DNA from: Prorocentrum cordatum
Taxonomy: Eukaryota
Assembly (NCBI GenBank): GCA_963575745.1
Contig: CAUYUJ010000205.1
Location: 1-64,000, forward strand
Reading direction: 5' to 3'
Length of the DNA: 64,000 nt
The translations under genes and the position numbers were made by a program. This document shows positions 1 through 64,000 of this stretch, piece by piece. The number at the start of each line of letters is the position of its first letter. Positions within the stretch are counted from its first letter, which is position 1. The notes under the pieces were generated by a model that was given only the letters and a program-made list of their open reading frames with translations, had not been told where the DNA came from and ran no database searches.

Positions 1-2491
1 GCTATTCGAGTCGTTTGACAGACGCTCTCGGTTTTTTGTACTTAACTCGAGCTGTAGGGCAGCTGCAGGGATCATTATCACAGACATAGATGGGGAATCA
101 TCAGTCGCGTTCGTCTATTGAACCGAGAGCTCTGAACTCGGCCTGCTGCCCGAGCTAGGTTCGCGAAACTATTCGTATTGTCCGAATCATCTTGAGAAGT
201 GCTCTCGGTCTTCTGCACTCAACTCGTGCTGGGGAGGGCTACAGTGCTGCGGGTCACAGATATCGATTTGCACAGATCAGGCGCGTCTGTTGGTCGATTC
301 CAGAGCTCGGAACTCGGTCTGCTGCTCGAACTGGGTCCGCGAAACTATTCTATTATTCGAGTCGATACTGTCGGTTTTCTGGACTTACCTCGGGCTGTAG
401 GGGGGTGGGAATCACATGAGTGGATTCACAGACATCAGACGCGCCCGCCTGTCGCATTCAGAGGTCTGAACTCGGTTCGATACTCGAACTGGGTTGCGAA
501 ACTGTTTGTTTTTTGGTTAGAGTCATCTTGAAAGGTCTGAAATCGCTTGGGCTGAAAAACTAGTCCTTCTTTGGAGTTTTTTTCCACAGTATATTCTGTC
601 AGGAAGCTCTACGAGTCCCCCGGCGGTAAGAAAGGTTGACGGTTTACCGCCGGCGCCCAGTGGTGGTTCCCCCTAGTCTATTAATCGAAATAATGCAGCT
701 AGGGCCCTGAGAATTGTATCATCGAAAGCGTCATGATTCACTGCATGGAATGAAAATTCAAATTTGCAAAACGAATTTCAAAATCTCTCGTCATCTTCGA
801 AAAACCGACCCCAGGTCACCACATTGTCCGCCCGGGCCGGGTTGGCGAACTAGCTCCAACCCGCGCCGGAATTCCTCTAGCTCATCGATGCCGAAGAGCT
901 CTACGAGGTATTTTCAATCGACCAAAAGTCAGCAAAAGGTTCGTCGAGATTTTTCTTGCCAATTGGTAGCGTCCATTGGTTGCGTCCAAAACCCGGAGAG
1001 CAAGAAGGACAAACGCCCGAAAGCCTTCCTGGCGAGCTCTCGGAAGCTCTCCTGAAGCGCTCCCCGGGCTCTGGGGGGCTTTCCTGGGGCGCTTCTGAAG
1101 CGCTGCCAGGAACGCTTCCACGCGTGCCTGCACGCGTGCAGGCACGCGTAGACGCTTGCCGGAAGCTCTCCCGGACACGCTGCCGGGCCGGGCGAGGCGC
1201 TGCGGGGATCGTGGACCGGCGGAGATGGGCTGCTGGCGGGCACCACCACCGTCCGGCTTCTTCTATAATACCCTCTAGCTCTCAGAGAGCTCTCCGGGAA
1301 AAACCCGGAGAGCAAAGAGAACACAAACCGGAAAACCTTCCTCGCAAGCCCTTGGAAGCTCGCGTTAAGCTCTTCTGGGGCTCTGGGGGGCTCCCCCGCA
1401 ACGCTTCCGAAGCGCTGCCACAAACGCTTCCACGCGTGCCTGCACGCTTGCGGGCACGCGTGGAAGCTTGCCGGAAGCTCTCCCGGACCAGTTGCCGGCT
1501 CGAACGACCTGCTGCGAGAATTCTGGACCGGCGGAGATGGGCTGCTGGCGGGCACCACCACCGTCCGGCTTCTAATCTTAAACCTTTTAGCTCTCAGCGA
1601 GCTCTCCGGGAATTGGTGGTAGCGTCCAAAACCCCGAGAGCAAAGAGAACACACACCGGAAGTCCTTCCTGGCAGGCTACGGAAGCCCGCGTGAAGCTCT
1701 TCTGGGGCTCTGGGGGGCTTCCCGGCAGCGCTTCCGAAGCGCTGCCAGGAACGCTTCCACGCGTGCCTGCACGCGTGCAGGCACGCCTTGACGCTCGCCG
1801 GAAGCTCTCCCGGACCCGCTGCCGGGTCAGGCGAGCTGCTGCGAGAATTCTGGACCGGCGGAGATGGTCTGCTGGCGGGCACCACCACCGTCCGGCTTCT
1901 AATCCTAAACCCTTTAGCTCTCAGCGAGCTCTCCGGGAACTAGCTCTCCAGCTCCCCGGAATTACTCTTTAGCTTCCAGCAAGACCTTGTTAAGGGAAGC
2001 TCTACAAGTTACTAGCTCCACCCCGCGCCGGAATTCCTCTAGCTCATCGATGCCGAAGAGCTCTACGAGGTACTCTTAAGCTTCCAGCAATAACTTGCGG
2101 AGGGAAGCTGTTCAAGTTATTTTTCGGCTTCCAGCAACTAGTTTAGGGAAACTCTACGAGTCATCTGCTCTCCAGCGCGCCGGAATTACTCTGAAGCTCC
2201 CAGCAACTAGCTTAGGGAAGCTCTACGAGTCACTTGGTAGCGTCCAAAACCCGGAGAGCAAAGACACCCTCGGGGACGGGATTCTTTCCTGGAGTGCTCT
2301 GGGGGGCCACCCTGCAGCGCTGCTGAAGCGCTGCTAGGATCGCTTCCATGCATGCCTGCACGCGTTGGGGCACGCTTGGAAGCTTACCGGCAGCCCTCCC
2401 GGACCCGTTGCCGGCTCACCGGAGGCGCTGCAGGGAACGTGGAGCGCCGTGGAAGAGCTCCCGGCGGGCACCACCACCGTCCGGCTTCTAA

Positions 2492-3788
2492 TGACTCGTA
2501 GAGCTTCCCTAAGCTAGTTGCTGGAAGCTTAAGAGTAATTCCGGCGCGCTGGAGAGCTAGTTGGCTCGAAAAAAAAGAACTGAACTTTTCACAACTTTTG
2601 GTCGGTTGAAAATTTTGTTCTCGAAATTCAACAATTCGTTTGTGCTCTAGTATTTTTTCCCGTGGGATTCGATCTTATTCCCGCTCGTCATCTTGATCTC
2701 AGCTCGATCGGGTATCTTTTATTGCCAAAAAGCACACTGGCGGGATCGGCCGTTTCGAGTCATCTTGATACGCGTTGTCGGTATTTTGTACTTAACTCGA
2801 GCTGTAGGACAGCTACAGAGCTGGTAAGCACAGCTAATCGATGTAGAATGATTAGGTGCGTTCGCCTGTGAATCCAGAGCTCTGAACTCGGTTTGCTAGC
2901 CGAGCTAGGTCCGCAAACCTATTCGTATTATTCAAGTCATCTTGATTCGCACTGTCGGTATTCTGAACTTAACTCGAGGTATAGGACAGCTACAGAGCTG
3001 GTAAGCACGCCTCATCGACTCAGAATCATCAGGCGCGTTCGGCTGTTCCAACCAGAGGTCTGAACTCGGTCTGCTAGCCGAGCCAGGTTCGCAAACCTAT
3101 TCGTATTATTCGAATCATCTTGATAGGCGCTCTCGATTTCCTGTACTTAACTCGAGCTATAGGACAGCTACAGGGCTGATAGTTACAGAAACCGATTCAG
3201 AATCATCAGTCGCGTTTGTCTGTCGAATCCAGAGCTCTGAACTCGGTCTGCTGCGCGATCTAGAATCACGAAACTGTTCGTATTCTTCCAGTCATCTTGA
3301 AAGCTACTGTCGGCGTTCTGCACGTAACTCGGGCTGTAGGGAGGCTTTTTTTTTTTCTTTTGTTTTTTTTCTGTTTCTGCAGGGCGGGTAATTCACAAAG
3401 GAAATAGAGAAGGAAAGGGAAGGAGGAATTTCGAATTTCGGAGACATTTTCGGACGCAGTCCTCCGTCTGCCGCGGGTCTGTGTTCGCATATCAGAGTGG
3501 TTTAGTATATGCCTTGTTAACCCTCCTGCCTTCCTGCTGGACTCCGGGTCATGGATCACTCGAGGTTTTTTTGGGCCTGGCTTTGAAAAAAAAACTATTC
3601 GTATTCTGCAATTTTTTGTTTGTTTTTTCGATACACCCCCTTCCATCAGCTTTACTTTATATTTCTTTTATACTTTTTTTTTTTTATTATATCATTTCTT
3701 TTTCAGATTTTTTTTTTTATATGTTGTCAGGAAGCTCTACGAGTCCCCCGGCGGTAACAAAGGTTGACGGTTTACCGCCGGCGCCCAG
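2492..3788 (+). mobile_element. Family A element inserted in a family C copy
   Basis: TGACTCGTAGAGCTTCC head, GGAAGCTCTACGAGT + hairpin + CCCAG tail. Flanks CTTCTAA|TCTTAAACCC rejoin to the C consensus seen near 1570. Confidence 0.85.
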
Positions 3789-4274
3789 TCTTAAACCCTT
3801 TAGCTCTCAGCGAGCTCCCCGGGGAAAACCCGGAGAGCATAGGGCAAACACACCAGAAAGCTTTCCGGGCGAGTCGTGCAACGCTCTCGCAAAGCTCTAT
3901 ACTGGCCCTCTGGAAAGCTCCCCTGCAGCGCTGCGGAAGCACTGCCAGAAACGCTTCCATGCGTGCCGGCACGCGTGCGGGCTCGCGTGGAAGCTTGCCG
4001 GAAGCTCCCCCCGACCAGCTGCCGACTCGAACGAGCCGCTGCGGGGATTCTGGACCGGCGAAGATGGGCTGCTGGCGGGCACCCCACGACCAGCTTCTTA
4101 TCTTAAGCCCTTTAGCTCTCAGCGAGCTCTCCGGGAATGAAATCTGCCCCTAGATGGGTCGGCCCTTGGCGTCAATGTATGCAATTAATGTATAGCCACT
4201 TCTATACACACACGTCTAGGTATACGGCACGCGTTTATTTATGTTTGTAGGTACGTATGCGTGCGTGTGCATGT

Positions 4275-5332
4275 CTATGGATTGGCACATACGGCTGACT
4301 TACTGGCATATATGCCGTCGCAAATTATGAACAGTTGGATGGGGATTGGCGGGGGCCGAACTGGCGAACTTGCCACCGAACCTCTTAACCCAAACCCGGG
4401 ACAACCATGCAACGCGACAGCCACGCCGATACTGTAACTTGGTAGCGTCCAAAACCCGGAGAGCAAAGAGAACACACACCGGAAAACCTTCCTGGCAAGC
4501 CCACGGAAGCACGCGTGAAGCTCTTCTGGGGCTCTGGGGGGCTCCCCGGCAGCGCTTCCGAAGCGCTGCCAGGAACGCTTCCACGCGTGCCTGCACGCGT
4601 GCAGGCACGCCTAGACGCTCGCCGGAAGCTCTCCCGGACACGCTGCCGGGTCAGGCGAGCTGCTGCGAGAATTCTGGACCGGCGGAGATGGGCTGCTGGC
4701 GGGCACCACCACCGTCCCGCTTCTAATCTTAAACCCTTTAGCTCTCAGCGAGCTCTCCGGGAATTCCACTGGCCCATTGATTCGGCCGCAAAGCCTAAAC
4801 CACCAAACAACACAATGGAACGCCACAAACAGCTGGCATCACACACAAGAGCGTCTGGGGATGGATTCGATGTTCGGTGTGGGGCGCGAACGCTGGGGAT
4901 GAGGCGTTAGGGCGTCGGCATTGGCCCGCCCCGCGCAAGCCTTCGACGTCCTGCGAATGGCCGCTGAGCTCATCTCGCAGCATGAGTGCGAAGCCGTACA
5001 ACTGGTAAGGTACCATGCCGCCAGACGTGATGACGGCATCGATGTGATTGCCATAGACCTCCTTCACCTTCACGGTAACGCCGTCAAAAACGTCATTGAG
5101 GCAGTGGCATATTGGACACGGGGTTGAGAGTTGCTGACAAACGGCGACCCGCTTAGCATCTTCAACGCCAGCGGGCCGTTGAGGAAGTACAAGCAAGAAA
5201 ACAGGAAACTTCTCGCATGGCCTCGCGAAGCGGAACCACCATAAACAAGCTGCCACCAATGCTCCATGAACAATGCGCTCGATTGCAGCACAAAGATATC
5301 GAACAGGAACGCCGCGCGCACCTGCCCAAATA
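4275..5332 (-). pseudogene. C-terminal part of a decayed hAT-like DDE transposase (split by a family C copy at 4438-4763)
   Basis: ORF 4795..5259 with ELSGHSQDVEG, resembling the hAT S-x-x-x-E catalytic motif. Its frame continues into 38169 when 5333-38168 is removed. Confidence 0.5.
4438..4763 (-). mobile_element. Family C element (326 bp)
   Basis: Minus strand TTCCCGGAGAGC...GCTCTCCGGGTTTTGGACGCTACCAAG in unique sequence; inserted before TT, no TSD. Confidence 0.85.
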
Positions 5333-7200
5333 TTCCCGGAGAGCTCTCTGAGAGCTAGAGGGTTTTAGATTAGAAGCTGGGCGGTGGTGGTGCCCGCCAG
5401 CAGCCCATCTTCGCCAGTCCACGATCCTCGCAGCAACTTGCCCGACCCGGCAGCGTGTCAGGGAAAGCTTCCGGCAAGCTTCCACGCGTGCCTCCACGCG
5501 TGCAGGCACGCGTGGAAGCGTTCCTGGTAGCGTTTCAAAGACGCTGCAGGGATGCCCCCCGAGCCCCAGAAGAGCTTCACGAGAGCTTCTGTGGGCTTGC
5601 CAGGAAGGCTTCTCCCGGATAGCCTCTTGGGCTACGTAGGGTTGTTAGACTAGAAGCCGGCGGGCGCGCGTACGCCGCCGCACCCCTCCGCCCACCGCTC
5701 TACGTGCCCTTCCGTGACTCGTACCTCGTAGAGCTCTTCGGCAAGATGAGCTAAGAGGAATTCGGGCGCAGGTGGAGCTAGTTGGCCGACCCGAGCTTAA
5801 GAGACAATGAGACGACTTGGGGTCGGTTATTCTATCTTTGCGCAAAAAGTTAGTTTTATTTTTCCCGGAGAGCTCTCTGAGAGCTAGAGGGTTTTAGATT
5901 AGAAGCCGGACGGTGGTGGTGCCCGCCAGCAGCCCATCTCCGCCGCTCCACGATCCCCGCAGCGCCTCGCCTGACCCGGCAGAGGGTCCGGGAGCGCTTC
6001 CGGCAAGCCTCTGCGCGTGCCTGCACGCGTGCAGGCACGCGTGGAAGCGATCCTGGCAGCGCTTCAGAAGCGCCCCAGGGGAGCCCCCGGAGCTCCGGAA
6101 GCGCTTCAGGGGAGCTTCCGAAAGCTGGCCAGGAAGGCTGTCGGGTGTGTGCCCTCCTTGCTCTCCGGGTTTTGGACGCATCCAAGTTCTATCTTTGTTC
6201 CCGGAGAGCTCGCTGAGAGCTAAAGGGTTTAAGATTAGAAGGCAGACGGTGGTGGTCCCGCCAGGAGCTCTTCCACGGCGGTCCACGTTCCCCGCAGAAA
6301 CTCCGGCGGCCCGGTAACGTGTCCGGGAGAGCTGCCGGCAAGCTTCCACGCGTGCCTGCACGCGTGCAGGCACGCATGGAAGCGTTCCTGGCAGCGCTTC
6401 AGCAGCCCTCCAGGGGAGCTTCCCAGGGCTCTCCAGGAAAGATTTCCCGTCCTGGAGAGTGTCTTCGCTCTTCGGGTTTTTCCCGGGGAGCTCTCTGAGA
6501 GCTAAAGGGTTTTAGATTACAAGCCGGACGGTGGTGGTGCCCGCCAGCAGCCCATCTTCGCCGGCCCAGAATCCCCGCAGCCGTTCGTTCGACCAGGCAG
6601 CGTGTCCGGGAGAGCTGCCGGCAAGCATCCGCGCAGGCCTTCACGCGTGCAGGCACGCGTGGAAGCGTTCCTGGCAGCGTTTCAGAGACGCTGCAGGGGG
6701 GCGCCCCGAGCTCCAGAAGAGCTTCACGAGAGTTTCTGTGGGCTTGCCAGGACGGCTGTTCAGTGCGTGTTCTCTTTGCTCTCCGGGTTTTTCCCGGAGA
6801 GCTCGCTGAGAGCTAAAGGGTTTAAAATTAGAAGCCGGACGGTGGTGGTGCCCGCCAGGAACTTTTCCGCGGCGCTCCACGGTCGCCGCAGACACTCCGG
6901 CGACCCGGCAGCGGGTCCGGGAGAGCTCCCCGCCAGCTTCCACACGTGTACCTCGTAGAGCTCTTCGGCATCGATGAGACCTCTCTGATTTTTTTTTTTT
7001 GCCTTTGTTGTGGGTCCTTTTCCATATTTATTTTTATTATTTTTATTTTTTTTTTTTTCGTTTTAGCCTTTTTTTTATTTTGTTTTTGTCTTTTTTCTTT
7101 TTTTAGCCTTGTTTAATAGTTTTTTTTTTAGTTGACTTTCTTTTCTTTTTTTTGTTTTTTATTTAGAGGAATAACTTGTAGAGCTTCCCGTAGCAAGTTA

Positions 7201-7525
7201 TTCCCGGAAAGCTCGCTGAGAGCTAAAGAGTTTAAGATAAGAAACCGGACGGTGGCGGTGCCCGCCAGCAGCCCATCTCCGCTGCTCCACGATCCACGCA
7301 GCGCCTCGCCTGATCCGGCAGCTGGTCCGGGGGAGCTTCCGGCAAGCTTCCAGGCGTGCCTGCACGCGTGCAGGCACGCGTGGAAGCGATCCTGGCAGCG
7401 CTTCGGAAGCGCTGCCGGGGAACCCCCCAGAGCTCCAGAAGAGCTTCACGCGAGCTTCCGTGGGATTGCCAGGAAGGTTTTCCAGTGTGTGTCTCTTTGC
7501 TCTCCGGGTTTTGGACGCTACCAAG
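7201..7525 (+). mobile_element. Family C element (325 bp) inserted in a family A head
   Basis: Flanks GCAAGTTA|TTGCTGGAAGC rejoin to the A head consensus. Confidence 0.85.
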
Positions 7526-7840
7526 TTGCTGGAAGCTTAAGAGCAATAACTCGTAGAGCTTCCCTGAGCAAGTTATTGCTGGAAGCGAAGAGTAATTCCC
7601 GGAGAGCTCGCTGAGAGCTAAAGGGTTTAAGATTAGAAGCCGGACGGTGGTGGTGCCCGCCAGGAGCTCTCCACGGCGGTCCACGTTCCCCGCAGCGACT
7701 CGCCTGAACCGGCAACGTGTCCGGGAGAGCTTCCGGCAAGCTTCCACGCGTGCCTGCACGCGTGCAGGCACGCATGGAAGCGTTTCGGCCAGCGCTTCAG
7801 AAGCTCTGCTGGGGAGCTTCCCAGAGCTCTCCAGCAAAGA

Positions 7841-8242
7841 CTTGTAAGCGTCCAAAACCCGGATAGCGAAGCCAAGCGCGGAACGCCGCACGTGGACTCT
7901 GCCAGGCCGCCTGAAACAATGCGCGGGACGCTGGAAAACTTGCAGGAGACGCTTGCAGGGGCGCTGTTTACGATGCGTGGGGCCCTTCAAAGCGCGGAAG
8001 GAAGATCTGCCTAGGAGCCTGGAAAAACTGCCGAAGCTCTTCCGAAGCTCTGCCGAAGCGCTTCGCGCACCCTGGAGCCACGCGTATTGGGAAACGCTAG
8101 GAAGCCACGCTCCCGGACCCGCTGCAACCTCCGGCGAGTTGCTGCGAGAATCGTGGACCGGCGGAGGTGGGCGTGTCTCCCTCACCACCCACCGCCGGCT
8201 TCTTCTCTGAAACCCTCAGCTCTCCAAGGAGCTATCCGGGAA
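7841..8242 (-). mobile_element. Family D element (402 bp)
   Basis: Minus strand TTCCCGGATAGC...GCTATCCGGGTTTTGGACGCTTACAAG. Flanks CAAAGA|TTTCCCG match the C-type sequence near 6435. Confidence 0.8.
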
Positions 8243-8609
8243 TTTCCCGTTCCCAAAGGGTTTCTTCGCTCTCCGGGTTTTTCCCGGGTAGCTCCTTGGC
8301 GAGCTGAGGGTTTCAGATAAGAAGCCGGCGGTGGGTGGTGAGGAGCACACGCCCATCTCCGCCGGTCCACGATTCTCGCAGCAGGTTGCCGGAACCGGCA
8401 GCGGGTCCGGGAGCGTGGCTTCCTAGCGTTTCCCAATACGCGTGGCTCCAGGGTGCGCGAAGCGCTTCGGCAGAGCTTCGGAAGAGCTTCGGCAGTTCCC
8501 GGGTAGCTCCTTGGAGAGCTGAGGGTTTCAGATAAGAAGCCGGAGGTGGGTGGTGAGGGGGGCACGCCCACGCTCGCCGGTCCACGCTCGCCGGAGAAAC
8601 TCGCCGGAG

Positions 8610-9718
8610 TAACTCGTAGAGCTTCCCTTAGCAAGTTATTGCTGGAAGCTTAAGAGTAATTCCGGGGAGCTGGAGAGCTAGTTGGCAAGAAAAATCTCGA
8701 CGGACCTTTTGATGACTTTTGGTCGGTTGAAAATTTTGTTCTCAAAATTTGACCATTCGTTAGAGCTCTAGTATTTTCTCCCATGATATTCGATCTTATT
8801 CCCGCTCGCCATCTTGATCTCAGCTCGATCGGGTAACTTTGAAGGCCAAAAAGCAGGCAGGCGGGAACGGCCGTTTCGAGTCATCTTGATACGCGCTGTC
8901 GGTGTTCTCAAGATAACTCGAGCTTCAGGACAACTACAGAGCTGGTTAGCACAGCTAATGCATTCAGAATGATCAGGCGCGTTCGCCTGTTGAATCCAGA
9001 GGTCTGAACTCGGTCTGCTAGCCGAGCTAGGGTCGCAAACCTATTCGTATTATTCGAGTCATTGTAGCAGACGCTCTCGGTTTTTCGTACTTAACTCGAT
9101 CTGTAGGGCGGCCACAGAGCTGATAATCACAGAAATCGATTGATAATTACCAGGCGCGTTCGTCTGTTGAATCAACAGATCTGAACTCGGCCTGCTCCCC
9201 GAGCTAGGTTCGCGAACCTATTTGTATTCTTCGAGTGGTCTTGAGAAGTGCTCTCGGTTTTCTGTACTTTAATCGTGCTGGGGGAGGGTTAGAGTGCTGC
9301 TGGTCACAGAAATCGATTCCGAGACATCAGGCGCGTCCGTTCGTCGAATCGAGAGCTCGGAACCCGGTCTGCTGCTCCGAAACTATTGTATTATTCGAGT
9401 CATTCTGAGAGGTACTCTCGCTTTTCTTCACTTAACTCAGGCTGTATGGGGGGCTGCAGAGCTGGTAATTACAGGAATCGATCTGCAGACATCAGACGCG
9501 TCCGCCTGTCGCATTCAAAGGTCTGAACTCGGTTTCATACTCGAGCTCGATTGGAAAACTGTTGGTTTGTTTTGTTAGAGTCATTTTGAGAGGTCTATAT
9601 TCGCTTGGGCTGAAAAGCTAGCCGATCTCTGAAATTCTTTTCCGCATTATATATTGTCAGGAAGCTCTACGAGTCCCCCGGCGGTAAGAAAGGTTGACGG
9701 TTTACCGCCGGCGCCCAG
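8610..9718 (+). mobile_element. Family A element inserted in a family D copy
   Basis: Complete head and tail; flanks CTCGCCGGAG|TTCGCAGCGGG rejoin to D-like sequence. Confidence 0.85.
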
Positions 9719-9848
9719 TTCGCAGCGGGTCCGGGAGCGTGGCATCTAGCGTTTCCCAATACGCGTGGCTCCAGGGTGCGCGAAGCGCTTCGGCAGAGCT
9801 TCGGAAGAGCTTCGGCAGTTCTTCCAGGCTCCTAGGCAGATCTTCCTT

Positions 9849-10250
9849 TTCCCGGATAGCTCCTTGAGAGCAGAGGGTTTCAGAGAAGAAGCCGGCTGTG
9901 GGTGGTGAGGAGGACACGCCCACCTTCGCCGGTCCACGATCGTCGCAGCAGCTTGCCGGAACCGGCAGCGGGTCCGGGAGCGTGGCTTCCTAGCGTTTCC
10001 CAATACGCGTGGCTCCAGGGTGCGCGAAGCGCTTCGGCAGAGCTTCGGAAGAGCTTCGGCAGTTCTTCCAGGCTCCTGGGCAAATCTTCCTTGCGCGCTT
10101 TGCAGGGCCCCACGCATCGTAAACGGCGCTCCTGCAAGCGTCTCCTGCCAGGTTTCCAGCGTCCCGCGCATCGTTTCAGGCGGCCTGGCAGAGGTCCCCG
10201 TGCGGCGTTCCGCCCTTGGCTTCGCTATCCGGGTTTTGGACGCTTACAAG
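9849..10250 (+). mobile_element. Family D element (402 bp)
   Basis: TTCCCGGATAGC head and GCTATCCGGGTTTTGGACGCTTACAAG tail; same length as 7841-8242. Confidence 0.8.
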
Positions 10251-10276
10251 TAACTCGTAGAGCTTCCCTTAGCAAG

Positions 10277-11667
10277 TAACTCGTAGAGCTTCCCTTAGCT
10301 AGTTATAGCTGGAAGCTAAGAGTAATTCCGGCGCGCCCCACAGCTAGTTGGCTCGAAAAAAAAGAACTGAACTTTTGACAACTTTTGCTCGGTTGAAAAT
10401 TTTGTTCTCGAAATTTGACCATTCGTTAGAGCTCTAGTATTTTTTCCCGTGATATTCGACCTTATTCCCGCTCGCCATCTTGATCTCAGCTCGATCGGGT
10501 AACTTTGAAGGCCAAAAAGCACGGTGGCGGGACCGGCCGTTTCGAGTCATTTTGATATGCGCTGTCGGTATTTTGTACTGAACTCGAGCTGTAGGGCAGC
10601 TACAGAGCTGGCCAGCACAGCTATCGCACTCAGAATCAGCAGACGCGTTCGCCGGTTGAATTCAGAGGTCTGAACTCGGTCTGGCAGCCGAGCTAGGTCC
10701 GGAAACCTATTCGTATTATTCGAGTCAACTTGATACGCGTTGTCGGTATTTTCTACTTAACTCGAGCTGTAGGGCAGCTACAGTGCTGGTAAGCACGCCT
10801 ATCGCTCGCAGAATGATCAGGCGCGGTCGCCTGTTGAATTGATAGGTCTGAACTCGGTCTGCTAGGCGAGCTAGGTCCGCAAACCTATTCGTATTATTCG
10901 AGTGAGCTTGATACGCGTTGTCGGCATTTTCTACTTAACTCGAGCTGTAGGGCAGCTACAGTGCTGGTAAGCACACCTATCGCACTCAGAATAATCAGGC
11001 GCGTTCGCCTGTTGAATCGATAGGTCTGAACTCGGTCTGCTAGGCGAGCTAGGTCCGCAAACCTATTCGTATTATTCGAGTCCACTTGATACGCGTTGTC
11101 GGTATTTTCTACTTAACTCGCGCTGTAGGGCAGCTACAGTGCTGGTAAGCACACCTATGGCACTCAGAATAATCAGGCGCGTTCGCCTGTTGAATTCATA
11201 GGTCTGAAATCGGTCTGTTAGCCGAGCTAGGTCCGCAAACCTATTCGTATTATTCGTGTCAACTTGATACGCTTTGTCGGTATTCTCTACTTAAATCGAG
11301 CTGTAGGGCAGCTACAGTGCTGGTAAGCACGCCTATCGCACTCAGAATAATCAGGCGCGTTCGCCTGTTGAATCCAGAGCTCTGAACTCGGTCTGCTGCG
11401 CGATCTAGAATCACGAAACTGTTCGTATTCTTCCAGTCAGCTTGAGAGCTACTGTCGGCGTTCTGCACTTAGCTCGGGCTGTAGGGGGGCTGCAGGGCGG
11501 GTAATCAGAGGAATCGATTCGGAGACATCAGACGCCTCGGTCTGATGCTCGAGTTGGGCTGAAAAACTATTCGTTCTCTACAATTTTCTTCGACATTATA
11601 TGTTGTCAGGAAGCTCTACGAGTCCCCCGGCGGTAACAAAGGTTGACGGTTTACCGCCGGCGCCCAG
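10277..11667 (+). mobile_element. Family A element inserted in the head of another family A element
   Basis: Flanks CCCTTAGCAAG|TTATTGCTGGAAGC rejoin to the A head. Confidence 0.85.
10543..11460 (+). repeat. 178-bp tandem repeat internal to family A (example array)
   Basis: Equivalent positions at 10721, 10899, 11077 and 11255; the same unit recurs inside every long A copy. Confidence 0.9.
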
Positions 11668-12087
11668 TTATTGCTGGAAGCTTAAGAGTAACTCCGGAGC
11701 GCAAGAAGCCGGACGATGCTTGTGCCTGCCAGGAGCTCCTCCACGGCGGTCCACGCTCGTCGCAGCGGCTTGCCGGAACTTGCAGCGGGTCCGGGAGCGT
11801 GGCTTCCTAGCGTTTCCCAATACGCGTGGCTCCAGGGTGCGCGAAGCGCTTCGGCAGAGCTTCGGCAGAGCTTCGCCAGTGCTCGCAGGCTCCCAGGCAG
11901 ATCTTCCTTGCGTGATTTGAAGGGCCCCACGCATCGTAAACGGCGCCCCCGCGAGCGATTCCTGCGAGGTTTCCAGCGTCCCGCGCATCGTCTCAGGTAC
12001 CCTGGCAGAGCTCCCGTGCGACGTTCCGCGCTTGGCTTCGCTATCCGGGTTTTGGACGCTTACAAGTTGCTGGAAGCTTAAGAGTAA

Positions 12088-13195
12088 TAACTCGTAGAGC
12101 TTCCCTTAGCTAGTTATAGCTGAAAGCTAAGAGTAATTCCGGGGCGCCCCAGAGCTAGTTGGCAAGAAAAATCTCGACGGACCTTTTGGTGACTTTTGGT
12201 CGGTTGAAAATTTTGTTCTCGAAATTTGACGATTCGTTAGAGCTCTAGTATTTTTTCCCATGATATTCGATCTTATTCCCGCTCGCCATCTTGATCTCAG
12301 CTCGATCGGGTAACTTTAAAGGCCAAAAAGCAGGCAGACGGGAACGACCATTTCGAGTCATCTTGATACGCGCTGTCGGTTTTCTGAATATAACTCGAGC
12401 TTCAGAGCAGCTACAGAGCTGGTAAGCACAGCTATCGCACTCAGAATGATCAGGCGCGTTCGCCTGTTGAATCCAGAGGTCTGAATTCGGTCTGCTAGCT
12501 GAGCTAGGTCCGCAAACCTATTCGTATTATTCCAGTCATCTTGACAGACGCTCCGGTTTTCTGTACTTAACCCGAGCTGTAGGACAGCTACGGGGCTCAT
12601 TGTGACAGCCATCGATGGGAAATTATTAGTCGCGTTCGTCTATTGAACCGAGAGCTCTGAACAGGGCCTGCTGCCCGAGCTAGGTTCGCGAAACTATTCG
12701 TATTGTCCGAATGATCTTGAGACGTGCTCTCAATTTTCTGCACTCAACTTGTGCTGGGGGAGGGCTTCAGTGCTGCGGGTCACATATATCGATTTGCACA
12801 CATCAGGCACGTTTTTCGGTCGATTCGAGAGCTTGGAACTTGGTCTGCTGCTCGAACTAGATTCGCAAAACTATTATATTATTCGAGTCGATACTGTCGG
12901 TTTTCTGCACTTAACTCGGGCTGTAGGGGGGCTTCAGGGCTGGGGATCACATGAGTGGATTCGGAGACATCAGACGCGCCCGCATGTCGCATGGAGAGGT
13001 CTGAACTCGGTTTGATACTCGAACTGGGTTGCGAAACTGTTTGTTTTTTTGTTAGTGTTATCTTGAGAGGTCTGAAATCGCTTGGGCTTAAAGAATAGTC
13101 GTCCTTCGGGGTTTTTCCCCACAGTATATATTGTCAGGAAGCTCTACGAGTCCCCCGGCGGTAAGAAAGGTTGACGGTTTACCGCCGGCGCCCAG
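12088..13195 (+). mobile_element. Family A element
   Basis: Flanks AAGAGTAA|TTCCGGAGCG rejoin to the A head. Confidence 0.85.
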
Positions 13196-13242
13196 TTCCG
13201 GAGCGCTGGAGAGCTAGTTGGCAAGAAAAATATCGACGGACC

Positions 13243-14857
13243 TAACTCGTAGAGCTTCCCTTAGCTAGTTATAGCTGGAAGCTAAGAGTAAGTCCGGCGC
13301 GCTGGAGAGCTAGTTGGCTCAAAAAAAAAGAACTGAAGTTTTCACAACTTTTGGTCGGTTGAAAATTATGTTCTCGAAATTTGACAATTCGTTTGTGCTC
13401 TAGTATTTTTTCCCGTGATATTCGATCTTATTCCCGCTCGCCATCTTGATCTCAGCTCGATCGGGTAACTTTGAAGCCAAAAAGCACACTGGCGGGATCG
13501 CCGTTTCGAGTTATCTTGATACGCGTTGTCAGTATTTTGTACTTAACTCTAGCTAAACAACAACTACAGAGCTCGTAAGCACAGCTATCGCACTCAGAAC
13601 CATCAGGCGCGTTCGCCTGTTGAATCCATAGGTCTGAACTCGGTCTGCTAGCCGAGCTAGGTCTGCAAACCTATTCGTATTATTCGAGTGAACTTGATAC
13701 GCGTTGTCGTATTTTTCCTTTAACTCGAGCTGTAGGGCAGCTACAGTGCTGGTCAGCACGCCTATCGCACTCAGAATCATGAGGCGCGTTCGTCTGTTGA
13801 ATCCATAGGTCTTAACTCGGTCTCCCAGCTGAGCTAGGTCCGCAAACCTATTTGTATTATTCGAGTCAACTTGATACGCGTTGTCGGTATTTTCTACTTA
13901 ACTCGAGCTGTAGGGCTGCGACAGTGCTGGTAAGCACATCTATCGCACTCAGAATCACCAGGCGCGTTCGCCTGTTGAATCCATAGGTCTGAACTCGATC
14001 TGCTAGCCAAGCTAGGTCCGCAAACCTATTCGTATTATTCGAGTGAACTTCATACGCGTTGTTGGTATTTTGTACTTAATTCGAGCTGCAGGGCAGCTAC
14101 AGAGCTGATAAGCACACCTATCGCACCCAGAACTATTAGGCGCGTTCGCCTGTCGAATCTATAGGTCTGAACTCGGTCTGCTAGTCGAGCTAGGTCCGCA
14201 AACCTATTCGTATTATTGGGGTCATCTTGACAAACACTCGGTATTTTCTGTACTTAACTCGAGCTGTAGGCAGCTACAGAGCCTACAGTCACAGAAATCG
14301 ATTGAGAATTATCGGGCGCGTTTGTCCGTTGTATCGAGAGCTCTGAACTCCGCCTGCTGCCCGATCTAGGTTCGCGAAACTATTCCTATTGTCCGAATCA
14401 TCGCGAAAAGTGCTCTCAATTTTCTGCGCTGGAAGAGGGCTACAGTGCTGCGGGTCATAGAAATCGATTTGCACACATCGGGCGCGTTCGTTGGTCGATT
14501 CGAGAGCTCAGAACTTGGTCTGCTGCTCGAAACAGGTCTGCGAAACTATTATAAGATTCGAGTCATCCTGAGAGATGCTGTCGGTTTTCTGCACTTAACT
14601 CGGGCTGTAGGGGGGCTGCAGGGCTGGTAATCACATGAGTCGATTCGCAGACATCAGACGCGTCCGCCTGTCGCATTGAGAGGTCTGAACTCGGTCTGAT
14701 CAGACGCGTCCGCTTGTCGCATTCAGAGGTAAAAAAATATTCACTATGAGTCAGAACGTTGGTAGGTGCTCTCGGTTTTCTCAACTTAAGTCGAGCTTGG
14801 AAGCTCTACGAGTTCCCCGGCGGTAACCAAGGTTGACGGTTTACCGCCGGCGCCCAG
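13243..14857 (+). mobile_element. Family A element
   Basis: Flanks GACGGACC|TTTTGGTGAC rejoin to the A consensus. Confidence 0.85.
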
Positions 14858-16147
14858 TTTTGGTGACTTTTGGTCGGTTGAAAATTTTGTTCTCGAAATT
14901 TGACAATTCGTTAGAGCTCTAGTATTTTTTCCTGTGCTATTCGATCTTATTGCCGCTCGCTATCTTGATCTCAGCTCGATCGGGTATCTTTGAAGGCCAA
15001 AAAGCGTCCCGGCGGGAACGACCGTTTCGAGTCATCTTCATACGCGCTGTCGGTATTTTGTACTTAACTCGAGCTGCAGGACCAGCTACAGAGCTGGTAA
15101 GCACGCCTATCTCACTCAGAATCATCAGGCGCGTTCGCCTGTTGAACCCAGAGATCTGAACTCGATCTGCTAGCCGAGCTAGGTCCGCAAACCTATCCGT
15201 ATTATTCGAGTAAACTTCATACGCGTTGTCGGTATTTTGTACTTAACTCGAGCTGTAGGGCCGCTACAGTGCTGGTAAGCACAGCTATCGCGTTCAGAAT
15301 TATCATGCGCGTTCGCCTGTCGAATCCAGAGGTCTGGACTCGGTCTGCTAGCCGAGCTAGGTCCGCAAACCTATTCGTATTATTCGAGTCATCTTGATAG
15401 ACGCTCTCGGTTTTCTGTACTTAAGTCGAGCTGTAGGGCAGCTACATAGCTGGTAAGCACACCTATCGCATTCAGAATTATCACGCGCGTTCGTCTGTTG
15501 AATCCAGAGGACTGAAATCGGTCTGCTAGCCGAGCTAGGTCCGCAAACCTATTTGTATTATTCGAGTCATCTTGATAGACGCTCTCGGTTTCCTGTACTT
15601 AACTCGAGCTCTAGGGCAGTTGTGACAGAGATCGATGGGAAATCATCAGTCGCGTTCGTTTATTGAACGACGAGCTCTGAACTCGGCCTCCTGCCCGAGC
15701 TAGGTTCGCGAAACTATTCGTATTGTCCGAAGGATCTTACGTGCTCTCAATTTTCTGCAGCCAACTCGTGCTGCGGGAGAGCTACAGTACGCGGGTCTTT
15801 ACACATCAGACGCGTCTTTCGGTCGATTCCAGAGCCCGGAACTCGGTCTGCTGCTCGAACTAGGTTCGGGCTGTAGGGTGGCTCCATGGCTGGGAATCAC
15901 ATGAGTGGATTCGCAGACATCAGACGCGCCCGCCTGTCGCATTCAGAGGTCTGAACTCGGTTTGATACTCGAACTGGGTTGCGAAACTGTTTGTTTTTTT
16001 TTGATAGCGTTATCTTGAGAGCTCTGAAATCGCTTGGGCTTAAAAAATAGTCGTTCTTTGGAGTTTTTTTTCCACAGTATATATTGTCAGGAAGCTCTAC
16101 GAGTCCCCCGGCGGCAAGAAAGGTTGACGGTTTACCGCCGGCGCCCA

Positions 16148-17517
16148 TACCTCGTAGAGCTCTTCGGCATCGATGAGCTAGAGGAATTCCGGCGCGGGGT
16201 GGAGCTAGTAACTCGTAGAGCTTCCCTTAGCAAGTTATTAACTCGTAGAGCTTCCCTTAGCAAGTTATTTGCTGGAAAGCTTTAAGAGTAATTCGGAGCG
16301 CTGGAGAGCTAGTTGGCAAGAAAAATCTCGACGGACCTTTTGCTGACTTTTGGTCGGTTGAAAATTTGGTTCACAAAATTTGACCATTCGTTAGAGCTCT
16401 AGTATTTTCCCCATGATACTCGATCTTATTTCTGCTCGCCATCTTGATCTCAGCTCGATCGGGTAACTTTGAAGGCCAAAAAGCAGGCAGGCGGGAACAG
16501 CCATTTTGAGTCATCTTGATACGCGCTGTCGGTTTTCTTAAGATAACTCGAGCTTCAGGACAGCTACAGAGCTGGTCAGCACAGCTAATGCATTCAGAAT
16601 GATCAAGCGCGTTCGCCTGTTGAATCCAGAGGTCTGAAATCGGTCTGCTAGCCGAGCTAGGGTCGCAAACCTATTGGTATTGTTCGAGTTATCTTGAGAA
16701 GTGCTCTCGGTTTTCTGTACTTAAATCGTGCTGGGGGAGGGCTAGAGTGCTGCTAGTCACAGGAATCGAGTCCGAGACATCAGGCGCGTCCGTTCGTCGA
16801 ACCGAGAGCTCCGAACTCGGTCTGCTGCTCGAACGAGATCCGCGAAACTGTTGTATTATTCGAGTCATTCTGAGAGGTACTCTCGGTTTTCTGCACTTAA
16901 CTCAGGCTGTACTATGGTTTTTTTTTTTTTTAGGGGGCTGCAGAGCTGGTAATCACATGAATCGATCCGCAGACATGAGACGCGTCCGCCTGTCGCATTC
17001 AGAGGTCTCAACTCGGTTTCGTACTCGAGCTCGATTGGAAAACTGTTCGTTTATTTTGTTAGAGTCATCTTGAGAGGTCTATAATCGCTTGGGCTGAAAA
17101 AAAAGTCGTTCTCTGAAATTCTTTTACTCATTATATATTGTCAGGAAGCTCTACGAGTCTCCCGGCGGTAAGAAAGGTGACGGTTTTACGCGGCGCCCAG
17201 TTGGTCGACCCGGCCAGAAAGGACAAAGTGGTAACTTTTGGGTGGTTTTGCGATTTTTTGAAAGATATTTGACAATTAATTTTGAGAAAGCAGATTTTTC
17301 GCACCTGTAAACGACTATGAGCGCCTCTCTGTCTTAGTATGAGCTCTGTAGGCGCAGTTTTACTATCACAACACTTGGCGGAACCATCTTCATGTCGACA
17401 CGAAAAAAACAATTTTTCAGTTTTTCGAGAAATGCTTACTCCGAGCACTCTTACGCGTGAAATGAGCTCTACGAGGTTCCCGGCGGTGACCAGGTTGACG
17501 GTTCACCGCCGGCGCCA
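16148..17517 (+). mobile_element. Family B element containing nested family A sequence (to 17200)
   Basis: TACCTCGTAGAGCTC head, GAGCTCTACGAGGT tail; GGAGCTAG|TTGG rejoin across the insert. Confidence 0.75.
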
Positions 17518-20497
17518 TCGCGCTTTGCAGGGTCCCACGCAACGTCAACGGCGCCCCTGCAAGCGTCTTCTGCGAGGTTTCCAGCGTCCCGCGCATTGTT
17601 TCAGGCGGCCTGGCAGAGGTCCCCGTGCGGCATTCCGCGCTTGGCTTCGCTATCCGGGTTTTGGACGCTTACAAGTTCTTCCACTAGGCAGATCTTCCTC
17701 TCGCGCTTTGCAGGGCCCCACGCATAGTAACCGGCGCCCCTGCAAGCGTCTCCTGCGAGGTTTCCAGCGTCCCGCGCATCGTTTCAGGCGGCCTGGCAGA
17801 GGTCCCTGTGCGGCGTTCCGCGCTTGGCTTTGTTATCCGGGTTTTGGACGCTTACAAGTTTCCCGGAGAGCTCGCTGAGAGCGTTTAAGATTAGAAGCCG
17901 GACGGTGGTGGTGCCCGCCAGAAGCTCCTCCACGGCGGTCCACGTTCCCCGCAGCGACTCGCCTGAACCGGCAACGGGTCCGGGAGAGCCTCCGGCAAGC
18001 TTCCACGCGTGCCTGCACGCGCGGAGGCACGCATGGAGGCGTTTCGGCCAGCGCTTCGGAAGCTCTGCTGGGGAGCTTCCCAGAGATCCCCAGCACAGGT
18101 TTCCCGTAACTCGTAGAGCTTCTCTTAGCAAGTTATTGCTGGAAGCTAAGAATAATTCCGGCGCGCCCCACAGCTAGTTGGCTCGATTTTTTAGTTTTTA
18201 GCTTATTTCTGTTAGTTTTTTTTCTTTTCTTTCTTCTTTTTTTATTCGTTTAGCCCTTGTTTTATTCTTTTTTTTTTAGTTTTTAGTTTTTCAGTGATAG
18301 TTTTTTTATTTTTTTTCTTTTTTTTTTTTCTTTCTACTAGGTTTTCTAGTCTTTATTCTTTTTTTATAGTCTTGTGTTAGTCCTTTTTTCTTTCTTGTGT
18401 TATTTCTTTAGATTTTTTTCTTTTTTTTTTATCTGTTTAGTTGTGTTTCATTTTTTTTCTTTTAATTACTGTGTTTTATTCTTTTTTTTGTTTTAGTTTT
18501 TTTATTGTTTCTTTTTTAGACTAGTACTCTTTTTTTTTTTTCTTTAGTATTTAGTTGGCTCGAAAAATAACTCGTAGAGCTTCCCTTAGCTAGTTTCAGC
18601 TGGAAGCTAAGAGTAATTCCGGCGCGCCGGATAGCTAGTTGGCTTGAAAAAAAAGAACTCAACTTTTCACAATTTTTGGTCGGTTGAAAATTATGTTCTC
18701 AAAATTTGAACATTCGTTAGAGCTCTAGTATTTTTTCCCGTGATATTCGATCTTATTCCCGCTCGCCATCTTGATCCCAGCTCGATCGGATACCTTTTAC
18801 TGCGAAAAACCACACTGGCGGGATCGGCCGTTTTGAGTCATCTTGATACACGTTGTCGCTATTTTGTACTTAACTCAGTAGGACAGCTACAGAGTTGGTA
18901 AGCACAGCTATGGCACTCAGAATCATGAGCCGCGTTCGTCTGTTGAATCCACAGGTCTGAACTCTGTCTGCTAGCCGAGCTAGGTCTGCAAACCTATTCG
19001 TATTATTCGAGTCAACTTGATACGCATTTCGGTATTTTATACTTAACTCGAGCTGTAGGGCAGCTACAGTGTTGCTAAGCACACCTATCGCACTCAGAAT
19101 CATCAGGCGCGTTCTTCTGTTGAATCCACAAGTCTGAACTCGGTCTGCTAGCCAAGCTAGGTCCGCAAATCTATTCGTATTCGAGTGAACTTGATGCGCG
19201 TTGTTCTACTTAACTCGAGCTGTAGGGCAGCTACAGTGTTAGTAAGCACACCTATCGCACTCAGAATCATCAGGCGCGTTCTTCTGTTGAATCCATAGGT
19301 CTGAAGTCGGTCTGCTAGCCGAGCGAGATGCGCAAACCTATTCTTATTATTCGAGTCAACTTGATACGCGTGGTGGCTATTTTGTACTCCATTCGAGCTG
19401 CAGGGCAGCTACAGTGCTGGTAAGCACACCTATCGCACTCAGAATCATCAGGCGCGTTCGCCGCTTGACTCCAGAGGTCTAAGCTCGGTCCGCTAGCCGA
19501 GCTAGGTCCGCAAATCTATTCGTAGTATTCGAGCCATCTTGACAAACGCTCTCGGTATTTTTACAGTGCTGCGGGTCATACAAATCGATTTGCACACATC
19601 AGGCGCGTTCGTTGGTCGATTCGAGAGCTCAGAACTTGGTCTGCTGCTCGAAACAGGTCTGCGAAACTATTATATTTTTCGAGTCATCCTGAGAGATGCT
19701 CTCGGTGTTCTGCACTTAACTCGGGCTGTAGGGGGGCTGCAGGGCTTGTAATCACATGAGTCGATTCGCAGACATCAGACGCGCGCGCCTGTCGCATTGA
19801 GAGGTCTGAACTCGGTCTGATCAGACGCGTCCGCTTGTCGCATTCAGAGGTCAAAAAATATTCACTATGAGTCAGAATGTTGGTTGGTGCTCTCGGTTTT
19901 CAACTTTTGTCGAGCTTGGAAGCTCTACGAGTTCCCCGGCAGTAACCCCTGGCTCAAGCTCTACGAGTCTCCCGGCGGTAACCAGGGTTGAGGAAGCGGA
20001 GTTTACCTCCCGCTCTCCCTCGGCCTTGTCCCGTCGGGGGGCTCACTCGAGCTGCGTCGTGCAGTCAGGCAGCCTGCCCCTGGCCCGCCGCGCGGGGGGC
20101 GCGTGGCGATCGGGCCACTTCGGCGACGCCTGCACTTGTTTGCGGCATTGTTTGCACTTGTTTGCGAGCAGGCCGCCTGCACTTGTTTGCGGCATTTTGC
20201 CGCGTCGAGCTGGACTGGACGAGCCAGAGTCAATCGATCGATTTGGACCGCTGGGGAGCCAACTTCGGACATTGGGAGTGGGAGTATCTTGCCAGACAGG
20301 TTGGTAGAGCTCGACACGACGATAAGGATTCTCTAGTCGACATACCATCTGGGCCACCTGATCTCTCTCCCACTTTACCTCACCATCCTGTTGCCCCATA
20401 TAACTTTCATCAGGTGAGTGCACATCTCAAACGTACTCGAGAAGATCGATCGTTCTGTGCGAAGTGGAATATCCCTTGTAATATCTCAGACGGCAAG

Positions 20498-21546
20498 ATG
20501 GCTGCCTCATCAGCTGCTGCGGTCCCCGAGGTTTTCGCTATGGACGCCACTGATATGCCCGTTCCAGGAGCCAAGGAGGAGGAGGTCCCAGAGGGAAAAC
20601 GGGTCAAACTTCAGACGGTTGAAGGCCTCGAGGAGGCCATGACAAAGGGGATGGACAAGATCACGACGCTTGTTGCATCTCTGGGAGGTAAGATGACGGA
20701 GGGCTTCTAATCAACACATCGAAGCATCACGGATCTCGGCACCCAGCTCAATGCTCGTGTTGATTCGGTGGAGAAAAATGTACAGCAGGCGATGACGGAC
20801 ATAGATGCTATTACTAAGAAGGTTGAGGATCAGAGGCTCCAGATAATCCAGCTCCAGCAGGCTCCTGCAGGTGGGGCCCCCAGAGCAGGCACCTCTACGA
20901 CAGCGTCCTCGGCAGAAACTCGGCAGTCAGTGCAGAATTTCACCCCATCGTTCGTCGAGCTCAAAGGATGGGTGACGGACTGGAGGGATGCAGAGAAGCG
21001 TCAGGAGGAGATGTTATCACAGCAGGCGTTGAATTCACTGCTGAATGAGGTCCTGGCTGGAGAATGGTTCAGTGGTGTGAAGGAGTTTCTGGACCTGAAC
21101 CAATCCAAGAGGTTCAACACAGGTAGAGAGGCGTGGGGGTATTCGCGTGCTCGGCTCTATTTCCAGAATGGGGTTACCAGTGACCAGCTGTGTGATCTTC
21201 GTCGTCGACTCGTTGCCGCGATCGCCGACAACAAACTCCAGCACGCTCCCAGGGCCCTCAAGGTCCACGTGGAGCCCCCCCCCCCTGGAAGAAGCCCCAT
21301 CTGGATGCCGCTGGGATCTTGCAGGCCAAGTTCAAGAGTTTCAAGAAGCATCATTCGAATCTCAGGGCTGAGACGGGACCACCGATTACGTTCATGTGGG
21401 GCTCCAGTGACCACTTACCACCTCCAGGGAAGATTGTGGCCAAGTTCTCTCTGCAGAACGGCTGGGAGATCACTCGTGCAATGAATCAGCTTGAGCCAGG
21501 GATCAACATTGATGAGTTGCGAGCGAGGATTTCCAGTACGAACTAG
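20498..21546 (+). pseudogene. LINE ORF1 (coiled-coil-like N-terminus)
   Basis: MAASSAAAV... continues across a TAA at 20708-20710 and a frameshift in the C-run near 21280; heptad-like LEEAMTKGMDKITTLV...IDAITKKVEDQ; lies directly upstream of ORF2. Confidence 0.65.
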
Positions 21547-21576
21547 AGGTGCCACGACACCATTGCGTCAGGGAAT

Positions 21577-24500
21577 GTGCGTCGGGCAGGTGCAGAGAAC
21601 GGCCATGACATAATTAATTCACTACGTCGTTTAGATGTGGGACTCGCGGGGTTGTGCGAGTGTCAGTTCCTTTCAGTTCGTGATCTCAGCATGCGAGGTT
21701 ACACAATTTTTCGGAGTACTTGTCGGAAGGCTGCGGTGATTATGTCTAAGTCTTGGAGAGACTCGCTCAGAGCCACATATCGTGGCAAAGGTGTTGTCAT
21801 TTGTAGTTATTCTAGTGTTACGGTTATTGTTGCATATATGCCACATGAGAGTATCAATGCCCTTACGGAAGAACAGTATGAGCATGATGTGTATGAACAG
21901 ATATTGTTTGATATATCCCGAGTGCTTCGCACACATAGGTCTAAGTTCCCGAAGCAGCCGCAGGACCTGGTCTTCTTGACAGATGCTAACGTCGAACTCG
22001 AGCCAGATTCGGAGGTCAACGGCGTTAGAGTTACTGGATCAGGGCTTCTGGAGGCGTCTGGGATTGCTGGGGAGTCTACGGAGATTGATACTGGGATGGA
22101 GGAGGGAGCGGATGACGGCAACCCGTATATGACTCAAACAAAACGTGGTGCACGCAAAGCCAAACCTCATAGGCTTGTCTCGGGCTTCGAAATTCGACGG
22201 GCGTCTAGGTTGCAATCGATGAGGAGGGCCCTACTGGACTTCTGCGGGCTCTGGGGCATCAGGATGGAGAACACATTCGGGCAGAGGAGGGTTACTTTCA
22301 AATCAGGTACGGGGGTGAGAAGGTGCTCGACTATGTTGGTGTCAGCCGTCGTTTACACAGGCAGGAGCTCACCGTTGGCTGGATGCTGACTTCGGAAGTC
22401 GGCCACGCCTGGACGGAGCACCCTTGCAGCAGATACGAGCGTGCGCTGTCTGACCACGCCTGCATAGTTGTTCGCTTGTCTTGTGCACCGTCTGCGAAGA
22501 GACGGAACCAGCCTGCTCGAAAATTCATCCACTTGCAACCGGTGTCACAGCTGGAGTTTGCGAAGAACATGGACGATCGGGGCAGTCGTTACCGTGCTCT
22601 GTGCCAGGAATATGCTGACCCAGAGGATCGACAGGAGATGTTGGATACGCTGGGACCTGACCTCATAAAGGCCGCCGAGGAGACCCCCCAGAAAGATATC
22701 AATCCCAGGAATAATGTGCCAAAGAAATCCGAAATCCACTGGGCCGCCCAGGCAAGTAAACGTGAAGCTCTTCGTCGGGGGGATAGAGAGGAGGCTAAAC
22801 GGTGCTCAAAGATTGTGAGGAGAGAAAGAAGGAGGCTAGAGGCAAGAGTACAGAGGTGGAGGACGGAAATGAACACGAGGAGGAGGAGGAGGGCCAAGAC
22901 GGAGACGTTGATCCTGGCCAACGGGATGGAGTCTCAGAACCGCGAGGAGTGGGGGGACGAGATATTGGGGCACATGAAGTCTAAGGTGGAGGACCCCGAG
23001 GCCAGAGAGGTGACCCTGCGTGAGCTTCAGTCGCTGCGTGGTCTATGTTCGGGAAGCGGATCCTCAGAGGTGTTCTCGATGTCGCTCCTGCTGCGGGCGA
23101 GGGCGACGCTGTCCACGGGAAAGGCCCCAGGTCCCGACAACGTGACTGTCACGATGTTGAAACAGCTCTCGTGGGCATCTGTGCGACGTGTTCTGGTGAG
23201 CTTCCAAGGTGTGTATTCCAGAAGGTTATGTTGTCCCAACAGTTGGCGTCAACTAGCTGCCGCACTCATGCCAAAAGAAATGGACATACAACATTTGACA
23301 GATACACGTATGCTATGTCTACAGTCGTGTCTTATGTAATGGTACATGACATGTATTGTGATGTTGATTGAGAAGAGGATTGAGGAGCACCGACACTATG
23401 TATGCCTGTACGGATTCAGATCGGGACGCAAAACATCGGAAATCACAGCGTTGCCAAGAGGCTCAGCCAGCACTCCGCTGTCTGGGGCAAAGGAGACAGT
23501 TTGTGGCTTGCCAATCTTGATATCTTACAAGCTTTCGATAATGTTACTCCGTGCCTCGCCATGCGCTGTCTTCGTGCTCTTGACATACCTGCTGATCTCA
23601 TAGTGGCGTTGATTGAACCCATGATGGATAATCAGTGCGTGGCCAGCTTCGAGGGCATCGAGGCATCGTCAGCGGTCTATTGGGACAAATCTATTCGAAC
23701 GGGAGGAGTAGAGGGACCTATGATTTTCTGGCAGTTTCTATTGTACTCTGGAGAGATGTTATCGACAGATGGAGGCAAGAAACGCAGTACGGCATCAAAT
23801 TGGAAAATGATGAGCGCATGTTCAATGGTGAGCGTATGACCCACAGTTTCTGGGCAGATAATCTTTTGTTGTATGCGAAGACCCGCACTGACCTTGAGTT
23901 GATGGTGCGTGACATGAGTATCCCCCTGATGAATGCAGGAATGACCTGGAAGCCGAAATCTTTGATGTATATTTACTTTGGTGCGCCGCCTGGCATCCCG
24001 CCGTCCCCTGAGCAGGATATCCGTGTGCTGGTGCCGTCTAGTGACGCCGCTCTTGGGACCCGAGAAGTGGTCCTACCGCGTGTTCAAGCGTTTGAGATCC
24101 TGGGAGCCACTCTGGAGGAGACCTGGAAGGACCACTCGGACTCAGAGGCCATGCTCCAGAAAGCCCAGAGGATGTTCTTTGGGGAAATCGCGTATTACCG
24201 CTGTTCTGGGATTGACTTGGCTGAAAGATTTACTCGCTATCAAGCTAAAGTGATTGCTGCATTATTATTCAACTGTGAGGGCAGAACGCCCGACTATTCT
24301 ACCATTGCTGCTGTTCACTATTTTGAAGGCAGATGTCTAGCTATAATGTCAGGTATACGCAAGCGGAGAACTGAAGGCTGGTCTGAGTTTCAACGTAGGC
24401 GATACAAAGCGGGACGACAGAGTTTTGCTGGACTTGGATTCCGAAGTGCGGTGCAGATATGGATATTTCGTTGTTGGGATTGGGCTAAGGATGTCTCAGT

Positions 24501-25717
24501 TGCTGCAAGTATTCGTATGAGGAGATACACAACACACACAGAGGAGGAGGAGGGAGAGACGGTACCAAATCGGCGTCAGAGGAAAACTCGGGCGATGGCG
24601 GCGGCGGCGACTTCTCAAACATATCATGTATCTCAGATATCCCAGATGTCGAGTGGCTGTCGCCGGCGTACACCAGATGATCAGCCTGCCATACCTGAGG
24701 AGTCGGACATGTCACGTGAATGGATGATATCTAGGCTGGCCATGTTACATGGAAGGGGGAAGTGGACGGAACATCGTGACACATGTATTCTAGCAATGCC
24801 TGTAAAAGATAGGAAGCAGCTGACACGCATGAACATAGGCGGCCGCCCCCGTGGACATACTGCGTGGGACTGGTGCTTGTGCGATCTCTTTGGTTGTGAG
24901 TGGTACCTCTCATTCGACAGTTCCGCTGGGTCCCGTGAGAAATACTGCAAGCATTTGCTGACTGTGATTGGTATGCAACACTTGTTCGACTTGTTTGTTC
25001 TACCCAGGCCGCCTGGTGTGAGACATGTGAAGGCAGAGGAGGAGGAGGAGAGTGAGATGAATGAGAGGATGAGCAAACGTATTGCCGCAAATTTTGAGAA
25101 TGAAACGGAGTGGAGGTGTGAGAATATTGAGCGTCTTGGGATGGAGATCTTGGGAGATAGTAAGACTGTTGTAAACTGGATGTGTGGTGAGTGGCAGATT
25201 CGCAACAAGCAGTATGTACGACTGGTGGGAACACTACAAAATACGGTATCGATGCTGTCTGGATGGGGACTGACCTCACCTGCATCGGGACAGAATCTGT
25301 ATAAGCATTTCTTTCGTGAGGGTAATGAGCGTGCGGATAAATTGTCGTGGGAGGCCAGAGGTGGCCAAACTATTACTCGCTGGTTTGCATATGATAAGTT
25401 CCTCAGTACTCGTAAGACTGCTCTCCGTGGTGCATTCGATGGGGGTGTCAGTAATGAAGGATGTGGAGGTGGGTGGTGGCTTCAGATTGGCGTTGTAGGT
25501 AGGGGTTCCAGCGTGCAGGTTGATTTTCCCATCTCCTCCTCCTCCTCCCTCCTCTTCCTCCTGCACCAGCTCGCACAGCTTCCATTGGCACGATGTGGCC
25601 GAGGAGGCGATGAGCTTGCCTCCTGGTAGCACGGTAACCTGCTGTGAACTAGCTGCCTGCGCTGCCCTGACGAGAGCTGCTGCTAAGGTGGCGTGCGCTC
25701 TGCTACGACCTACCTAA
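21577..25717 (+). pseudogene. LINE ORF2: APE endonuclease, reverse transcriptase, RNase H-like domain
   Basis: APE: GLCE, TDAN, ENTF, LDYV, SDH. RT: KAPGPD, YGFR, LDILQAFDNV, IRTGGVEGP, WADN. RNase H: GDS, HFFREGNERAD, FDGG. Several frameshifts and a stop at 23337-23339. Confidence 0.9.
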
Positions 25718-26833
25718 GATGGTGGGGGCTCAGTTGCACTGCTCCGCCGATTCGGATTCGGATTCTAGTGGCGGACCGCAAACCGCAAAAAAACCACGGT
25801 TGACGGTTTACCGCCGGCGCCCAGCTTCGACGGAACTTTTGACAACTTTTGCTCGGTTGAAAATTTCGTTCTCAAAATTTGATAATTCGTTTGAGCTCTA
25901 GTATTTTTTCCCTTGATATTCGGTCTTATTCCCGCTCGCCATCTTGATCTCAGCTCGATCGGGTGAATATTACTATCGAAAAGCACTGTTGCGGGATCGG
26001 CCGTTTTGAGTCATCTTGATATGCGCTGACGGTTTTCTGAACATAACTCGAGCTCTAGGGCAGCTACAGAGCTGGTAAGCACAGCTAATGCATGCAGAAT
26101 GATCAGGCGCGTTCGCCTGTTGAATCCAGAGGTCTGAACTCGGTCTGCTAGCCGAGCTAGGGCCACAAACCTGTTCGTATTATTCGAGTGATCTTGACAG
26201 AAACTCTCGATTTTCTGCACTTACCTCGAGCTGTAGGACAGCTACAGAGCTGAAATTTAGGCACCAATTCAGAATCATCAGTTGCGTTTGTCTGTCGACT
26301 CCAGAGCTCTGAACTCGGCCTGCTGCCCGATCTAGAATCGCGAAACTATTCGTATCGTTCGAGTCGCTTGCGAGATAATGTCGGTTATCTGGACTTATCT
26401 CGGGCTGTAGGGGGGCTGCATGGCTGTTCGTTACTGGAATCGATTTGAAGACATCAGGCGCGTCCGCCTGTCGAATTCAGAGCTCTGAACTCTGTCTGCT
26501 GCCCGAACTAGTTCCGCGAAACTATTCCTATTGTTCGAGTCATCCTGAGAGATGCTGTCGGTGTTCTGCACTTAACTCGGGCTGTAGGGGGGCTGCAGGG
26601 CTGGTAATGACAGGAGTCGATTCGCAGACATCAGACGCGTCCGTCTGTCGCATTCAGAGGTCAAAAACTATTCACTATGCGTCAGATTGTTGGTAAGTGC
26701 TGTCTGTTTTCTTAACTTAAGTCGAGTTAGGAAGCTCTACGAGTCCCCCGGCGGTAACCAAGGTTGACGGTTTACCGCCGGCGCCCAGTTCCCAAAGGGT
26801 TTCTTCGCTCTCCGGGTTTTGGACGCTACCAAG

Positions 26834-28690
26834 TACCTCGTAGAGCTCTTCGTCATAACTCGTAGAGCTTCCCTTAGCAAGTAATTGCTGGAAGCTAAGA
26901 GTAATTCCGGCGCGCCCCAGAGCTAGTTGGCTCGACAAATCTCGACGGAACTTTTGACAACTTTTGGTCGGTTGAAAATTTTATTCTCGAGATTTGACAA
27001 TTCGTTAGAGCTCTAGTATTTTTCCCGTGATATTCGATCTTATTCCCGCTCGCCATCTTGATCTCAGCTCGATCGGGTGAATACTACTGTCGAAAAGCAC
27101 TGTGGCGGGATCGGTCGTTTCGAGTCATCTTGATACACGGTGACGGTTTTCTCAAGATAACTCGAGCTTCAGGTCAGCTACAGAGCTGATCAGCACAGCT
27201 TATGGATCCAGAATGATCAGGCGCGTTCGCCTGTTGAATCCAGAGGTCTGAACTCGGTCTGCTAGCCGAGCTAGGTGCGCAAACCTATTCGTATTATCCG
27301 AGTCATCTTGACAGGCGCTCTCGGTTTTTTGTACTTACTCGAGCTGTAGGACACCTACAGAGCTGATATTTACAGGAACTGATTCAGAATCATCAGTTGC
27401 GTTTGTCTGTCGAATCTAGAGCTCTGAACTCGGCTTGCTGCCCGATCTAGAATCACAAAATTATTCGTATTGGTCGACTCATCTTGAGAAGTGCTATCGG
27501 TCTTCTTCACTCAACTCGCGCTGCGGGGGGCTACAGTTTGTTGTCACAGGAATCGATTCAAAGAGATCAGACGTATCCGCCTGTCGAATCCAGAGCTTTG
27601 AACTCGGTCTGCTGCCCGAACTAGGTCCGCATAATTATTGTATTGTTCGAGTCATCCTGAGAGGTGCTGTCGGTTTTTCGCACTTAACTCAGGCTGTAGG
27701 GGTGGTAATGAGGAGTCGATTCGCAGACATCAGACGCGTCCGCCTGTCGCATTCAGAGGTCAAAAAATATTCACTATGAGTCGGAATGTTGGTAGGTGCT
27801 GTCGGTTGTGTCAACTGAAGTCGAGCTAGGAAGCTCTACGAGTCCCCGGCGGTAACCAAGGTTGACGGTTTACCGCCGGCGCCCAGTCGATGAGGTAGAG
27901 GAATTCCGGCGCGGGGTGGAGCTAGTTGGCCCACCTGGCCGAGGCGGACAATGTGGCAACTTTTGGGTGGTTTTGCGATTTTTTGAAAGATATTTGACCA
28001 TTTATTTTAAGAAAGCAGATTTTTCGCACCTGTAGACGACTATGAGGGCCTCTGCGTCTTGATATGAGCTCTCTAGATGCATTTTTACTATGAAAACACT
28101 TGGAGGAACCAACTTTATGTCGACATCAAAAAATCATGTCTTCTCTTTTTCGAGAAATGCTTCCAGCAGCCCTCTCTTTTGATGCTGAGCACTCTTAGGC
28201 GTGTCAGGAGCTCTACGAGGTTCCCGGCGGTGACCAGGTTCCCGGCGGTGACCAGGTTCCCGGCAGCTTCCCCCTGGACTTGTGCAGGGCGGATGGCACC
28301 CTGGAGTTGGCCGCAGAGGTTTCATGATCCCTAGCCACTGCGCGATCACACAGGCTGAGTTGGCAGCTGCACATTCTCTTCTCAATGGCATTGCCGAGAT
28401 GTGTATACACGTACAACTTGGCAGGTGATTGTTTGTGTATTATATCTGCACAGCTCCGCTGTTGTAAGATACATGCTTAGCCCCACTGTTTCTTTGATGT
28501 GTGTATATTCCTGTGCAGCTACGCTGTTGTATCATATCTGCACAGCTACGCTGACTTGTATATCGCACAGCTCCGCTGTTAGTGCTTAGGTTGCCTGTAG
28601 GTAATCCTACCGCTGGCCCTGCCCCCTAAGGGGGCTCGAATCGGGCCCCGCAGACCGCAGACCAGGTTGACGGTTCACCGCCGGCGCCAG
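26834..28690 (+). mobile_element. Family B element hosting a family A copy (26856-27886) and a truncated LINE
   Basis: CTCTTCGTCA|TCGATGAG rejoins the B head; tail hairpin split at about 28265-28660. Confidence 0.8.
28265..28660 (+). mobile_element. 5'-truncated relative of the 19950-25791 LINE
   Basis: Last coding segment CAITQAELAAAHSLL...stop (28339-28428) parallels STVTCCELAACAAL; tail CCGCAG-ACCGCAG-ACC; same insertion point. Confidence 0.65.
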
Positions 28691-28712
28691 TTCTGGGGCG
28701 CTGGAGAGCTAG

Positions 28713-29831
28713 TAACTCGTAGAGCTTCCCTTAGGAAGTTATTGCTGGAAGCTTAAGAGTAATTCCGGGGAGCTGGATAGCTAGTTGGCAAGAAAAATCT
28801 CGACGGACCTTTTGCTGACTTTTGGTCGGTTTAAAAATTTGTTCTCGAAATTTGAACATTCGTTTGAGCTCTAGTATTTTTTCCCATGATATTCGATCTT
28901 ATTCCCGCTCGTCATCTTGATCTGAGCTCGATCGGGTAACTTTGAAGGCCAAAAAGCACACGGGCGGGAACGGCCGTTTCGAGTCATCTTGATACGCGCT
29001 GTCGGTTTTCTCAAGATAACTCGAGCTTCAGGACAACTACAGAGCTGGTCAGCAGCTAATGCTCTCAGAATGATCAGGCGCGTTCGCCTGTTGAATCCAG
29101 AGGTCTGAACTCGGTCTGCTAGCCGAGCTAGGGTCGCAAACCTATTCGTATTATTCGAGTCATTGTAGCAGACGCTCTCGGTTTTTCGTACTTAACTCGA
29201 TCTGTAGGGCAGCCGCAGAGCTGATAATCACAGAAATCGATTGAGAATTATCAGGCGCGTTCGTCTGTTGAATCAAGAGCTCTGAACTCGGCCTGCTCCC
29301 CGAGCTAGGTTCGCGAACCTATTGGTATTGTTCGAGTCATCTTGAGAAGTGCTCTCGGTTTTCTGTACTTAAATCGTGCTGGGGGAGGGCTACAGTGCTG
29401 CTGGTCACAGGAATCGATTTCGAGACATCAGGCGCGTCCGTTCGTCGAACCGAGAGCTCGGAACTCGGTCTGCTGCTCGAACGAGATCCGCGAAACTGTT
29501 GTATTATTCGAGTCATCCTGAGAGGTACTCTCGGTTTAATGCACTTAACTCAGGCTGTATGGGGGGCTGCAAAGCTGGTAATCACAGGAATCGATCCGCA
29601 GACATCAGACGCGTCCGCTTGTCGCATTCAGAGGTCTGAACTCGGTTCATACTCGAGCTCGATTGGAAAACTGTTTGTTTGTTTTGTTAGAGTCATCTTG
29701 AGAGGTCTATAATCGCTTGGGCTGAAAAACTAGTCGTTTCTCTGAAATTCTTTTCCACATTATATATTGTCAGGAAGCTTTACGAATCCCCCGGCGGTAA
29801 GAAAGGTTGACGGTTTACCGCCGGCGCCCAG
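28713..29831 (+). mobile_element. Family A element
   Basis: Flanks GAGAGCTAG|TTGGCAAG rejoin to the A head. Confidence 0.85.
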
Positions 29832-31243
29832 TTGGCAAGAAAAATCTCGACGGACCTTTTGGTGACTTTTGGTCGGTTGAGAAATTTGTTCTCTTCAACA
29901 ATTTGTTTGAGCTCTAGTATTATTTCCCGTGATATTCGATCTTATTCTCGCTCGCCATGTCGATCTCAGTTCGATCGGGTACCTTTTACTTCGTCCCGGC
30001 GGGATCGGCCGTTTCGAGTCATCTTGATACGCGCTGTCAGTAGTTTGTACCTAACTCGAGCTGTAGGGCAGCTACAGAGCTGGTCAGCACACCTATCGAA
30101 TGCAGAATCATCAGGCGCATTCGCCTGTTGAATCGAGAGGTATAAACTCGGTCTGCTAGCCGAGCTAGGTCCGCAAATCTATTTGTATTATTCGAGTTAT
30201 CTTGACAGACGCTCTCGGTTTTCGGTACTTAACTCGAGCTGTAGGGCAGCTACAGAGACCATAGTCACAGAAATCGATTGGGAGTCATCAGGCGCGTTCG
30301 TCTGTTAATTCGAGAGATCTGAACTCGGCCTCTTGCCCGAGCTAGGTTCGGAAAACCTACCCGTATTCCTCTCGTGCTGGGAGTGGGATACAGTGCTGCT
30401 GGTCAGATAAATCGGTTCGGACACATCAGGCGCGTCCGTCTGTCGAACCCAAAACTCGGAACTCGGCCCGCTGCTCGAACTAGCTCCGCGAAAATATTGT
30501 ATTATTCGAGTCATCCTGAGAGATGCTGTCGGGTTTCTTCATTTAACTCGGGCTGTAGGGGGCTGCAGGGCTCAAAGACAGCAGACGCGTCCGCCTGTCG
30601 CATTCAGAGGTCTGAATTCGGATTGATATTCGAACTGTGTTGCGAAATGTTTTTTTGAAGTCATCTTCGAAATCGCTTGGGCTGAAAAACTAGTCGTTCT
30701 GGAGTTTTCCCCACATTATATACTGTCAGGAAGCTCTACGAGTCCCCCGGCGGTAAGAAAGGTTGACGGTTTACCGCCGGCGCCCAGTTCCCGGAGAGCT
30801 CGCTGAGAGCTAGAGGGTTTAAGATTAGAAGCCGGTTCCGGGGCGCTAGAGAGCTAGTTGGCAAGGAAAGTCTCGACGGACCTTTTGCTGACTTTGGTCG
30901 GTTGAAAATTTTTGTTCTCGAAATTCAACAATTCGTTTAAGCTCTAGTATTTTTTCCCGTGATATTCGATCTCATTCCCGCTCGCGATCTCGATCTCAGT
31001 TCGATCGGGTATTTTTCACTTGCAAAAAGCACACGAGCGGGATCGACCGTTTCGAGTCATCTTGTTACGCGCTGTTGGTTTTCTCACGATAACTCGAGCT
31101 TCAGGACAGTTATAGAGCTGATAAGCACGTCTAATCGATGTAGAATGATTCGGCGCGTTCGCCTGTTGAACCCAGAGGTCTGAACTCGGTCTGCTAGTCG
31201 AGCTAGGTGCGCAAACTTATTTGTATTATTTGAGTCATCATCA

Positions 31244-32590
31244 CTGGGCGCCGGCGGTAAACCGTCAACCTTTGTTACCGCCGGGGGACTCGTAGAGCTT
31301 CCTGACAGTATATAGTGTGGGAAAAAATCCAGAGAACGACTAGTTTTCAGCCCAAGCGATTTCAGACCTCTCAAGATGACTCTAACAAAAAAAAAAAAAC
31401 AGTTTCGCAACCCAGTTCGAGTATCAGACCGAGTTCAGACCTCTAATGCGACAGGCGGACGCGTCTGATGTCTGCGAATCGACGCATGTGATTACCAGCC
31501 CTGCAGCCCCTCTACAGACCGAGTTAAGTGCAGAAAACCAACAGCATCTCTCAGGATGACTCGAATAATACAATAGTTTCGCGGACCTGTTTCGAGCAGC
31601 AGACCAAGTTCTGAGCTCTCGAATCGACCAACGAACGCGCTGATGTGTGCAAATAGGCCGAGTTCAGAGCTCTCGATACAACAGACAAACGCGCCCGATA
31701 ATTTTCAATCGATTTCTGTGACTATAGGCTCTGTAGCTGCCCTACAGCTCGAGTAAAGTAGAGAAAACCGAGAGCGTCTGTCAAGATGCCTCGGATAATA
31801 CGAATAGGTTTGCGGACCTGGCTCGGCTAGCAGACCAATTTCAGACCTCTCGATTCAAGAGGCGAACGCGCCTGATAATTCTGAATGCGATGAATGTGCT
31901 TACCAGCTCTCTAGCTGCCCTGCAGCTCGAATTTAGAAGAAAATACCCACAACGCGTATGAAGTTCACTCCAATAATACGAATAGGTTTGCGGACCTAGC
32001 TCGGCTAGCAGACTGAGTTCAGACCTATGGATTCAACAGGCGAACGCGCCTGATGATTCTGAGTGCGATAGGTGTGCTTACCAGCACAGTAGCTGCCCTA
32101 CAGCTCGAGTTAAGTAGAAAATACCGACCACGCGTATCAAGTTGACTCGAATAATACGAATAGGTTTGCGGACCTAGCTCGGCTAACAGACCGAGTTCAG
32201 ACCTATGACTGGAACAGGCGAACGCGCCTGATGATTCTGAGTGCGATAGCTGTGCTTACCAGCTCTGTAGTTCTCCTACATATCGATTTGAGTACAACAT
32301 ACCGACAACGCGTATCAAGATGACTCGAAACGGCCGATCCCGCCAGTGTGCTTTTTGGCAGTAAAAGGTACCCGATCGAGCTGAGATCAAGATGGCGAGC
32401 GTGAATAAGATCGAATATCACGGGAAATAATACCAGAGCTCGAACGAATGGTCAAGTTTCGAGAACAAAATTTTCAACCGACCAAAAGTTGTGAAAAGTT
32501 CAGTTCTTTTTTTCGAGCCAACTAGCTCTCCAGCGCGCCGGAATTACTCTTAAGCTTCCAGCAACTAGCTTGGGGAAGCTCTACGAGTCA
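31244..32590 (-). mobile_element. Family A element in reverse orientation within another A copy's 178-bp repeats
   Basis: Reverse-complement tail CTGGGCGCCGGCGGTAAACC at 31244 and head GAAGCTCTACGAGTCA ending at 32590. Confidence 0.85.
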
Positions 32591-35500
32591 CAGACGCTCT
32601 CAGTTTTCTGTACTTCACTCGAGCTAAAGAGCAGCTGCAGAGCTGATACGTACAGAAACTGATTGAGAATCATCAGTGGCCGTTGTCTGTTGAATCTACA
32701 GCTCTGAACTCAGTCTGCTGCCGATCTAGAATTACGAAACTATTCGTATTGTCCGAGTCGCTTGCGAGATGCTATCGGTTCTCTGCACTTCAATCGGGCT
32801 GCAGGGGGGCTGCATGGCTGGTAATCACTGGAATCGATGCGGAGACATCAGGTGCGTTCGTCTGCGAAATCCAAAGCTCTGAACTCGGTCTGTTGCGCAA
32901 ACTAGGTCCGCGAAACTATTCGTATTGTAACTCCTAGAGCTTCCCTTAGCAAGTTATTGCTGGAAGCTTAAGAGTAATTCCGGGGCGCTGGAGAGCTAGT
33001 TGGCAAGGGAAATCCCGACGGACCTTTTGCTGACTTTTAGTCGGTTGAAAATTTTGTTTACGATAACTCGAGCTTGAGGACAGCTAAAGAGCTGATAAGC
33101 ACAGCTAATCGATTCGAAATGATCAGGCGCGTTCGCCTGTTGAAGCTAAAGGTCTGAATTCGGTCTGCTAGCCGAGCTAGGTACGAAAACTTATTCGTGT
33201 TATTCGAGTCATTGACAGACGCTCTCGGTTTTCTGTACTACAGGACAGCTAAAGAGCTGATACGAACAGAATCTGATTCAGAATGATCAGTGGTCGTTGT
33301 CTGTTGAATCCGGAGCTCTGATCTCGGTCTGCTGCCCGATCTAGAATCGCGAAACCATTCGTATTGTTCAAGTCGCTTGCGAGATGCTGTCGGTTCTCTG
33401 CACTTATCTCAGGCTGTAGCTGGTAATCACTGGAATCGATTCGAAGACATCAGGCGCGCACGCCTGCGGAATAGCTCCGAACTCGGTCTGTTGCCAAACT
33501 AATTCCGCGAAGCTATTCGTATTGTTCGAGTCATCCTGAGAGGTGTTGTCGGTTTCCTGCACTTAACTCGGCTGTAGGGGGGGCTGCAGGGCTGGTAATC
33601 ACAGGGATCGATTTAGAGACATCAGACGCGTCCGTCTGTCGCATGCAGAGTCTGAACTCGGTCTGATACTCGAACTAGGTTTGCCAAACTATTCGTATTG
33701 TCCGAGTCATCTTGAGAGGTGCTGTCGATTTACGCGGCTGTAGGAGAGCTACAGAACCCGTGCAGAAGAGAATCTAGAAGCATCGGGGGCGTTCGGCTGT
33801 TGCATCCGAGAGGTCTCAAATTGCCTGGGCTGAAAAACTATGTTTTCTGTATAATTTCTTCCGACATTATATGTTGTCAGGAAGCTCTACGAGTCTCCCG
33901 GCGGTAAGAAAGGTTGACGGTTTACCGCCGGCGCCCAGTTCCGGCGCGGGGTGGAGCTAGTTGGCCCAGCCGGCCGAGGCGGACAATGTGGCAACTTTTG
34001 GGTGGTTTTGCAATTTTTTGAAAGATATTTGACAATTCATTTTGAGAAAGCAGATTTTTACTCCGAGCATTGAGATATAAACTTTGTTCCCTGAGCAGCT
34101 CAGCCCTCTAGAGTCATTTTTAGTACCAGTTCACTTGGAGGAACCGACTTCATGCTGACTCCGAAAAATCTCGACTTGAAGTTTTTGTAGAAAAGCTCCC
34201 AGGAGCTCCCTCTTTGATGCTGAGCTTTCTCGCGGATGCAAGGAGCTCTACGAGGTTCCCGGCGGTGACCAGATTGACGGTTCACCGCCGGCGCCAGTTG
34301 GCCCAGCCGGCCGAGGCGGACAATGTGACAACTTTTAGGTAGTTTTGCAAATATTTGAAAGATATTTGACAATTCATTTTGAGAAAGCAGATTTTTCGCA
34401 CCTGTAGACAACTTTGAGGGCCTCTGCGTCTTAATATGAGCGCTGAAGGCTCACTCTTACTATCAAAACACTTGGCGCAACCAACTTTCTATCGACATGA
34501 AAAAATTGAAGATTCAATTTTTCGAGAAATGCCTCGAGCAGCTCTCTTCTTCGACTCTTAGCACTCTCACGCGTGAAAAGAGCTCTACGAGGTTCCCGGC
34601 GGAGACCAGGTTGACGGTTTACCGCCGGTGCCAGTCTGCATGCGTGCAGGCACGCATGGAAGCGTTTCTGGCAGCGCTTCGGCAGCGCTGCAGGGAGCCC
34701 CCCTCAGCTCTCCAGGAAAGGTCTCTTCGCTCTCCGGGTTTTGGCCCCTACCAAGTGGACGCTACCAATGGACGCTACCAAGCGTAAAATTGACTCGTAG
34801 CGCTTCCCTAAGCTAGTTCCTGAAGCTTAAGAGTAATTCCAGCGCGCTGGAGAGCAAGTTGGCAAGACAAATCTCGAAGGAACTTTTGGTGACCTTTGGT
34901 CGGTTGAAAATTTTGTTCTCGAAATTGGAACATTCGTTAGAGCTCTAGTATTTTTTCGCGTGGTATTCATCTTGATCTCAGCTCGATCGGGTGAATATTA
35001 GTATCGAAAAGCACTGTGGTGGGATCGGTCGTTTCGATCTTAATACGGGCTGACGGTTTTCTGAACATAGCTCGAGCTTTAGGACAGCTAAAGAGCTGGT
35101 CAGCACAGCTAATTGATGCAGAATGAATAGGCGCGTTCGTCTGTTGAATCCAGAGGTCTAAACTCGGTCTGTTAGGCGAGCTAAGTCTGCAAACCTATTC
35201 GTATTATCCGAGTGATCTCGACTGAAACTCTGGGTTTTCTGTACTTAACTCGAGCTGTAGGACAACTACAGAGCTGATATTTACATAAACCAGGTGAGAA
35301 TCATCAGTTACGTTTGTCTGTCGAATCCAGAGCTCTGCAGTCGGTCTGTTGCCCGATCTAGAATCGCGAAATCATTCATATTGGTAGAGTCATCTTAAGA
35401 AGTGCCCTCGGTTTTCTTCACAGAACTCGGGTTGAGGGGGCTACAGTGCTCGTTGTCAGAGGAATCGATTTGAAGAGATCAGGCGCGTCCGTCATCCAGA

Positions 35501-37771
35501 GCTCAGAAATCGGTCTGCCCAAACTAGGTTCGCGAAACTATTGTATTGTTCGAGTCATCCTGAGAGGTGCTGTCGGTTTTCTGCACTTAACTCGGGGGCT
35601 GTAGGGGGGCTGCAGGGATGGTGATGACAGGAGTCGATTCGCAGACATGAGACGCGTCCGCCTGTCGCATTCAGAGGTCAAAACGTATTCACTATGAGTC
35701 GGAATCTTGGTAGGTGCTGTCGGTTTTCTCAATTTAAGTCGAGCAAGGAAGCTCTAGGAGTCTCCCGGCGGTAACCAAGTTTGACGGTTTACCGCCGACG
35801 CCCAGTTGAAAGTCCGTTTTACAAACAGGTATTTTTCCCACCTGTAGCGGGTTATGCCGCGTCTGCCAGTTAAATTCCCAGGTCTGGTAATACTACTATC
35901 AAAAGACTTGAGGGAACCGTCGGCCGTTTCGAGTCATCTTGATACGCGTTGACGGTTTTCTGTACTTAACTCGAGATTTAGGACAGCTATAGAGCTGATA
36001 CTTACAGAAACCGATTCAGAATAATCAGGCGCGTTTGTCTGTCCCATCGAGAGGTGTGAACTCGGTCTGCTGCTCGAGCTAGGCCCGCAAAACTATTTGT
36101 AATATACGATCATTTTGACGAGTGTTGTCGGTTTCCCTTAACTGAAGATTTAGAAGAGCTACAGAGCTGGCACGCATATAAACCGAGCCAGTATCACCCG
36201 ACGCGATTTTTCTCGCATCGAGAGGTCCGAACTGGGTCAGGCAGCTAGGTCCACGAAGCGAAGATGCAACATTTAAAAAACATATTTTCGGATATTTCTT
36301 CTTCACGCTTGAGAAACTTCTTTCGTGTGCTTTGAGCAGCACCGCGCCAGAATAGAGCTCTACGAGGCTCCGGCGGTTACTGGTTGACGGTTTACGCCGG
36401 ATCCCAGTAGAGCTTCCCTTAGCTAGTTGCTGGAAGCTTAAGAGTAATTCCGGCGCGCTAGAGAGCTAGTTGGCAAGAAAAATCTCGACGTAACTTTTGC
36501 TGACTTTGGGTCGGTTGAAAATTTTGTTCTCGAAATTTGAACATTCGGTAGAGCTCTTTTTTTTTCTGTGATATTCGATCTTATTCGCGCTCTCCATCTT
36601 GATCTCAGCTCGATCGGGTACCTTTTACTGCAAAAAAGCACTGTGGCGGGATTGGCCGTTTCGAGTCATCTTGACACGCGGTGACGGTTTTCTGTGGACA
36701 TAACTTGAACTTTAGGACAGCTACAGAGCTGGTAAGCACAGCTAATCGATTCAGAATGATCAGGCGCGTTCGCCCGTTGAATCCAGAGGTCTGAACTCGG
36801 TCTGCTAGCCGAGCTAGGTCTGCAAACCTATTCGTATTATTCGAGTCATCTTGATAGACGCTCTCGGTTTTCTGTACTTAACTCGAGCTATAGGACAGCT
36901 ACAGAGCTGATACTTACAGAAACCGATTGAGAATCATCAGTATCATTTGTCTGTTGAATCCAGAGCTCTGAACTCGGTCTGCTGCCCGATCTAGAATCGC
37001 GAAACTATTCGTATTGTTGGAGTCATCTTGAGAGATGCTGTCGGTTCTCTGCACTTAACTCGGGCTGTAGGGGGGCTGCATGGCTGGCTATCACTGAAAT
37101 CGATTCGAGAACATGAGGCGCGTCCGTCTGTCGAATCGAGAGCTCCGAACTCTGTCTGCTGCCCGAACTAGGGCCGCGAAACTATTCGTATTGTTGGAGT
37201 CGTCTTGAGAAGTGCTCTCGGTTTTCTGCACTCGACTTGGGCTGGGGGGGGCTACAGTAAAAGTAAGGAAGCTCTACGAGTCTCCCGGCGGTAACCAAGG
37301 TTGACGGTTAACCGCCGGCGCGAGTGGTCCCTCGGGTTCTGCAGCGTGTCCCGGGGCGTCCGTTCCAATGCGTTCCCGTAGAACGTGCTCCAGAGGCCTC
37401 GCGAATGTGCCCCAGAGGCCTCGCAGAGCTTCCCGGGCAGCGAGCGCCCAAGCGTTCAGGCACGCGTGGAGGCGTCGCTGTCTTCCCTTCAGGAGCGCAG
37501 GCAAGCTTTCCAGCGCCACCACGCACGTTTGCTAGCAACTTGTGCAGCGCTTTAGAAGCTGACACCTCTGCGCACGTCGAAGACGTGCACCGGGCCTTGC
37601 GCGCGCAGCACTCTAAGGGAGCGTAGAGGCACGCGCGGTGCCAGGGGCATGACCCAGGTCTGGCGCGACGAGACCCGTGCGCGCGCGTCTCTGGCTTGGC
37701 TATCCGGGTTTTGGACAACAACAGGTTTAGTGCGTGTCCTCTTTGCTCTCCGGGTTTTCGACGCTACCAAG

Positions 37772-38168
37772 TACCTCGTAGAGCTCTTCGGCATCGATGA
37801 GCTAGAGGAATTCCGGCGCGGGGTGGAGCTAGTTGGCCCAGCCGGCCGAGGCGGACAATGTGGCAACTTTTGGGTAGTTTTGCGAAAATTTGAAAGATAT
37901 TTGACAATCTATTTTAAGAAAGCAGATCTTTGCGCGTCGCATTGGCAGATAAACTCCTCTCTGACAGCAGCTCAGCTTTCTCGATGCATTTTTGCATGAG
38001 TTGACTTCCAGGAACTGAGCGAATATGAACATCGAAAAAATCGAATTTGAAGATTTTCGAAAAATCTTTTTTTTTCACTCTGTGTCGATTCTCTGCACCC
38101 TTACCAGTGAGAGGAGCTCTACGAGGTTCCCGGCGGTGACCAGGTTGACGGTTCACTGCCGGCGCCAG
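37772..38168 (+). mobile_element. Uninterrupted family B element (397 bp)
   Basis: TACCTCGTAGAGCTC...GAGCTCTACGAGGTTCCCGGCGGTGA-loop-TCACTGCCGGCGCCAG. Confidence 0.85.
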
Positions 38169-38985
38169 TTATCTGAAGACCCGTCAGCGATCTGCTTGTC
38201 AAACTTCTGAGCAAACACGACTGCATGACTGTTGACAAGTTTAGAGAGAAAGGTGCGGCCGAAATATTTCTTGCCATCGGCAGAGTTGCGCCGTTTGTTG
38301 GTATGCTTGGTGCGTTTCGCAGCCTAGCGTAAAAAGTGCAGAAGCGGCTGCATGATAAGTGATATGCAAGAAGAAGACAAATGAGTTCTTGCCACATGCA
38401 TTTAATTTTTTGGATCGATGTTCCTCCTGATATTGGTTCGCCTCATCTGCGCCAAGATCCTTGAGTTCTCGAGGGCGCTTAGCCCTGGCGTGTTGGAAGA
38501 GCTTGTCAAAGGCAGCTGGAAGATGATCCAAAGCTTGGACAATCGAGCTTACAGGCTCGTGAACACTGCCCCACCTGATTCGAATACAACGGCTGGGCGG
38601 GCTAGGTATAGTCGCCTCGACGTCGGCGCCATCGCCCTGAAAAATATCCTTCAAATTGAGACGCGCTCCAGGCCCACGGCAGAGGTGCGAAATCAACAAC
38701 AAGCCCGTCACGAACTTCACGGCACCAGGAGTCAAACACTTCAAGCAACTTCTCGAATATGAGCTGGCACTGGCGTAGAAAACACCAACACACTGCGATC
38801 ATCATGGTCTTGAAGGGGCGAACGCGGCACACCGATGTTCGCACGGAAAATACATTATCGCCGCCCTTATCGACATTCATCATGTACAATTGCATGGGGC
38901 GCCCAGGTCCAGAAAGCAAATTCAGTGCCCCAGCCGATGCCAACTTGTTGCATGCGTCGTCGACTCAGGTTCGTTCTCTGCTAAT
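38169..38985 (-). pseudogene. Central part of a decayed hAT-like DDE transposase
   Basis: Ordered motifs VDKGGDN, WCFLRQCQL (CxxH with CAC>CGC), PSRCIRIRWGS (like hAT TRWNS); frameshifts and one TAG. Confidence 0.55.
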
Positions 38986-39746
38986 TCTTTGGACATAATA
39001 TATGGCAAGGAAGCTCTACGAGTCTCCCGGCGGTAAGAAAGGTTGACGGTTTACCGCCGGCGCCCAGTGCTTTGGGGAAGTCCCTAGGGCTTTTCAGAAA
39101 AGCTTCCCAGATTTCCAGATTACCGGCGACAGGAGCTGAGAGGAATTCCTCGTAAAGCTCTTCGGCAAGATGAGCCAAGAGGAATTTGGGCGCAGGGTGG
39201 AGCTAGTTGGCAGACCCGACCAAAATGGACAATGTGGGAACTTGGGGTCGGTTTTTGTATCTCTGTGCAAAATTTGAAAATTAGTTTTGAGAACCGGTAT
39301 TTTTCTCACGTGCAGTGGGTTATGCCGCGTCTGCCAGTCCAATTCTCAGGTCCGTAGCTTCAATATTACTATCAAACACTTGAGGGAACCGACTTTGGAA
39401 AAACATTAAAGATCGTAATTTTTCGAGTTTCTCAGATCACCTTGAGAAAGCTTCTCTCATGTGTTCCAAGCAGCGCTGCGCGATCAAAGAGCTCTACGAG
39501 GCTGCCAGCGGTAACCTTGTTGATGGTTTACCGCCGGCTCCCAGTATCTCGTAGAGCTCTTCGGCCAGATGAGAGGAATTCGGGCGCAGGGTGAAGCTAG
39601 AAACTCGTAGAGCTTCCCTTAGCTAGTTGCTGGGAGCTTAAGAGTAATTCCGGCGCGATGGAGAGCTGGCCCTGGAGCCACAGTAATGTCGTCAAACCCT
39701 GCACGCACACGTCCTACACAGTGCGCGTGTGTCCGCGTGGTGAGCA

Positions 39747-40891
39747 ATGCGTGGGCTGGCGTGCGGTGAGCGTGTGGCAGGGGCGTGGCAAGCGTGCTGC
39801 ACGCGCGTTGTAAGTTGCGCCTTGAGGGTTTCGGCGGGGGCGGGGGCCTGTCTGTTGAGTCGGAGGCGAAGTTACGATGCGGACCTGTACAATGAAAGTG
39901 AGGGTGATGAAGTTGCTGGTCCGTGCGGTTCTGAGCCCGAACCCGACACCGCATTCCTCTCTGATCACGGCCTTTTTGAACGCCTCGCCCAGCACCCGTT
40001 GCAGTTCATGGGTGGGCCCGACAAAACGAAAGTCATGGCATTGGTTTAGCGGGCGGGCAGTGATCGAACGGCTATTCATTCGCTCTCCTGTCCGCTTCAC
40101 CCCCTCCCCCTGCCCCGTTCACGGACAAGCCATGCCCGAGTTCTGCGTTTCGCCCCGCTGGCCCTGGGTTCCCACTTCGAGGCGTCGTGTGTGTAAGCAT
40201 TGTGCTTGCGATCGTGAAGGAGGCGCTGCAGGTCAGAGGAGAGCGTGATGAAAGGCCCTCTAGAACCATTGCTTGGGGGCCTGCCCTTACCTCTCATCTC
40301 TCCCGCAAGGGGCGCGTCGATGGAGCAGATGCCGTCGCTGACGCGCTCCACCAAGCTTCGATGCAGCCACCGTGCGATAGCCTTTCGTACGGTGAGGTTT
40401 CTTTAATTCGGGTCGGCGACCGAACTCTGTACATTCAGTGGACGAATGTTGAGGGGTCCGTGGGGCGACAGGTGTCGTTGTGGCCGAATGGCCAAATGAA
40501 AGCAGTAGTGAATGCACGTGTGAAACCAGAGTCCGTTGATGGGTTTGTTTTCATTGTGAAGCGGGTACCGATCATCATGGCGAAGGCCAAGAGGTCGGAG
40601 GGCAGCCCTTTTATGCCCAAGTGGTGTCAGACTTTGGTGCTGCGTGAGAATGCTCGCATGTGGAATGGCCCCATAGCCCCCTTTCCGAACGATGCCTGTG
40701 TCATGTGCAAGGCTTGCCGCTCTGTCCCCGCGTGCCTCCCGCCCGATAAGATGTTGCCAGAAGGCGACGAGCTGTTCCGATGCGGGGTTTGCTTGCAACC
40801 GTGGCATTTGCTTTGCGTGCTAGTGTGCAGCGCGACTCGGGTCCCAAAGCAAGGCGAGTGGTTTTCTTGTTCGTTGTGCGCTGGCAGGTAA
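39747..40891 (+). pseudogene. Disrupted coding region ending in a PHD-finger-like domain (ORF 40187..40891)
   Basis: CVMC...FRCGVCLQPWHLLC...PKQGEWFSCSLC fits C4-H-C3 with the conserved W. Upstream coding-like segment 39747..40049 is separated by a stop/frameshift. Confidence 0.65.
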
Positions 40892-41661
40892 CCCTATGCT
40901 TAGCGATGCTGTATGTGCGCCACTGTGCACAGCAAAGACGTTTCAGACTCGCATGCGCCATCCTCTGGCGACACTGTAAACTGTTGGCATTGAACCTTGA
41001 GCCTTGGACCGCCAGCTATGCGCATGATAATGATGATGGTGACCGCATAACATTGACAGGATGTGGCGGTGCATAGTGGTAGGGCCGGCGTGCACCGTGT
41101 ACCGATGCATGCGGCTCCTCGTACATGCGTATGTGACTGCAGGTGAGCCTGTGATGGCACATTCCTGCACGAATGCACGCGTGCACTGCTGGTTTAGTTT
41201 CGGGAATGGCGCCTGCACGCACGCTAAACGCATCGAAATGCACGAGCGAACGCACGCAAAGCACGACATCAACGACCAACGAAAACCGCAGGGAGTCTTC
41301 ATCGCATGCAAACGCAGCGGCACAGCATGTACATTGAGGATCATGCGCAAAGTATGGATGAGTGTTTTCATGATATGCAGTTGTGTGTTAACTGTTTCCC
41401 TGCGCTCCTGCGCGTGGTTCGACGGATTACCTCGTGTCATATACAATCGTTCAAGCTTCGTCGGGTCGCTTCGTGTTTGTATGTTTTTGTTTGTTGGCTT
41501 AAAGAAATGTTTGGTGTTTTGGTTTGTTTCGTTTGACAAAAAAAACATGTCGCCCTTCGTGTGTTCCAGTTTGGCGCTGGTGTTGTAGTTGTGGTTTCTG
41601 CTTTCTGACGGTGTTTTCCAATTGCGGCAGGGTTTGTTGCAGCGCTGGAGGTCACAGCGTA

Positions 41662-42530
41662 GCTGAGGCAATTCAGCTGGTGGATTGTCGGCCAGACCAG
41701 ATGATCAAGGCAATTGCGCTAGTGACAGTCGGCAAGACAGCAGACTAGAGCATATGCGCTGGTGAGCAGCCCAAGCTGGCGGCCCACCAGCGCAAATGCT
41801 CTAGTCGGGTGGCTGACCGACGGCGACTAGCGCAAATGTCTTGGCCAGCGGCGCTGACGGACGGCTCACCAGCGCAAATGCCTTAGTCTGGTGGCAGGTT
41901 GGCAGCGCCTAGCGCAAATGCCTTAGTCGGCTGGTCGGTGGGAACGGTTCCAGCGCAAATGCGTTAGTAGATGCAACGCCAGCGCGGCAATTGCGCTGGC
42001 AGGCCGCCGCCAACCAAAGCGCTGACCTCAGCATTTGCGCTAGTCGCGGCAGAGCAGCCGCCAGACTGAAGCATTTGCGCTGGCGGCCTCGCGCTGACGG
42101 GCGCACTGCCAACGCAATTGCGCTGGTCACCTGTCAGGCTGGGCGACCGCGAGTGACGCGAATGCGCTGGGCAGCGCATCAGCGCCCGACTCACTAGAGC
42201 AATTGCGTCAGCTTCTGGCGGCGGCCAACGCAATTGCCCTGGTAGCCCTCACATGGCCAGCTGACCAAGGCATTTGCGCTAGACGCGGTCGCCCAGAAGC
42301 CCCACTAGAGCAATTGAGCTAGTGGGGTGTCGGCAGGGGCGCAGCTGACCAGGGCATTTGCGCCGGTCGCGGTTGACCAACGAGCTGGCTGGAGCAATTG
42401 CGTTGGTGGGCTGCTCAAGTGGGCTGCCTACTAGCGCAAATGCACTAGTATCGCGGCTGGCCAGCAGCGTCTAGCGCAATTGCGTTGGGCAGCTGGTCAG
42501 CAACAGGGCCACCAGCGGAAATGTGATGGT
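41662..42530. repeat. Array of 22 degenerate 20-bp palindromes (consensus ACYAGCGCAAWTGCGCTRGT) with unique spacers
   Basis: Starts at 41662, 41704, 41744, 41786, 41826, 41868, 41908, 41949, 41981, 42025, 42065, 42108, 42152, 42193, 42224, 42264, 42304, 42348, 42388, 42430, 42470, 42511. Confidence 0.9.
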
Positions 42531-42688
42531 GGATTTCAGCAGAATAATGATTACAGCCCGCTGTGTTATTGTAGCGGCGCATGTCGCATGCAGTTACGTG
42601 CGTGCGTGGAACAGTGGCAGTCATAAGCGATCAAACGAAAACAAAAAACATACACAACAAAAACACAAGCTATAACAACAAACAGAAT

Positions 42689-42692
<4 letters not shown>

Positions 42693-42725
<33 letters not shown>
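42693..42725. repeat. (AT)n microsatellite
   Basis: Direct reading. Confidence 0.95.
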
Positions 42726-42730
<5 letters not shown>

Positions 42731-45419
42731 CACACCAAAACGAAATGCGCACCTGCACGATGAGACTCATCACGTGTACCTACAATCCGTGCAGAAATGG
42801 CCCACGTGCCACGCCGTCGGTCTCGACCATCCCACCCCAAACTGCCCCCAACCCCAACGTGCTTGACGTGCCTGGGTCGTGTGTCAACGGCCCCTGGGAC
42901 TGGGACGTTCGAGTGCATCTAGTCGGGGGCCGCTACCCGGCTCCAGAGATGCAGCCCTCTCTCGTTCCTTCACTCCCTCCGTTTCTCCATCTCCATCTCC
43001 CTCTATTGGTGTTTTTTTTGTTCTCCCTCTCTCTCTCTCTTCCCCCTCCTCCCTCCGACGCCCTCCTGGTTGCCTTCGCTGTCTTTGGGCAGAAGTCGAA
43101 GCCCCTCGCTAATGTTTTGGGGTAGCCTCCTGGGTTCCCGCGCGAGGGCTCGTTCTGGAGCAGGGTTCGCTCGGTTCACAGTCTCTCTGTTTGGGCCGAT
43201 CTGCGTGGCAATAGGGTCAACCGCCACCCTCCCCCTCCCCCCCAAATCCCACTGTGACATGTGACGCCGTCTTTGGGCGGTCGTGGACCGAGGCTGGCAC
43301 CGATCCGGCCTACCCATCCAGCGGTGAAGCCGCTTTGGCCCGAGAGTCCTCCGCCGGGTGAGAGAGGTCTCGGGCCCGCGGCTCGCTGCCAGCCAGACGC
43401 GCGCCACACCGCGGCTGCGGCCGCTGCAGCGCTGCCGCTGCGATGCCGCTCGTCTCGGCCCAGGCGCAGCAGGTTGCCAGGGTAGAGTGCAACCTCTCGC
43501 GTCAGGACGTGGAGGCCCTCGTTCGAAAGGCCAGAGCAAGGTGCACCGACGAGTGGGACAACAGCGGGAAGTACACCCACGTCAGGGACAGGTGGGGCAG
43601 CGACATGACGATGTTTGAGCTGCGGGTCATCGCGGAGAGGTTGTACTGCGACGACGATGATGCGACGATCACGCTGGTGGGCCCTGACGGCTGGACGTGC
43701 AAGAGGCATTGGTCGGGTCAGTGCGGCGTCGGCCCAACAGCGCTGGGAGTGGGACTTGGTGGGCGCCTGCTTTTAGAAAGTGGGCGCTCGTCGAGTCGCG
43801 CCGCCAGCGCGTTGGGCGACGCCGCATTGCTCAATCACACAGGCATCGGTTTAACGCTCTTCGCGGCGACGCAGGCTCGGTGGCCAGCAGGCAAAAGTCG
43901 CTGGAGACAGTTGGGTTGCTGTTGGGGCTGCGGGTGTCGCCAGACTTCGTGGAGGAAGAGAAGGCGTCTACTCACTTCTTGACTGGGGGACGCTTCTGGC
44001 AGACGCTGGCAAGAAGGCGTGGGAGGCCGACGTGAAGAAGGAGAACAGGTGCATCCAGCTCATGGCCAGCACCGTGCTCAAGGGGTGCAGGAGGTACGCG
44101 AGGGCAACGTCCGACGACGTCCTGAACTTCCTCATCGAGTACAAGAACGTGGTGAACGGCCAGGTGACAGAGATCACCATCATCCAGATCTGGGAGTCCA
44201 CGCGCAACGTGGAGCTCCGATGCAAGCAGCGGGCCAAGCAGATGGGTTGGGGAGAAATGGCATGGGACAAGCTGTTGGACTTGAAGTACGAGACGGCCGT
44301 GTCGTATTATCCTGGGAGGTGGGCGAACCCGACGAGCTACAAGGTGTCCTCCAGCTTCTACCGTTTGTCGCAGCTTCGCATCATCGATGCCGATTGGAGG
44401 GGCGATCATTTGGAGAAGGCCGAGCAGATCAGCGTGTGGGAAGCCACGGTCAAGGTCGTGAACGGCGAGTGCGACTTGCAGCACCCCGCAGCTCGCAAGA
44501 CCGCGACGATCTTCCAGTCAGTCAACGCGTGCTTCGTGGTCCTCAAGGTATGGGGTGCGCCAACGGCCCATATGCAGGGTTCACGCCGAGTTAGCTTCGG
44601 GCCAGGGCCTGGTCGATCCTGGGCCCTGGCCCTGATCGGCTCGACTTGGCGTGGATCGCTGCGTGCTGGGTCGTTGGTGCCCTTCTAACAGGCAGACTAC
44701 CCTGAGCTCGTGGCCGATTGCGTCCGCATGGTGGTGCCGATTCCACAGGATGCCAAACCTGTTGGTCAGTGCAAGGGGCTCAGCCCAGGATTGCAGAACC
44801 CAGGGTTCAAGACGCAGATCCGCGAGCCCATGGTGAGGAGGTTCCTGCAGGACATGTCCAACAGCGAGGCATTCAAGCAGCTCGCGAACCCAGACTCCTA
44901 GCTGCACAAGGACTTGAAACTGAAGGAGGCCAAGGCGATGTTGAAGGCAGCCAGGGCGGCGGCCCGCGAGAAGGAGAAAGCTGACAAGAAGAAGAAGAAG
45001 TCTGAGGCGGCAAAGGCCGCAGCGAGTTTGGTGACTAAGTCGGGCCCACGCTGGAGGAGACAGAAGGGCGCAGCAAAAGAGAAGACTGCCTCACGTCCAG
45101 CGTCGAGCCTGAAGGCTGCCGCGGCGACGAAGTTCCGCAAGCAGCAGCAGCAGAAGCTCAAGGCGCAGCAGCCGCAGATCAATGACGTGGAGGTCACAGA
45201 GGTACAGAGCGGCATGGGGACGTGGAAGTTCGTGGGCTTCGCCAGGAGTTTGGCCGGCGAGATCGAGCGGATCAGCCCCGACTCGAAGGACTTGTGCCGC
45301 CAGGTGTGGGTCTTGGCGTTGTTCGGCGCGATCGCGGGCTCCGTCCCCTTGTGCGGCGCCAACGACAAGGTCGTGGACTGCGTGGATTTCACGGCGTTCG
45401 CCAAGAGGGCGAAGGCCAG

Positions 45420-45923
45420 TGCGCCTCCTCCTCCAGCTCCTCCTCCTCCTCCCCCCCCACCTCCACCTTCTCCTTCTCCTCCTTCTTACCCTTCCCCTCC
45501 TTGCCCCGCTGGCCCCCTCATGCTCCTTACCCTCGTCCTACGACAACTATTGTTATTGTTGCTCTGCTCACCGCTCACCCTCACTCCCGTTCTCCCTCCT
45601 CCTCCTCCCTCCTCCTCCTCCTTCTCTTCATTTTTCCCCTTCCCCATCCTCTCCGCCCATATGTCCAACTTCGTATCTCTCTCTCTCTCTCGCGCTCTGT
45701 CTCTCTATTCCTTTTGCTCAGCCTGTCTCCCACCCTCTCTCTCTATCTAACACTAGTTTTAGTTCTCTCATTATATCGTTGCCAATAGCTCATGGTTTCC
45801 TTTCTCTCGCTCTCTCTCCCTCCTCGTCGCTCTCTACCGTTCCCCTCTCCCTCCCCCCTCTATCTCTACCGTGCCCTTCTCCCTCCCTCCACATCCCTCC
45901 CCTCCATCCCCCTCCCTCTCCCT

Positions 45924-45958
<35 letters not shown>

Positions 45959-48320
45959 TCTTGGCCTTTTTATAAATATTCCCAGGCCATCTTCTCGACT
46001 CGACCCACCCCGCCGTTACCTTCCTCTCACCCTCCCTCACTCGCCCTCTCTATCTCTCTCGTCTCTGGCTGTTCTCGCCCTTTTGCAACCTCCATCCTCC
46101 GTCCACCGCCCGCAATCTTCCCCCTTCCTAACTTCCTTGTTTGCATCAATGCACGTCCCATCCCCTATCTGGAATTAGCTGGAACTCTAACTCCCCTCCC
46201 AATTCCCCCCCTCCTCGCCGCCCATGGCCCCTTCCCGACTTTGCCCTGCCGCCCCGCCCGCCGCAGGCGGTGGCATGCAAGGGGGCGCGCAAGCTGAAGG
46301 CCAGGCCGAGCGATTCGGACTGCTGCGACTTCGATATGCTGCCGCTGAAAAGCACGCCCGCCCATCCGAAGACGACGGCTGAGGACAGATTGGAGAGGGC
46401 CCCCCTGAGGGGAGGGACGGGAAGAAGGAGAAGGAGGAGGAGGAGAAGAAGGAGGAAGAGACAACGAGGACGGGGGCGGTTGGGGAAGAGGACGAGGAGG
46501 GGAAGGCAGAAGCGAAGGGGGGATGAGGGGGGGAACGAGGAGGAGGAGGAGGAAGAGGATGGGGGGGGGGAAAAAGGGGGAGGAGGACGCGGAGGAGGAG
46601 GATGAGGATGAGGATGAGGAGATGATGATGATGATGGTGATGAGGAGGGAGGAGGAGAAGGAGGAGGAGGAGGAGGAGGAGGAGGAGGAGGAGGAGGAGT
46701 CGAGGAGAAGGAGGAGGAGGCGGAGGAGGAAGAGGAGGAGGAGGGGGAGGAGGAGAGGAGGAGGAGGAGGAGGAGGAGGGGGGGGGGAGGACGAGGCTGG
46801 GAGAGGAGGAGGAGGAGGAGGATGAGGGGAGAAGGGGAGGAGGAGGAGGAGGAGGAGGAGGAGGAGGAGGAGGAGGAGGAGGAGGAGGAGGAGGAGGAGG
46901 AGGAGGAGGAGGGAGAGGAGGAAGAGGAGGAGGAGGAGGAGGAGGAGAAGGAGATTGATGAGGAGGACGGCGCCGACGCCGACGACGAAGATGAGGATGA
47001 TAATGCGGAGGAGAAGGAGGAGACAGAGGAGGAGGCTGACGAGTATGAGGAAGAGCAGGAGGATCAGGAGGAGGAGTAGGGGGAGGATGAGGAGGAGGAG
47101 GAGGAGGATGAGGCGAATGATGAGAATACTGAGAGGGAGGGCAATGAGGAGGAGGATGAGGAGGAGGAGGATGAGAAGAAGGAGGATGAGGAGGAGGAGG
47201 AGGTGTAGGAGCAAGATGGGACGGTGGAGGAGTTGGAGGACCAGGATGAGATGGAAAGGGAAGAGGAGGAGGATGAGGAGGATGCTCGCACCGAAGGGCT
47301 CACGGTGTAGCCATCGCCGCGCCTTCGAGCCGAGCGGCCGCGCGGGGCGCCCGCGGGGCCGCGCATGGACGAGGGCGAGGCGCTTGCGTTCGCGCTGCCC
47401 AAGCAGCTGCCAGCAGGGGCGGTGCCCAAGCATCCGCTCTTGTCGCCAACGCAGCCAGCGGGGCCGCCGCCCGCGCACCTGCTGCCCCAGCAACACCAGC
47501 AGCAGCATGGGCAGCAGCGCCAGCAGCAGCAGCACCAGCAGCAGCCGATTGTTGTACCACCGAAGTTTCACAAGCCGCTGCTGCGGCCGCGGCGCTCCGC
47601 CGCCCCGCCTGCCAACGAGTTCGCCGATGCGGCCGCCTGCGTCGACGCCGGCGCGGCCGGCGACGTCGGCGCCGCCGCCGCCGCCGAGGTCGCGGCCGAC
47701 AGCGCCGCCGCCGGCGCCGAGCCAGCGGCGGGGGCCGCGGCTGCCGCGGCTGCAGGGGCAGCGGGCGCCGAGGAGACAGGCGCTGACGCTGCTGACGCTG
47801 ACGGCGCTGATGACGCCGCTGACATCAGTGAGGAGGAGCGGGTCGCGGCCGCTGCCCTTGCCGCGGCCCACGCCGCCTTGCAACGGACAGATGAGCTCCT
47901 CACTGGTGCCATCGCGAACTACCGCACGCTGTGCGAGACAGAGGTCAGCACGCGAGACCTTCTCGAGCAGGCGGAGGCAGCCTACGACGCGGCCCACGAA
48001 GCGTACATGCAAGCATTCGAGGGCTGCAGGCTCGGGAGGGCCGACGGCGAGTCGGCAGTTGCGCGGCGCGAAGAGACGTTCCGCGCGCACCGCGCAGCGC
48101 GGGGTGCTTTGGCGGCGGCCCTCGACGAAGGACCACCCCAGGGCCAGAAAACGGCCAAGGGAGAGGATGAAGGAGGAAGGGGGAGAGGATTGGGGGACGG
48201 GTGAGGAGGCGAACCAGTGAAGAGGAGGAGGAGGAGGAGAAGGAGGAGGAGGAAGAGGAGGCATGCTTATGCGAAGCCGTCGTCGTGGTCGTAGTCGTCG
48301 TCGTCGTCGTCGGCCTCGTT

Positions 48321-48352
<32 letters not shown>

Positions 48353-51300
48353 TGTCTTCGTCGTTGCGTCGTCGCCAATGCCACCGCCGCCGCCTCTCCT
48401 CCTCCGTCTCCTCATCCTTTTCCTCGTCCTCCTGGACCTCCTCCTCCGCCTGGTCCTCCTCCTCCGCCACCTCTCCTATCACCCTCCCCCTCCTGCTCTT
48501 CTACGTCCACCTTCTCATCCTGCTTGTCCTCCCTCCCTCCCCCTCTTCATCCTCATCGTCCCTCCACCTCTTCCTCCTCCTCCTTCTCCTCCTCCCTATC
48601 ATGCGCATCCTCGCCCTCGTCAGTGCTTCGCTTCGGGCCTGCATCGCGATCACCATCGTCCACATCTGCATGCACAACGAGAATTTCGTCACCAACATCA
48701 CGCCCCTCCGCTTCACCCAGAGACACAGCATTACCAGACCCACTACCACTATCATCTCCATCACCACCATCAGCATCACCATCACCAGCATAATCAGCAT
48801 TATCATCATGGCCTTCACCATCATCCACAACGACAACATCAGCATCAACATTATCAACATTAACAATTTCAGCATCATCATCATCAATGTCAGCATCAGC
48901 ATCATCCACGTGCTCATCATCATCAACATCATTGTCAGCATCAGCAACATAATCCTCAACCTCCTCATCATCCGCATCACCATCATCATCCCCGTCCTCA
49001 TCAGCATCACCATCTCCATCCGCATCACCATCGTCCCCCTCGACATCATCAGCATCATCGTCACCAACATCACTATCGTCCTTACCGTCCTCACTCATTC
49101 TTCTCATGTTACCCATCTCCAGCTCCATAATCGCCTTCGCCCACGTCCTTGCACCAATCACGCGAATCGTCATCGGCGCCATTGCCGCCAGCATCACCAT
49201 AGCATCCTGCAACACGCCCTCAACCTCAGTCTCATCAACATCCCCATTGCCATTCTCATCCCCATCTTCATCCTCGCCCTGACCCCCATTAACCATATCA
49301 CCATCACCATCCTCGTCCGTACCCTCATTATCATCCTCATCTCATCCCCACCCCCAACACCATCCGCATCCTCATCCTCAACAACATCCTATGCTTATCC
49401 CCCTTCCCATCGACGTCCCGCATTCTCGACGCTTTCGCATCCCCGTCATCATCTTCATCATCATCGCCATCCCCCTTCTCGCCATGCTCTTGCTCCTCCT
49501 CCTCCTCCGTCTCGCCCTCCTCCTCCTACTCCTCGGCCTCCCTCTTCTCCTCCTCCTCTTCCTCCTCAGCCTTCCTCTCCTCCTCCCTCGCCTCCTCCGC
49601 CTCCTCCTCCTTATCATCCTCATTCGTATCCCCACCATTGGTGAGGATACTAATGATGAGAGTGGCGTTGATGATGATGATGATGGTGGTGGGGGGTGGC
49701 GATGGCGGTGACGGCGACGATGGCGATGTAGATGATGCTGATGGTGAAGGAGGAGGAGGAGGATGAGGGGAGGAGGAAGAGGAGGAGGAGGACGGATGGA
49801 AGGGGGGGGGGGGGCTCGGGGAGAGAGGAGGAGGAGAAGGGGGAGAAGGAGGGGGGGGGGATGAGGGGGGGGAGGGGGAGGGGGGGGCGGGGGGGGGGGA
49901 GGGGGGGGGGGCAGGGAGAAGAGGATGATGCAGATGAGGAGGCGGGCAGCCGGTGACGGTGATGGTGATGGTGATGACGAGGATGCTGAGGGCGATGGCA
50001 CTGGCGATGGCGATGCGGGGGAAGAGGAGGAGGGGGGAGGAGGAGGATGCGGCGGGGGGGGGGGGGGGGGGGGGTCGAGGAGGAGATGGGGAAGGATGAC
50101 AAGGGAGAGGAGGAGAGGAGGTGGAGGGGGAGGAGGAGGAGGAGGAGGAGGAGGAGGAGGAGGAGGAGGAGGGAGGCGGAGGAGGAGGGGGAGGGGGAAG
50201 AAGAGGGGGATGGGAAGAGGATGCGGAGAAGGAGGCGGGAAGCGGAGAGGCTTGAGGGGGGCGAGGAGGAGGGGGGTGAGGAGGAGGACGAGGATGAGGA
50301 TGAGGATACGGATCATGATGAGGAGGGGGAGGGGGGGGAGGAGGAGGAGGAGGAGGTGGAGGAGGAGGAAGAGGAGGAGGAGGAGGAGGAAGGGGGGGAG
50401 GTGGCGACGGAGGAACAGGAGGAGGAGGATGAGGAGGGGGAGGAGAAGGAGGAGGAGGAGGAGGAAGGGGAGGAGGGGGGGGATTGGGAGAAGTAGGCGG
50501 AGGAGAAAGAGGAGGAGGCGGAGGAGGAGGAATGCCGCCTAGAGGACGTTGAGGCGCTCGTCGAGACGGAGCTCAGCGACGCGCAGTCGCTGCTCACGTT
50601 CGTCGGGCAGAACCGCTTGGGCATGGACATCGAGCGGGGCCAGGAGCTGATGCAGGTGGTGACGGGCGCGATGATGACGCTCCTGAGCAAGGTGACGGTG
50701 CTCGGCGGCCACGTGGAGTCGCAGGAGGTTGCGTGGAAGCTGCTCTCCACGGCGGTCTTCGACAAGATCGGGGAGACGGTGCCGCCAGCGTGGGGCAAGG
50801 TGCTGAAGTCGTGCCAGAAGATCAAGAGCGAGGGCGTTGGCGAGTACGTCAACGGTGGCAGCCCGCACAAGGCGCTGATCGAGGGGGGCTTCACGGTGCA
50901 GCAGATGACGGCGTACAAGGCGGGCTTGCTCTTGAGCGTCGCGTCGCAGCTGGGCAACATGGAGGTGAACATTGTGCCTCGAGGCACGGTGCCGTACGTG
51001 CCGCACGTGATCAAGCTCCACATCGACGAGCTGAAGGAGAAGCACTCGCTGCAACACGTGCTGCACGACGAGTCGCAGGTTGCGCAGATGCCGTTCGTGA
51101 AGTTGCGATCGGCATTCGAGATCAAGCAAGGCGAGGCGGTGGCGTTCAACGCGATCGCGGAAGCTTGGGCGAAGCACGAGAACGGCCTGCACGCCCGCGC
51201 CGTGAGCCTCGGCATGGGCAACTACCTCAGCGACGTGATCACAGCCACGGACGAGCTGACGACGTGCACGAGGATCGGCCAGTGGCAGACGAAGGTGACG

Positions 51301-51879
51301 ACGTCGCTCCGCCACCATCCACCATCTCCGTCCTCCTCCTCCTCCTCTTCCTGGCCTCCTCCTCCTGCTGCTGCTGCTCCTACTCCGCCTCCTCCTCCTC
51401 GTCCTCCGCCTCATCCTCCTTCTCCTCTTCCTCCTTCACCTCCTCCCTACTCCCTCCCCCGCCCCCTTCCCCTCCCTCCCCTGTTTCAATCCACTCACCC
51501 ACCCATCCATCACTCGTCCGTTCGCTCCCTCCCTCATCCTTCCTCCTCCTCCTCGGCCTCCTTCTCAACGATCTCGCACCCCTCCTCGCGCCCTTCCTCA
51601 TCCACGCCTCCTCCCTCTCCTCCTTCGTGCCCCGTACTCTTGCTCGCTGTTCCTCCTTCTCGTCCTTCCCATTCCCATCTCCTCCATCGTCTCCTTCTTA
51701 TCCAGTCCCCATCGCCCCGTCATCCTTCTCGTCCCCCTCCTCCCTATTGTCCTTCCTCCTCCACCGCCGCTCTCCCCTCCTCCTCGTTCTCCTCCTCCTC
51801 CTCCTCCTCCTCCGCCTCCTCCTCCTCCTCTTCCTCCTCCCCCCCTCCCCCGCCCCCCCCTCCCCGCCCGTTCCCTAAG
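45420..51879. repeat. Intronic low-complexity (CCT)n, (GAG)n, (CAT)n and (GTC)n tracts
   Basis: Pyrimidine tracts 45420-46260, 48390-49630 and 51310-51875; purine tracts 46400-47280 and 49740-50530. Confidence 0.9.
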
Positions 51880-53420
51880 GTGAAGGCGCTGCTCGGCGGC
51901 GATGCCGCGCTCCAGATCGACCAGGGCGTCGCGGTCACCCAGTCGAAGCGCACGGAGATGGTCGGCCGCATCCACGAGATCTACAGAGCCTCGCACCGCG
52001 AGCACGAGGAGGCGAAGCAGTGGTTCAACGGCGGTGGCTGCAGCGAGAAGGCGATGCAATTGCTCCTGGACGACGTCCAGGCGGAGCCCGTCGCAGTGGT
52101 GGACCAGCCGGCGGCGCATGCGCACGGCCCGGGCGGAGGCGGCGGAGAGACGGTGGCGATGAATGGCGCTGAGCAGCAGCAGCAGCAGGAGGCGGATAAG
52201 GTCAAGGCCCTCTTGAGAGTGCTCCAGCGGTCAAAGGCGGCGGACGAGATCGACAAGTTCGGACTGGGCCACTTCTCGAGGAAGGAGTTGACGTGCCGCG
52301 TGCAGATCGAGCTCGACACCATGGCGAGGTCTGCCTACCTCAGCGCGAGCGGCGACGACGAGCTGATGGGCGACCCCGACAAGCTCGAGCTCAAGGAGGT
52401 CAGCACCGCGGCCAAGAAGCAGAAGGTGACCCTGATGCGCACGGAACCGTTGTGCGACTCGAGCGTGGTGTTGGAGTTCTGGGGCAAGGCCATGGGAGAG
52501 GGGGGATGGGGGTCCACGCCACCACCGCCACCAACAGGGGTAATGTCTGCAATTGCGTACACGATGCGTCCCCGAGCGAGGGGGGCGACGCGGCCTAGAG
52601 CCTCGAGCTAGTCGTGGAAGCTGGGAAGTAGCGATGCCCCCGGATGGCGGTGGTGGCATCGCCACCCCTTCCCCCCTCCCCCCCGACGGGCCCCCCCGAG
52701 GTAGTCAGCACGTCGGTGGCAAATCTGATCAGACACTCGGACGTGCTGCCGCTGGTGTGCGAGAACGGCCCGAAGTTGTGGATCGACGGGTCGAACGTGC
52801 AGATCCCCAAGTGCGTGGACTACTGCGCAGCGTGGTCCATGAAGACGGCGACGCAGCAGCCAGCTGCGACGGAGATGGTGGCGCCGAAGAAAAAGGCCAA
52901 GAAGGACGAGAAGACCGTCACGCACGAGTTCGGCAGCGTGGAGCTCCCAGTGCAGGTGACCGCGGTGAGCGGCCCCAAGACGTTCAAGTACAAGGTGCCC
53001 GTGCTGAAGGGCGTGGGCTCGGAGCCAGCGCTGAGCCACGTCGGCGAGTGCTGCAAGCCCGAGTTCACGGACTGGGGCGACGAGGATAGCGACGCCGAGG
53101 ACGGCGGCAAGCAGGACATCGGATGGAAAGCCATTGATGCAGACCCGACGGTCTGTGCTGAGTCGGCCAACGTCCGAGGTTTTGCGCGTGCGAACTCAGG
53201 CGCAGCTTGAGGGCGCAGACGCAACTCCTCCGAGGCGGGCTGACTTGGCGCGGACTGTCGCATCTGTTGCAATGGCGCCTACTAGGACGGCAAGGGCAAG
53301 AAGAACAGCTCCTTCGTCCTCGGCAAGGCGGCGGAGGCGGTCGACCTCCGCGCGCGGCGCGCGCCGCGGCCGCGGGCCGCGACGTCGCCGACGTGGAGGA
53401 GGTGAAGAGAGGAGGAGGAG

Positions 53421-53520
53421 NNNNNNNNNNNNNNNNNNNNNNNNNNNNNNNNNNNNNNNNNNNNNNNNNNNNNNNNNNNNNNNNNNNNNNNNNNNNNNNN
53501 NNNNNNNNNNNNNNNNNNNN
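53421..53520. other. Assembly gap (100 N)
   Basis: Run of n. Confidence 1.
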
Positions 53521-53565
53521 GACGGTGGGGTGATGATGAGGATGATGATGGGGATGATGATGATG

Positions 53566-53611
<46 letters not shown>

Positions 53612-55849
53612 GGATGATGATGATGAGGATGATGGTGATGGCGATGTATGGTGGTAATGGTGGTGGTGGCCCTTGGGGGAGATAGGCAAAGGATGGGGGG
53701 CATACCGATGATGAGGAGGAAAGCAGCTGAGACAGGAGGATATGGGCGAGTGCGGCGATGCAGATGAGCGGGAGGGAGGAATTATGAGGAGGGAGAGGGT
53801 GACAGGGAGGAGAATGCGGTGGAGGCGGGGAGGAGACGCTATGCACGGCTATATTTTTTTGAGGGGCGTGGGGCATGAACTACGGGGTAGGGCAGGCAGG
53901 GCGTGATTAGTAATCGGATGGAGATGGTGGACATGGGTAAAACCAGGGGGTGGAGCTGGAGCAGGGATAGCAACGTCGGCACTGGCACGAGCTGGTGTCG
54001 GATGAAGGCGCAGGGCAGTAGCATGCGAATAACGAGGGCGAGGGGGAAGAGCAGACGAAGAGGATTAGAAGGATGATGGGGATGAAGCAAGTGGGGAGAG
54101 GAGGGGGCGGCGGTGGGATAAGGATAACGAAGATGAGGGTGATCAGGAGGAAGGGGGGGGAGGAGGCGGCGGAGGAGGAGGCCTGGCAGACGGCCGAGCG
54201 TGTTCGGGCCGCCTCGGGAGCGCGAGGGAGTCGCCTCGAGGGCGCGCTCTGGACAAACGCCCCCCCCCTCCGATCTCATCTCCTCGTCCTTGCTGTCGGC
54301 GTCGCATCCGCTGCCATCGTCGTTGCCGTTGCCGCTTATGGTGCAATCGTTTCCGCGGATGCCCCGCCCGACCACCGCGACCCCAGCGGGGTCTCCCAAC
54401 GCCTAGCGCTCGCGGAAAATGGGCACGGGCATAAGATACAGTGGGCCGCGGGCCGACAGAACAACGAAAACGCGCATCACATTGAGACTTCCAAACATAA
54501 TAAACAAGCTGCGCGTAGGGAACGATAATGCAACGCACGGTGGGGGCACCCACCAAACACAACCTTACTCACATGGTGTAGGTGAAAAAACATTAGTACG
54601 ACAACGCCGCCGACATAAAACAAAAACAAGGAGGCATGTGGGCGGTGTGGGTTCGGCGCAGGGTGGGGGAGGTCGAAGCCTTGCGTTTGTGGGGGCCTGC
54701 GCAAGTGCATTGGTGCGCCTTATCTCTTGTACGCAGCTTTGTCGCTGTGGATCGGTCGCCTGCCATCGGCGCTCCGGCATCTTTCTCTCGGCGCCAAGCT
54801 ACTGCTCCCAATCGCGCGTGACATTGTCCGGCGGTGCAATTGCGAAACTCACTCGGGCGCGTGGCGCCCAGCACATGAGCGCATTTAGGCATTCGTGGTC
54901 GCTTTTGCCGCGTGTCCGCAGGCGGACGGTGGCTGGCAAGTTCTGTCTCTGCCGCCGCGCGAGGCCGACCTGGCGCAGTCTTTCCAGACCTTTTTTGTGG
55001 GCTCCGATCCTGCCGACATGCGTCGCGCGCAGTGTCAGGATCTCGGCAGGTCCCTCGAGCTTTTGAGGCGCGCGTATGAATATCTGCGCGACGCGAACGA
55101 GCAGTATGCCGCGGTGCGGTGGGTCGAGGATGCGGCGCGGGGGTTTGCTGACGCGGATGGCGATGCATCTTCTTCCTGGGTCTTTCGCGCCGCCTCGCCG
55201 CGCGCGTGGCCGCGGGGGTCGAGGGCGCCCGCGCTCGCCAGGAGGGCCCTGCGGAAGCCGTGGAGTCGGGCGCTGGTGCGGACTCTGCGGCGCGTTCGCA
55301 TGGCCGCGCAGGCGATGGGGGCGCGGCGGAGGAGGGGTCTTCCGCTGTCGGGGAGGCAGTGCGCGCAGCCGCGGTGGGGGGCGTGGGCGGGCTCTGCGCT
55401 GTCGACGGCCCAGGCTGTGACGATGACGGGGGGGAGGGGAATTGCGTGGGGGCTGCCGACGACGCCGACGGTGGCCTGGTCGAGCGAATGCTGCGCTGCG
55501 GTGGCGCGCGCTGATATGCAATCTGATCTGGGCCGCCAGTGGGGGAAGGTGCAGGCGAGCCTCCAGAAGGCGGAGGTGCTCCTGGCAGAGAAGGCGAAGG
55601 TTGAGGCGCGCGCGAGGCCTCTGGGCGGCATGGGGAATTTCGTGGACCGAGATCTCGACAGGTGCTTGGGGGAAGCGACTCGCGGGCGATGCTCGCGGCC
55701 CTGCCCTTCGACAAGTTGGCGTCGACGTGCAGGCCGCGCATCTCCAGCATCGGCCTCTTGAGAGCCTTGGGGGCCTCGCGGGGCGGAAAGCTTGGATTTT
55801 CGTTTCAGGGGTTCCTTTTTCGGCCCTTCGTGGTGCCATGTTGGGACCC

Positions 55850-56060
55850 TCTTAGGCTGTCATGAGGCCCTTTCGTTTCTTGGGGCCCTCTTGGGAGGCC
55901 TCTTGGGGGCGTCTTGGGGCGTCTTGGCGCCTTCTTGGGCCGTGTTGGGGCCGTCCTGGGCATCTTGGAACGAGCTTTGGGCGTCTCGGGGCCCTGTTTG
56001 TTTGGGCGTCTTGGCGGCCTCTCGGGGCCCTGTTGGCCCGTCTTGGAGCTCTCTTGGACG
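55850..56060. repeat. Degenerate short TCTTGG/GGCC-based tandem repeat
   Basis: Recurrent (G/C)TCTTGG(G) every 10-25 bp. Confidence 0.6.
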
Positions 56061-56327
56061 CGAAAATGTCACGCGCCACCGCGCGACGGGTCCCGGAGGA
56101 ACCGCGGGAAACCCCGGCGAGTTCGAGGATTTGGGGTCCTGTCCGGGCCCCAGGGGCTCCTCAGGACCGAAGACTGGGGGCCTGGGGTTTAGGGAATGAG
56201 GCAAAATATTTGAGGACACGCTCATTCCGCGCCCAAAGGCACGGTGGCAGATTCTACAGGCTTGCGCCACATCAGCCGAGTCGTTTGGCGTTTAGGAGGA
56301 AAACGTCTTTGGTGCCCAAGCGCTGTT

Positions 56328-58790
56328 CGAACGAACGAACGAACGACGCGCTCCGTCGGCCCAGAGGCCGTCCCGAGACGGGTGGCGCGGTGGCGCCTCA
56401 GCGCCCTCAGTTCTGGTACTCGACGGTGCATTCCAGCCAGCGTTTGCACTGCCCCCCACGCCGCCGGGCGCGGTTCTCTGGCTCCCAGTTAAATGCAATC
56501 TGTGCCCACGACTCTGTGTCAGTACTCATGCGTCCAAGCCAACGTACTGCGGCTTTGCGGTGTTCTGCAACCCAATCACGTAGATTCAGACGCGCAACAC
56601 GGTGTTCAGCATCATGCGTAGCCCTCCTCACCCAATCGACCCATGGCTACAGATCCGCATCACAAGCGTGCGAAGCATCGCGGGAAAGAAGACGACGACG
56701 ATGACGATGTAGTCGTTGACTGTCGGTGCTCTCTGCGCCTGGGCATGCGGATAATCATTCTTAGCATTGTCCTTTGTGTTCGACGAATACTGTCCTCGAG
56801 TTCGCGCATCAGCACCCACGTGGCCGAGCCGCACTGGCAGAGCACCGTGTCAGTTACTGAGCTGTCAAACAACCGGAGACTCGCATTTAATGGATAGCTT
56901 CTGTCCGTGAGCTTTGCGCGGTGCTGCATGGAACACTTCCAAGAACAACGAATGCGATTGTTGGTCTCCACTTCATGGGGCCGGTCGAAACCCACCATTC
57001 TGCCAAGATGTTTCATGCTTCCGCTATCAGGAGCAATATCAATGCCTATGTCGCCAATCATGACCTTCGGCTCCTTCGGTCTGCCTGTGCCCCTGGTCGC
57101 GTTGCTTAGAATCTTTGTTTTGTCTGGGTGTAGTTCGAGTCCAACTCTGGCCGCGGCGCCTTTGATGTCCTGGAACATGGTCTTGAGCTACCTCAGCGTG
57201 CTGGACACGAGGAGACTGTCATCCGCAAAACGTAAATTTGTCAGCTGTGTGTGCTCCGTGAATCCCATCTTCAAGCCCCAACCTTTCCCAAGCCATTTCT
57301 GCTTCACTTCGCTCACAACGTCTTCTATGAGACAATTGAACAACAAAGTGCTCAGCGGGTCCCCTTGTTTCGTTCCACGCTGGATCTCGTAACGCTTGCT
57401 CAGGCAATCAATGCGTATTCTGGCTGTTTGTCCAGTGTAAAGCTTCTGACGCAGAGATATGTATCCGGATGGAACGCCGTGTCGGGCAATCGCGCGCCAC
57501 AAAGAACGGTGTTCAACACAATCAAATGCCTTTTTGAAGTCCAGGGCGGCGAGCCACAAGCCACACTGCCATTCGTGGCATTTCTCCTGAAGCATAGACA
57601 CAGTAAACATGTGGTGCACGGTGCTGAGGCCTTTCCTGAAACCCGCCTGGTCCATACTTTGGCGCTTGTCCAATATAGGGCACAATCTGTAGTATAATAA
57701 CTTTGCAAACAGTTTGTAAAGCAGGGGGATGATGATCATCGGGCGGTAATTGTTGGCATCAGCGACGTCGCCGGCCTTATGCAGTACAGTCACAGCCGAT
57801 TTCTTCCACGATTTCGGCGGGGACGCCGACGGTGAAATTATATTGTTGCGCAGATCCAAAAGTAAAGCTTCGACAGTAACACCAGCATTTTTCAGCATCT
57901 CTGCACATACCCCGTCTTGATCGCAGCACTTACCGTTCTTGAGACTCGCCAACTGCTCGCGCAGTTCTTCAATGGTAAAAGGTTGAATTGTCTCTGCTTC
58001 CAAATCGTTTACATCAGAATCTGGTTCATGTGCTGCCGCAGTGGTACTGTACAGCTTGGCGTAAAAATCGGCAAACACGTCTGCGATGCCCTGCCGGTCA
58101 GTATGAATAGCGCCCGTGCTGTCCGTTATGTGCGTGATCAGCTTCTTTTTCTTGATGGTCTTCAGCTTCGGTATGCTTCTTGTGTCCCTGAATGCTGTAA
58201 GGACCTCCTGGATTCGTGTAGTGGCCTGGCTCCTTCTGACACGCCGGACCTGTTTACGGATGTTCTTGCTCAAAGTTGTTCTTTCTGCTCCTGTCATAGC
58301 TTGCGTCTCCTTCCGTTGCGAAATAAGCCGCTGCAGCTCCATCTCGTCCCTTGAAGGTTGAACTTGACATTTCTGAGCCGCTTGGGCACTGGGAGCAGAA
58401 CCAACCATGATCTTCGTGATAACCTCACAATCGGTATCGGGATCCCCAGTGCTTTGATATCTCTGCTCCTCGTTTGGGTCTCCTCGGTAAACCGGCGTGC
58501 ATCAACAGATTTCCAAGGAACTTGCTGTACGTGGTCCTTCTTTTTGGCATTGTGCTTCGGCTTACTCGCAAAACGCATTTTGAGCAGCACTGGTTTGTGG
58601 TCTGATCCCATGTTCAAAACGCCAGTCGAACAAGAATCGAGTACACGAGGCAAAAGCTGAAAGTCCACCAATATATAATCAATTTGTCGCTCGTTGCCGT
58701 TCGCCCCACGGTGCGTGAACATATAGGGATGCCGCTTTGGAAAGAAAGTGTTCGTGATGCTGAAACGTTCTGTGCAAGGTGGCAAAGGTG
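56328..58790 (-). mobile_element. 5'-truncated RTE-like LINE (APE C-terminus + RT), decayed
   Basis: ITNTFF, QIDYILV, SDHKPV; NYRP, QAGFR, LDFKKAFD, GTKQGDPLS, LRFADD; possible (GTTC)n tail near 56328-56346; stop at 57188-57190 and frameshifts. Confidence 0.9.
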
Positions 58791-61700
58791 GCAAAGGTTA
58801 CAAGTTTATGATGTTGATGGTGATGACGAAAAGTTTGTGGAGGAGGAATATGAGGTAGCATGAAAAATGGGGTGGGAAGAAGGAGGACGAGGGCGACGAC
58901 GACTATGATGGACCTGCCCTGAATGGAGAGATGGGGAGGGGATGCGGGGGAGGGGGTCGGAGGGGGCGGAGTGGGGAGGAGAGATGCAGAGTCGTGGAGG
59001 GGGATGGAGGCAGATGCTGTGGAGGTGCCCAAAGGACAACGACGAAGGGTATGGGGAGGGGAATTGGGCGGACAGGGCGGTTCCCGCTTCTCTCGGGACC
59101 GTGGTGTGGGCTGGCCACATTGGCGACTTTGAGAGCATGCCCCGGGCTTGCATGTTGGAGGTTTAGAGGTTCCCTTTCCTCCACCTCCTCCTCCTCCTCC
59201 TTTTCCGCCGGTTCCCGCTTTGTCCGTTTCCCCATCCTTCTTCCTGTTCGGACTGAGGGGCACGAGTAGGCCGTGGGCGAGAGGCTCAGGCCTAAGTGGT
59301 CCGCCCAAGTTTTTACCAGTAGTCGGAGCGCGAACTGTTCGCTCGCATGCTTGATACATTTTCAAGTCGCATAGCGGAACTCCTGGGAGATGTCCGGCTT
59401 GACCCAGGTAGAGCGGTCTCTTGATGAGGGACAAGTGCATGTCGATTTTCGAGGAGGTGGGGGATATGCCGGAAGCGCAGAAAACAACCGCAACGCAGGC
59501 GGGGATAGGGTGTATCGGAAATGCGCTGAGAAACGCGATGATCTGACGCGCCAGTCAAACAATCGCAAACTTAATCCAAAATTTGAGTCAACGCCGCTGA
59601 CGCGCGCGTCGTGCGGGGGAAGTGCCTCGGCCACGAAACACTTGAAGAATGGCAAGTGGAACGTCGCCGAAAAGCGAAACAGGAGCGCGCGGCATGCGCG
59701 TATTACAAAAACTTCAGAATCACGGCGCGCAGTTGGCAAGTGTATCAGCGCAGCGGCACGTGCCACAATAATTGCCGAAATCGGCGTTTCCCGTGGCGTG
59801 TGGCAATGTCGCGCGCGCCGGCAGGGCCTACACCCTGAAGTGCACATCATGCAGACGATGCCCCATCGGATGATTGTGCTATCGAGTCTGCAATGGCGCT
59901 ACACGTGCCGAAATCCGTGGAAGGAGCATTAGTGGGGGACCGAGCGGGCGGGAGGACGATAACGATGAAAATGGGATTGCTAAGAAAAGCGAGGGAAGAG
60001 GGGGACGGAACGGATGAGGAGGAAGGGGAGGAGGAATCAGGGGAGGAGGGAGAAGAAGAGGAGGGAGGAGGAGGAGGATGATGATGAGGAAAAGGAGGAA
60101 GAGGAGGTGGCGGAGAGGAGGCCCAATACGAGGACGAGGACGAGGTGGAGGAGGAGGAGGAGGAGGAGGAGGAGGAGGAGGAGGAGGAAAAGGAGGAAGA
60201 TGGAGGAGGAGGAGGCGGAGGAGGCGGAGGAGGAGGAGGAGGAGGAGGAACAGGAGGAACGCTGCTGTCGTGGCTCGTCATTTTGTTGTTTGGTTGGAGT
60301 GGGGCGCCGCGGCAAGCGTCGTGCCTTGCCTTTTTGTACGCAGCAGTTGGGCTCGAGGAAAATGCCAGGTTTTGTTTGAAATGATGTTGCACGTGCCGGC
60401 TTGTGTGACAGGTGCGGGTGTGGATTCCTAGCGGGGGCGCGTTCTTGGAAAGGGCGTGCTGTTCGGAAGTTTTCCCGTGGGCAGTTTTTGGGCCTGCTAT
60501 TGCTTGCCATTTGCTGTTGTGCAGTGGGATCTGAGGTATTTCATGCGTTCGCCTGCAGTGGTTGCATTGTTTCACTGGGGATTTGATTCTGCACAATGAC
60601 CTGCCCCTGCGGGTTGATGCAGTTGTGTTCTACATTCGTATCTCTCTTAGCAGGAGTGGTCTTTCATTTGTCGGAGCCTCAAAGTTCGGTGGCGTTCCTG
60701 CAAACGGTCGGTTGCGTCTTGCCCCGCAAATGTGAAAGCGGACAGGTAGCCTTCCGTTCGCAGCATGGTTTCTTCATTGTTCTTTGAGCGCGAATATACA
60801 TTCAGTTGTTGGAGCCTCACTGGTTGAGTTCGAGTTGTTCCTCCAAATGTGTGTGTTTCGTGCCCAGTGTGCACTCACATGTCATGTGGAAGAGTCGGAG
60901 AACTGGTGAACCTGCGGAGGGCTATGTGTCGGAGCAAGATGAATCATAGTTCGCAATGGTATAGGCACCCTGTTAGTTCAGGGTGGTGTTCTTGGGGGCA
61001 CGTTTGCCGGGCACGTTTTTTTTTCCCCCTCCAGTTTTGGAAAGTGCGGGCTGGAAGTGTTTAGTTGTGTTCACGTTGGGGCGGTTCTATGCTGTCCAGT
61101 AGCGGGACAGAAACATTCAGTGGTCATAGGTTTTGTCGGGACCTTGGGAAAACGTTCTGATTGATTTTGCTCTGCGTGGCAGTGGTGTTGGTGTTGCACT
61201 CGGTGTTGCAACGCCGTTGCGCGTTGCTGGTATCGTTCTCTCAGGTTTGTTGGCACGAGCGGCCATTCATGTTTGGGATCCTCGCCGATTTATCCCAGAT
61301 ATGTTCCTTTCACGGGATGTTGTTTTTGCCCAGTTAGTGTTTGCTGTGGAGGGGTAGCTTTTCGCTGGCAGCATGCGCAGTCCCGTTCCCATGACCGTGA
61401 CAGTGCGCTGATCATGATAGTCTTGTCAATTTGATGCAGCTTCTTCGGTTGATCCCCGGTGTGTTTCTCCTGCCGGCTGTTTTGCTTGGTCACTATGGGA
61501 GTACGGGAGGTTCTTCGATTGCTATGTGGTGGTATGGTGGAGTCGGATAGGTAGCAGTCCCAGATAGATGGCAGCCCGCAGGGGTTGTTCGTGCATCGCG
61601 CTGGGAGGTTTTTCTTGTGTATGCTTTGTAGCTTTGAGGTTGTTGTGTTGTGCCCGTGGACGTGGTCTTGCGGGGCTTGCTCTTCTCGCTCGATATTTGG

Positions 61701-62549
61701 ACAGTTTCTCGTTGCGTTGTTTCCTGCTCGACCTTTGTTTTTGTATCATGTTGTGTTGTACGTTTAGCATCTGGATTTTTGGCAGTGTCTGTGCACTTCG
61801 GGCAAGGGCGCAGCAATACGAGCTGCAACGGGGTTGTAGTCATGCGTGGCGTGGGCTGTATGCGATGCGGTGTCACTAGTCGGTGCTGCCTGTCTTGGAA
61901 TCTTTGGTGCGCCGGTCGATTTGAGGGTTCGTCGGCTGTGCTTTGTTTGGCTTATTGATTTGTGTCTGCGTGCGGCGACGGCTTGTCAAGGGTTGCGATT
62001 GTTGCTGCACTTGGTGTCCTCGCCGCCGACAGCCCCCGTCCCGACAAAACCACGGCTCCCGCTCGAGACTTCCCCCCTTCTTACTCCAGGCGGTGTTCTT
62101 CCTCGCCGCCGACAACCGCCGTCACAACAAAACCAGCGTTCCCGCTCGAGACTTGGTTTTGTTTTACGCTGGACTAGCGCCCTACTCTCTTCAGCATTGG
62201 CGCCGCTCCCAGCAAGAACAGCGGCCCTGCTCGAGACTTCCGCCCCTTCTATTCAGGGCCAGGTCCTTGCCTCGCCGCCGACCGCCCCCATCCCCACCAA
62301 GGCAATCCTGTCGCTCGATACTTGCTTGTGCTTTACCCTTGGCTGGGGCTCCACTGGCGGTCTCGCATCGGCGCAGCAAATCGCGGGCATGCGTTTTCGA
62401 GGCGGGATATGTTGAAATCCCTTGGAGGAGGTGTTTGCAAGACCTCCATTGGACGGACCCCGCTATAGAACAATAGTCCCTCATGGTGGTGATGGTTATC
62501 ATGATGGTCGCAGGCTTCGTGTGGAAACATCGCGCATGCGGGTAAACTG

Positions 62550-63110
<561 letters not shown>

Positions 63111-63270
63111 ACTCTCATTCTTGAAGAATAATTATTGTTGATCCCCCCCACCGGTGCACATTGATTTTTTTCGATTGAAGTGCCACCCCCGGGGCTCGCA
63201 CCTTGTTTTTTCTCAAGGAAAGTCTTCCTGCTCAAACTGTGCCCCTGCCCCCCGGGCTACAACAACAAGG

Positions 63271-63680
63271 CTCCCGCCTGAGACTTCTTCGATTTTTACT
63301 CAGGACCCCCGCTCCCGCCTGAGACTTCCGCGCAATTTACTCAGGAAAGGCGCTCCCGTCTGAGACTTCCTCGCAATGTAATCAAGACCCCCGCTCCCGC
63401 CTGAGACTTCCGTGCAATTTACGTGGGAACGGCGCTCCCGCCTGAGACTTCTTCGAAATTTACTCAGGACCCCCGCTCCTGCCTGACATTTCCGCGCAAT
63501 TGACTCAGGAACGGCGCTCCCGCCTGAGACTTCCTCGCAATTTAGTGAGGACCCCCGCTCCCGCCTGAGACTTCCGTGCAATTTGCTTAGGAACGGCGCT
63601 CCCGCTTGAGACTTCCTCGCAACTTAGTCAGGGCCCCCGCTTCCGCCTGAGATTTCCTCACAATGTACTCAGGACTGCGC
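63271..63680. repeat. 41-bp minisatellite, about 10 copies, alternating variants
   Basis: CTCCCGCCTGAGACTTCCnCGCAATTTACTCAGGA(CCCCCG/ACGGCG) at 63271, 63312, 63353 and onward. Confidence 0.9.
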
Positions 63681-64000
63681 TCTCGCGTGCGACGTCCTCA
63701 TAAATTATTCTGGAAATGCGTTTCGGCGCTCAGGAAACACGCACGCGCCAAGGACGCCTTCACAACGTGGTATCTTCCCTCTTCCTTCGTCCTTCCCCCT
63801 CCCCTTCCTCCCACTCTCCCTCGTTCTTCCCCTCCTCCTCTTGCAGGGCCCGCGCCAATTCCAATGGCGGGCAGAGAGATGTACGCCCCCGAAGGATTGT
63901 CCGCCCGTTCCGGTTTGCCCGTGCGTCTAAGCCCGCCGGCCCCAGCAAAGAGAAATAATCCCCCCGAAAGGGGTGTAATCGAAGACGAAGAGGGCGGGCA

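What the first reader, a model, noticed from the sequence alone, without database searches (positions are those of the whole stretch)
1..39668. Four-family system of self-nesting, TSD-less elements with Helitron/Helentron-like ends
Seen: at ten or more junctions, removing a T...CCAG or T...CAAG unit exactly restores the interrupted sequence (AA|TC, AG|TT, TA|TT, AA|TT, CC|TT, CA|TC). Insertion is before a T with no duplication beyond one ambiguous T. Each family has an asymmetric subterminal inverted repeat, a 5' fold-back and a 3' stem-loop (strong in A/B, weak in C/D). Known: Helitrons insert at A|T without a TSD and end in hairpin+CTRR; Helentron-associated elements such as DINE-1 have subTIRs, a 3' stem-loop and internal tandem repeats. 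Inference: these are non-autonomous clients of an HUH rolling-circle transposase not encoded in this window, with non-canonical ends.
Basis: partly seen in the sequence, partly recalled or inferred. Interest (0 to 1): 0.8.

Follow-up and report, generated by a model that had tools for sequence, protein, structure and literature searches.

The report
Nested Helitron2-like non-coding transposons
The first 39.7 kb of the window is a deep pile of short non-coding rolling-circle-type transposons inserted into one another without target duplications: new families of a known kind (Helitron2/Helentron-like), whose enzyme is not in the window.

Summary
I curated 51 5' ends and 43 3' ends of four related families (my labels A, D, B, C, plus subfamilies). 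At 25 of 35 insertion sites examined, removing exactly T...AG gives the best match to an uninterrupted paralogue, and every other offset is worse. Nesting is about 13 deep. Each family has a 10-16 nt asymmetric inverted repeat. A and D also have a conserved 10-bp hairpin between the right repeat and the 3' end. A carries 177-178 bp tandem repeats. Integration is between a purine (mostly) and a T, and 39 of 43 inserts lie in the same orientation as their host element. Hot spots resemble an element's own 3' junction (...AG|T). The same terminal architecture occurs in otherwise unrelated elements on public metagenome contigs. This matches Helitron-like elements of group 2 and their non-autonomous derivatives, apart from the usual T|T target. 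No Rep/helicase gene is in the window, so the enzyme is inferred. The pile sits inside a multi-copy orphan gene that is a target, not a same-ended partner. Verdict: a real feature and new members of a known kind, of moderate interest.

The parts
1..39667 (.). Whole nest of A/B/C/D elements. It lies inside pieces of a multi-copy orphan gene and is nested up to about 13 deep.
   Evidence: Hand parse checked
28713..29831 (+). Family A, uninterrupted copy (1119 bp). 5' end TAACTCGTAGAGCTTCC; 177-bp tandem repeats; 3' end GGAAGCTCTACGAGTC, then the hairpin, then CGCCCAG. Inserted at CTAG|TTGG of another A.
   Evidence: 30 of 30 at offset 0
37772..38168 (+). Family D, uninterrupted copy (397 bp). 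14-nt repeat ACCTCGTAGAGCTC; hairpin CCGGCGGTGA/TCACTGCCGG (one mismatch in this copy; TCACCGCCGG in D 34297); ends CCAG. It sits directly after the 3' end of a B.
7201..7525 (+). Family B, uninterrupted copy (325 bp). 5' end TTCCCGGA(G/A)AGC; 3' end GCTCTCCGGGTTT plus the 14-nt tail TGGACGCTACCAAG. Inserted at GTTA|TTGC of an A.
   Evidence: 29 of 30
9849..10250 (+). Family C, uninterrupted copy (402 bp). 10-nt repeat CCCGGATAGC; ends CTTACAAG.
1..660 (+). A, 3' part, cut by the window start.
661..910 (-). D, 5' part, host of the A at 1-660.
963..1612 (-). B holding an inner B (976-1300) at its GGGTTT|TGGAC site. Both end CCAA, without the last G.
1613..1939 (-). B, side by side with the previous one, at the CTAG|TTGG site of an A (911-962 and 1940-2011, minus strand).
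   Evidence: 30 of 30
2012..2232 (-). Stack of 5' pieces: D 2012-2072, A 2073-2119, A 2120-2163, A 2164-2232. Each is the host of the one before; the rest lies beyond the window start.
   Evidence: read
2233..3825 (-). B holding A 2492-3788 (+). It lies in the tail site of B core 3826-4137 (-).
   Evidence: 40 of 40; 30 of 30
4438..4763 (-). B in the orphan gene, site GGAA|TTAC.
5333..37771 (+). B spanning 32.4 kb, outermost element of the main nest.
5611..37724 (+). Diverged C-like element (C2). Starts TCTCCCGGATAGCC and ends CAACAG. The next host base is G.
   Evidence: 27 of 30 at offset 0
5715..37324 (+). A with only 7 nt before its insert; its 3' end is mutated (GCGAG).
5722..36407 (+). 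D2 subfamily element inserted at TGACTCG|TAGAGC of that A. A second D2 lies at 39146-39544.
6198..34782 (+). Three B elements nested at the tail site. Cores start at 6198, 6480 and 6791. Their three tails lie in a row at 34742-34782.
   Evidence: 24, 25, 26 of 30
6949..34297 (+). D in B position 158|159, followed by a 5'-truncated D (34298-34634) that starts at TTGG.
7172..33938 (+). A in D at GGAA|TTCC. It holds B 7201-7525, A 7547-30787, B fragment 30788-30835, A 31244-32590 (-) and A 32928-33938.
7596..28690 (+). Cluster at the GTAA|TTCC site of A 7547-30787: B core 7596-8280 (holding C 7841-8242, minus strand), C 8281-17858, one extra T, B 17860-26833, D 26834-28690.
   Evidence: best at offset +/-1
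8496..17675 (+). C holding A 8610-9718. At one further site it holds C 9849-10250, the composite A 10251-16147 (with A 10277-11667, 12088-13195, 13243-14857) and D 16148-17517 (with A 16209-17200, which has a doubled 5' end).
18107..26788 (+). A in B at CCCG|TTCC, holding A 18568-25824.
   Evidence: 28 of 30
26856..27886 (+). A in D at GTCA|TCGA.
   Evidence: 28 of 30
34791..35805 (+). A in D2 at AAAT|TTGA.
   Evidence: 24 of 30
38965..39067 (+). 103-nt 5'-truncated A 3' end inside the orphan gene.
39545..39667 (+). D fragment (39545-39600) with an A fragment (39601-39667) at its CTAG site. Both are cut off.
19949..25797 (+). Not part of the families: a 5.8-kb retroelement inside the loop of the 3' hairpin of A 18568-25824. 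Its left border is approximate.
   Evidence: (RVT_1 E=2e-5 at 23384-23836)
28241..28659 (+). Not part of the families: a second insert in the same hairpin loop, here of D 26834-28690.
38169..38964 (-). Host: orphan multi-copy gene. It continues at 5332-4764 and 4437-4138 on the left, and at 39068-39145 and from 39668 on the right.

Best explanation
Positions 1-39667 are a graveyard of at least 50 copies and fragments of four related families of short non-coding transposons. They are inserted into one another and, at the bottom, into a copy of an unrelated multi-copy gene.

Anatomy, shown by the sequence:
- Each element starts with T and ends with AG (CCAG in A and D, CAAG in B and C).
- Each carries a 10-16 nt inverted repeat. 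The left arm starts at nt 2-3. The right arm ends 17 nt (B, C) or 40-44 nt (A, D) before the 3' end.
- In A and D a 10-bp hairpin fills the space between the right arm and the end.
- A carries 177-178 bp tandem repeats.
- Integration duplicates nothing. It is strand-specific and falls between a purine (mostly) and a T, most often where the host resembles an element's own 3' junction.

This is the anatomy of Helitron-like elements of group 2 (Helitron2/Helentron) and their non-autonomous derivatives (HINE, DINE-1).

Mechanism, inferred by analogy with published Helitron work:
1. A Rep-helicase enzyme encoded elsewhere in the genome nicks the top strand just before the 5' T.
2. It unwinds the strand up to the 3' signal and cuts after AG.
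3. It joins the ends into a single-stranded circle.
4. In the circle the two repeat arms pair and present the G|T joint at the foot of the stem.
5. The same chemistry opens a target R|T and joins the strand in.
6. Resident 3' ends and look-alike internal sites are preferred targets, so the elements pile up in one orientation.
For: No duplication. 25 of 35 sites restore exactly at offset 0 only. Two excisions restore a host reading frame.

Inverted repeats:
- A: 14-16 nt perfect in 10 of 16 copies.
- D: 14 nt in 4 of 6.
- B: 10 nt in 8 of 12.
- C: 10 nt in 2 of 4.
- Control: only 17 of 3000 random pairs of pieces from the same DNA reach 10 nt.

The arms differ between families yet stay complementary:
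- A: ACTCGTAGAGCTTCC
- D: ACCTCGTAGAGCTC
- B: CCCGGAGAGC
- C: CCCGGATAGC
- Metagenome element L011: GACTCGTAGAGCAC

Hairpin. 93.1% of 290 cells are paired in 29 distinct 3' ends, against 22-57% when the partner is slid.

Joined ends. The 3' and 5' ends joined in a script fold into one long stem enclosing the joint. z = -6.1, -7.6, -5.0, -4.9 and -2.9 for two A copies, D, B and C, against 300 mononucleotide shuffles each.

Target:
- The next base is T at 22 of 25 verified sites.
- The previous base is a purine at 18 of the 24 sites tabulated, and T at the 25th.
- No G at position -2.

Orientation. 39 of 43 insert-host pairs lie the same way round.

Tandem repeats. 177-178 bp, 2.6-5.1 copies.

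Relatives. The about 57-nt 3' end is shared by otherwise unrelated elements on 9 of 12 metagenome contigs.

Other loci. Contigs of a public run break at the same ends and the same hot spots.

Literature, passages read. [quoted passage not shown] HINEs carry central tandem repeats. Chimeras with two 5' ends and self-insertion are described.
Against: - No Rep or helicase gene was seen: 0 of 134 reading frames of 120 aa or more. No whole genome is held. The enzyme class is therefore inferred from anatomy alone.
- The usual HLE2 target T|T is not met: the previous base is T at 11 of 51 5' ends.
- Covariation in the hairpin is thin: one pair, in three sequences, and 23 of 500 shuffles reach the score.
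- Folding of the 3' end alone is not exceptional: z = -1.3 for A and D. For B and C it is worse than shuffles, at +0.8 and +1.0.
- Irregular junctions: 6 of 43 3' ends lack the last G; one site keeps an extra T; three verified sites are followed by C or G; two inserts are flanked by host duplications of about 31 nt; one B core has no tail.
- Copies differ by 5.5-15% from the window consensus, apart from one composite row at 50%, so nothing shows present activity.
Confidence: 0.75

Rival explanations
1. The elements are moved by another single-strand (HUH) transposase that is not a Helitron-type Rep-helicase. Candidates are a Replitron-like Y1 Rep using a host helicase, or an undescribed group. 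The anatomy is then convergent.
For: - No enzyme was seen.
- The target is not T|T or A|T.
- Replitron-1 inserts in one orientation after RG (passages read). Here 21 of 51 5' ends follow G and 18 follow A.
- B and C lack a significant 3' hairpin.
Against: - Replitrons are defined by short direct terminal repeats, and the paper never uses the words 'inverted repeat' (0 occurrences). These elements have inverted repeats and no direct terminal repeats.
- The inverted-repeat-plus-3'-hairpin layout is the published HLE2 layout.
Confidence: 0.12
2. The elements are moved by the multi-copy orphan protein whose gene pieces lie in the window (38964-38241, 5331-4798 minus strand; 40322-40885 plus strand), or by some other non-HUH enzyme.
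For: - Two partial copies of this gene lie next to and under the nest.
- The gene is multi-copy in a public run.
- It has no known family.
- An A-type 3' end abuts it at 38965-39067.
Against: - The gene is a target. It is split by the 32.8-kb nest, by B 4438-4763 and by the 103-nt A piece, and removing them restores colinearity and frame.
- No element end is shared with it.
- Its motifs look like those of hAT-type DDE enzymes, which duplicate their target. This rests on my recall plus a weak Atlas lead of 0.78.
Confidence: 0.05
3. The elements duplicate one base (the T) on insertion through a 1-nt staggered cut by an unknown enzyme. They would then not carry a T of their own.
For: A T stands on both sides of nearly every element: 50 of 51 5' ends start with T and 40 of 43 3' ends are followed by T. 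The empty sites have only one T. Sequence alone cannot tell the two readings apart.
Against: - The same ambiguity exists for classical Helitrons (A|T target, 5' TC) and for FoHeli.
- At three verified sites the next base is C or G although the element still starts with T.
- Asymmetric ends and the orientation bias fit single-strand chemistry.
Confidence: 0.05
4. Not mobile elements at all: segmental duplications, satellite DNA or an assembly artefact.
For: The region is extremely repetitive. Some junctions are irregular.
Against: - There are 25 exact paralogous empty sites.
- The same ends lie in other contexts on independent metagenome contigs.
- Contigs of another run show the same ends in other contexts.
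Confidence: 0.02

Closest known systems
Non-autonomous Helitron-like elements of group 2: HINEs and DINE-1 (Helentron / Helitron2 derivatives)
   Same: - Subterminal inverted repeats of 10-16 nt.
[quoted passage not shown]
- A short fold-back next to the 5' repeat.
- Central tandem repeats (A).
- No target duplication.
- A T at both borders, with occasional variation in the number of Ts.
- High copy number.
- Self-insertion and copies with two 5' ends.
(Passages of PMC4067079, PMC11417382 and PMC5148889 read.)
   Different: - The host base before the element is mostly A or G, not T.
- The ends are CCAG/CAAG.
- B and C have only a 17-nt tail with no significant hairpin.
- No autonomous partner was seen.
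Classical Helitrons (HLE1)
   Same: - No target duplication.
- 5' T.
- Hairpin close to the 3' end.
- Ends in AG before a host T.
- A|T is the site at 18 of 51 5' ends.
   Different: - The 5' end is TA or TT, not TC.
- The 3' end is CCAG/CAAG, not CTRR.
- Inverted repeats are present.
- G|T sites are as common as A|T.
FoHeli1-5 of Fusarium oxysporum (Helitron2 variant)
   Same: - Asymmetric terminal inverted repeats with the right arm 20-50 nt inside the 3' end.
- A family-specific target that is not T|T.
- Some groups lack a 3' hairpin.
- Chimeras with two 5' ends.

   Different: - Other terminal sequences (TCAG...ATTTT; TGCCT...CTCCTGT) and targets (TNAT|A).
- Those elements encode RepHel.
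Replitrons
   Same: Eukaryotic HUH transposons. Orientation-specific insertion after RG in Replitron-1. Mostly no target duplication. A right-end palindrome.
   Different: They are defined by short direct terminal repeats. Here the repeats are inverted.
IS91 / ISCR of bacteria
   Same: Rolling-circle transposons with no target duplication, insertion next to a short specific sequence, and tandem or one-ended products. (Mentioned in passages; the rest is recalled.)
   Different: Prokaryotic, with other ends and a fixed tetranucleotide target.

Membership tests
HLE2 (Helitron2 / Helentron) and their non-autonomous derivatives | Autonomous copies with the same two ends encode a Rep (two tyrosines) fused to a Pif1-like helicase | not testable with these tools
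   - No whole genome is held.
- 0 of 134 window reading frames of 120 aa or more hit a Rep or helicase family.
- Metagenome contigs with the 3' end are 1-3.3 kb.
- Viral and prokaryote collections gave 0 matches.
HLE2 (Helitron2 / Helentron) and their non-autonomous derivatives | Short (about 12-16 nt) asymmetric terminal inverted repeats, the right arm lying inside the 3' end | tested here: met
   A 14-16 nt (10 of 16 copies), D 14 nt (4 of 6), B and C 10 nt (8 of 12; 2 of 4). The left arm starts at nt 2-3. The right arm ends 17 or 40-44 nt before the end. Null: 17 of 3000 random pairs reach 10 nt.
HLE2 (Helitron2 / Helentron) and their non-autonomous derivatives | [quoted passage not shown] | tested here: inconclusive
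   - A and D: a 10-bp stem kept in 93.1% of cells of 29 distinct sequences, but fold z is only -1.3.
- B and C: z +0.8 and +1.0. A 3-5 bp hairpin appears only when the ends are joined.
HLE2 (Helitron2 / Helentron) and their non-autonomous derivatives | No target-site duplication | tested here: met
   25 of 35 sites are best at offset 0 only. None is better with 1-5 nt removed, except one site that keeps one extra T.
HLE2 (Helitron2 / Helentron) and their non-autonomous derivatives | Insertion between T and T | tested here: not met
   The next base is T at 40 of 43 3' ends, but the previous base is T at only 11 of 51 5' ends (A 18, G 21, C 1). Published HLE2 families also depart from T|T (TTTT|T/C; TNAT|A).
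HINE / DINE-1 type | Central tandem repeats | tested here: met
   Period 176-178 (one row 167, one 169), 1.9-5.1 copies, in 13 arrays inside A copies. One to two units are also in D2.
Classical Helitron (HLE1) | 5' TC, 3' CTRR, hairpin about 11 nt from the 3' end, A|T target | tested here: not met
   - The 5' end is TA/TG (A), TA (D) or TT (B, C).
- The 3' end is CCAG or CAAG.
- Inverted repeats are present.
- A|T at 18 of 51 5' ends.
Replitron | Short direct terminal repeats; Y1 Rep without helicase | tested here: not met
   No direct repeat between the two ends of any family. The enzyme is not testable.

The most novel reading that the evidence does not exclude
These families belong to an undescribed branch of rolling-circle transposons of an unidentified eukaryote lineage, neither HLE1 nor HLE2 by enzyme. 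This branch chooses its target by likeness to its own 3' junction (WR|T, best ...AG|T). It is in turn parasitised by retroelements that insert specifically into the loop of its 3' hairpin.
Probability: 0.12. Interest if true: 0.7.

Novelty: new member of a known kind. Interest (0 to 1): 0.4.

Why it matters
The window is an unusually clean natural record of how group-2 Helitron-like elements choose targets. There are 25 exact empty sites within 40 kb, a strong same-strand bias, and repeated use of sites that mimic the element's own 3' junction. These data support the idea that end recognition and target recognition share one mechanism.

The families appear very abundant in the source genome, so they matter for its annotation and assembly. 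The conserved 57-nt 3' end gives a simple probe to fish out the autonomous partner. If that partner is not a Rep-helicase, the finding would be far more important.

Tried and rejected
- Whole genome: none held.
- Earlier notes of this scan: none for this genome or sequence.
- Scans for the 3' end motif: 0 matches in viral contigs and 0 in prokaryote genomes.
- Runs X3 and X4: nothing laid.
- Organism: not identified. The runs are coded, and the Atlas search with the reverse transcriptase gave only a generic eukaryote RVT_1 result.
- Rfam and tRNA scans of the window: nothing.
- Paper search for the terminal motifs as text: 70 papers. The 15 listed are unrelated uses by their titles and abstract starts, such as primers. 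I did not open the others.
- Host gene pieces: no Pfam family. The word-based homologue search among longer proteins found none. PDB sequence searches found nothing credible.
- Nesting depth against divergence from the consensus: no relation, Spearman -0.15 (A) and +0.26 (B).
- The insert at 28241-28659 has no nucleotide similarity to the 5.8-kb retroelement.
- The automatic bracket parser found only 20 elements and mis-paired one, so I parsed by hand.
- My first coordinates for C2 (5612-37716) were wrong and were corrected.
- The offset test was not a clean positive control for the T-rich insert with the 10-bp duplication, because another A starts 14 nt after it. The duplication is read directly from the sequence.

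Full report
WHAT THE WINDOW IS

It is eukaryote-like DNA of 44-67% G+C with no tRNA or Rfam match. No whole genome is held, and earlier notes of this scan hold nothing on it. I could not name the organism. Positions 1-39667 are almost wholly repeats. The rest is low-complexity, gene-poor DNA with one reverse-transcriptase frame at 57191-58501.

- A, about 1.0-1.6 kb, for example 28713-29831. It starts TAACTCGTAGAGCTTCC. It carries 177-178 bp tandem repeats in 2.6-5.1 copies. It ends GGAAGCTCTACGAGTC, then CCGGCGGTAA-loop-TTACCGCCGG, then CGCCCAG.
- D, about 0.4 kb, for example 37772-38168. It has the same plan with TACCTCGTAGAGCTC and ends CCAG.
- B, 325 bp, for example 7201-7525. It starts TTCCCGGAGAGC and ends GCTCTCCGGGTTT plus the 14-nt tail TGGACGCTACCAAG.
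- C, 402 bp, for example 9849-10250. It is B's relative, with CCCGGATAGC and CTTACAAG.
- Subfamilies B2, C2 and D2 also occur.

CHECKING THE OBSERVATION

I curated 51 5' ends and 43 3' ends.
- 50 of 51 elements start with T.
- 37 of 43 end in AG. Six lack the last G.
- A T follows 40 of 43 3' ends.

I parsed the nest by hand from the BLAST tables. I then tested every insert. Fifteen nt of cleaned flank from each side were joined and compared, ungapped, with all other cleaned copies and with the metagenome loci. This was repeated with 1-5 nt removed from either flank. The 35 physical sites fall out as follows:
- 25 sites of the four families, holding 31 elements or fragments, score 24-30 of 30 at offset 0 and lower at every other offset. 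The median of the other offsets is 19-22.
- One T-rich insert of another kind restores as well.
- One site is a tie.
- One site with four inserts side by side keeps one extra T.
- Six sites have no paralogue.
- One T-rich insert (18187-18553) has a plain 10-bp duplication. This shows that duplications are visible here when they exist.

Two checks do not use paralogues.
- Removing 5333-38168 joins a 230-aa minus-strand frame across the joint. That frame is colinear with residues 614-691 of a 1356-aa relative.
- Removing 38965-39067 keeps the same gene in frame.

Contigs of a public run that shares 46% of the sampled words of the neighbouring unique DNA show joints at the very same ends. Examples are 26788 or 29831 joined to 32978, 34297 to 37811, 37811 to 39602, and 37830 back to 37770. 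Fifteen of 615 joints were listed.

Nesting reaches 13 enclosing elements, although a few levels rest on diverged or composite copies.

TERMINAL STRUCTURE

The inverted repeat is perfect over these lengths:
- A: 14-16 nt in 10 of 16 copies.
- D: 14 nt in 4 of 6.
- B: 10 nt in 8 of 12.
- C: 10 nt in 2 of 4.

The left arm starts at nt 2-3. The right arm ends 40-44 nt (A, D) or 17 nt (B, C) from the end. Of 3000 random pairs of pieces from the same DNA, 17 reach 10 nt.

The arms differ between families but stay complementary. This also holds in a 1.04-kb element on metagenome locus L011 (GACTCGTAGAGCAC with GTGCTCTACGAGTC). It holds again in two A subfamilies whose repeat is lengthened to 16 nt by matching changes at both ends.

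The A/D hairpin is a 10-bp stem.
- In 29 distinct 3' ends, 93.1% of 290 cells pair, against 22-57% when the partner is slid.
- Covariation is thin: one pair, in three D sequences, and 23 of 500 shuffles reach the score.
- The 3' end folded alone is not exceptional, at z = -1.3.
- For B and C no 3' hairpin stands out, at z = +0.8 and +1.0.
- A 5' fold-back is present in A (z = -1.9) and D (z = -1.3).

When the 3' and 5' ends are joined, as in a circle or a head-to-tail junction, all families fold into one long stem made of the two repeat arms. The G|T joint lies in a small loop at its foot. z = -6.1 and -7.6 (A), -5.0 (D), -4.9 (B) and -2.9 (C), against 300 mononucleotide shuffles each.

TARGET CHOICE

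At the verified sites:
- The base after the cut is T at 22 of 25.
- The base before it is a purine at 18 of the 24 sites tabulated, and T at the 25th.
- Position -2 is never G.

A few sites are used again and again:
- CTAG|TTGG in A and D.
- GTAA|TTCC in A.
- GGAA|TTCC in D.
- GGGTTT|TGGAC in B and C.
- The position directly after another element's 3' end (eight cases).

The GGGTTT|TGGAC site explains B copies that seem to lack their tail. Three cores at 6198, 6480 and 6791 are matched by three tails in a row at 34742-34782.

The same hot spots appear in the other run's joints and on metagenome loci L004 and L006. Inserts lie in the orientation of their host element in 39 of 43 pairs. That count includes eight pairs at the left edge of the window which I took by eye from the sequence.

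RELATIVES ELSEWHERE

An exact scan of public metagenome contigs for 23 nt of the hairpin gave 12 loci.
- L008 is family A at 93% identity. L006 carries C and A. L004 carries D.
- L001, L003, L009, L011 and L012 share only the about 57-nt 3' end with otherwise unrelated sequence.
- L007 looks like a chance match.
- All are followed by T.

So the 3' end is the conserved, presumably recognised, part.

In run X1 the summed contig depth over the repeat bins is about 9,000-145,000, against 7-8 over unique DNA at 40028-41000. The tool warns that this is not a copy number. I take it only as a sign of great abundance.

WHAT IT IS

From passages read in PMC11417382, PMC4067079 and PMC5148889:
[quoted passage not shown] - There is no target duplication.
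- The non-autonomous forms carry tandem repeats.
- Chimeras with two 5' ends and self-insertion are described.

All of this is met here. The one named feature not met is the T|T target, but published HLE2 families already vary on that point.

Replitrons, the other eukaryotic HUH group, are defined by direct terminal repeats, which these elements lack.

No Rep or helicase domain occurs in 134 reading frames of 120 aa or more. The enzyme is therefore inferred.

A POSSIBLE REFUTATION, RESOLVED

An A-type 3' end at 39067 abuts protein-coding DNA. That gene belongs to an orphan family.
- It has 43 relatives among 1.84 billion representatives, up to 1356 aa.
- It has no Pfam family.
- It has no PDB sequence match.
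- Its motifs remind me of hAT-type enzymes. This is recall only, plus a weak Atlas lead.

The A end there is only a 103-nt truncated insert, and removing it keeps the gene in frame. The gene is also split by the main nest and by B 4438-4763. It is a target, not a same-ended partner.

IRREGULARITIES I CANNOT FULLY EXPLAIN

- Six 3' ends lack the last G.
- Host duplications of about 31 nt flank two inserts, 11700-12066 and 5862-6186.
- One B core (7596-8280) has no tail.
- Two A copies (16209 and 32928) share a 3' end with another 5' end.
- Copies are 5.5-15% from the window consensus, apart from one composite copy at 50%, so present activity is not shown.

VERDICT

These are new members of a known kind. 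Confidence that they are HLE2-type clients is 0.75.

Noticed in passing
window 19949-25797, 28241-28659; L005:1200-1380: Three separate inserts sit in the loop of the A/D 3' hairpin. Their right junctions fall within 1 nt of each other (|GGTTGACGG or |GTTGACGG).
- One is a 5.8-kb retroelement with frameshifts (weak RVT_1, E=2e-5, at 23384-23836).
- The two window inserts end in (ACCGCAR)n-like tails.
- The 28241 insert is flanked by ACCAGGTT on both sides.
- The two window inserts share no nucleotide similarity.
This looks like retroelements specific for this hairpin loop.
   Followed up: partly
window 38964-38171 and 5331-4798 (minus strand); 39068-39145; 40322-40885 (plus strand): Two partial copies of an orphan gene family.
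- 43 relatives, up to 1356 aa.
- No Pfam family and no PDB sequence match.
- A cysteine/histidine-rich C-terminal stretch that looks PHD-like to me (recall only).
- Conserved motifs LDKGPxNQG, WCFxHQxxL, RWGS, WxFRF..DFP and DVEG.
- Summed depth 667 against 7-8 for unique DNA in run X1.
It is possibly a diverged hAT-like transposase, on recall plus a weak Atlas lead of 0.78.
   Followed up: partly
window 6979-7162 and 18187-18553: Two T-rich low-complexity inserts lie inside D and A copies. The second is flanked by the 10-bp duplication GTTGGCTCGA. The first restores its host without a duplication (29 of 30).
   Followed up: partly
window 11668-12087 and 5828-6197: Host duplications of about 31 nt flank a 5'-truncated C (11700-12066) and the B at 5862-6186. 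This is unlike all the other inserts and may reflect another integration or repair route.
   Followed up: no
window 57191-58501 (minus strand): A reverse-transcriptase frame (RVT_1, E=6.6e-24) of a second retroelement, outside the nest.
   Followed up: no
window 46300-50600 and 62400-63000: Long (GAG)n / (GGA)n and (GTT)n / (GTC)n triplet tracts. Open frames there are low-complexity and have no Pfam family beyond weak compositional hits.
   Followed up: no
window 16147, 17517, 34768, 963, 976, 1613: Six 3' ends lack the terminal G (...CCCA|T, ...CCAA|T). Four of them are B copies that may form a subfamily.
   Followed up: partly

What the first reader, a model, noticed from the sequence alone, without database searches (positions are those of the whole stretch)
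5333..38168. A 33-kb insertion pile sits inside a single codon of a transposase-like gene
Seen: joining 5332 to 38169 gives a stop-free minus-strand frame: ADGKKYFGRTFLSKLVNSHAVVFAQKFDKQIADGSSD-N-IWAGARGVPVRYLCAAIERIVHGALVAACLWWFRF. Both breakpoints are exact element ends (C head at 5333, B tail at 38168) and obey the before-TT rule. Inference: dozens of insertions accumulated at one site, while 39.7-64 kb has none. This suggests strong self-targeting or local hopping that builds satellite-like blocks.
Basis: partly seen in the sequence, partly recalled or inferred. Interest (0 to 1): 0.8.

Follow-up and report, generated by a model that had tools for sequence, protein, structure and literature searches.

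The report
Nested rolling-circle transposons split a transposase pseudogene
A 33-kb stack of small Helitron-type mobile elements, inserted one inside another, separates the two halves of an old hAT-like transposase pseudogene; this is a tidy but ordinary example of how such elements pile into each other.

Summary
Proteins found using only the left flank (4798-5331, minus strand) also match the right flank (38170-38961, minus strand). They do so in the same order, with the same spacing across the junction as in uninterrupted relatives. The two flanks are therefore halves of one gene.

A homolog of that gene has a fold like the hAT transposase Hermes (Z 12.1, next unrelated 6.5). The window copy is a pseudogene: it has two frameshifts, and the match to relatives stops at 38961 without reaching their N-terminal part.

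The interval is entirely transposon sequence. It holds about 30 non-autonomous Helitron2/Helentron-like elements: target T^T or T^C, no target duplication, subterminal inverted repeats, a 3' hairpin, and 178-bp central tandem repeats. It also holds one LINE-like insert (19992-25797).

"Dozens of hits at one site" is not what happened. Only two elements touch the gene:
- one C element, split into 5334-5611 and 37727-37772;
- one complete B element, 37773-38168.

The other 32 kb is nested inside that C element. The same families also fill 1-4764 and 38970-39667.

Nested insertions favour the first ~120 nt and the 3' junction of resident elements, in the same orientation. Self-insertion of this kind is already described for Helitron2 in Fusarium. 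This is a new member of a known kind, of low to moderate interest.

The parts
4798..5332 (-). Downstream half of the hAT-like transposase pseudogene. It contains the WWFRF, FP.LLL and TQ.VEG-type motifs; the invariant Glu of the family lies here.
   Evidence: Query (43 homologs). tblastn. Alignment. Alignment A1 has invariant E562 and R495.
38170..38969 (-). Upstream half of the same pseudogene. Homology runs from 38961 down to 38170. The frame changes near 38355 and 38725. The match to relatives stops at 38961 (P0003 residue 385); an A tail occupies 38970-39067.
   Evidence: P0003, P0032, P0011 and P0009 matches in three frames with 10-16 nt between them, too short for introns. Sequence.
5334..5611 (+). 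5' part (consensus positions 1-279) of C element 'C1', which abuts the gene.
37727..37772 (+). 3' part (about positions 281-326) of the same C element C1.
   Evidence: it takes up where 5334-5611 stops and shares the subfamily-specific letters of the copy at 6481-6791. No other C copy in the interval is broken at about position 280.
37773..38168 (+). Complete B element: head ACCTCGTAGAGCTCTTCGG, 3' hairpin, tail ...GCCGGCGCCAG. It lies between the end of C1 and the gene.
5612..37726 (+). A 32.1-kb nest inside C1. By strict motifs the interval 5333-38168 holds 29 heads in all (15 A, 5 B, 8 C on +, 1 A on -) and 28 tails. There are also diverged C-like copies and the LINE-like insert.
12089..13196 (+). 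Reference complete A element (1108 bp). It has a 5' head, 178-bp tandem units, a 3' subterminal inverted repeat, a hairpin and a CGCCCAG tail. It is inserted at a T^T site about 50 nt into another A head.
   Evidence: (10 paralogous uninterrupted sites).
19992..25797 (+). Degenerate LINE-like retroelement inserted in the hairpin loop of an A tail. It is flanked by a 6-bp direct repeat, GGTTGA (19986-19991 and 25798-25803).
   Evidence: RVT_1 E 2e-5, 24.8 bits, below Pfam's cut-off of 29.6, for 23384-23836.
4436..4764 (-). Complete C element in the opposite orientation, bounding the gene fragment on its other side.
38970..39667 (+). Cluster of fragments to the right of the gene fragment: A tail 38970-39067, a B element 39147-39544, a B head 39546-39600 and an A head 39602-39667.
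1..3789 (.). A further nest of the same families to the left of the gene. In 1-5332, 11 of 12 heads are on the minus strand.
40322..40885 (+). A second fragment of the same protein family on the opposite strand, from the cysteine-rich C-terminal end.
   Evidence: P0003 residues 1171-1355, E 4.7e-25; also P0031 and P0042. Pfam PHD matches only at E 0.87-2.6.

Best explanation
A decayed copy of a hAT-like transposase gene lies on the minus strand. It was hit at one T^T site by a non-autonomous rolling-circle element of family C and by a family B element that sits directly at C's 3' end. Both inserted precisely, with no target duplication.

The C element then became the landing pad for more elements of families A, B and C. 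Each newcomer entered a T^T (sometimes T^C or T^G) site in a resident element. The favoured sites were the first ~120 nt or the exact 3' junction, in the host element's orientation. About 30 elements and one LINE-like retroelement built up 33 kb.

The satellite-like look comes from the 178-bp tandem units that each A element carries (2 to 5 copies each).

Shown: the flanks are one gene; the elements have these termini and target; eight nested insertions are precise; the top level is C plus B. Inferred: rolling-circle transposition by an unseen Rep/helicase partner, and the order of events.
For: **Gene continuity.**, as set out in the observation check.

**Fold.** An AlphaFold2 model of homolog P0011 has pLDDT 65.8 and pTM 0.68. 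Its five best matches are all Hermes hAT transposase: Z 12.1, 11.8, 11.4, 11.3 and 8.5. The next, unrelated, match is Z 6.5.

**Element anatomy.**
- 42 of 43 true heads are preceded by T. The base after the tail is T in 15 of 20 A tails, 3 of 3 B tails and 13 of 17 C tails. T makes up 26% of the sequence.
- The 5' ACTCGTAGAGCTTCC is repeated inverted near the 3' end.
- A and B tails have a 10-bp stem, with a compensatory change between them (TAA/TTA against TGA/TCA).
- There are 178-bp arrays inside A elements.

**Precise nesting.** Eight head-tail pairs of one family, 1.0-7.3 kb long, leave flanks that match 4 to 11 uninterrupted paralogous sites without a gap.

**Top level.** 5334-5611 and 37727-37772 together make exactly one C element.

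**All transposon.** The only stretches over 100 bp without a repeat in the interval are the LINE-like insert, the inside of a B element (28241-28663) and a diverged C-like body (37332-37739).

**Site bias.**
- Of 11 insertions hosted in A, 6 lie at positions 29-123 and 3 at 1106-1108 (P 4e-7 against the share of TT sites).
- 20 of 22 are in the host's orientation.
- 7 of 43 heads follow a tail directly.

**No block duplication.** The longest self-matches are one element long, 1.0-1.8 kb at 75-94% identity.

**Published anatomy.** It matches passages read in PMC4067079 (subTIRs, central repeats, 3' stem loop, TT target, no duplication), PMC5148889 (Helitron2 self-insertion, stacked short 5' ends) and bioRxiv 10.1101/2025.11.06.686955 (Helitron2 inserts in T(T/C)).
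Against: - No Rep/helicase gene was found in the window. Across the only Pfam family found was RVT_1. One search scanned 76 of the 112 stop-to-stop ORFs of 140 aa or more; earlier calls covered others.
- No whole genome is held, so no autonomous partner can be tied to these ends.
- The C family has no 3' hairpin. Hairpin z-scores are modest, -1.0 to -1.7.
- A full bracket parse fails in places. For example, heads at 16210 and 16240 precede only one tail, and the tail at 37321 is cut short. Deletions or composite elements must be allowed.
- Insertions counted for the bias may not be independent events.
- The hAT-like fold rests on a homolog about 34% identical over 117 aligned residues. No Pfam hAT family is detected in the gene or in 18 homologs.
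- The internal order of the 33 kb has not been checked with reads.
Confidence: 0.85

Rival explanations
1. One reading: the single TT in the gene is a hotspot that was hit dozens of separate times, so the pile grew side by side at one host site.
For: Heads directly follow tails in 7 of 43 cases, so the junction beside a resident element is a favoured target. The C and B elements at the gene do sit side by side at one site.
Against: Only C1 and one B touch the gene. The two pieces of C1 enclose the other 32.1 kb. Eight insertions are shown to lie inside other elements, not in host sequence.
Confidence: 0.07
2. Composite transfer: the nest, or a large part of it, formed elsewhere and moved into the gene as one unit. 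The transposase would have started at a C head and run through to a distant 3' end.
For: Passages in PMC5148889 and bioRxiv 10.1101/2025.11.06.686955 describe end bypass and composite Helitrons. Heads outnumber matching tails locally, and blocks that start with one family's head and end with another's tail occur twice (5334..38168 and 16210..34297).
Against: No second copy of any multi-element block is seen in the window; the longest self-match is 1.8 kb. Copies differ by 6-25%, which suggests slow accumulation. A 32-kb unit would be very large.
Confidence: 0.05
3. Assembly artefact: the 33 kb is a mis-joined or collapsed repeat, and the gene is either intact or split differently in the real genome.
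For: The families are very abundant. In run X1 the summed word depth at the termini is 1e5 or more, against about 5-10 on the unique gene parts. Two contigs break exactly at 38169/38170 and 38969/38970. Such repeats are hard to assemble.
Against: There are no Ns in the interval. The matched halves of C1, the matched gene halves and eight clean nested insertions would not come from random mis-joins. The breaking contigs carry 2-4 differences and may be a paralog or another allele.
Confidence: 0.03

Closest known systems
HINE / DINE-1: non-autonomous Helentron derivatives (Thomas et al. 2014, PMC4067079; passages and section 6 read)
   Same: Subterminal inverted repeats, central tandem repeats, a 3' stem loop, insertion at TT, no target duplication, very high copy number.
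   Different: No autonomous partner has been seen here, so Helentron (with endonuclease) cannot be told from Helitron2. Some insertions are at T^C or T^G. Family C lacks the 3' hairpin. The termini are this organism's own.
Helitron2 of Fusarium oxysporum (FoHeli), with self-insertion and stacked 5' ends (PMC5148889; passages read)
   Same: Asymmetric terminal inverted repeats with the 3' repeat tens of bp from the end. Hairpins at the ends. Nested and composite elements. Several short (<200 bp) 5' ends ahead of one 3' end, as at 10252/10278 and 16210/16240.
   Different: Here the nesting runs to about 30 elements over 33 kb, almost all in one orientation, and involves three non-autonomous families carrying satellite-like repeats.
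Cg_HINE elements carrying satellite-like repeats in the Pacific oyster (PMC7492417; abstract and passages read)
   Same: Tandem repeats carried between conserved flanks of a Helentron-type non-autonomous element, TT preference, no target duplication. The empty-site test I used is the same idea.
   Different: The oyster elements are described as dispersed. The terms 'nested' and 'inserted into' do not occur in that paper's text.
hAT transposases (Hermes, PDB 4d1q / 6dwz / 8edg)
   Same: The predicted fold of homolog P0011 aligns over 320 residues (Z 12.1, rmsd 5.0). An invariant Glu lies where the alignment ends (model 564 to Hermes 574). From memory, not from a call, I also recognise C..H and RW-type motifs that recall hAT blocks.
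   Different: No Pfam hAT, BED or dimerisation family is detected in the gene or in 18 homologs. Long relatives are about 1350 aa with a cysteine-rich end. The element's own ends and target duplication are unknown.

Membership tests
Helitron2/Helentron-type non-autonomous elements (HINE) | Insertion within TT (Helitron2: T followed by T or C), without target-site duplication. | tested here: met
   42 of 43 heads are preceded by T, and most tails are followed by T. Eight excisions restore paralogous sites without a gap; the targets are T^T in 5, T^C in 2 and T^G in 1. The gene site is T^T.
Helitron2/Helentron-type non-autonomous elements (HINE) | Subterminal or asymmetric terminal inverted repeats. 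| tested here: met
   In A, the 5' ACTCGTAGAGCTTCC is matched by GGAAGCTCTACGAGT about 45-60 nt from the 3' end. B and C have the same layout.
Helitron2/Helentron-type non-autonomous elements (HINE) | Hairpin near the 3' end (and at the 5' end in Helitron2). | tested here: met
   A and B have a 10-bp stem ending 9 nt from the terminus, with a compensatory change between families; z -1.6 and -1.7. 5' hairpins are predicted for A, B and C at z -1.0 to -1.6. The C family has no 3' hairpin.
Helitron2/Helentron-type non-autonomous elements (HINE) | Central tandem repeats. | tested here: met
   Arrays of 176-178 bp, 2.6 to 5.1 copies, inside A elements.
Helitron2/Helentron-type non-autonomous elements (HINE) | An autonomous partner with the same ends that encodes Rep/helicase (plus an AP endonuclease in Helentrons). 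| not testable with these tools
   No genome is held. No Rep or helicase family was found in the window's ORFs.
hAT superfamily transposase (the interrupted gene) | RNase H-like catalytic domain interrupted by a large helical insertion domain. | tested here: met
   This was tested on homolog P0011, not on the window copy. Matches to Hermes score Z 12.1, 11.8, 11.4 and 11.3, against 6.5 for the next unrelated chain. Foldseek alone gave only E 0.34, prob 0.41.
hAT superfamily transposase (the interrupted gene) | Sequence match to the hAT dimerisation or other hAT family profiles. | tested here: not met
   0 Pfam families in the two gene halves and in 18 homologs at E <= 0.001. The Atlas gave only a weak lead to a ZBED5-type RNase-like family, score 0.78.
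hAT superfamily transposase (the interrupted gene) | Terminal inverted repeats and an 8-bp target duplication of the element that carries the gene. | not tested
   The ends of the carrying element were not found. Other insertions bound the gene fragment at 4764/4765 and 38969/38970.

The most novel reading that the evidence does not exclude
These elements may have a built-in, strand-specific preference for their own 5' leader and for the T^T junction at the 3' end of resident copies. If so, one founder insertion grows on its own into a one-directional, satellite-bearing block. That would be a route from a single transposon hit to heterochromatin-like or centromere-like arrays. It would also be a case where a rolling-circle transposase picks targets that resemble its own end.
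Probability: 0.3. Interest if true: 0.5.

Novelty: new member of a known kind. Interest (0 to 1): 0.3.

Why it matters
The finding gives base-level proof that 33 kb of repeats grew from one point. It shows that these elements insert precisely, without duplicating their target. It also supplies a small quantitative case that they prefer each other's ends, in one orientation. That is useful for annotating this genome's repeats and for thinking about how transposons seed satellite DNA. It adds a Pfam-invisible clade of hAT-like transposases. It does not reveal a new kind of system, since nesting and self-insertion of Helitron-type elements are already in print.

Tried and rejected
- **Metagenome scan.** A 20-nt stretch of the left flank gave one hit, which is a chance match in unrelated DNA.
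- **Word-indexed protein search.** The left-flank ORF, restricted to lengths 97-312 aa, gave nothing at E <= 0.01.
- **Pfam.** Nothing on the gene halves or on 18 homologs. No names for 10 homolog clusters.
- **Foldseek alone.** No match at E <= 0.001.
- **Earlier findings.** The look-ups returned nothing.
- **Sequencing runs.** One DNA run (X1) holds 55% of the sampled words of the right flank. No RNA holder is listed.
- **Logan contigs of X1.** They are too short to bridge the junction or confirm the span. Parts of 38398-38580 have no cover.
- **Full bracket parse.** I tried to parse all 33 kb and gave up, because heads and tails do not balance in places.
- **Empty-site screen.** Of 681 head-tail pairs, 57 rows passed. 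Many rows match themselves, because the right flank begins with another head. I kept only nearest same-family pairs with 4 or more paralogous sites, which gave 8. I set aside ambiguous rows such as 7548-13196, 12089-28691 and 16210-34298.
- **Fuzzy regex scan.** It under-reported matches, so I replaced it with a Hamming scan.
- **Segmental duplication as the source of the block.** Rejected, because no self-match exceeds 1.8 kb.
Full report
**What is at the coordinates.** The left flank ends ...CCCAAATAT at 5333 and is followed by a C-family head (TCCCGGAGAGC...). A B-family tail ends at 38168 and is followed by TTATCTG.... Joining 5332 to 38169 in a script gives a minus-strand frame of 230 codons with no stop. 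Because both sides share TT, three adjacent cut positions give the same joined sequence. Two of them, including the T^T placement, lie inside one Asn codon. The window has no N in the interval; its only gap is 53421-53520. No whole genome is held for the window.

**Is the join more than chance?** The open frame alone says little, because only 51 codons come from the right flank. I therefore searched 1.84 billion representative proteins using the left-flank ORF only (4798-5331, minus strand). This returned 43 proteins at E <= 0.001, 3 of them at E <= 1e-10, with a best of 1.3e-12. I then ran tblastn of all 43 against the window.

- Four of the 43 hit the right flank on the same strand at E <= 0.01: P0003 3.4e-21, P0032 8.2e-11, P0011 1.3e-5, P0009 4.7e-4.
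- Three more hit it weakly (P0018, P0040, P0034). Most of the others are too short at the N-terminal side to reach it.
- The order is collinear, and the spacing across the junction fits: P0009 16 residues against 17 codons, P0032 27 against 24, P0003 77 against 71.
- I chose 16 of the 43 for having N-terminal sequence. In 14 of these 16, a single blastp match to the script-joined translation spans residue 51/52. P0012 and P0016 do not span it.
- The alignment shows family motifs on both sides of the junction: a YLGPT.LS.LV block in the right flank, a conserved Trp just past the junction, then FRF, FPLLLL and TQ.VEG.NS.LQ blocks in the left flank.

The two flanks are halves of one gene.

**What the gene is.** Pfam sees nothing in either half or in 18 homologs, and 10 homolog clusters carry no informative name. 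I aligned 34 relatives (A1) and folded P0011, an 803-aa homolog (pLDDT 65.8, pTM 0.68).

- Foldseek alone gave no hit at E <= 0.001. Hermes transposase had the highest probability (0.41) among the listed rows.
- Re-alignment with VIA-align put five Hermes entries on top: Z 12.1 (rmsd 5.0, 320 aligned), 11.8, 11.4, 11.3 and 8.5. The next, unrelated, chain scored 6.5.
- The family-invariant Glu (E562 of P0011) lies where the alignment to Hermes ends (model 564 to chain 574). From memory, not from a call, this is near the catalytic Glu of Hermes.

"Transposase-like" is therefore supported at the level of fold, through a homolog about 34% identical over 117 aligned residues.

The window copy is a wreck.
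- Its matches sit in three frames, with only 10-16 nt between them near 38725 and 38355. These are frameshifts, not introns.
- The match to relatives stops at 38961, at residue 385 of P0003; nothing further upstream was found on this strand, and an A tail occupies 38970-39067.
- Similarity fades soon after the VEG motif.

A second fragment of the same family, from its cysteine-rich C-terminal end, lies on the other strand at 40322-40885 (E 4.7e-25). The family is therefore multi-copy here.

**What fills the interval.** Self-BLAST covers nearly all of 5333-38168. The stretches over 100 bp without a repeat are 19948-25791, 28241-28663 and 37332-37739.

- The first is a degenerate LINE-like element, 19992-25797. 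It sits in the hairpin loop of an A tail and is flanked by a 6-bp direct repeat. It has reverse-transcriptase-like ORFs, with RVT_1 at E 2e-5, below Pfam's cut-off.
- The second is the inside of a B element whose head (26835) and tail (28690) are both present.
- The third is a diverged C-like body ending in a C-type tail.

The rest belongs to three families.
- **Family A**, about 1.1 kb, starts AACTCGTAGAGCTTCCC. It carries 2.6-5.1 copies of a 176-178-bp unit. An inverted copy of its 5' end lies near the 3' end, followed by a 10-bp-stem hairpin and CGCCCAG.
- **Family B**, about 0.4 kb, has the same layout. Its hairpin differs from A's by a compensatory change.
- **Family C**, about 326 bp, has inverted CCCGGAGAGC ends and a GGACGCTACCAAG tail, but no 3' hairpin.
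- All three have a predicted 5' hairpin, with modest z-scores.

**Target and precision.**
- 42 of 43 true heads are preceded by T. The base after the tail is T in 15 of 20 A tails, 3 of 3 B tails and 13 of 17 C tails. T makes up 26% of the sequence. Three of the A misses are GC-rich chance hits near 47 kb.
- In an empty-site test, I joined 35-nt flanks of 681 head-tail pairs and searched them against the window. 57 rows passed, and many of them were self-matches that I discarded.
- Eight nearest same-family pairs leave flanks that match 4-11 uninterrupted paralogous sites without a gap: 2493-3789, 10278-11668, 12089-13196, 13244-14858, 18569-25825, 26857-27887, 28714-29832 and 31243-32589 (minus strand).
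- The targets were T^T in five, T^C in two and T^G in one, with no duplication.

This matches the published description of Helentron-derived HINE/DINE-1 elements (subTIRs, central repeats, 3' stem loop, TT target, no target change; PMC4067079, passages and section 6). It also matches Helitron2, which inserts in T(T/C) and has asymmetric inverted repeats and hairpins (bioRxiv 10.1101/2025.11.06.686955 and PMC5148889, passages). No Rep/helicase ORF is in the window. One search scanned 76 of the 112 ORFs of 140 aa or more, and searches scanned others; the only family found was RVT_1. Helentron and Helitron2 cannot be told apart here, and the rolling-circle mechanism is inferred from anatomy.

**How the pile is built.** The C piece at 5334-5611 stops at consensus position about 279. 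The piece at 37727-37772 takes up at about 281 and runs to the C tail. Both carry the letters of the same subfamily. No other C copy in the interval is broken there. One C element therefore encloses 5612-37726. A complete B element (37773-38168) sits between its end and the gene.

The gene's TT took two elements, not dozens. Everything else is nested, and several levels can be read:
- a head within a head at 10252/10278;
- A inside a B head at 26857;
- A inside an A tandem unit at 31243-32589;
- a LINE-like element inside an A hairpin.

A complete bracket parse fails in places, for example two heads at 16210 and 16240 before one tail. Deletions or composite elements must be allowed. The longest self-matches are one element long (1.0-1.8 kb, 75-94% identity). 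Block duplication did not build the region, and the copies are old.

**Is there self-targeting?**
- By strict motifs the interval holds 29 heads, 28 of them on the plus strand. Left of the gene, 11 of 12 heads are on the minus strand. None lie beyond 39667, and the three family references have 0 BLAST hits there.
- For 22 of 43 heads I could name the host fragment just upstream; 20 of the 22 share its orientation.
- Of 11 insertions hosted in A, six lie at positions 29-123, three at 1106-1108 and two in the tandem units. The first 123 nt plus the 3' junction hold 13% of A's TT sites (P 4e-7).
- Seven of 43 heads follow another element's tail with only T or TT between them (P 3e-8 against about 5,455 TT sites).

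These tests assume independent events, which I cannot show. Selection against insertions in the neighbouring DNA would also produce clustering. The pattern (short stacked 5' ends, nested and composite copies) is what PMC5148889 describes as Helitron2 self-insertion in Fusarium. Local hopping was not tested.

**The surroundings.** The same families fill 1-4764, including a complete C in the opposite orientation at 4436-4764, right against the gene fragment. They also fill 38970-39667. The pile is therefore not confined to one site. 39.7-64 kb lacks these families but is not transposon-free. It holds a clear reverse transcriptase ORF at 57191-58408 on the minus strand (E 5e-24).

**Reads.** One public DNA run (X1) holds 55% of the sampled words of the right flank. 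Its Logan contigs are too short to test the span.
- Summed word depth is about 2-40 on the unique gene parts and 1e5 or more on the element ends. This fits very abundant families, although the tool warns that depth is not copy number.
- A 493-nt contig lies on 38170-38267 with only its last 98 letters and leaves the window exactly at the junction.
- A 345-nt contig does the same at 38969/38970.
- Both carry 2-4 differences from the window. They may come from an uninterrupted paralog or allele. I could not see their free ends.

**Verdict.** The interpretation needs correcting: this is a nest that grew from two insertions in a dead hAT-like transposase gene, inside a wider island of the same elements. 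It is a new member of known kinds, namely Helitron2/Helentron-type non-autonomous elements with satellite-like cores and a Pfam-invisible hAT-like clade. The self-targeting signal is suggestive but has precedent in print.

Noticed in passing
window 57191-58408 (-): An ORF with a strong reverse transcriptase match (RVT_1, E 5e-24, 85 bits). A second retroelement lies in the part of the window that lacks families A-C.
   Followed up: partly
window 41663-42529: An ~870-bp stretch that matches its own reverse complement at 66-73% identity, a long imperfect palindrome. It is unrelated to families A-C.
   Followed up: no
window 40322-40885 (+): The cysteine-rich C-terminal end of the same hAT-like family (P0003 residues 1171-1355, E 4.7e-25), on the opposite strand from the split copy. 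Pfam PHD matches only at E 0.87-2.6.
   Followed up: partly
window 37300-39100 in run X1: Summed word depth on B head, B tail and A tail is 1e5 to 4e5, against about 2-40 on the unique gene parts. Two contigs leave the window exactly at the element boundaries 38169/38170 and 38969/38970.
   Followed up: partly
window 6979-7172 and 18178-18560: T-rich low-complexity tracts of about 200-400 bp that begin just after a B head (6950) or an A head (18108). They may be variable cargo of some copies.
   Followed up: no
window 17518-17860: A 183-bp unit repeated 1.9 times at 93% identity, GC-rich and different from the 178-bp A unit.
   Followed up: no
window 46400-50500, 60000-60100 and 62490-63000: Long purine-rich GAG/GGA tracts and a GTT/GTC triplet array. 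They create many overlapping open frames with no Pfam match.
   Followed up: no
window 961-1939 (-): Three C units in tandem (period 312). Removing them as a block restores an A element at about position 69, with 9 paralogous uninterrupted sites. This is another multi-element block in a single T^T site.
   Followed up: partly

What the first reader, a model, noticed from the sequence alone, without database searches (positions are those of the whole stretch)
19918..25824. LINE family that targets the 3' hairpin loop of the rolling-circle-like elements (hyperparasite)
Seen: the only two retroelement inserts recognised in the pile are at the same position. The full LINE is followed by AACCACGGTTGACGG (family A loop) and the truncated one by GACCAGGTTGACGG (family B loop). 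Their tails are 7-bp repeats ACCGCAA and ACCGCAG that run into the target ACC. Known: some APE LINEs (R1 and Tx1 clades) are sequence-specific, and Tx1 of Xenopus targets another transposon. Inference: a site-specific LINE uses the conserved loop as a multicopy safe harbour and probably disables the host's termination hairpin.
Basis: partly seen in the sequence, partly recalled or inferred. Interest (0 to 1): 0.85.

Follow-up and report, generated by a model that had tools for sequence, protein, structure and literature searches.

The report
LINEs landing in a transposon's hairpin
Two related retrotransposons (LINEs) sit at the same nucleotide step in the end-hairpin of two families of rolling-circle-type transposons in a planktonic eukaryote, which suggests a LINE lineage that aims at another transposon's key signal, though only three insertion events could be examined.

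Summary
Window 1-40 kb is a pile of non-coding Helentron/HINE-type elements with 25 recognisable 3' ends. Of these, 23 carry an intact terminal palindrome and 2 are split. Both splits lie at the same step, after ...GGT(A/G)ACC, where the left arm meets the loop. Both inserts have the host's orientation and belong to one LINE clade (APE-RT-RNase H-like). One is a 5.8-kb full-length copy (19992-25793). The other is a 0.43-kb 5'-truncated copy of a different family (28237-28660). Their tails, (ACCGCAA)2 and (CCGCAGA)2, run into the target's ACC. The full copy also carries a 36-nt leader that matches a third host subfamily's left arm plus loop at 35 of 36 positions. This suggests its parent sat in such a hairpin too. 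Chance co-location is about 0.001 under uniform insertion. Site-directed insertion is therefore the best reading (about 0.68). Genome-wide specificity could not be tested: no genome is held, metagenome scans found no further LINE copy, and sequencing-run contigs break exactly at the tail. "Disables the hairpin" and "hyperparasite" remain inference, and the R1/Tx1 clade assignment is untested. No report of such a target was found.

The parts
19918..19947 (+). Left part of the split host 3' end (loop type AACCA): 3' sub-terminal inverted repeat GGAAGCTCTACGAG (19918-19931), then the left arm of the palindrome ending ...GGCAGTAACC
   Evidence: aligns with five intact copies of the same subfamily up to AACC
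19948..19955 (+). 8-nt filler CCTGGCTC at the 5' junction
   Evidence: matches neither host nor LINE. Untemplated or template-jump bases are usual at LINE 5' junctions (general knowledge)
19956..19991 (+). 36-nt host-derived leader carried by the LINE: AAGCTCTACGAG-TCTCCC-GGCGGTAACC-AGGGTTGA. This is a second left arm plus loop from another host subfamily
   Evidence: 35 of 36 identical to the copy at 37.27 kb. loose ends at 19991: contigs in all 4 runs go on from here into CGGTTTACCGCCGG, i.e. intact hosts with this loop exist
19992..20498 (+). LINE 5' UTR with a 22-nt repeat x3 (20127-20194)
20499..21546 (+). ORF1 (no Pfam family). The window copy has an in-frame TAA at 20708-20710 and a frame change in the C-run near 21276
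   Evidence: (P0039 residues 303-481 align to 20759-21292); tables 3-4 (all four runs read C at 20708; X1, X8 and X20 hold contigs 2 nt shorter at 21276)
21577..25717 (+). ORF2: APE-like endonuclease (about 21643-22390), reverse transcriptase (about 22760-24510), RNase H-like C-terminal domain (about 24800-25717). It is broken in this copy by a TAA at 23337-23339 and by frame changes near 22316, 23445, 23723 and in the (CTC)n run at 25533-25562
   Evidence: tables 3-4: the runs read A at 23337 and one extra base at 22316, 23445 and 23723
25718..25774 (+). LINE 3' UTR
25775..25793 (+). LINE tail (ACCGCAA)2 + A5
   Evidence: Contigs of runs X1 and X6 end at 25793 and 25792 (table 8)
25794..25825 (+). 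Right part of the split host 3' end: CCAC, loop GGTTGACGG, right arm TTTACCGCCGG, terminal CGCCCAG(C)
28207..28236 (+). Left part of the second split host 3' end (family B): GGAGCTCTACGAG, left arm GTTCCCGGCGGTGACCA
28237..28266 (+). 5' junction of the short insert: 1.6 extra copies of the 18-nt unit GGTTCCCGGCGGTGACCA (2.6 copies counting the host's own)
   Evidence: (28218-28264, period 18, 2.6 copies, 100% match)
28267..28660 (+). 5'-truncated LINE of a second family: last ~55 codons of ORF2 (...AITQAELAAAHSLL..., stop 28426-28428), 3' UTR, tail (CCGCAGA)2
28661..28691 (+). Right part of the second split host 3' end: ACCA, GGTTGACGG, TTCACCGCCGG, CGCCAGT

Best explanation
A clade of APE-RT-RNase H-like LINEs inserts preferentially, perhaps specifically, at one step of the 3' terminal palindrome of Helentron/HINE-type rolling-circle elements. 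That step is the top-strand position ...CGGT(A/G)|ACCA..., where the left arm meets the loop. Proposed course, with each step marked. (1) The element's endonuclease nicks the bottom strand opposite this step (inferred). (2) The RNA's 3' end, (ACCGCAR)n ending in ACC, pairs with the freed ...TGGT-3' and primes reverse transcription (inferred from the tail running into ACC in both inserts). (3) The top strand is cut 3-11 nt further on, giving short duplications: ACC(A) in the full copy, up to ACCAGGTT in the short one, and ACCAGGGTTGA implied by the leader (read from the junctions). (4) The 5' junction is closed untidily, with an 8-nt filler in one case and 18-nt unit duplications in the other (shown). 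The full-length copy carries 36 nt of another host's left arm and loop in front of its 5' UTR. Its parent RNA therefore probably started inside a host element in which the parent sat (inferred). Each insertion separates the two arms of the palindrome and so probably removes that host copy's end signal (inferred). The palindrome is kept almost unchanged across diverged host families, which gives the LINE many harmless landing sites.
For: Host identity. A 14-nt sub-terminal inverted repeat CTCGTAGAGCTTCC lies 2-3 nt from the 5' ends. Its complement ends about 46 nt before the 3' end. A 10-12-bp palindrome lies 8 nt from the 3' end. There are central 177-178-bp tandem repeats, head-to-tail and nested same-orientation copies, and no flanking duplication. 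These match the HINE/Helentron description read in passages of PMC4067079. Same-site insertion. 2 of 25 host 3' ends are split, both at the ACC/A step, both with the LINE in host orientation, in two host families. The inserts are different families of one clade: there is no nucleotide similarity apart from the tail (21 of 2000 shuffles reach the score, alignment = tail only), but the ORF2 C-terminal ends are homologous. The host arms flanking them are near-consensus, so these are separate, fairly recent events. Both occupied loops are of the ACCA type (2 of 11 ACCA loops occupied; 0 of 14 other loops). Leader: 35 of 36 identical to a third host subfamily through GGTTGA. Chance: about 0.001 for the same 3-nt slot and orientation. 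The element is a real, widespread LINE. phmmer finds 270 relatives (17 at E<=1e-30), with full-length ones of 1263-1660 aa. Pfam finds RVT_1 in 6 of 9 relatives tested and Exo_endo_phos in 1 of 9. A profile of 6 relatives hits R2 reverse transcriptases at 1.2e-11 and RNase H at 9.9e-5. One 201-aa relative, whose C-terminal part matches the window's ORF2 end at 97-100% identity, is a transcript-derived protein of a marine protist transcriptome set. Copies in four sequencing runs lack the window copy's stops and frame changes at the listed places.
Against: Only two insertions, plus one inferred from the leader, could be examined. No whole genome is held. The 11 metagenome loci with the palindrome's right half include 8 host-type ends with an intact left arm and no LINE-occupied one. 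In runs X1 and X6 the LINE contigs stop at 25793 and 25792, at the end of the A-run. This shows at least two different continuations there. They could be A-run length variants or loop variants, but equally unrelated flanks. A recognition motif as short as T(A/G)ACCA would already place 11 of 31 pile sites in hairpins, so 'aims at the hairpin' and 'aims at a 6-7-nt word that mostly occurs there' cannot be separated. The APE domain of the window copy gets no Pfam hit, and the endonuclease part of the relatives' profile finds nothing in the PDB.
Confidence: 0.68

Rival explanations
1. Structure- or lesion-driven insertion. The LINEs have no sequence-specific nuclease. Instead they integrate where the palindrome extrudes as a cruciform or stalls replication, using a nick or single-stranded loop made by cellular processes or during host-element transposition.
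For: The site lies exactly at a stem/loop boundary of a stable palindrome (DNA fold -14.9 and -17.1 kcal/mol, z -2.6 and -3.4). The 5' junctions are untidy.
Against: Both insertions are at the same nucleotide and the same arm, although the palindrome offers a near-mirror site on the other arm. The tails end in ACC, which matches the target. Only ACCA-type loops are occupied (2 of 11 against 0 of 14). The Rep cut expected for such elements is at the element end, 30 nt away (established knowledge of HUH transposons, not tested here).
Confidence: 0.12
2. Short-word preference plus regional accumulation. The LINEs prefer a 4-6-nt word such as (A/G)ACCA and pile up in this repeat-rich region. The two hits in hairpins are then partly luck.
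For:: T(A/G)ACCA has 29 unoccupied sites in the pile, 9 of them in hairpins. With the two occupied sites that gives (11/31)^2, about 0.13.
Against: With a 5-nt or 4-nt word the chance falls to about 0.011 or 0.002. The leader points to a third hairpin-resident copy. Two diverged families share the behaviour.
Confidence: 0.1
3. One ancient insertion copied along with its host. A LINE entered the hairpin once, and the composite was then multiplied by the rolling-circle machinery and diverged into the two cases seen.
For: Same site and same orientation.
Against: The LINE parts share no nucleotide similarity beyond the tail, while the flanking host arms are near-identical to their family consensus. 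The 5' junctions and insert lengths differ. A split palindrome should block host mobilisation. The full copy differs by only 12 letters and 2 gaps in 3.1 kb from a contig in another sample (record 7).
Confidence: 0.04
4. Assembly artefact: LINE and host repeats were joined wrongly.
For: No contig of the four runs was listed as bridging the 3' junction (table 8, truncated list). The window copy's frame changes sit in homopolymer runs.
Against: In both cases the two host halves fit each other to the nucleotide, with the expected short duplication. A misjoin would not do this twice.
Confidence: 0.02

Closest known systems
Tx1L (Xenopus laevis), an APE-type LINE that inserts at a specific site inside the DNA transposon Tx1D
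   Same: A LINE whose landing site is a defined sequence inside another, multicopy transposon (review passage in PMC6719617). An APE-type nuclease is expected.
   Different: Here the host is a rolling-circle (Helentron/HINE-type) element, and the site is the stem/loop boundary of its terminal palindrome, a presumed cis-signal. Clade relationship to Tx1 was not tested. This clade has an RNase H-like C-terminal domain in permuted motif order.
R1-clade site-specific LINEs (R1 in 28S rDNA; TRAS/SART in telomeric repeats), recalled from general knowledge
   Same: APE nuclease with sequence specificity. The 3' ends or tails overlap the target sequence, so the RNA can pair with the nicked strand. The targets are multicopy 'safe' sites.
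   Different: The target is another transposon, not a host gene or telomere. Membership was not tested.
R2 and other co-transcribed rDNA LINEs
   Same: Best solved-structure match of the RT region (profile E 1.2e-11). The leader suggests transcription starting in the target unit, as for R2.
   Different: R2 uses a restriction-like endonuclease C-terminal to the RT and a 5' ribozyme. Here the nuclease region is N-terminal and APE-like (P0038; colinearity), and no ribozyme family was found at the 5' end.
HINEs / DINE-1 (non-autonomous Helentrons) and Helitron2 (the host elements)
   Same: 12-15-nt sub-terminal inverted repeats 2-4 nt from the 5' end and 38-60 nt from the 3' end, a palindrome 8-35 nt from the 3' end, central tandem repeats and T-rich/TT insertion (PMC4067079 passages). 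All of these are seen here.
   Different: No Rep/helicase partner lies in the window. The family is undescribed as far as I could check.

Membership tests
Site-specific APE-type LINE (behavioural class) | Encodes reverse transcriptase of the non-LTR type | tested here: met
   RVT_1 at E 1.8e-5 in the window copy, 25 bits, below Pfam's 29.6 cut-off. Relatives P0002, P0008 and P0009 score above the cut-off. Profile vs PDB hits R2 RT at 1.2e-11. FWADN box and colinear tblastn hits.
Site-specific APE-type LINE (behavioural class) | N-terminal apurinic/apyrimidinic-type endonuclease | tested here: inconclusive
   The window ORF at 21547-22389 has no Pfam hit. It aligns to P0002 residues 6-145. Only 1 of 9 relatives (P0038) hits Exo_endo_phos, at 23.6 bits against a 24.5 cut-off. 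Atlas neighbours carry Exo_endo_phos (a lead only). The terminal SDHA motif is seen by eye.
Site-specific APE-type LINE (behavioural class) | Independent insertions at the same nucleotide position and orientation of a repeated target | tested here: met
   Two insertions by two families at the ACC/A step, and a third implied by the leader.
Site-specific APE-type LINE (behavioural class) | The large majority of genomic copies lie in the target | not testable with these tools
   No genome held. No further LINE copies in the metagenome, viral or genome collections. Contigs end at the tail.
Site-specific APE-type LINE (behavioural class) | Endonuclease cleaves the target sequence specifically | not testable with these tools
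   Needs a biochemical assay.
Tx1 or R1 clade (phylogenetic membership) | RT groups with reference members of the clade | not tested
   No named reference LINE sequences were available. The PDB holds only R2 and human L1 types: R2 is hit by the profile, and P0002 alone hits nothing.
Helentron/HINE (host elements) | 12-15-nt sub-terminal inverted repeats, 2-4 nt from the 5' end and 38-60 nt from the 3' end | tested here: met
   CTCGTAGAGCTTCC follows variable flank + (T)AA/(T)AC. GGAAGCTCTACGAG ends about 46 nt before CCCAGT.
Helentron/HINE (host elements) | Short palindrome 8-35 nt from the 3' end | tested here: met
   CCGGCGGTAA(CC)...(GG)TTTACCGCCGG lies 8 nt from the end. DNA fold z -2.6 and -3.4.
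Helentron/HINE (host elements) | Insertion into TT without target duplication | tested here: inconclusive
   Flanks are consistent with ...T|T... (e.g. GCTAGT|TGGCAAG reconstructed) and no duplication is seen. The exact termini are ambiguous by one base.
Helentron/HINE (host elements) | Autonomous partner encoding Rep-helicase(-endonuclease) with the same ends | not testable with these tools
   None among the ORFs of 220 aa or more in the window. The genome is not available.
RNase H (C-terminal domain of the LINE) | Four acidic catalytic residues in the order D-E-D-D along an RNase H fold | tested here: not met
   All four motifs are conserved (A3: D79, D139 and D173 invariant, E215 near-invariant), but they come in the order third, fourth, first, second. 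The profile hits RNase H residues 72-137 with its first half only. Structure matches are only partial (Z 3.4-4.0). The domain works like, or derives from, RNase H, but is not a canonical member.

The most novel reading that the evidence does not exclude
A LINE clade whose whole life cycle is tied to rolling-circle (Helentron-type) transposons. It recognises their conserved termination palindrome, lands at the arm/loop boundary, is transcribed from within the host element (hence the host-derived leader), and inactivates each copy it enters. That would make it a transposon-on-transposon parasite that may curb rolling-circle element spread. It also carries a circularly permuted RNase H domain.
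Probability: 0.3. Interest if true: 0.8.

Novelty: new variant of a known kind. Interest (0 to 1): 0.6.

Why it matters
Site-specific LINEs are known for rDNA, telomeres, small-RNA genes, microsatellites and, in one case, a cut-and-paste transposon (Tx1D). A lineage aimed at the terminal palindrome of rolling-circle elements would add a new class of target, and that target is itself a functional cis-signal of another mobile element. It would offer a natural system for three questions: how an APE-type nuclease reads a palindromic or hairpin-forming site, how transposons compete inside genomes, and how conserved such palindromes must stay. I found no report of this in four full-text searches. 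Subscription-journal papers and Repbase entries were not searchable.

Tried and rejected
1. Whole-genome copy census: no genome is held.

2. Cluster look-up of relatives: the database was switched off.

The scan with the single protein gave 298 pattern matches and no relative.

4. Metagenome scan with the palindrome's right half: 11 loci.
- 8 are host-type ends with an intact left arm.
- 1 is cut at the contig start (L008).
- 1 has a diverged left side (L002).
- 1 is unrelated (L006).
- None has a LINE.

5. Viral contigs and prokaryote genome contigs: nothing.

6. Reads and contigs of four runs:
- The LINE is present at 90-100% likeness in all four.
- Empty hairpins are abundant.
- LINE contigs stop at the A-run, so the flanks of other copies stay unknown.
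- The loose-end and joint tables were truncated in the output.

7. A protein search with the frame that reads through tail and hairpin, hoping for predicted ORFs across other junctions: none.

8. The idea that the LINE 3' ends mimic the host's left arm, suggested by a MAFFT alignment: rejected, since local alignment scores are no better than shuffles (1849-2000 of 2000 reach them).

9. The idea that the LINE body start (GGAAGCGGAGTTTACCTCCCGC) is a decayed right arm: not significant (162 of 2000).

10. Ribozyme or other RNA family at the 5' end or anywhere in the window: none at gathering score, and only a chance-level match at E 0.8.

11. The bacterial promoter/terminator scan is not applicable to a eukaryote.

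12. Foldseek on the C-terminal domain model gave only meaningless low-TM matches.

13. Earlier notes of this scan: nothing on this genome or this sequence. Notes from other genomes did not bear on this case.

14. PDB search with one full-length relative: no hit.


Full report
**What the region is.**
The window is eukaryotic. Bases 1-40,000 are a pile of short non-coding repeats, nearly all in + orientation. The rest is GC-rich, low-complexity and genic-looking DNA. No whole genome is held for it. Words of the LINE described below occur in contigs of 20 public runs from 16 studies, mostly marine, estuarine and freshwater metagenomes plus three organism-labelled runs. The carrier is therefore a widespread planktonic eukaryote. 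I did not try to name it.

**The host elements.**
- The 20-mer GGTTGACGGTTTACCGCCGG occurs 23 times at up to 3 mismatches, against 0 expected.
- With 90 nt of context, every copy ends the same way: GGAAGCTCTACGAG - 4-6 nt - CCGGCGGT(A/G)A.. - loop ..GGTTGACGG - TT(T/C)ACCGCCGG - CGCC(C)AGT. Unrelated flank follows.
- The reverse complement of GGAAGCTCTACGAG, namely CTCGTAGAGCTTCC (or CTCGTAGAGCTCTTCGG in a second 5' type), marks the other end. It always comes 2-3 nt after the point where flanks stop being alike: (T)AA or (T)AC.
- The palindrome folds as DNA at -14.9 and -17.1 kcal/mol (z -2.6 and -3.4).
- Many copies hold 177-178-bp internal tandem repeats.
- Copies lie head to tail, or nested in the 5' region of other copies in the same orientation.

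This is, feature for feature, the architecture given for HINEs/Helentrons: sub-terminal repeats of 12-15 nt placed 2-4 nt from the 5' end and 38-60 nt from the 3' end, a palindrome 8-35 nt from the 3' end, tandem repeats, and TT preference (passages of PMC4067079). No Rep/helicase gene lies in the window. Membership therefore rests on DNA structure alone. Eight metagenome contigs carry further diverged subfamilies with the same sub-terminal repeat, arms and loop. The palindrome is thus strongly conserved across families.

**The observation.**
A regex for the sub-terminal repeat plus left arm gives 29 hits.
- 25 are host 3' ends.
- 1 is a copy inside the LINE (see the section on the leader).
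- 3 are spurious.

Of the 25 host ends, 23 run straight on into loop and right arm and 2 do not.
- At 19918-19947 the left arm ends ...GGCAGTAACC. The matching right part, CCAC-GGTTGACGG-TTTACCGCCGG-CGCCCAG, follows 5.8 kb later at 25794.
- At 28207-28236 the left arm ends ...GGCGGTGACCA. The right part, ACCA-GGTTGACGG-TTCACCGCCGG-CGCCAGT, follows at 28661.

Alignments with five and four intact copies of the same two subfamilies show that both breaks are at the same step, after (A/G)ACC. By loop type, 11 ends have an ACCA loop and 2 of them are occupied. The other 14 have AAGAAA, AACAAA or other loops and none is occupied.

**The inserts.**
Insert 1 (19992-25793):
- It is colinear with full-length relatives found by phmmer among 1.84 billion representatives. 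There are 270 hits at E<=0.001, 17 at E<=1e-30, and long ones of 1263-1660 aa.
- An N-terminal region aligns to the endonuclease part of P0002.
- The RT gives an RVT_1 hit, weak in the window copy and above cut-off in 3 of 9 relatives. A profile of six relatives hits R2 RTs at 1.2e-11.
- A conserved C-terminal domain follows.
- An upstream ORF1 aligns to P0039.
- The window copy is damaged. It has in-frame stops at 20708 and 23337 and frame changes near 21276, 22316, 23445, 23723 and in a (CTC)n run.
- Contigs from the four laid runs (three of them at 21276) read otherwise at these places, except the (CTC)n run, which was skipped as a repeat and could not be checked there (tables 3 and 4). Better-preserved copies therefore exist elsewhere. 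Several of the window's differences sit in homopolymer runs and might be assembly errors.
- One 201-aa relative (P0011), whose C-terminal part matches the window's ORF2 end at 97-100% identity, comes from a marine protist transcriptome set. This shows that the 3' part is transcribed somewhere.

Insert 2 (28267-28660):
- It holds only the last ~55 codons of a homologous ORF2, a 3' UTR and a tail.
- 11 of 150 relatives align their C-terminal end to it with E<0.001 (best 1e-7).
- At the nucleotide level the two inserts share nothing but the tail.
- They are therefore two families of one clade and two separate insertion events.

tblastn finds no other member in the window. The only other RT (57188-58501 minus strand, RVT_1 6.6e-24) belongs to a different LINE with a (CGTT)n tail, outside the pile and not in a palindrome.

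**Junctions.**
- The tails are (ACCGCAA)2+A5 and (CCGCAGA)2. Each is followed by (A)CC A, which is also what the intact loop has at that place. The last ACC can therefore be read either as tail or as target.
- This is the pattern expected if the RNA 3' end pairs with the nicked bottom strand.
- Duplicated target is short: ACC(A) for insert 1 and up to ACCAGGTT for insert 2.
- Both 5' junctions are untidy. Insert 1 has 8 extra nt. Insert 2 has 1.6 extra copies of the 18-nt unit GGTTCCCGGCGGTGACCA, a unit bounded in the host by GGTT on both sides.

**The leader.**
- Between the filler and the LINE body lie 36 nt (19956-19991): AAGCTCTACGAG TCTCCC GGCGGTAACC AGGGTTGA.
- This is 35 of 36 identical to the left arm and loop of another host subfamily (the copy at 37.27 kb) and differs from the arm that flanks the LINE here.
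- In all four runs, contigs that match up to 19991 go on into CGGTTTACCGCCGG (table 7). Intact hosts with this loop variant therefore exist.
- The simplest reading is that the parent copy sat in such a palindrome with an 11-nt duplication (ACCAGGGTTGA), its RNA began at least 36 nt upstream in the host, and the whole RNA was copied. That would be a third event at the same site, and a hint that transcription starts in the host.
- The alternative, that the following bases are a decayed right arm, is not supported (162 of 2000 shuffles).

**Is it more than chance?**
- Under uniform insertion over 40 kb, a second insert hits the same 3-nt slot in the same orientation with P of about 0.001.
- A fairer null is a short nuclease preference.
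  - For the 4-mer ACCA, the chance that both inserts fall in hairpins is about 0.002.
  - For (A/G)ACCA it is about 0.011.
  - For T(A/G)ACCA it is about 0.13, because 11 of 31 such sites in the pile are hairpin sites.
- The data therefore show a strong site preference. They cannot say how long the recognised word is, or whether the hairpin structure matters.

**What could not be done.**
- In the runs, LINE contigs of X1 and X6 end at 25793 and 25792. This means at least two continuations after the A-run. It fits A-run or loop variants as well as unrelated flanks.
- In the laid runs the summed contig depth is far higher over the host ends than over the LINE (table 2). That figure is no copy number, so the share of occupied hairpins genome-wide is not known.
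- Clade placement needs reference sequences that I did not have.

**Comparison with known systems.**
- The behaviour is that of site-specific APE LINEs. The closest precedent for a transposon as target is Tx1L in Tx1D (passage in PMC6719617).
- The kind of target differs: it is the termination palindrome of a rolling-circle element.
- Four full-text searches found no such case. Subscription literature and Repbase could not be searched.
- I rate it a new variant of a known kind, provisional on the genome-wide test.

**Side observation.**
- The C-terminal domain keeps the four RNase H acidic motifs in permuted order: GDS..W, then REGNxRAD, then FDGG..GxGWW, then T(V/I)TxAEL, then stop. This holds in the window and in all relatives inspected.
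- A confident model (pLDDT 90) finds no sequential full-length match.
- RNase H chains match only its first half, with Z 3.4-4.0 and the highest identities in the list (18-25%).
- The profile hits RNase H residues 72-137 at 9.9e-5.
- One search found no report of a permuted RNase H in non-LTR elements (listing only).

Noticed in passing
window 24800-25717; relatives P0002, P0008, P0014 (alignment A3): The LINE's C-terminal RNase H-like domain has its catalytic motifs in circularly permuted order: the DS strand and the REGNxRAD helix come first, the FDGG strand and the AEL helix come last, and the stop follows. The model is confident (pLDDT 90.2). Only its first half matches RNase H (Z 3.4-4.0; profile E 9.9e-5 to RNase H residues 72-137).
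   Followed up: partly
window about 56350-60000, minus strand: A third, unrelated LINE-like element (RVT_1 6.6e-24 in ORF 57188-58501) with a (CGTT)n tail near 56350. It lies in the GC-rich part of the window and is not in a palindrome.
   Followed up: partly
window 1-40000: The pile is built from Helentron/HINE-type elements that insert again and again into the 5' region of other copies in the same orientation, or lie head to tail (e.g. 16141-16151, 39537-39548). Several subfamilies share one palindrome but differ in loop (AAGAAA 9, AACAAA 3, AACCAA 6, GACCA 5, other 2).
   Followed up: partly
window 10541-11445, 13505-14390, 15026-15619, 18835-19542, 26008-26659 and others: 177-178-bp tandem repeats (2.6-5.1 copies) inside the host elements, as in satellite-carrying HINEs of oysters and mosquitoes.
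   Followed up: no
window 20708, 21276, 22316, 23337, 23445, 23723: The window's LINE copy differs from the copies in the four sequencing runs at exactly the places that break its reading frames. Several are homopolymer-length differences, so some may be assembly errors and not decay.
   Followed up: partly
window 46426-47282: A very long imperfect (AGG)n tract (285 units, 71% match), with many other triplet repeats at 45-50 kb. No Pfam family was found in any ORF of 220 aa or more in 40-64 kb.
   Followed up: no
L001, L003, L004, L005, L007, L009, L010, L011 (metagenome contigs): Diverged host subfamilies from other samples keep the sub-terminal repeat GCTCTACGAG, both arms and an (A)ACCA loop almost unchanged, while the element bodies are unrelated.
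   Followed up: partly

What the first reader, a model, noticed from the sequence alone, without database searches (positions are those of the whole stretch)
19950..19991. Spliced-leader relic fused to a co-mobilised copy of the target site at the LINE 5' end
Seen: the insert starts TGGCTCAAG, followed by CTCTACGAGTCTCCCGGCGGTAACCAGGGTTGA. This second copy of the host subTIR and hairpin arm differs from the local host (GAGTTCCCCGGCAGT) and begins right after the AG of GGAAG. Known: the dinoflagellate spliced leader ends CCATTTTGGCTCAAG and is joined at AG acceptors. Inference: the donor LINE also lay in such a hairpin and was transcribed by read-through, then trans-spliced at the host's AG, so the host element supplies the RNA 5' end. 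The match is only 9 nt, so chance is possible.
Basis: partly seen in the sequence, partly recalled or inferred. Interest (0 to 1): 0.75.

Follow-up and report, generated by a model that had tools for sequence, protein, structure and literature searches.

The report
LINE insertion junction, probably not spliced leader
A decayed LINE retrotransposon sits in the loop of a repeated hairpin, and the nine bases that look like a dinoflagellate spliced leader are better matched by the LINE's own opposite strand, so this is most likely an ordinary messy insertion junction.

Summary
A frameshifted ~5.85-kb non-LTR retrotransposon (19948-25797, + strand) splits the loop of one copy of a repeated host hairpin. 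Its 5' end carries a second, diverged copy of the host's left arm.

The spliced-leader (SL) reading is weak:
- The 9-mer occurs twice in the window against 0.92 expected.
- No longer SL match exists in the window.
- The SL explains 6 of the 8 filler bases.
- The 9-mer's other occurrence is on the LINE's own antisense strand (21487-21500). Identity there runs 14 nt. It covers all 8 filler bases plus 1 nt and 5 nt of overlap with the two flanks. None of 3000 simulated LINE bodies gave a match of 13 nt or more.
- All 13 named near-identical LINE protein fragments I looked up (70-96% identical) carry a green-alga label (Pyramimonas), not a dinoflagellate one.

Best reading (about 0.5): the filler arose when the 5' junction formed, by a short internal priming on LINE RNA and a microhomology jump.

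The SL relic keeps about 0.12. No other copy and no RNA data could be reached.

The co-mobilised host-arm copy is supported. It also forms a strong sense-strand RNA hairpin with LINE sequence.

The parts
19920..19947 (+). Left arm of the local host hairpin, cut off inside the loop after GTAACC
   Evidence: Collinear with uninterrupted paralogues at 14.8, 26.7, 27.8, 35.7 and 37.3 kb up to GTAACC
19944..19947 (+). AACC, 5' copy of the candidate 4-nt target-site duplication (3' copy at 25792-25795)
   Evidence: Both flanks of the insert share AACC when aligned to empty sites
19948..19955 (+). 8-nt filler CCTGGCTC between the two host-arm copies
   Evidence: Matches no host copy. The longest match outside the LINE is these 8 nt alone
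19950..19958 (+). TGGCTCAAG, the spliced-leader-like 9-mer of the finding
   Evidence: AAG is shared with the host arm, so only TGGCTC is informative
19947..19960 (+). CCCTGGCTCAAGCT, 14 nt identical to the antisense strand of 21487-21500
   Evidence: None of 3000 first-order Markov LINE bodies gave a match of 13 nt or more covering the filler; 11 of 3000 gave 12 nt or more
21487..21500 (-). Proposed template site inside the LINE (sense AGCTTGAGCCAGGG). It lies 44 nt before the stop that closes frame 21196-21546 and upstream of the ORF2 homology
19956..19991 (+). Second, diverged copy of the host left arm plus loop start, carried by the insert
   Evidence: 35/36 identical to the copy at 37269 and 34/36 to 26732. 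It differs from the local arm at 3 of 28 positions
19965..20044 (+). Sense-strand RNA hairpin joining the host-like arm to LINE sequence
   Evidence: -54.5 kcal/mol, z -4.1, 0 of 200 shuffles as stable. The antisense strand gives -40.7 kcal/mol, z -1.4, 21 of 200. The outer 14-bp helix has 3 G.U pairs
19992..25791 (+). LINE body: 5' UTR, ORF1-like region (~20.5-21.5 kb), ORF2 (~21.64-25.65 kb), 3' UTR and a run of 7 A (25787-25793, the last two shared with the candidate duplication). Broken into at least 6 frames
   Evidence: Pfam RVT_1 E 2e-5, below the family cut-off. Family profile against human LINE-1 ORF2p, E 1.4e-15. hhalign 99.3% to an endonuclease+RT LINE, including the N-terminal part. 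Homologue coordinates
25792..25803 (+). AACCACGGTTGA: 3' junction. Matches 19980-19991 (AACCAGGGTTGA) at 11 of 12 positions, the alternative 12-nt duplication
   Evidence: Read
25798..25824 (+). Right arm of the local host hairpin
   Evidence: Exact match to the 27-mer found in 14 of the 17 hits in the window

Best explanation
A non-LTR retrotransposon with an endonuclease-like N-terminus, a reverse transcriptase and a conserved C-terminal domain inserted by target-primed reverse transcription into the loop of a repeated host hairpin. The copy is now decayed. The bottom strand was nicked so that the A-run abuts AACC. The RNA carried at its 5' end a host-type arm (19956-91), either transduced from a donor locus or built into the element, and this arm pairs with LINE sequence in a long hairpin. 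The 8 bases between the local arm and this second arm were made while the 5' junction formed. The freed top-strand end (...GTAACC) primed briefly on the LINE RNA at GGG (21498-21500) and copied about 11 nt in antisense. It then jumped through the 5-nt overlap AAGCT onto the end of the full-length cDNA. The likeness to a spliced leader is then a coincidence. Shown: the anatomy, the empty sites, the 14-nt identity and the RNA fold. Inferred: the order of events and the priming mechanism.
For: Empty paralogous sites define both junctions and a shared AACC. The element is a LINE by its RT: profile against LINE-1 ORF2p E 1.4e-15 and hhalign 99.3% to an endonuclease+RT LINE. The stretch 19947-19960 equals the antisense of 21487-21500 over 14 nt. 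That covers all 8 filler bases plus 1 nt and 5 nt of overlap with the flanks. None of 3000 simulated LINE bodies reached 13 nt, and the other 58 kb of the window gives only 8 nt. The direction of copying fits reverse transcription running toward the RNA 5' end. Short overlaps at both joints are what is described for LINE 5' junctions (recalled literature on twin priming and microhomology joining, not read here). The second arm is a non-local host variant.
Against: This is a single copy, so nothing is replicated. I found the 14-nt match after the fact; allowing for that, I estimate its chance at about 3e-4 within the LINE and 3e-3 in the window, the same order as the SL coincidence. Classical twin priming gives long inversions joined to 5'-truncated elements; here the inverted piece is only 8-14 nt and the direct part is full length. 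Only 1-3 nt could pair at the priming step. If the organism does use the dinoflagellate SL, an SL relic at a LINE 5' end would be expected a priori.
Confidence: 0.5

Rival explanations
1. Spliced-leader relic. A donor LINE was read through from a host element. The RNA was trans-spliced at the AG of GGAAG. The cDNA kept the last 9 nt of the leader, with 2 untemplated C in front.
For: TGGCTC fits the leader exactly, immediately before the shared AAG. Host homology stops at an AG in 38 of 38 other copies. The unit has an A-run and a target duplication like a retrocopy. Truncated relics are known in dinoflagellates (PMC3229502 and PMC12014239, passages). A Prorocentrum cordatum protein is a distant relative of this LINE, 26-32% identical by tblastn and including ORF1.
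Against: It explains only 6 of the 8 filler bases; CC stands where the relic has TT. A 9-nt relic matches neither described form (15 nt after the internal AG, or 6 nt). There is no other SL-like stretch in 64 kb. All 13 named near-identical LINE fragments (70-96% identical by phmmer) carry a Pyramimonas label. None of the 120 listed relatives of the second LINE carries a dinoflagellate name; the only NCBI-named rows are two arthropods and a rotifer, and most rows carry no name. The 14-nt antisense match would have to be pure chance.
Confidence: 0.12
2. The host duplicated its own arm first, and a simple LINE insertion followed. The local host already carried a 36-nt tandem duplication of the left arm with an 8-nt filler. 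The LINE proper (19992-25791) then inserted with a 12-nt target duplication, AACCAGGGTTGA / AACCACGGTTGA.
For: The two 12-mers match at 11 of 12 positions, a typical LINE duplication length. Another hairpin at 28209-28690 shows its left arm repeated 2.6 times next to an unrelated ~400-nt loop insert. So arm duplication happens in these hairpins without this LINE.
Against: The second arm differs from the local one at 3 of 28 positions, and the differences reproduce a variant common in other host copies. The paralogue at 14.8 kb shares the local variant and has no duplication. Both the 14-nt LINE match and the SL likeness would be chance. The duplication at 28.2 kb is exact and has no filler.
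Confidence: 0.18
3. The filler is donor-locus flank or untemplated sequence of unknown source, and both likenesses (SL and LINE antisense) are coincidences.
For: This is a single junction. Both matches were found after the fact, and I estimate each at roughly 1e-3 once the search space is counted.
Against: It needs two independent coincidences of about 1e-3 in the same 8 bases.
Confidence: 0.15

Closest known systems
LINE 5'-junction complexity: twin priming, template jumps and microhomology joining
   Same: An antisense piece of the element sits at the 5' junction. There are short overlaps at both joints. The insert has an A-run and a short target duplication.
   Different: The antisense piece is only 8-14 nt. 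The direct part is full length rather than 5'-truncated, and the copied site lies inside the retained part.
Relict spliced leaders (DinoRL) of dinoflagellate retrogenes (PMC3229502 and PMC12014239, passages)
   Same: A 3' part of the leader sequence sits directly upstream of a retroposed unit, at an AG of the parental sequence.
   Different: Only 9 nt, which matches neither described form. The preceding bases disagree. The organism is not shown to be a dinoflagellate. None of the four papers whose matching passages I read describes such a relic on a LINE.
5' transduction and read-through expression of site-specific LINEs such as R2 in rDNA, or SLACS/CRE/NeSL in SL genes (recalled)
   Same: The insert carries a copy of target-like sequence at its 5' end and sits in a repeated, defined target.
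   Different: Only one insertion is seen. The 5' arm did not guide a seamless homology junction. No ribozyme or SL gene is present: Rfam gave 0 hits at gathering scores.

Membership tests
Dinoflagellate relict spliced leader | The organism trans-splices the dinoflagellate or perkinsid leader | tested here: inconclusive
All 13 named near-identical LINE fragments are labelled Pyramimonas sp. CCMP1952, and two MMETSP transcripts carry no species name. There are no rRNA, tRNA or SL RNA genes in the window.
Dinoflagellate relict spliced leader | Contiguous match to the leader's 3' part, typically the 15 nt after its internal AG | tested here: not met
   Only 9 nt match, and the upstream bases are CC, not TT. 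The 15-mer has 0 matches at up to 3 mismatches in the window.
Dinoflagellate relict spliced leader | Sits at the 5' end of a retroposed unit, joined at an AG of the parental sequence | tested here: met
   AAG|CTCTACGAG: host copies have GGAAG in 37 of 38 and AGAAG in 1 of 38. A-run and flanking AACC are present.
Dinoflagellate relict spliced leader | Recurs in other copies or in transcripts | not testable with these tools
   There is one copy in the window. The metagenome scan gave only chance bacterial hits. Viral and prokaryote collections were empty.
Non-LTR (LINE) retrotransposon | LINE-type reverse transcriptase | tested here: met
   RVT_1 E 2e-5, 24.8 bits against a cut-off of 29.6. Family profile against LINE-1 ORF2p E 1.4e-15 and R2 E 1.2e-8.
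Non-LTR (LINE) retrotransposon | Endonuclease domain | tested here: inconclusive
   No Pfam hit. hhalign aligns the N-terminal 240 columns to the endonuclease part of an Exo_endo_phos+RT LINE; overall probability 99.3%, with an SDH motif aligned.
Non-LTR (LINE) retrotransposon | A-rich 3' end and target-site duplication against an empty site | tested here: met
   Seven A at 25787-25793. AACC on both sides, or an 11/12 match over 12 nt. Five empty paralogous sites were aligned.
Twin priming | An inverted segment of the element at the 5' junction, with microhomology at the joints | tested here: met
   14-nt antisense identity with 1-nt and 5-nt overlaps.
Twin priming | A long inversion joined to a 5'-truncated direct segment | tested here: not met
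   The inverted piece is 8-14 nt. The direct part keeps its 5' UTR, ORF1 and ORF2.

The most novel reading that the evidence does not exclude
The window is from a dinoflagellate or a mislabelled culture, and this LINE family has no 5' end of its own. It inserts into the hairpin loops of another repeat and is read through from it. It receives the spliced leader at the host's AG, and it carries the host arm as a sense-strand RNA hairpin that mimics its target. That would make it a LINE whose expression and targeting both depend on a second mobile element.
Probability: 0.1. Interest if true: 0.7.

Novelty: new member of a known kind. Interest (0 to 1): 0.25.

Why it matters
If the spliced-leader reading were right, it would show a LINE using trans-splicing at another element's acceptor site to get its RNA 5' end. 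It would also tie the retroposition machinery of dinoflagellates directly to leader-tagged LINE RNA. On the evidence here the junction is more likely an ordinary by-product of LINE integration. The parts worth keeping are modest: a LINE sitting in the loop of a repeated hairpin, and a host-like 5' arm that forms a strong strand-specific RNA hairpin with LINE sequence.

Tried and rejected
- Whole-genome search: no genome is held for this window.
- Metagenome scan for GGCTCAAGCTCTACGAG: 120 loci. All 121 matches sit in unrelated contexts, most looking like bacterial coding sequence (the 17-mer can encode G-L-K-L-Y-E). None has SL bases upstream or host sequence downstream. This used the only metagenome scan and was a poor choice of pattern.
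- Host hairpin 27-mer in prokaryote genomes and in viral contigs: 0 hits.
- LINE protein in viral contigs: 0 hits.
- Earlier scan notes by place, by sequence and by words: nothing.
- Organism identification:
  - No Rfam or tRNA hits.
  - Pfam on 46 non-LINE reading frames gave a second RT and one weak Gaa1 match (E 0.0033, 17 bits against a cut-off of 28.6) that I take as chance.
  - The protein atlas gave no taxon.
  - 'CCMP1952' and 'CCMP 1952' occur in no searchable paper.
- Second LINE (minus strand, about 56.5-58.8 kb) as a second 5' end to inspect: it is 5'-truncated and so uninformative.
- The ~400-nt loop insert at 28.26-28.66 kb as a truncated copy or a SINE partner of the LINE: no significant similarity, 24 of 300 shuffles scoring as well.
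- The LINE 5' region beyond 19991 as host-derived: BLAST finds no host similarity there.
- Literature: none of the four papers whose matching passages I read reports an SL relic on a LINE. The searches were made, and one search was badly constrained.

Full report
**Observation.** One search confirms the strings. TGGCTCAAG lies at 19950-19958 and CTCTACGAGTCTCCCGGCGGTAACCAGGGTTGA at 19959-19991. They are preceded by the local arm AAGCTCTACGAGTTCCCCGGCAGTAACC (19920-19947) and CC. The repeat finder reports the two arms as a 28-nt direct repeat, 89% identical, 36 nt apart.

As a motif the 9-mer is not enriched. There are 2 matches against 0.92 expected, and 21 of 100 shuffles reach 2. The 8-mer gives 3 against 3.6 expected. 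The 15-nt relic form quoted in the finding has no match at up to 3 mismatches, where 2.07 are expected by chance.

**Anatomy.**
- *The host repeat.* The window holds about 17-20 copies of a repeat that ends in ...GGAAGCTCTACGAGTcCCCGGCGGTAAnnAAGGTTGACGGTTTACCGCCGGCGCCCAG. The right-arm 27-mer has 17 hits, 14 of them exact, and contexts are listed. Arrays of 167-178-nt tandem units precede it.
- *The insertion site.* I aligned the two flanks of the insert to five uninterrupted copies. The left flank follows the host up to GTAACC (19947). The right flank resumes at AACC-AC-GGTTGACGG (25792 onward). Both sides share AACC, and seven A precede it.
- *The insert is a LINE.* It spans 19948-25797 and occurs once in the window. 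Pfam gives a weak RVT_1 match, E 2e-5, below the family cut-off. A profile of ten relatives matches human LINE-1 ORF2p at E 1.4e-15 and R2 at 1.2e-8. hhalign aligns the family, including its N-terminal part, to an endonuclease+RT LINE at 99.3% probability. Full-length relatives of about 1300 aa map from 21643 to 25651. A Prorocentrum cordatum protein also matches the ORF1 region. The copy is broken into at least six frames, so it is old.

**The second host arm.**
- Homology of the insert to host copies covers exactly 19956-19991. It is 35/36 identical to the copy at 37269. No match extends upstream of 19956 or downstream of 19991.
- The arm carries GTCTCCC...GGCGG, as five other host copies do. 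The local arm and its paralogue at 14.8 kb share GTTCCCC. So the second arm did not arise from the local one, and it came with the LINE.
- Two caveats apply. First, AACCAGGGTTGA (19980-91) and AACCACGGTTGA (25792-803) match at 11 of 12 positions, so a plain insertion with a 12-nt duplication into an already duplicated host is a possible reading. Second, another hairpin at 28209-28690 shows its left arm repeated 2.6 times beside an unrelated loop insert.
- The sense RNA of 19950-20050 folds to -54.5 kcal/mol (z -4.1; 0 of 200 shuffles as stable). The host-like arm pairs with LINE sequence at 20031-20044 through 14 bp, 3 of them G.U. The antisense strand folds much less well: -40.7 kcal/mol, z -1.4, 21 of 200 shuffles. 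The arm may therefore be a working part of the element's 5' end rather than a passenger. One sequence cannot test this.

**The filler.** Between the two arms lie 8 bases, CCTGGCTC.
- *What the spliced leader explains.* It accounts for the last 6 plus the AAG it shares with the host. It leaves CC where the relic form has TT.
- *A better match.* The only other TGGCTCAAG in the window lies inside the LINE on the opposite strand. Reading that strand, identity runs 14 nt: 19947-19960 equals the reverse complement of 21487-21500. This covers all 8 filler bases, one base of the local arm and the AAGCT of the second arm.
- *How likely by chance.* In 3000 first-order Markov simulations of the LINE body, no match covering the filler reached 13 nt and 11 reached 12. 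The remaining 58 kb of the window gives only the 8 nt themselves.
- *Proposed mechanism.* The orientation fits a top-strand 3' end that primed on LINE RNA at GGG. It copied about 11 nt toward the RNA 5' end and then moved by the AAGCT overlap onto the end of the full-length cDNA. This is a very short form of what is described for LINE 5' junctions as twin priming and microhomology joining. I recall that literature and did not read it here.
- *Caution.* I noticed this match after the fact. Counting the search space, I estimate its chance at about 3e-4 within the LINE and 3e-3 in the window, the same order as the leader coincidence (1 in 4096 at a fixed place, times the number of leaders a reader might recognise). 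One of the two must be a coincidence. The antisense match explains more bases and needs no assumption about the organism.

**Organism.**
- A full HMMER search with the 665-aa ORF found 270 relatives. I looked up 30 of them.
- All 13 that are 70-96% identical and carry an organism name come from one EukProt set labelled Pyramimonas sp. CCMP1952, a green alga.
- Two MMETSP transcripts without a species name are 100% identical to the window over 68 aa. So the LINE family is transcribed and the species, or a very close one, is in MMETSP.
- The only dinoflagellate name seen is a 31%-identical Prorocentrum cordatum protein.
- None of the 120 listed relatives of the second LINE carries a dinoflagellate name; the only NCBI-named rows are two arthropods and a rotifer, and most rows carry no name.
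- The window has no rRNA, tRNA or other Rfam family. Pfam on 46 non-LINE reading frames gave only a second reverse transcriptase and one weak Gaa1 match (E 0.0033, below the family cut-off), which I take as chance.
- The label is unverified, and the strain name occurs in no searchable paper. Still, nothing except the 9-mer itself points to a dinoflagellate.

**What is known.** Relict leaders in dinoflagellate retrogenes are described as the 15 nt after the leader's internal AG, and also as a 6-nt form (PMC3229502 and PMC12014239, passages). A 9-nt form matches neither. None of the four papers whose matching passages I read reports a leader relic on a LINE.

**Verdict.** The sequence is as described, and the co-mobilised host arm is real. 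The spliced-leader origin is not supported and not excluded. My estimates are:

| Reading | Probability |
|---|---|
| Integration-time template switch | about 0.5 |
| Earlier host duplication plus a plain insertion | 0.18 |
| Unknown filler, with two coincidences | 0.15 |
| Spliced-leader relic | 0.12 |

The decisive data could not be reached here: other full-length copies, RNA 5' ends and the organism's identity.

Noticed in passing
window 600-39600 (e.g. 14801-14857, 26732-26788): A hairpin-terminated repeat family. 16 copies end in GGCGCCCAG and 15 of them are followed by T. Each is preceded by arrays of 167-178-nt tandem units. All but one of the 17 hits to the 27-mer are on the + strand. 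From memory this resembles Helentron/HINE-type non-autonomous elements; I did not test that.
   Followed up: partly
window 28209-28690: A second hairpin subfamily (loop GGTGACCA) is also interrupted in its loop, by about 400 nt unrelated to the LINE. Its 18-nt left arm is repeated 2.6 times at 100% identity beside the insert.
   Followed up: partly
window 19965-20044: A strong, strand-specific RNA hairpin at the LINE 5' end. It pairs the host-like arm with LINE sequence, with 3 G.U pairs in the outer helix. Sense strand z -4.1; antisense z -1.4.
   Followed up: partly
window 56455-58776, minus strand: A second, unrelated LINE (RVT_1 E 6.6e-24). It is 40-47% identical to many unnamed 3-5-kb metagenome contigs that encode endonuclease+RT proteins. 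The endonuclease part is missing, so the copy is 5'-truncated.
   Followed up: partly
window 25345-25711: Two MMETSP transcripts (P0013, P0172) encode the LINE's 3' end: 100% identical over 68 aa and 98% over 44-45 aa. Their first 77 residues are not found in the window.
   Followed up: partly
window 46426-51863, 60012-60258, 62551-63699: Very long imperfect trinucleotide arrays, AGG/GGA/CTC types up to 285 units. Also (TTG)144 at 92% matches and a 41/82-nt tandem array at 63270-63699.
   Followed up: no
window 40064-40888 and 50497-51400: Two reading frames look like real coding sequence but have no Pfam family. One ends in a cysteine/histidine pattern that looks like a PHD finger by eye. The other has an N-terminal 290 aa of normal composition.
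   Followed up: no

What the first reader, a model, noticed from the sequence alone, without database searches (positions are those of the whole stretch)
25140..25717. Circularly permuted RNase H domain in the LINE ORF2
Known: RNase HI catalytic order is D (FDG), E (AEL.A), D (GDS), then H..RE.N..AD. Seen: the order here is GDS (25153), HFFREGNERAD (25306), FDGG..GCGGGW (25435), then TCCELAAC (25646, after a frameshift in a CCT tract) and the stop. The truncated relative also ends its ORF on TQAELAAA (28339-28428). Inference: a natural circular permutation shared by the family rather than a local rearrangement.
Basis: partly seen in the sequence, partly recalled or inferred. Interest (0 to 1): 0.8.

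Follow-up and report, generated by a model that had tools for sequence, protein, structure and literature searches.

The report
Circularly permuted RNase H in LINE
The last domain of this retrotransposon's ORF2 protein is an RNase H whose two halves are encoded in swapped order, a natural rearrangement shared by a large family of algal and protist LINEs that standard domain and fold searches fail to recognise.

Summary
The window holds a 5.8-kb APE-type LINE (19992-25797, 6-bp target-site duplication). Its ORF2 ends with GDS, then RE.N..AD, then FDGG..GW, then AEL and the stop.

- **Family-wide order.** Of the 150 listed relatives (163 found), 116 carry both halves, always C-half before N-half. 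None has the canonical order or an extra half.
- **Full-length proteins.** ORF2 proteins of 1279-1455 aa end 5-17 residues after the N-half.
- **Match to solved structures.** A family profile hits archaeal-type RNase HI in swapped register. An N-half-only profile has one PDB hit, the same chain (E=0.01).
- **Predicted fold.** AlphaFold gives the strand and helix order β4-αB-αD-β5-αE-β1-β2-β3-αA (pLDDT 92). The region upstream of GDS is all helices.
- **Packing of the halves.** Folded as two chains, the halves dock (0.70; best control 0.02), with β4 against β1, as in RNase H.
- **Catalytic residues.** The four carboxylates are 97-100% conserved.
- **Blind spots.** Pfam scores stay below threshold, and Foldseek returns no RNase H.

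The window's own copy is degenerate, with at least four frame changes. Cleavage activity is inferred, not tested. I found no published description for LINEs.

The parts
19986..19991 (+). Left copy of the target-site duplication, GGTTGA
   Evidence: Read from the sequence. The satellite's palindromic site is split here and resumes at 25798.
19992..25797 (+). Full-length but degenerate APE-type LINE (5806 bp)
   Evidence: Single copy in the window. tblastn with the full-length ORF2 homologs P0011, P0024, P0027 and P0169 covers 21643-25651 in frames 1, 3, 2, 1, 2, i.e. at least four frame changes.
20498..21484 (+). Candidate ORF1 region, in two frame pieces; function not tested
   Evidence: ORF list. 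No Pfam family for 20711-21484 at E<=0.1.
23468..23749 (+). Reverse-transcriptase core fragment
   Evidence: Pfam RVT_1 E=2e-5, 24.8 bits (below the 29.6 cut-off), in ORF 23384-23839 residues 29-122. The homolog P0011 scores 34.3 bits, above the cut-off.
25132..25362 (+). RNase H C-half, encoded first: β4 (GDS, Asp codon 25156), αB, αD, β5, αE (HFFREGNERAD, last Asp codon 25336)
   Evidence: C-half HMM E=5e-26. RVT_3 profile positions 65-93. Family profile positions 73-147 align to chain residues 134-197 of RNase HI 4e19_A.
25363..25416 (+). Linker that closes the old termini (αE to β1)
   Evidence: Lies between the two HMM hits. In the P0006 model the equivalent stretch is a short strand plus a short helix. 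AD-to-FDG spacing is 24-48 aa, median 31, in 92 relatives.
25417..25503 (+). RNase H N-half, first part: β1 (FDGG, Asp codon 25438) and β2 (GCGGGWW)
   Evidence: N-half HMM positions 4-32, E=1e-10.
25531..25564 (+). (TCC)n serine tract between β2 and β3; the reading frame shifts at about 25549
   Evidence: Frames compared. P0004 (97% identical) is in frame here. Public contigs break at this repeat, so an assembly error could not be told from a real change.
25568..25699 (+). RNase H N-half, second part, in the +1 frame: β3 and αA (TCCELAAC, Glu codon 25646)
   Evidence: N-half HMM positions 33-76, E=5.4e-12.
25715..25717 (+). ORF2 stop codon, 16 codons after the end of the N-half match
   Evidence: Homologous proteins mostly end 1-33 residues after the N-half.
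25718..25797 (+). 3' UTR and short A-rich tail (..CCGCAAACCGCAAAAAAACCAC)
   Evidence: Sequence. Other copies in public contigs end in an A run followed by the same target sequence (table 7).
25798..25803 (+). Right copy of the target-site duplication, GGTTGA
28259..28662 (+). 5'-truncated insertion of a diverged relative at the same satellite site. Its ORF remnant ends on the αA helix (TQAELAAA at 28348; stop at 28426-28428). Boundaries are approximate.
   Evidence: N-half HMM positions 42-76, E=6.7e-6, at 28306-28410. Junctions read.

Best explanation
The C-terminal ~170 residues of this LINE family's ORF2 protein form one type-1 (archaeal-like, Pfam RVT_3-like) RNase H domain whose gene order is circularly permuted. 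The half that normally comes second (β4 with the GDS Asp, αB, αD, β5, αE with RE.N..AD) is encoded first. A 24-48-residue linker then joins the old C-terminus to the old N-terminus. The normally first half (β1 with the FDG Asp, β2, β3, αA with the AEL Glu) follows, and the protein ends.

Both halves fold into one sheet with β4 beside β1, which brings the four carboxylates together as in canonical RNase H. This packing is predicted, not measured. The inferred function is the usual one for RNase H-bearing LINEs: degrading the RNA of the RNA:cDNA hybrid made by target-primed reverse transcription so that the second strand can be made.

The likely origin (inference) is a tandem duplication of the RNase H coding region followed by loss of the outer halves. 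The copy in the window is a dead one: ORF2 changes frame at least four times, once inside the N-half.
For: **Order in the window.**

**Family-wide order.** phmmer against 1.84e9 representatives gave 163 hits at E<=1e-3, of which 150 were listed. Among those 150, 116 are C-N, 23 C-only, 1 N-only and 10 have no half. None is N-C. In all 92 proteins that carry both regex motifs, the C motif comes before the FDG motif.

**Full-length proteins.** P0011, P0024, P0027 and P0169 have one C-half followed by one N-half, and end 5-17 residues after it.

**Homology of each half to RNase HI.**
- The family profile (65 sequences) against all PDB sequences gave six RNase H sequences and one noise hit at E=8.8.
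- The best is 4e19_A, E=2.8e-9, with profile 73-147 aligned to chain 134-197 and profile 156-229 aligned to chain 64-129. That is swapped register.
- A profile of 20 N-halves alone has exactly one PDB hit at E<=10. It is the same chain, E=0.01, profile 8-73 to chain 68-128, with FDG on the chain's FDG and AE on its AE.

**Predicted structure.**
- AlphaFold2 of P0006 gives pLDDT 92.1 and pTM 0.80.
- Element order is E72-78, H81-88, H96-115, E127-129, H136-144, (E151-155, H158-162), E167-177, E180-191, E194-205, H211-234.
- This is the RNase H element order rotated. The canonical order is recalled from textbook knowledge.

**No hidden upstream half.** 0 of 54 proteins with room for one have it. 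The 133 residues upstream of the GDS strand in P0007 are all helical.

**The halves dock when folded as two chains.**
- Score 0.70 against a best control of 0.02. This mark was reached by 51 of 78 solved complexes and 2 of 108 mismatched pairs.
- The runs agree in at least 92% of contacts, and the partner's pLDDT is at least 77.
- L76-G78 (just before Asp79) touch R169-F172 (just before Asp173).
- A138 and S142 (flanking Asp139) touch Asp173.
- V83 touches Glu215.
- The pass may come from the model's memory of RNase H structures. Here that likeness is itself the point being tested.

**Conservation among the 150 representatives.**
- Asp of GDS: 114 of 117 aligned.
- Asp of ..AD: 129 of 131.
- Asn of RE.N: 130 of 131.
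- Asp of FDG: 110 of 110.
- Glu of AEL: 89 of 90.

**Language-model neighbours.** The nearest clusters are RVT_3 and RNase_H (0.90-0.92), a lead only.
Against: - **No cleavage assay and no coordinates.** Carboxylate distances were not measured.
- **The N-half is weak on its own.**
  - Its i-Evalue inside the full profile is 0.2.
  - 2 of 12 single N-halves give sub-threshold Pfam hits: RNase_H E=0.063 and RVT_3 E=0.051, at the correct N-terminal profile positions.
  - 1 of 20 hits NCBIfam RnaseHI_Halo at E=0.057, among eight unrelated families at similar E-values.
- **Profile comparison with E. coli RNase HI is not significant.** hhalign gave probability 0.9%, E=0.061, over the C-half only.
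- **No member reaches Pfam's RVT_3 cut-off.** The best is 19.3 bits against 21.6.
- **No duplication intermediate was found,** so the proposed origin is unsupported inference.
- **Thirteen of the 163 hits were not listed** and so were not examined.
Confidence: 0.87

Rival explanations
1. These are remnants of two tandem RNase H domains that do not form one domain. The first domain lost or diverged its N-half, the second lost its C-half, and the two pieces are independent or non-functional.
For: Duplication followed by deletion is the textbook route to permutation, so such a stage probably existed (inference). Some distant members carry a conserved 25-45-residue extension after αA that I did not explain.
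Against: No N-C-N, C-N-C or N-C architecture occurs among the 163 session proteins with hits. 0 of 54 proteins with room upstream have an N-half there. The upstream region is helical. The monomer model is one confident unit, pTM 0.80. The halves dock at 0.70 against a best control of 0.02; that mark was reached by 51 of 78 solved complexes and 2 of 108 mismatched pairs, the runs agree in at least 92% of contacts, and partner pLDDT is at least 77. All four catalytic residues are 97-100% conserved across clusters below 50% identity, which would not be expected of decaying remnants.
Confidence: 0.04
2. The domain is a permuted RNase H fold but is catalytically dead. It would serve only as a nucleic-acid-binding or structural module of ORF2p.
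For: No activity data exist. Many LINE clades work without their own RNase H (established knowledge, recalled). Scores against RNase H models are low.
Against: The Asp/Glu/Asp/Asp tetrad and the Asn of RE.N are kept in 97-100% of aligned representatives. Dead RNase H-like domains typically lose these residues (recalled).
Confidence: 0.08
3. The swapped order is a local rearrangement, an assembly artefact or a chance motif arrangement in this one copy.
For: The window copy has a frameshift inside the domain and at least three more upstream. The repeat tract could not be checked in public contigs.
Against: The same order occurs in 116 of 150 independent cluster representatives, and the reverse order in none. 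It is also present in a 97%-identical in-frame transcript product. The stretch occurs near-identically in contigs of several independent runs. HMM E-values are down to 5e-26.
Confidence: 0.01

Closest known systems
Archaeal-type (type 1) RNase HI: Halobacterium RNase HI (PDB 4e19/4nyn), Sulfolobus tokodaii RNase HI (2ehg/3aly), LC11-RNase H1 (3u3g), M. tuberculosis Rv2228c N-domain (3hst)
   Same: These are the only meaningful PDB sequence matches of the family profile (E from 2.8e-9 to 8.3e-5). The motifs FDG, AE, GDS and RE.N..AD are shared. There is 19-26% identity over the structurally aligned half. There is no basic-protrusion helix, judged from the model's element count compared with recalled knowledge.
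   Different: The gene order of the two halves is swapped. A 24-48-residue linker joins the old termini. The domain is fused to the C-terminus of a LINE reverse transcriptase rather than free-standing.
Archaeal-like RNase H (aRNH, Pfam RVT_3) at the C-terminus of plant and oomycete L1 LINEs (Ustyantsev et al. 2017, PMC5348765, seen only as search listing and abstract start; the original plant L1 report is recalled, not seen)
   Same: An APE-type LINE with an archaeal-like RNase H as the last ORF2 domain. RVT_3 is the best Pfam match here too. The nearest named relative of the window's copy is from a green alga, a Pyramimonas transcriptome protein at 82% identity.
   Different: Those domains have the canonical order, as Pfam RVT_3 models it. 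Here only profile positions ~56-123 match, in the first-encoded half, always below the cut-off. Whether this family descends from them was not tested.
The circular-permutation pair of 'ribonuclease H-like domains' found in AlphaFold DB clusters by CIRPIN (PMC13552848, passages read)
   Same: A natural circular permutation within the RNase H-like fold, detected only by a permutation-aware method.
   Different: The passages name no protein family and no retrotransposon ('retrotransposon' occurs 0 times). I could not see the figure, so I cannot tell whether it is this family.
Laboratory-made circular permutants of E. coli RNase H used in folding studies (recalled, not seen in any call)
   Same: They show that the fold tolerates new termini.
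   Different: They are engineered, not natural. The bacterial subfamily has a basic protrusion. Whether the cut site matches the αA/β4 cut seen here was not checked.

Membership tests
Type-1 RNase H (Pfam RNase_H PF00075 / RVT_3 PF13456; archaeal-type RNase HI) | Four catalytic carboxylates (Asp on β1, Glu on αA, Asp at the end of β4, Asp on αE) | tested here: met
   All four are present in the window (Asp 25438, Glu 25646, Asp 25156, Asp 25336). Across the 150 representatives: 110 of 110, 89 of 90, 114 of 117 and 129 of 131. They align to the corresponding residues of 4e19_A.
Type-1 RNase H (Pfam RNase_H PF00075 / RVT_3 PF13456; archaeal-type RNase HI) | Canonical sequence order β1-β2-β3-αA-β4-αB-αD-β5-αE | tested here: not met
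   The order is β4-αB-αD-β5-αE-linker-β1-β2-β3-αA. It is found in 116 of 116 representatives that carry both halves.
Type-1 RNase H (Pfam RNase_H PF00075 / RVT_3 PF13456; archaeal-type RNase HI) | Score above the curated Pfam cut-off | tested here: not met
   RVT_3 scores 16.7 bits in the window and at most 19.3 bits in 8 homologs, against a 21.6-bit cut-off, always over profile positions 56-123 only. The family members listed have no precomputed Pfam domain.
Type-1 RNase H (Pfam RNase_H PF00075 / RVT_3 PF13456; archaeal-type RNase HI) | Three-dimensional RNase H fold (five-stranded sheet in order 3-2-1-4-5, with helices packed on it) | tested here: inconclusive
Type-1 RNase H (Pfam RNase_H PF00075 / RVT_3 PF13456; archaeal-type RNase HI) | Metal-dependent cleavage of the RNA strand of RNA:DNA hybrids | not testable with these tools
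   Needs a biochemical assay.
APE-type non-LTR retrotransposon (LINE) | Reverse transcriptase domain | tested here: met
   RVT_1 scores 24.8 bits in the window, below the 29.6 cut-off. The full-length homologs P0011 (34.3 bits) and P0024 (32.3 bits) are above it, and both align along the window's ORF2.
APE-type non-LTR retrotransposon (LINE) | N-terminal apurinic/apyrimidinic-like endonuclease | tested here: inconclusive
   Exo_endo_phos appears only at E=0.05, 13.8 bits against a 24.5 cut-off, at residues 20-86 of P0024. There is no hit in the window's own pieces.
APE-type non-LTR retrotransposon (LINE) | Target-site duplication, 5'-truncated copies, no terminal repeats, 3' tail | tested here: met
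   A 6-bp duplication, GGTTGA. A ~0.4-kb 5'-truncated relative sits at the same site. No inverted or direct terminal repeats belong to the element. It has a short A-rich tail.

The most novel reading that the evidence does not exclude
This is the first described natural, catalytically competent circular permutant of a type-1 RNase H. It is fixed in a diverse LINE clade of marine algae and protists (green-alga-like and dinoflagellate records). It arose by duplication and deletion inside ORF2. Moving the point where RNase H attaches to the reverse transcriptase from β1 to β4 changes how the RNase H active site faces the RT exit channel. Because Pfam and sequence-order fold searches miss it, these elements are currently annotated as lacking RNase H.
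Probability: 0.45. Interest if true: 0.75.

Novelty: new variant of a known kind. Interest (0 to 1): 0.65.

Why it matters
RNase H is a model fold for protein folding and for the evolution of retroelement domains.

- **Plasticity of the fold.** A natural permutant that keeps all four catalytic residues across more than 100 sequence clusters shows that the fold can be re-threaded in nature.
- **Link to engineered permutants.** It gives the laboratory-made permutants used in folding work a natural counterpart.
- **Modular evolution of ORF2.** It adds a mechanism, internal duplication followed by deletion, to how LINE ORF2 domains evolve.
- **An annotation blind spot.** None of the family members examined carries a Pfam annotation, and Foldseek returns no RNase H. 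Surveys that classify LINE clades by presence or absence of RNase H would score this clade wrongly.
- **A possible structural question.** The new attachment point to the reverse transcriptase could make the RT-RNase H geometry directly testable.

Tried and rejected
- **Whole-genome search.** No genome is held for this window.
- **Phage and plasmid collections.** tblastn of the window's C-terminal region against phages and of P0053 against plasmids at E<=1 found nothing.
- **Foldseek against PDB.** 2 hits at E<=0.001, both PelC chains with TM 0.25-0.26 and rmsd above 10 Å. I judged them meaningless. No RNase H among the rows shown.
- **NCBIfam on 20 N-halves.** Noise level only.
- **hhalign of the family profile against E. 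coli RNase HI.** Not significant.
- **Getting canonical RVT_3 sequences for a profile-profile test.**
  - The genome search on the E. coli record found no RVT_3 and returned no loci from its control genomes.
  - The profile-profile test against a canonical RNase H alignment was therefore not done.
- **The search for homologous proteins.** With the N-half alignment it gave 4 hits. With the full alignment it gave 9 hits. With the RT region of P0011 it found only P0011 itself. These returned family members only: no canonical relatives, no intermediates, no sister clade.
- **phmmer of P0011 against PDB sequences.** No hit at E<=0.01, so the LINE clade stays unassigned.
- **Public contigs laid on 24900-25800.** The tool skipped the repeat at 25524-25572 and all contigs break there. 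Whether the frameshift is real or an assembly error stays open.
- **Rfam and tRNA scans of the whole window.** Nothing found, so the satellite target is not a known RNA gene.
- **Earlier findings of this scan.** None.
- **Possible upstream half.** I considered the window's 'YLSFDSS' and P0011's 'FYDGS' upstream of GDS as a cryptic FDG. I rejected this because the motif is not conserved in the other full-length proteins, is the only such case among 150, and lies in a predicted helical region.

Full report
**What is in the window**

The region lies in a eukaryote-like sequence, and no genome is held for it. A 5806-bp element occupies 19992-25797 on the + strand. It interrupts a palindromic site (CCCGGCGGTAACC..GGTTGACGGTTTACCGCCGG) that recurs throughout a satellite of ~177-bp units spanning roughly 0.6-39.5 kb of the window. 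The element is flanked by a 6-bp duplication, GGTTGA, at 19986-19991 and 25798-25803. It is the only copy in the window.

Full-length homologous ORF2 proteins align along 21643-25651. To follow them one must change frame at least four times: 1 to 3 near 22300, 3 to 2 near 23450, 2 to 1 near 23735, and 1 to 2 near 25549. The copy is therefore degenerate, unless the assembly is wrong at these places.

The reverse transcriptase is recognisable. RVT_1 scores E=2e-5 in the window and is above Pfam's cut-off in P0011 and P0024. An N-terminal APE endonuclease is only hinted at (E=0.05 in P0024).

**The observation**

- GDS at 25153.
- HFFREGNERAD at 25306.
- FDGG at 25435.
- GCGGGW at 25459.
- After a +1 frame change at about 25549 inside a (TCC)n tract, TCCELAAC at 25637 (Glu codon 25646).
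- The stop at 25715-25717.

P0004, a transcript-derived protein 97% identical to this stretch, reads through the serine tract in one frame. The break is therefore specific to this copy.

HMMs built from the two halves of the family hit the window's six-frame translation at E=5e-26 (C-half), 1e-10 and 5.4e-12 (the N-half in two frame pieces). They hit the ORF remnant at 28252-28428 at E=6.7e-6. That remnant belongs to a ~0.4-kb 5'-truncated, diverged relative inserted at the same satellite site.

**The order is a property of the family**

phmmer of the window's last 309 in-frame residues against 1.84 billion cluster representatives gave 163 hits at E<=1e-3 and 42 at E<=1e-10. The best 150 were listed.

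With half-domain HMMs, those 150 split as follows:

| Architecture | Count |
|---|---|
| C-half then N-half | 116 |
| C-half only (mostly fragments) | 23 |
| N-half only | 1 |
| Neither (upstream-only fragments or doubtful hits) | 10 |
| N-half then C-half | 0 |

Other results point the same way:
- In all 92 proteins where simple patterns find both RE.N..AD and FDG[GAS], the former comes first. The spacing is 24-48 residues, median 31.
- Counting cluster members as well, the tally is 133 C-N, 25 C, 3 N and 2 none. There is no three-half architecture.
- The full-length proteins P0011 (1306 aa), P0024 (1455), P0027 (1299) and P0169 (1279) have one C-half, one N-half, and then 5-17 residues to the end.
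- Proteins generally stop 1-33 residues after the N-half.

**Each half is RNase H**

The 65-sequence family profile was searched against all PDB chain sequences. It returned six RNase H sequences: 4e19_A at E=2.8e-9, then 3u3g, 4h8k, 3aly, 2ehg and 3hst. One noise hit came at E=8.8.

For 4e19_A, HMMER reports two stretches in swapped register:
- Profile 73-147 aligns to chain 134-197.
- Profile 156-229 aligns to chain 64-129.

Because the second stretch is weak on its own (i-Evalue 0.2), I built a profile from 20 N-halves alone. Its single PDB hit at E<=10 is again 4e19_A (E=0.01). Profile 8-73 aligns to chain 68-128, with FDG on the chain's FDG and AE on its AE. The N-half's only hit among 177,635 distinct sequences is thus the C-half's best hit. 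That is the strongest sequence argument for one permuted domain.

Single sequences are much weaker:
- RVT_3 never reaches its cut-off and always matches only profile positions ~56-123.
- 2 of 12 isolated N-halves give sub-threshold RNase_H or RVT_3 hits, at the correct N-terminal profile positions.
- NCBIfam gives noise.
- hhalign against E. coli RNase HI is not significant.
- A protein-language-model search places the domain next to RVT_3 and RNase_H clusters (0.90-0.92), a lead only.

**Structure predictions**

AlphaFold2 of P0006 with the family alignment is confident (pLDDT 92.1, pTM 0.80). Its elements are:
- strand 72-78
- helix 81-88
- helix 96-115
- strand 127-129
- helix 136-144
- a short strand and helix in the linker
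- three long strands at 167-177, 180-191 and 194-205
- helix 211-234

This reads as β4, αB, αD, β5, αE, linker, β1, β2, β3, αA, which is the canonical RNase H order (recalled) rotated.

A second model, of P0007, includes 133 residues upstream of the GDS strand. It shows only helices there.

I also folded the two halves of P0006 as separate chains:
- Score 0.70 against a best control of 0.02. This mark was reached by 51 of 78 solved complexes and 2 of 108 mismatched pairs.
- The runs agree in at least 92% of contacts, and the partner's pLDDT is at least 77.
- The most certain contacts put L76-G78 (immediately before Asp79) against R169-F172 (immediately before Asp173).
- A138 and S142 (flanking Asp139) lie against Asp173 and β2.
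- V83 lies against Glu215.

This is the neighbourhood expected of the RNase H active site. The pass may reflect the model's memory of RNase H structures, which is the likeness in question. It is not a measurement.

**Function**

The catalytic residues are kept across representatives that are below 50% identical to each other:

| Residue | Conserved / aligned |
|---|---|
| Asp of GDS | 114 / 117 |
| Asp of ..AD | 129 / 131 |
| Asn of RE.N | 130 / 131 |
| Asp of FDG | 110 / 110 |
| Glu of AEL | 89 / 90 |

I therefore infer an active RNase H that removes the RNA template after target-primed reverse transcription. This step is inferred, not shown. The origin by duplication and deletion is also an inference, since no intermediate was found.

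**Distribution**

The nearest named relative is a Pyramimonas transcriptome protein (82% identity over 119 aa). Distant members occur in dinoflagellate gene models. Most are unnamed environmental records. The stretch 24900-25800 occurs near-identically in contigs of several public DNA runs and partly in a polyA metatranscriptome.

**Novelty**

Six full-text searches found no description of a permuted RNase H in a LINE. One 2026 paper on automated discovery of circular permutations (PMC13552848, passages read) mentions an unnamed pair of RNase H-like domains related by permutation in AlphaFold DB. It makes no link to retrotransposons, and I cannot tell whether it is this family. 'Permuted' in the human ORF2p structure paper (PMC10830420, passages read) refers to thumb helices, not RNase H.

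I rate this a new variant of a known kind, with interest 0.65.

Noticed in passing
window ~600-39540; examples 26747-26781 and 27845-27879; insertions at 19991/19992 and ~28259: A satellite of ~177-bp units (in ~1.1-kb higher-order units) carries a palindromic site, CCCGGCGGTAACC..GGTTGACGGTTTACCGCCGG. Both LINE insertions in the window sit inside this site. Loose ends of other copies in a public run continue from the A-rich tail into the same target sequence. This suggests a target-specific LINE. The site is not a known RNA gene.
   Followed up: partly
window 56762-57979, minus strand: A second reverse-transcriptase-like stretch, 20-24% identical to the RT of the same ORF2 family (tblastn E from 5e-9 to 4e-4). 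Probably another, unrelated retroelement.
   Followed up: no
window 53421-53520: A run of 100 N, an assembly gap.
   Followed up: no
window 42001-56000: A GC-rich block (0.59-0.665), against 0.44-0.55 in the satellite and LINE region.
   Followed up: no
proteins P0059, P0083, P0122, P0129, P0143, P0150 (C-terminal 25-45 residues): Distant family members carry a partly conserved extension after the αA helix (W.P... followed by a hydrophobic strand-like stretch). It is absent from the window's subfamily. It could be a remnant of a duplicated β4 or an added element.
   Followed up: no
protein P0134 (908 aa, dinoflagellate gene model): The permuted RNase H (residues 342-465) is fused in a gene model to a DAHP synthase domain (PF00793, E=8.7e-39). 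This is probably a retroelement fragment merged into a host gene prediction.
   Followed up: no
window 38245-38352 (+) and 37311-37763 (-): Weak N-half-like HMM hits (E=0.12 and 0.68) inside the satellite region. Not significant.
   Followed up: no
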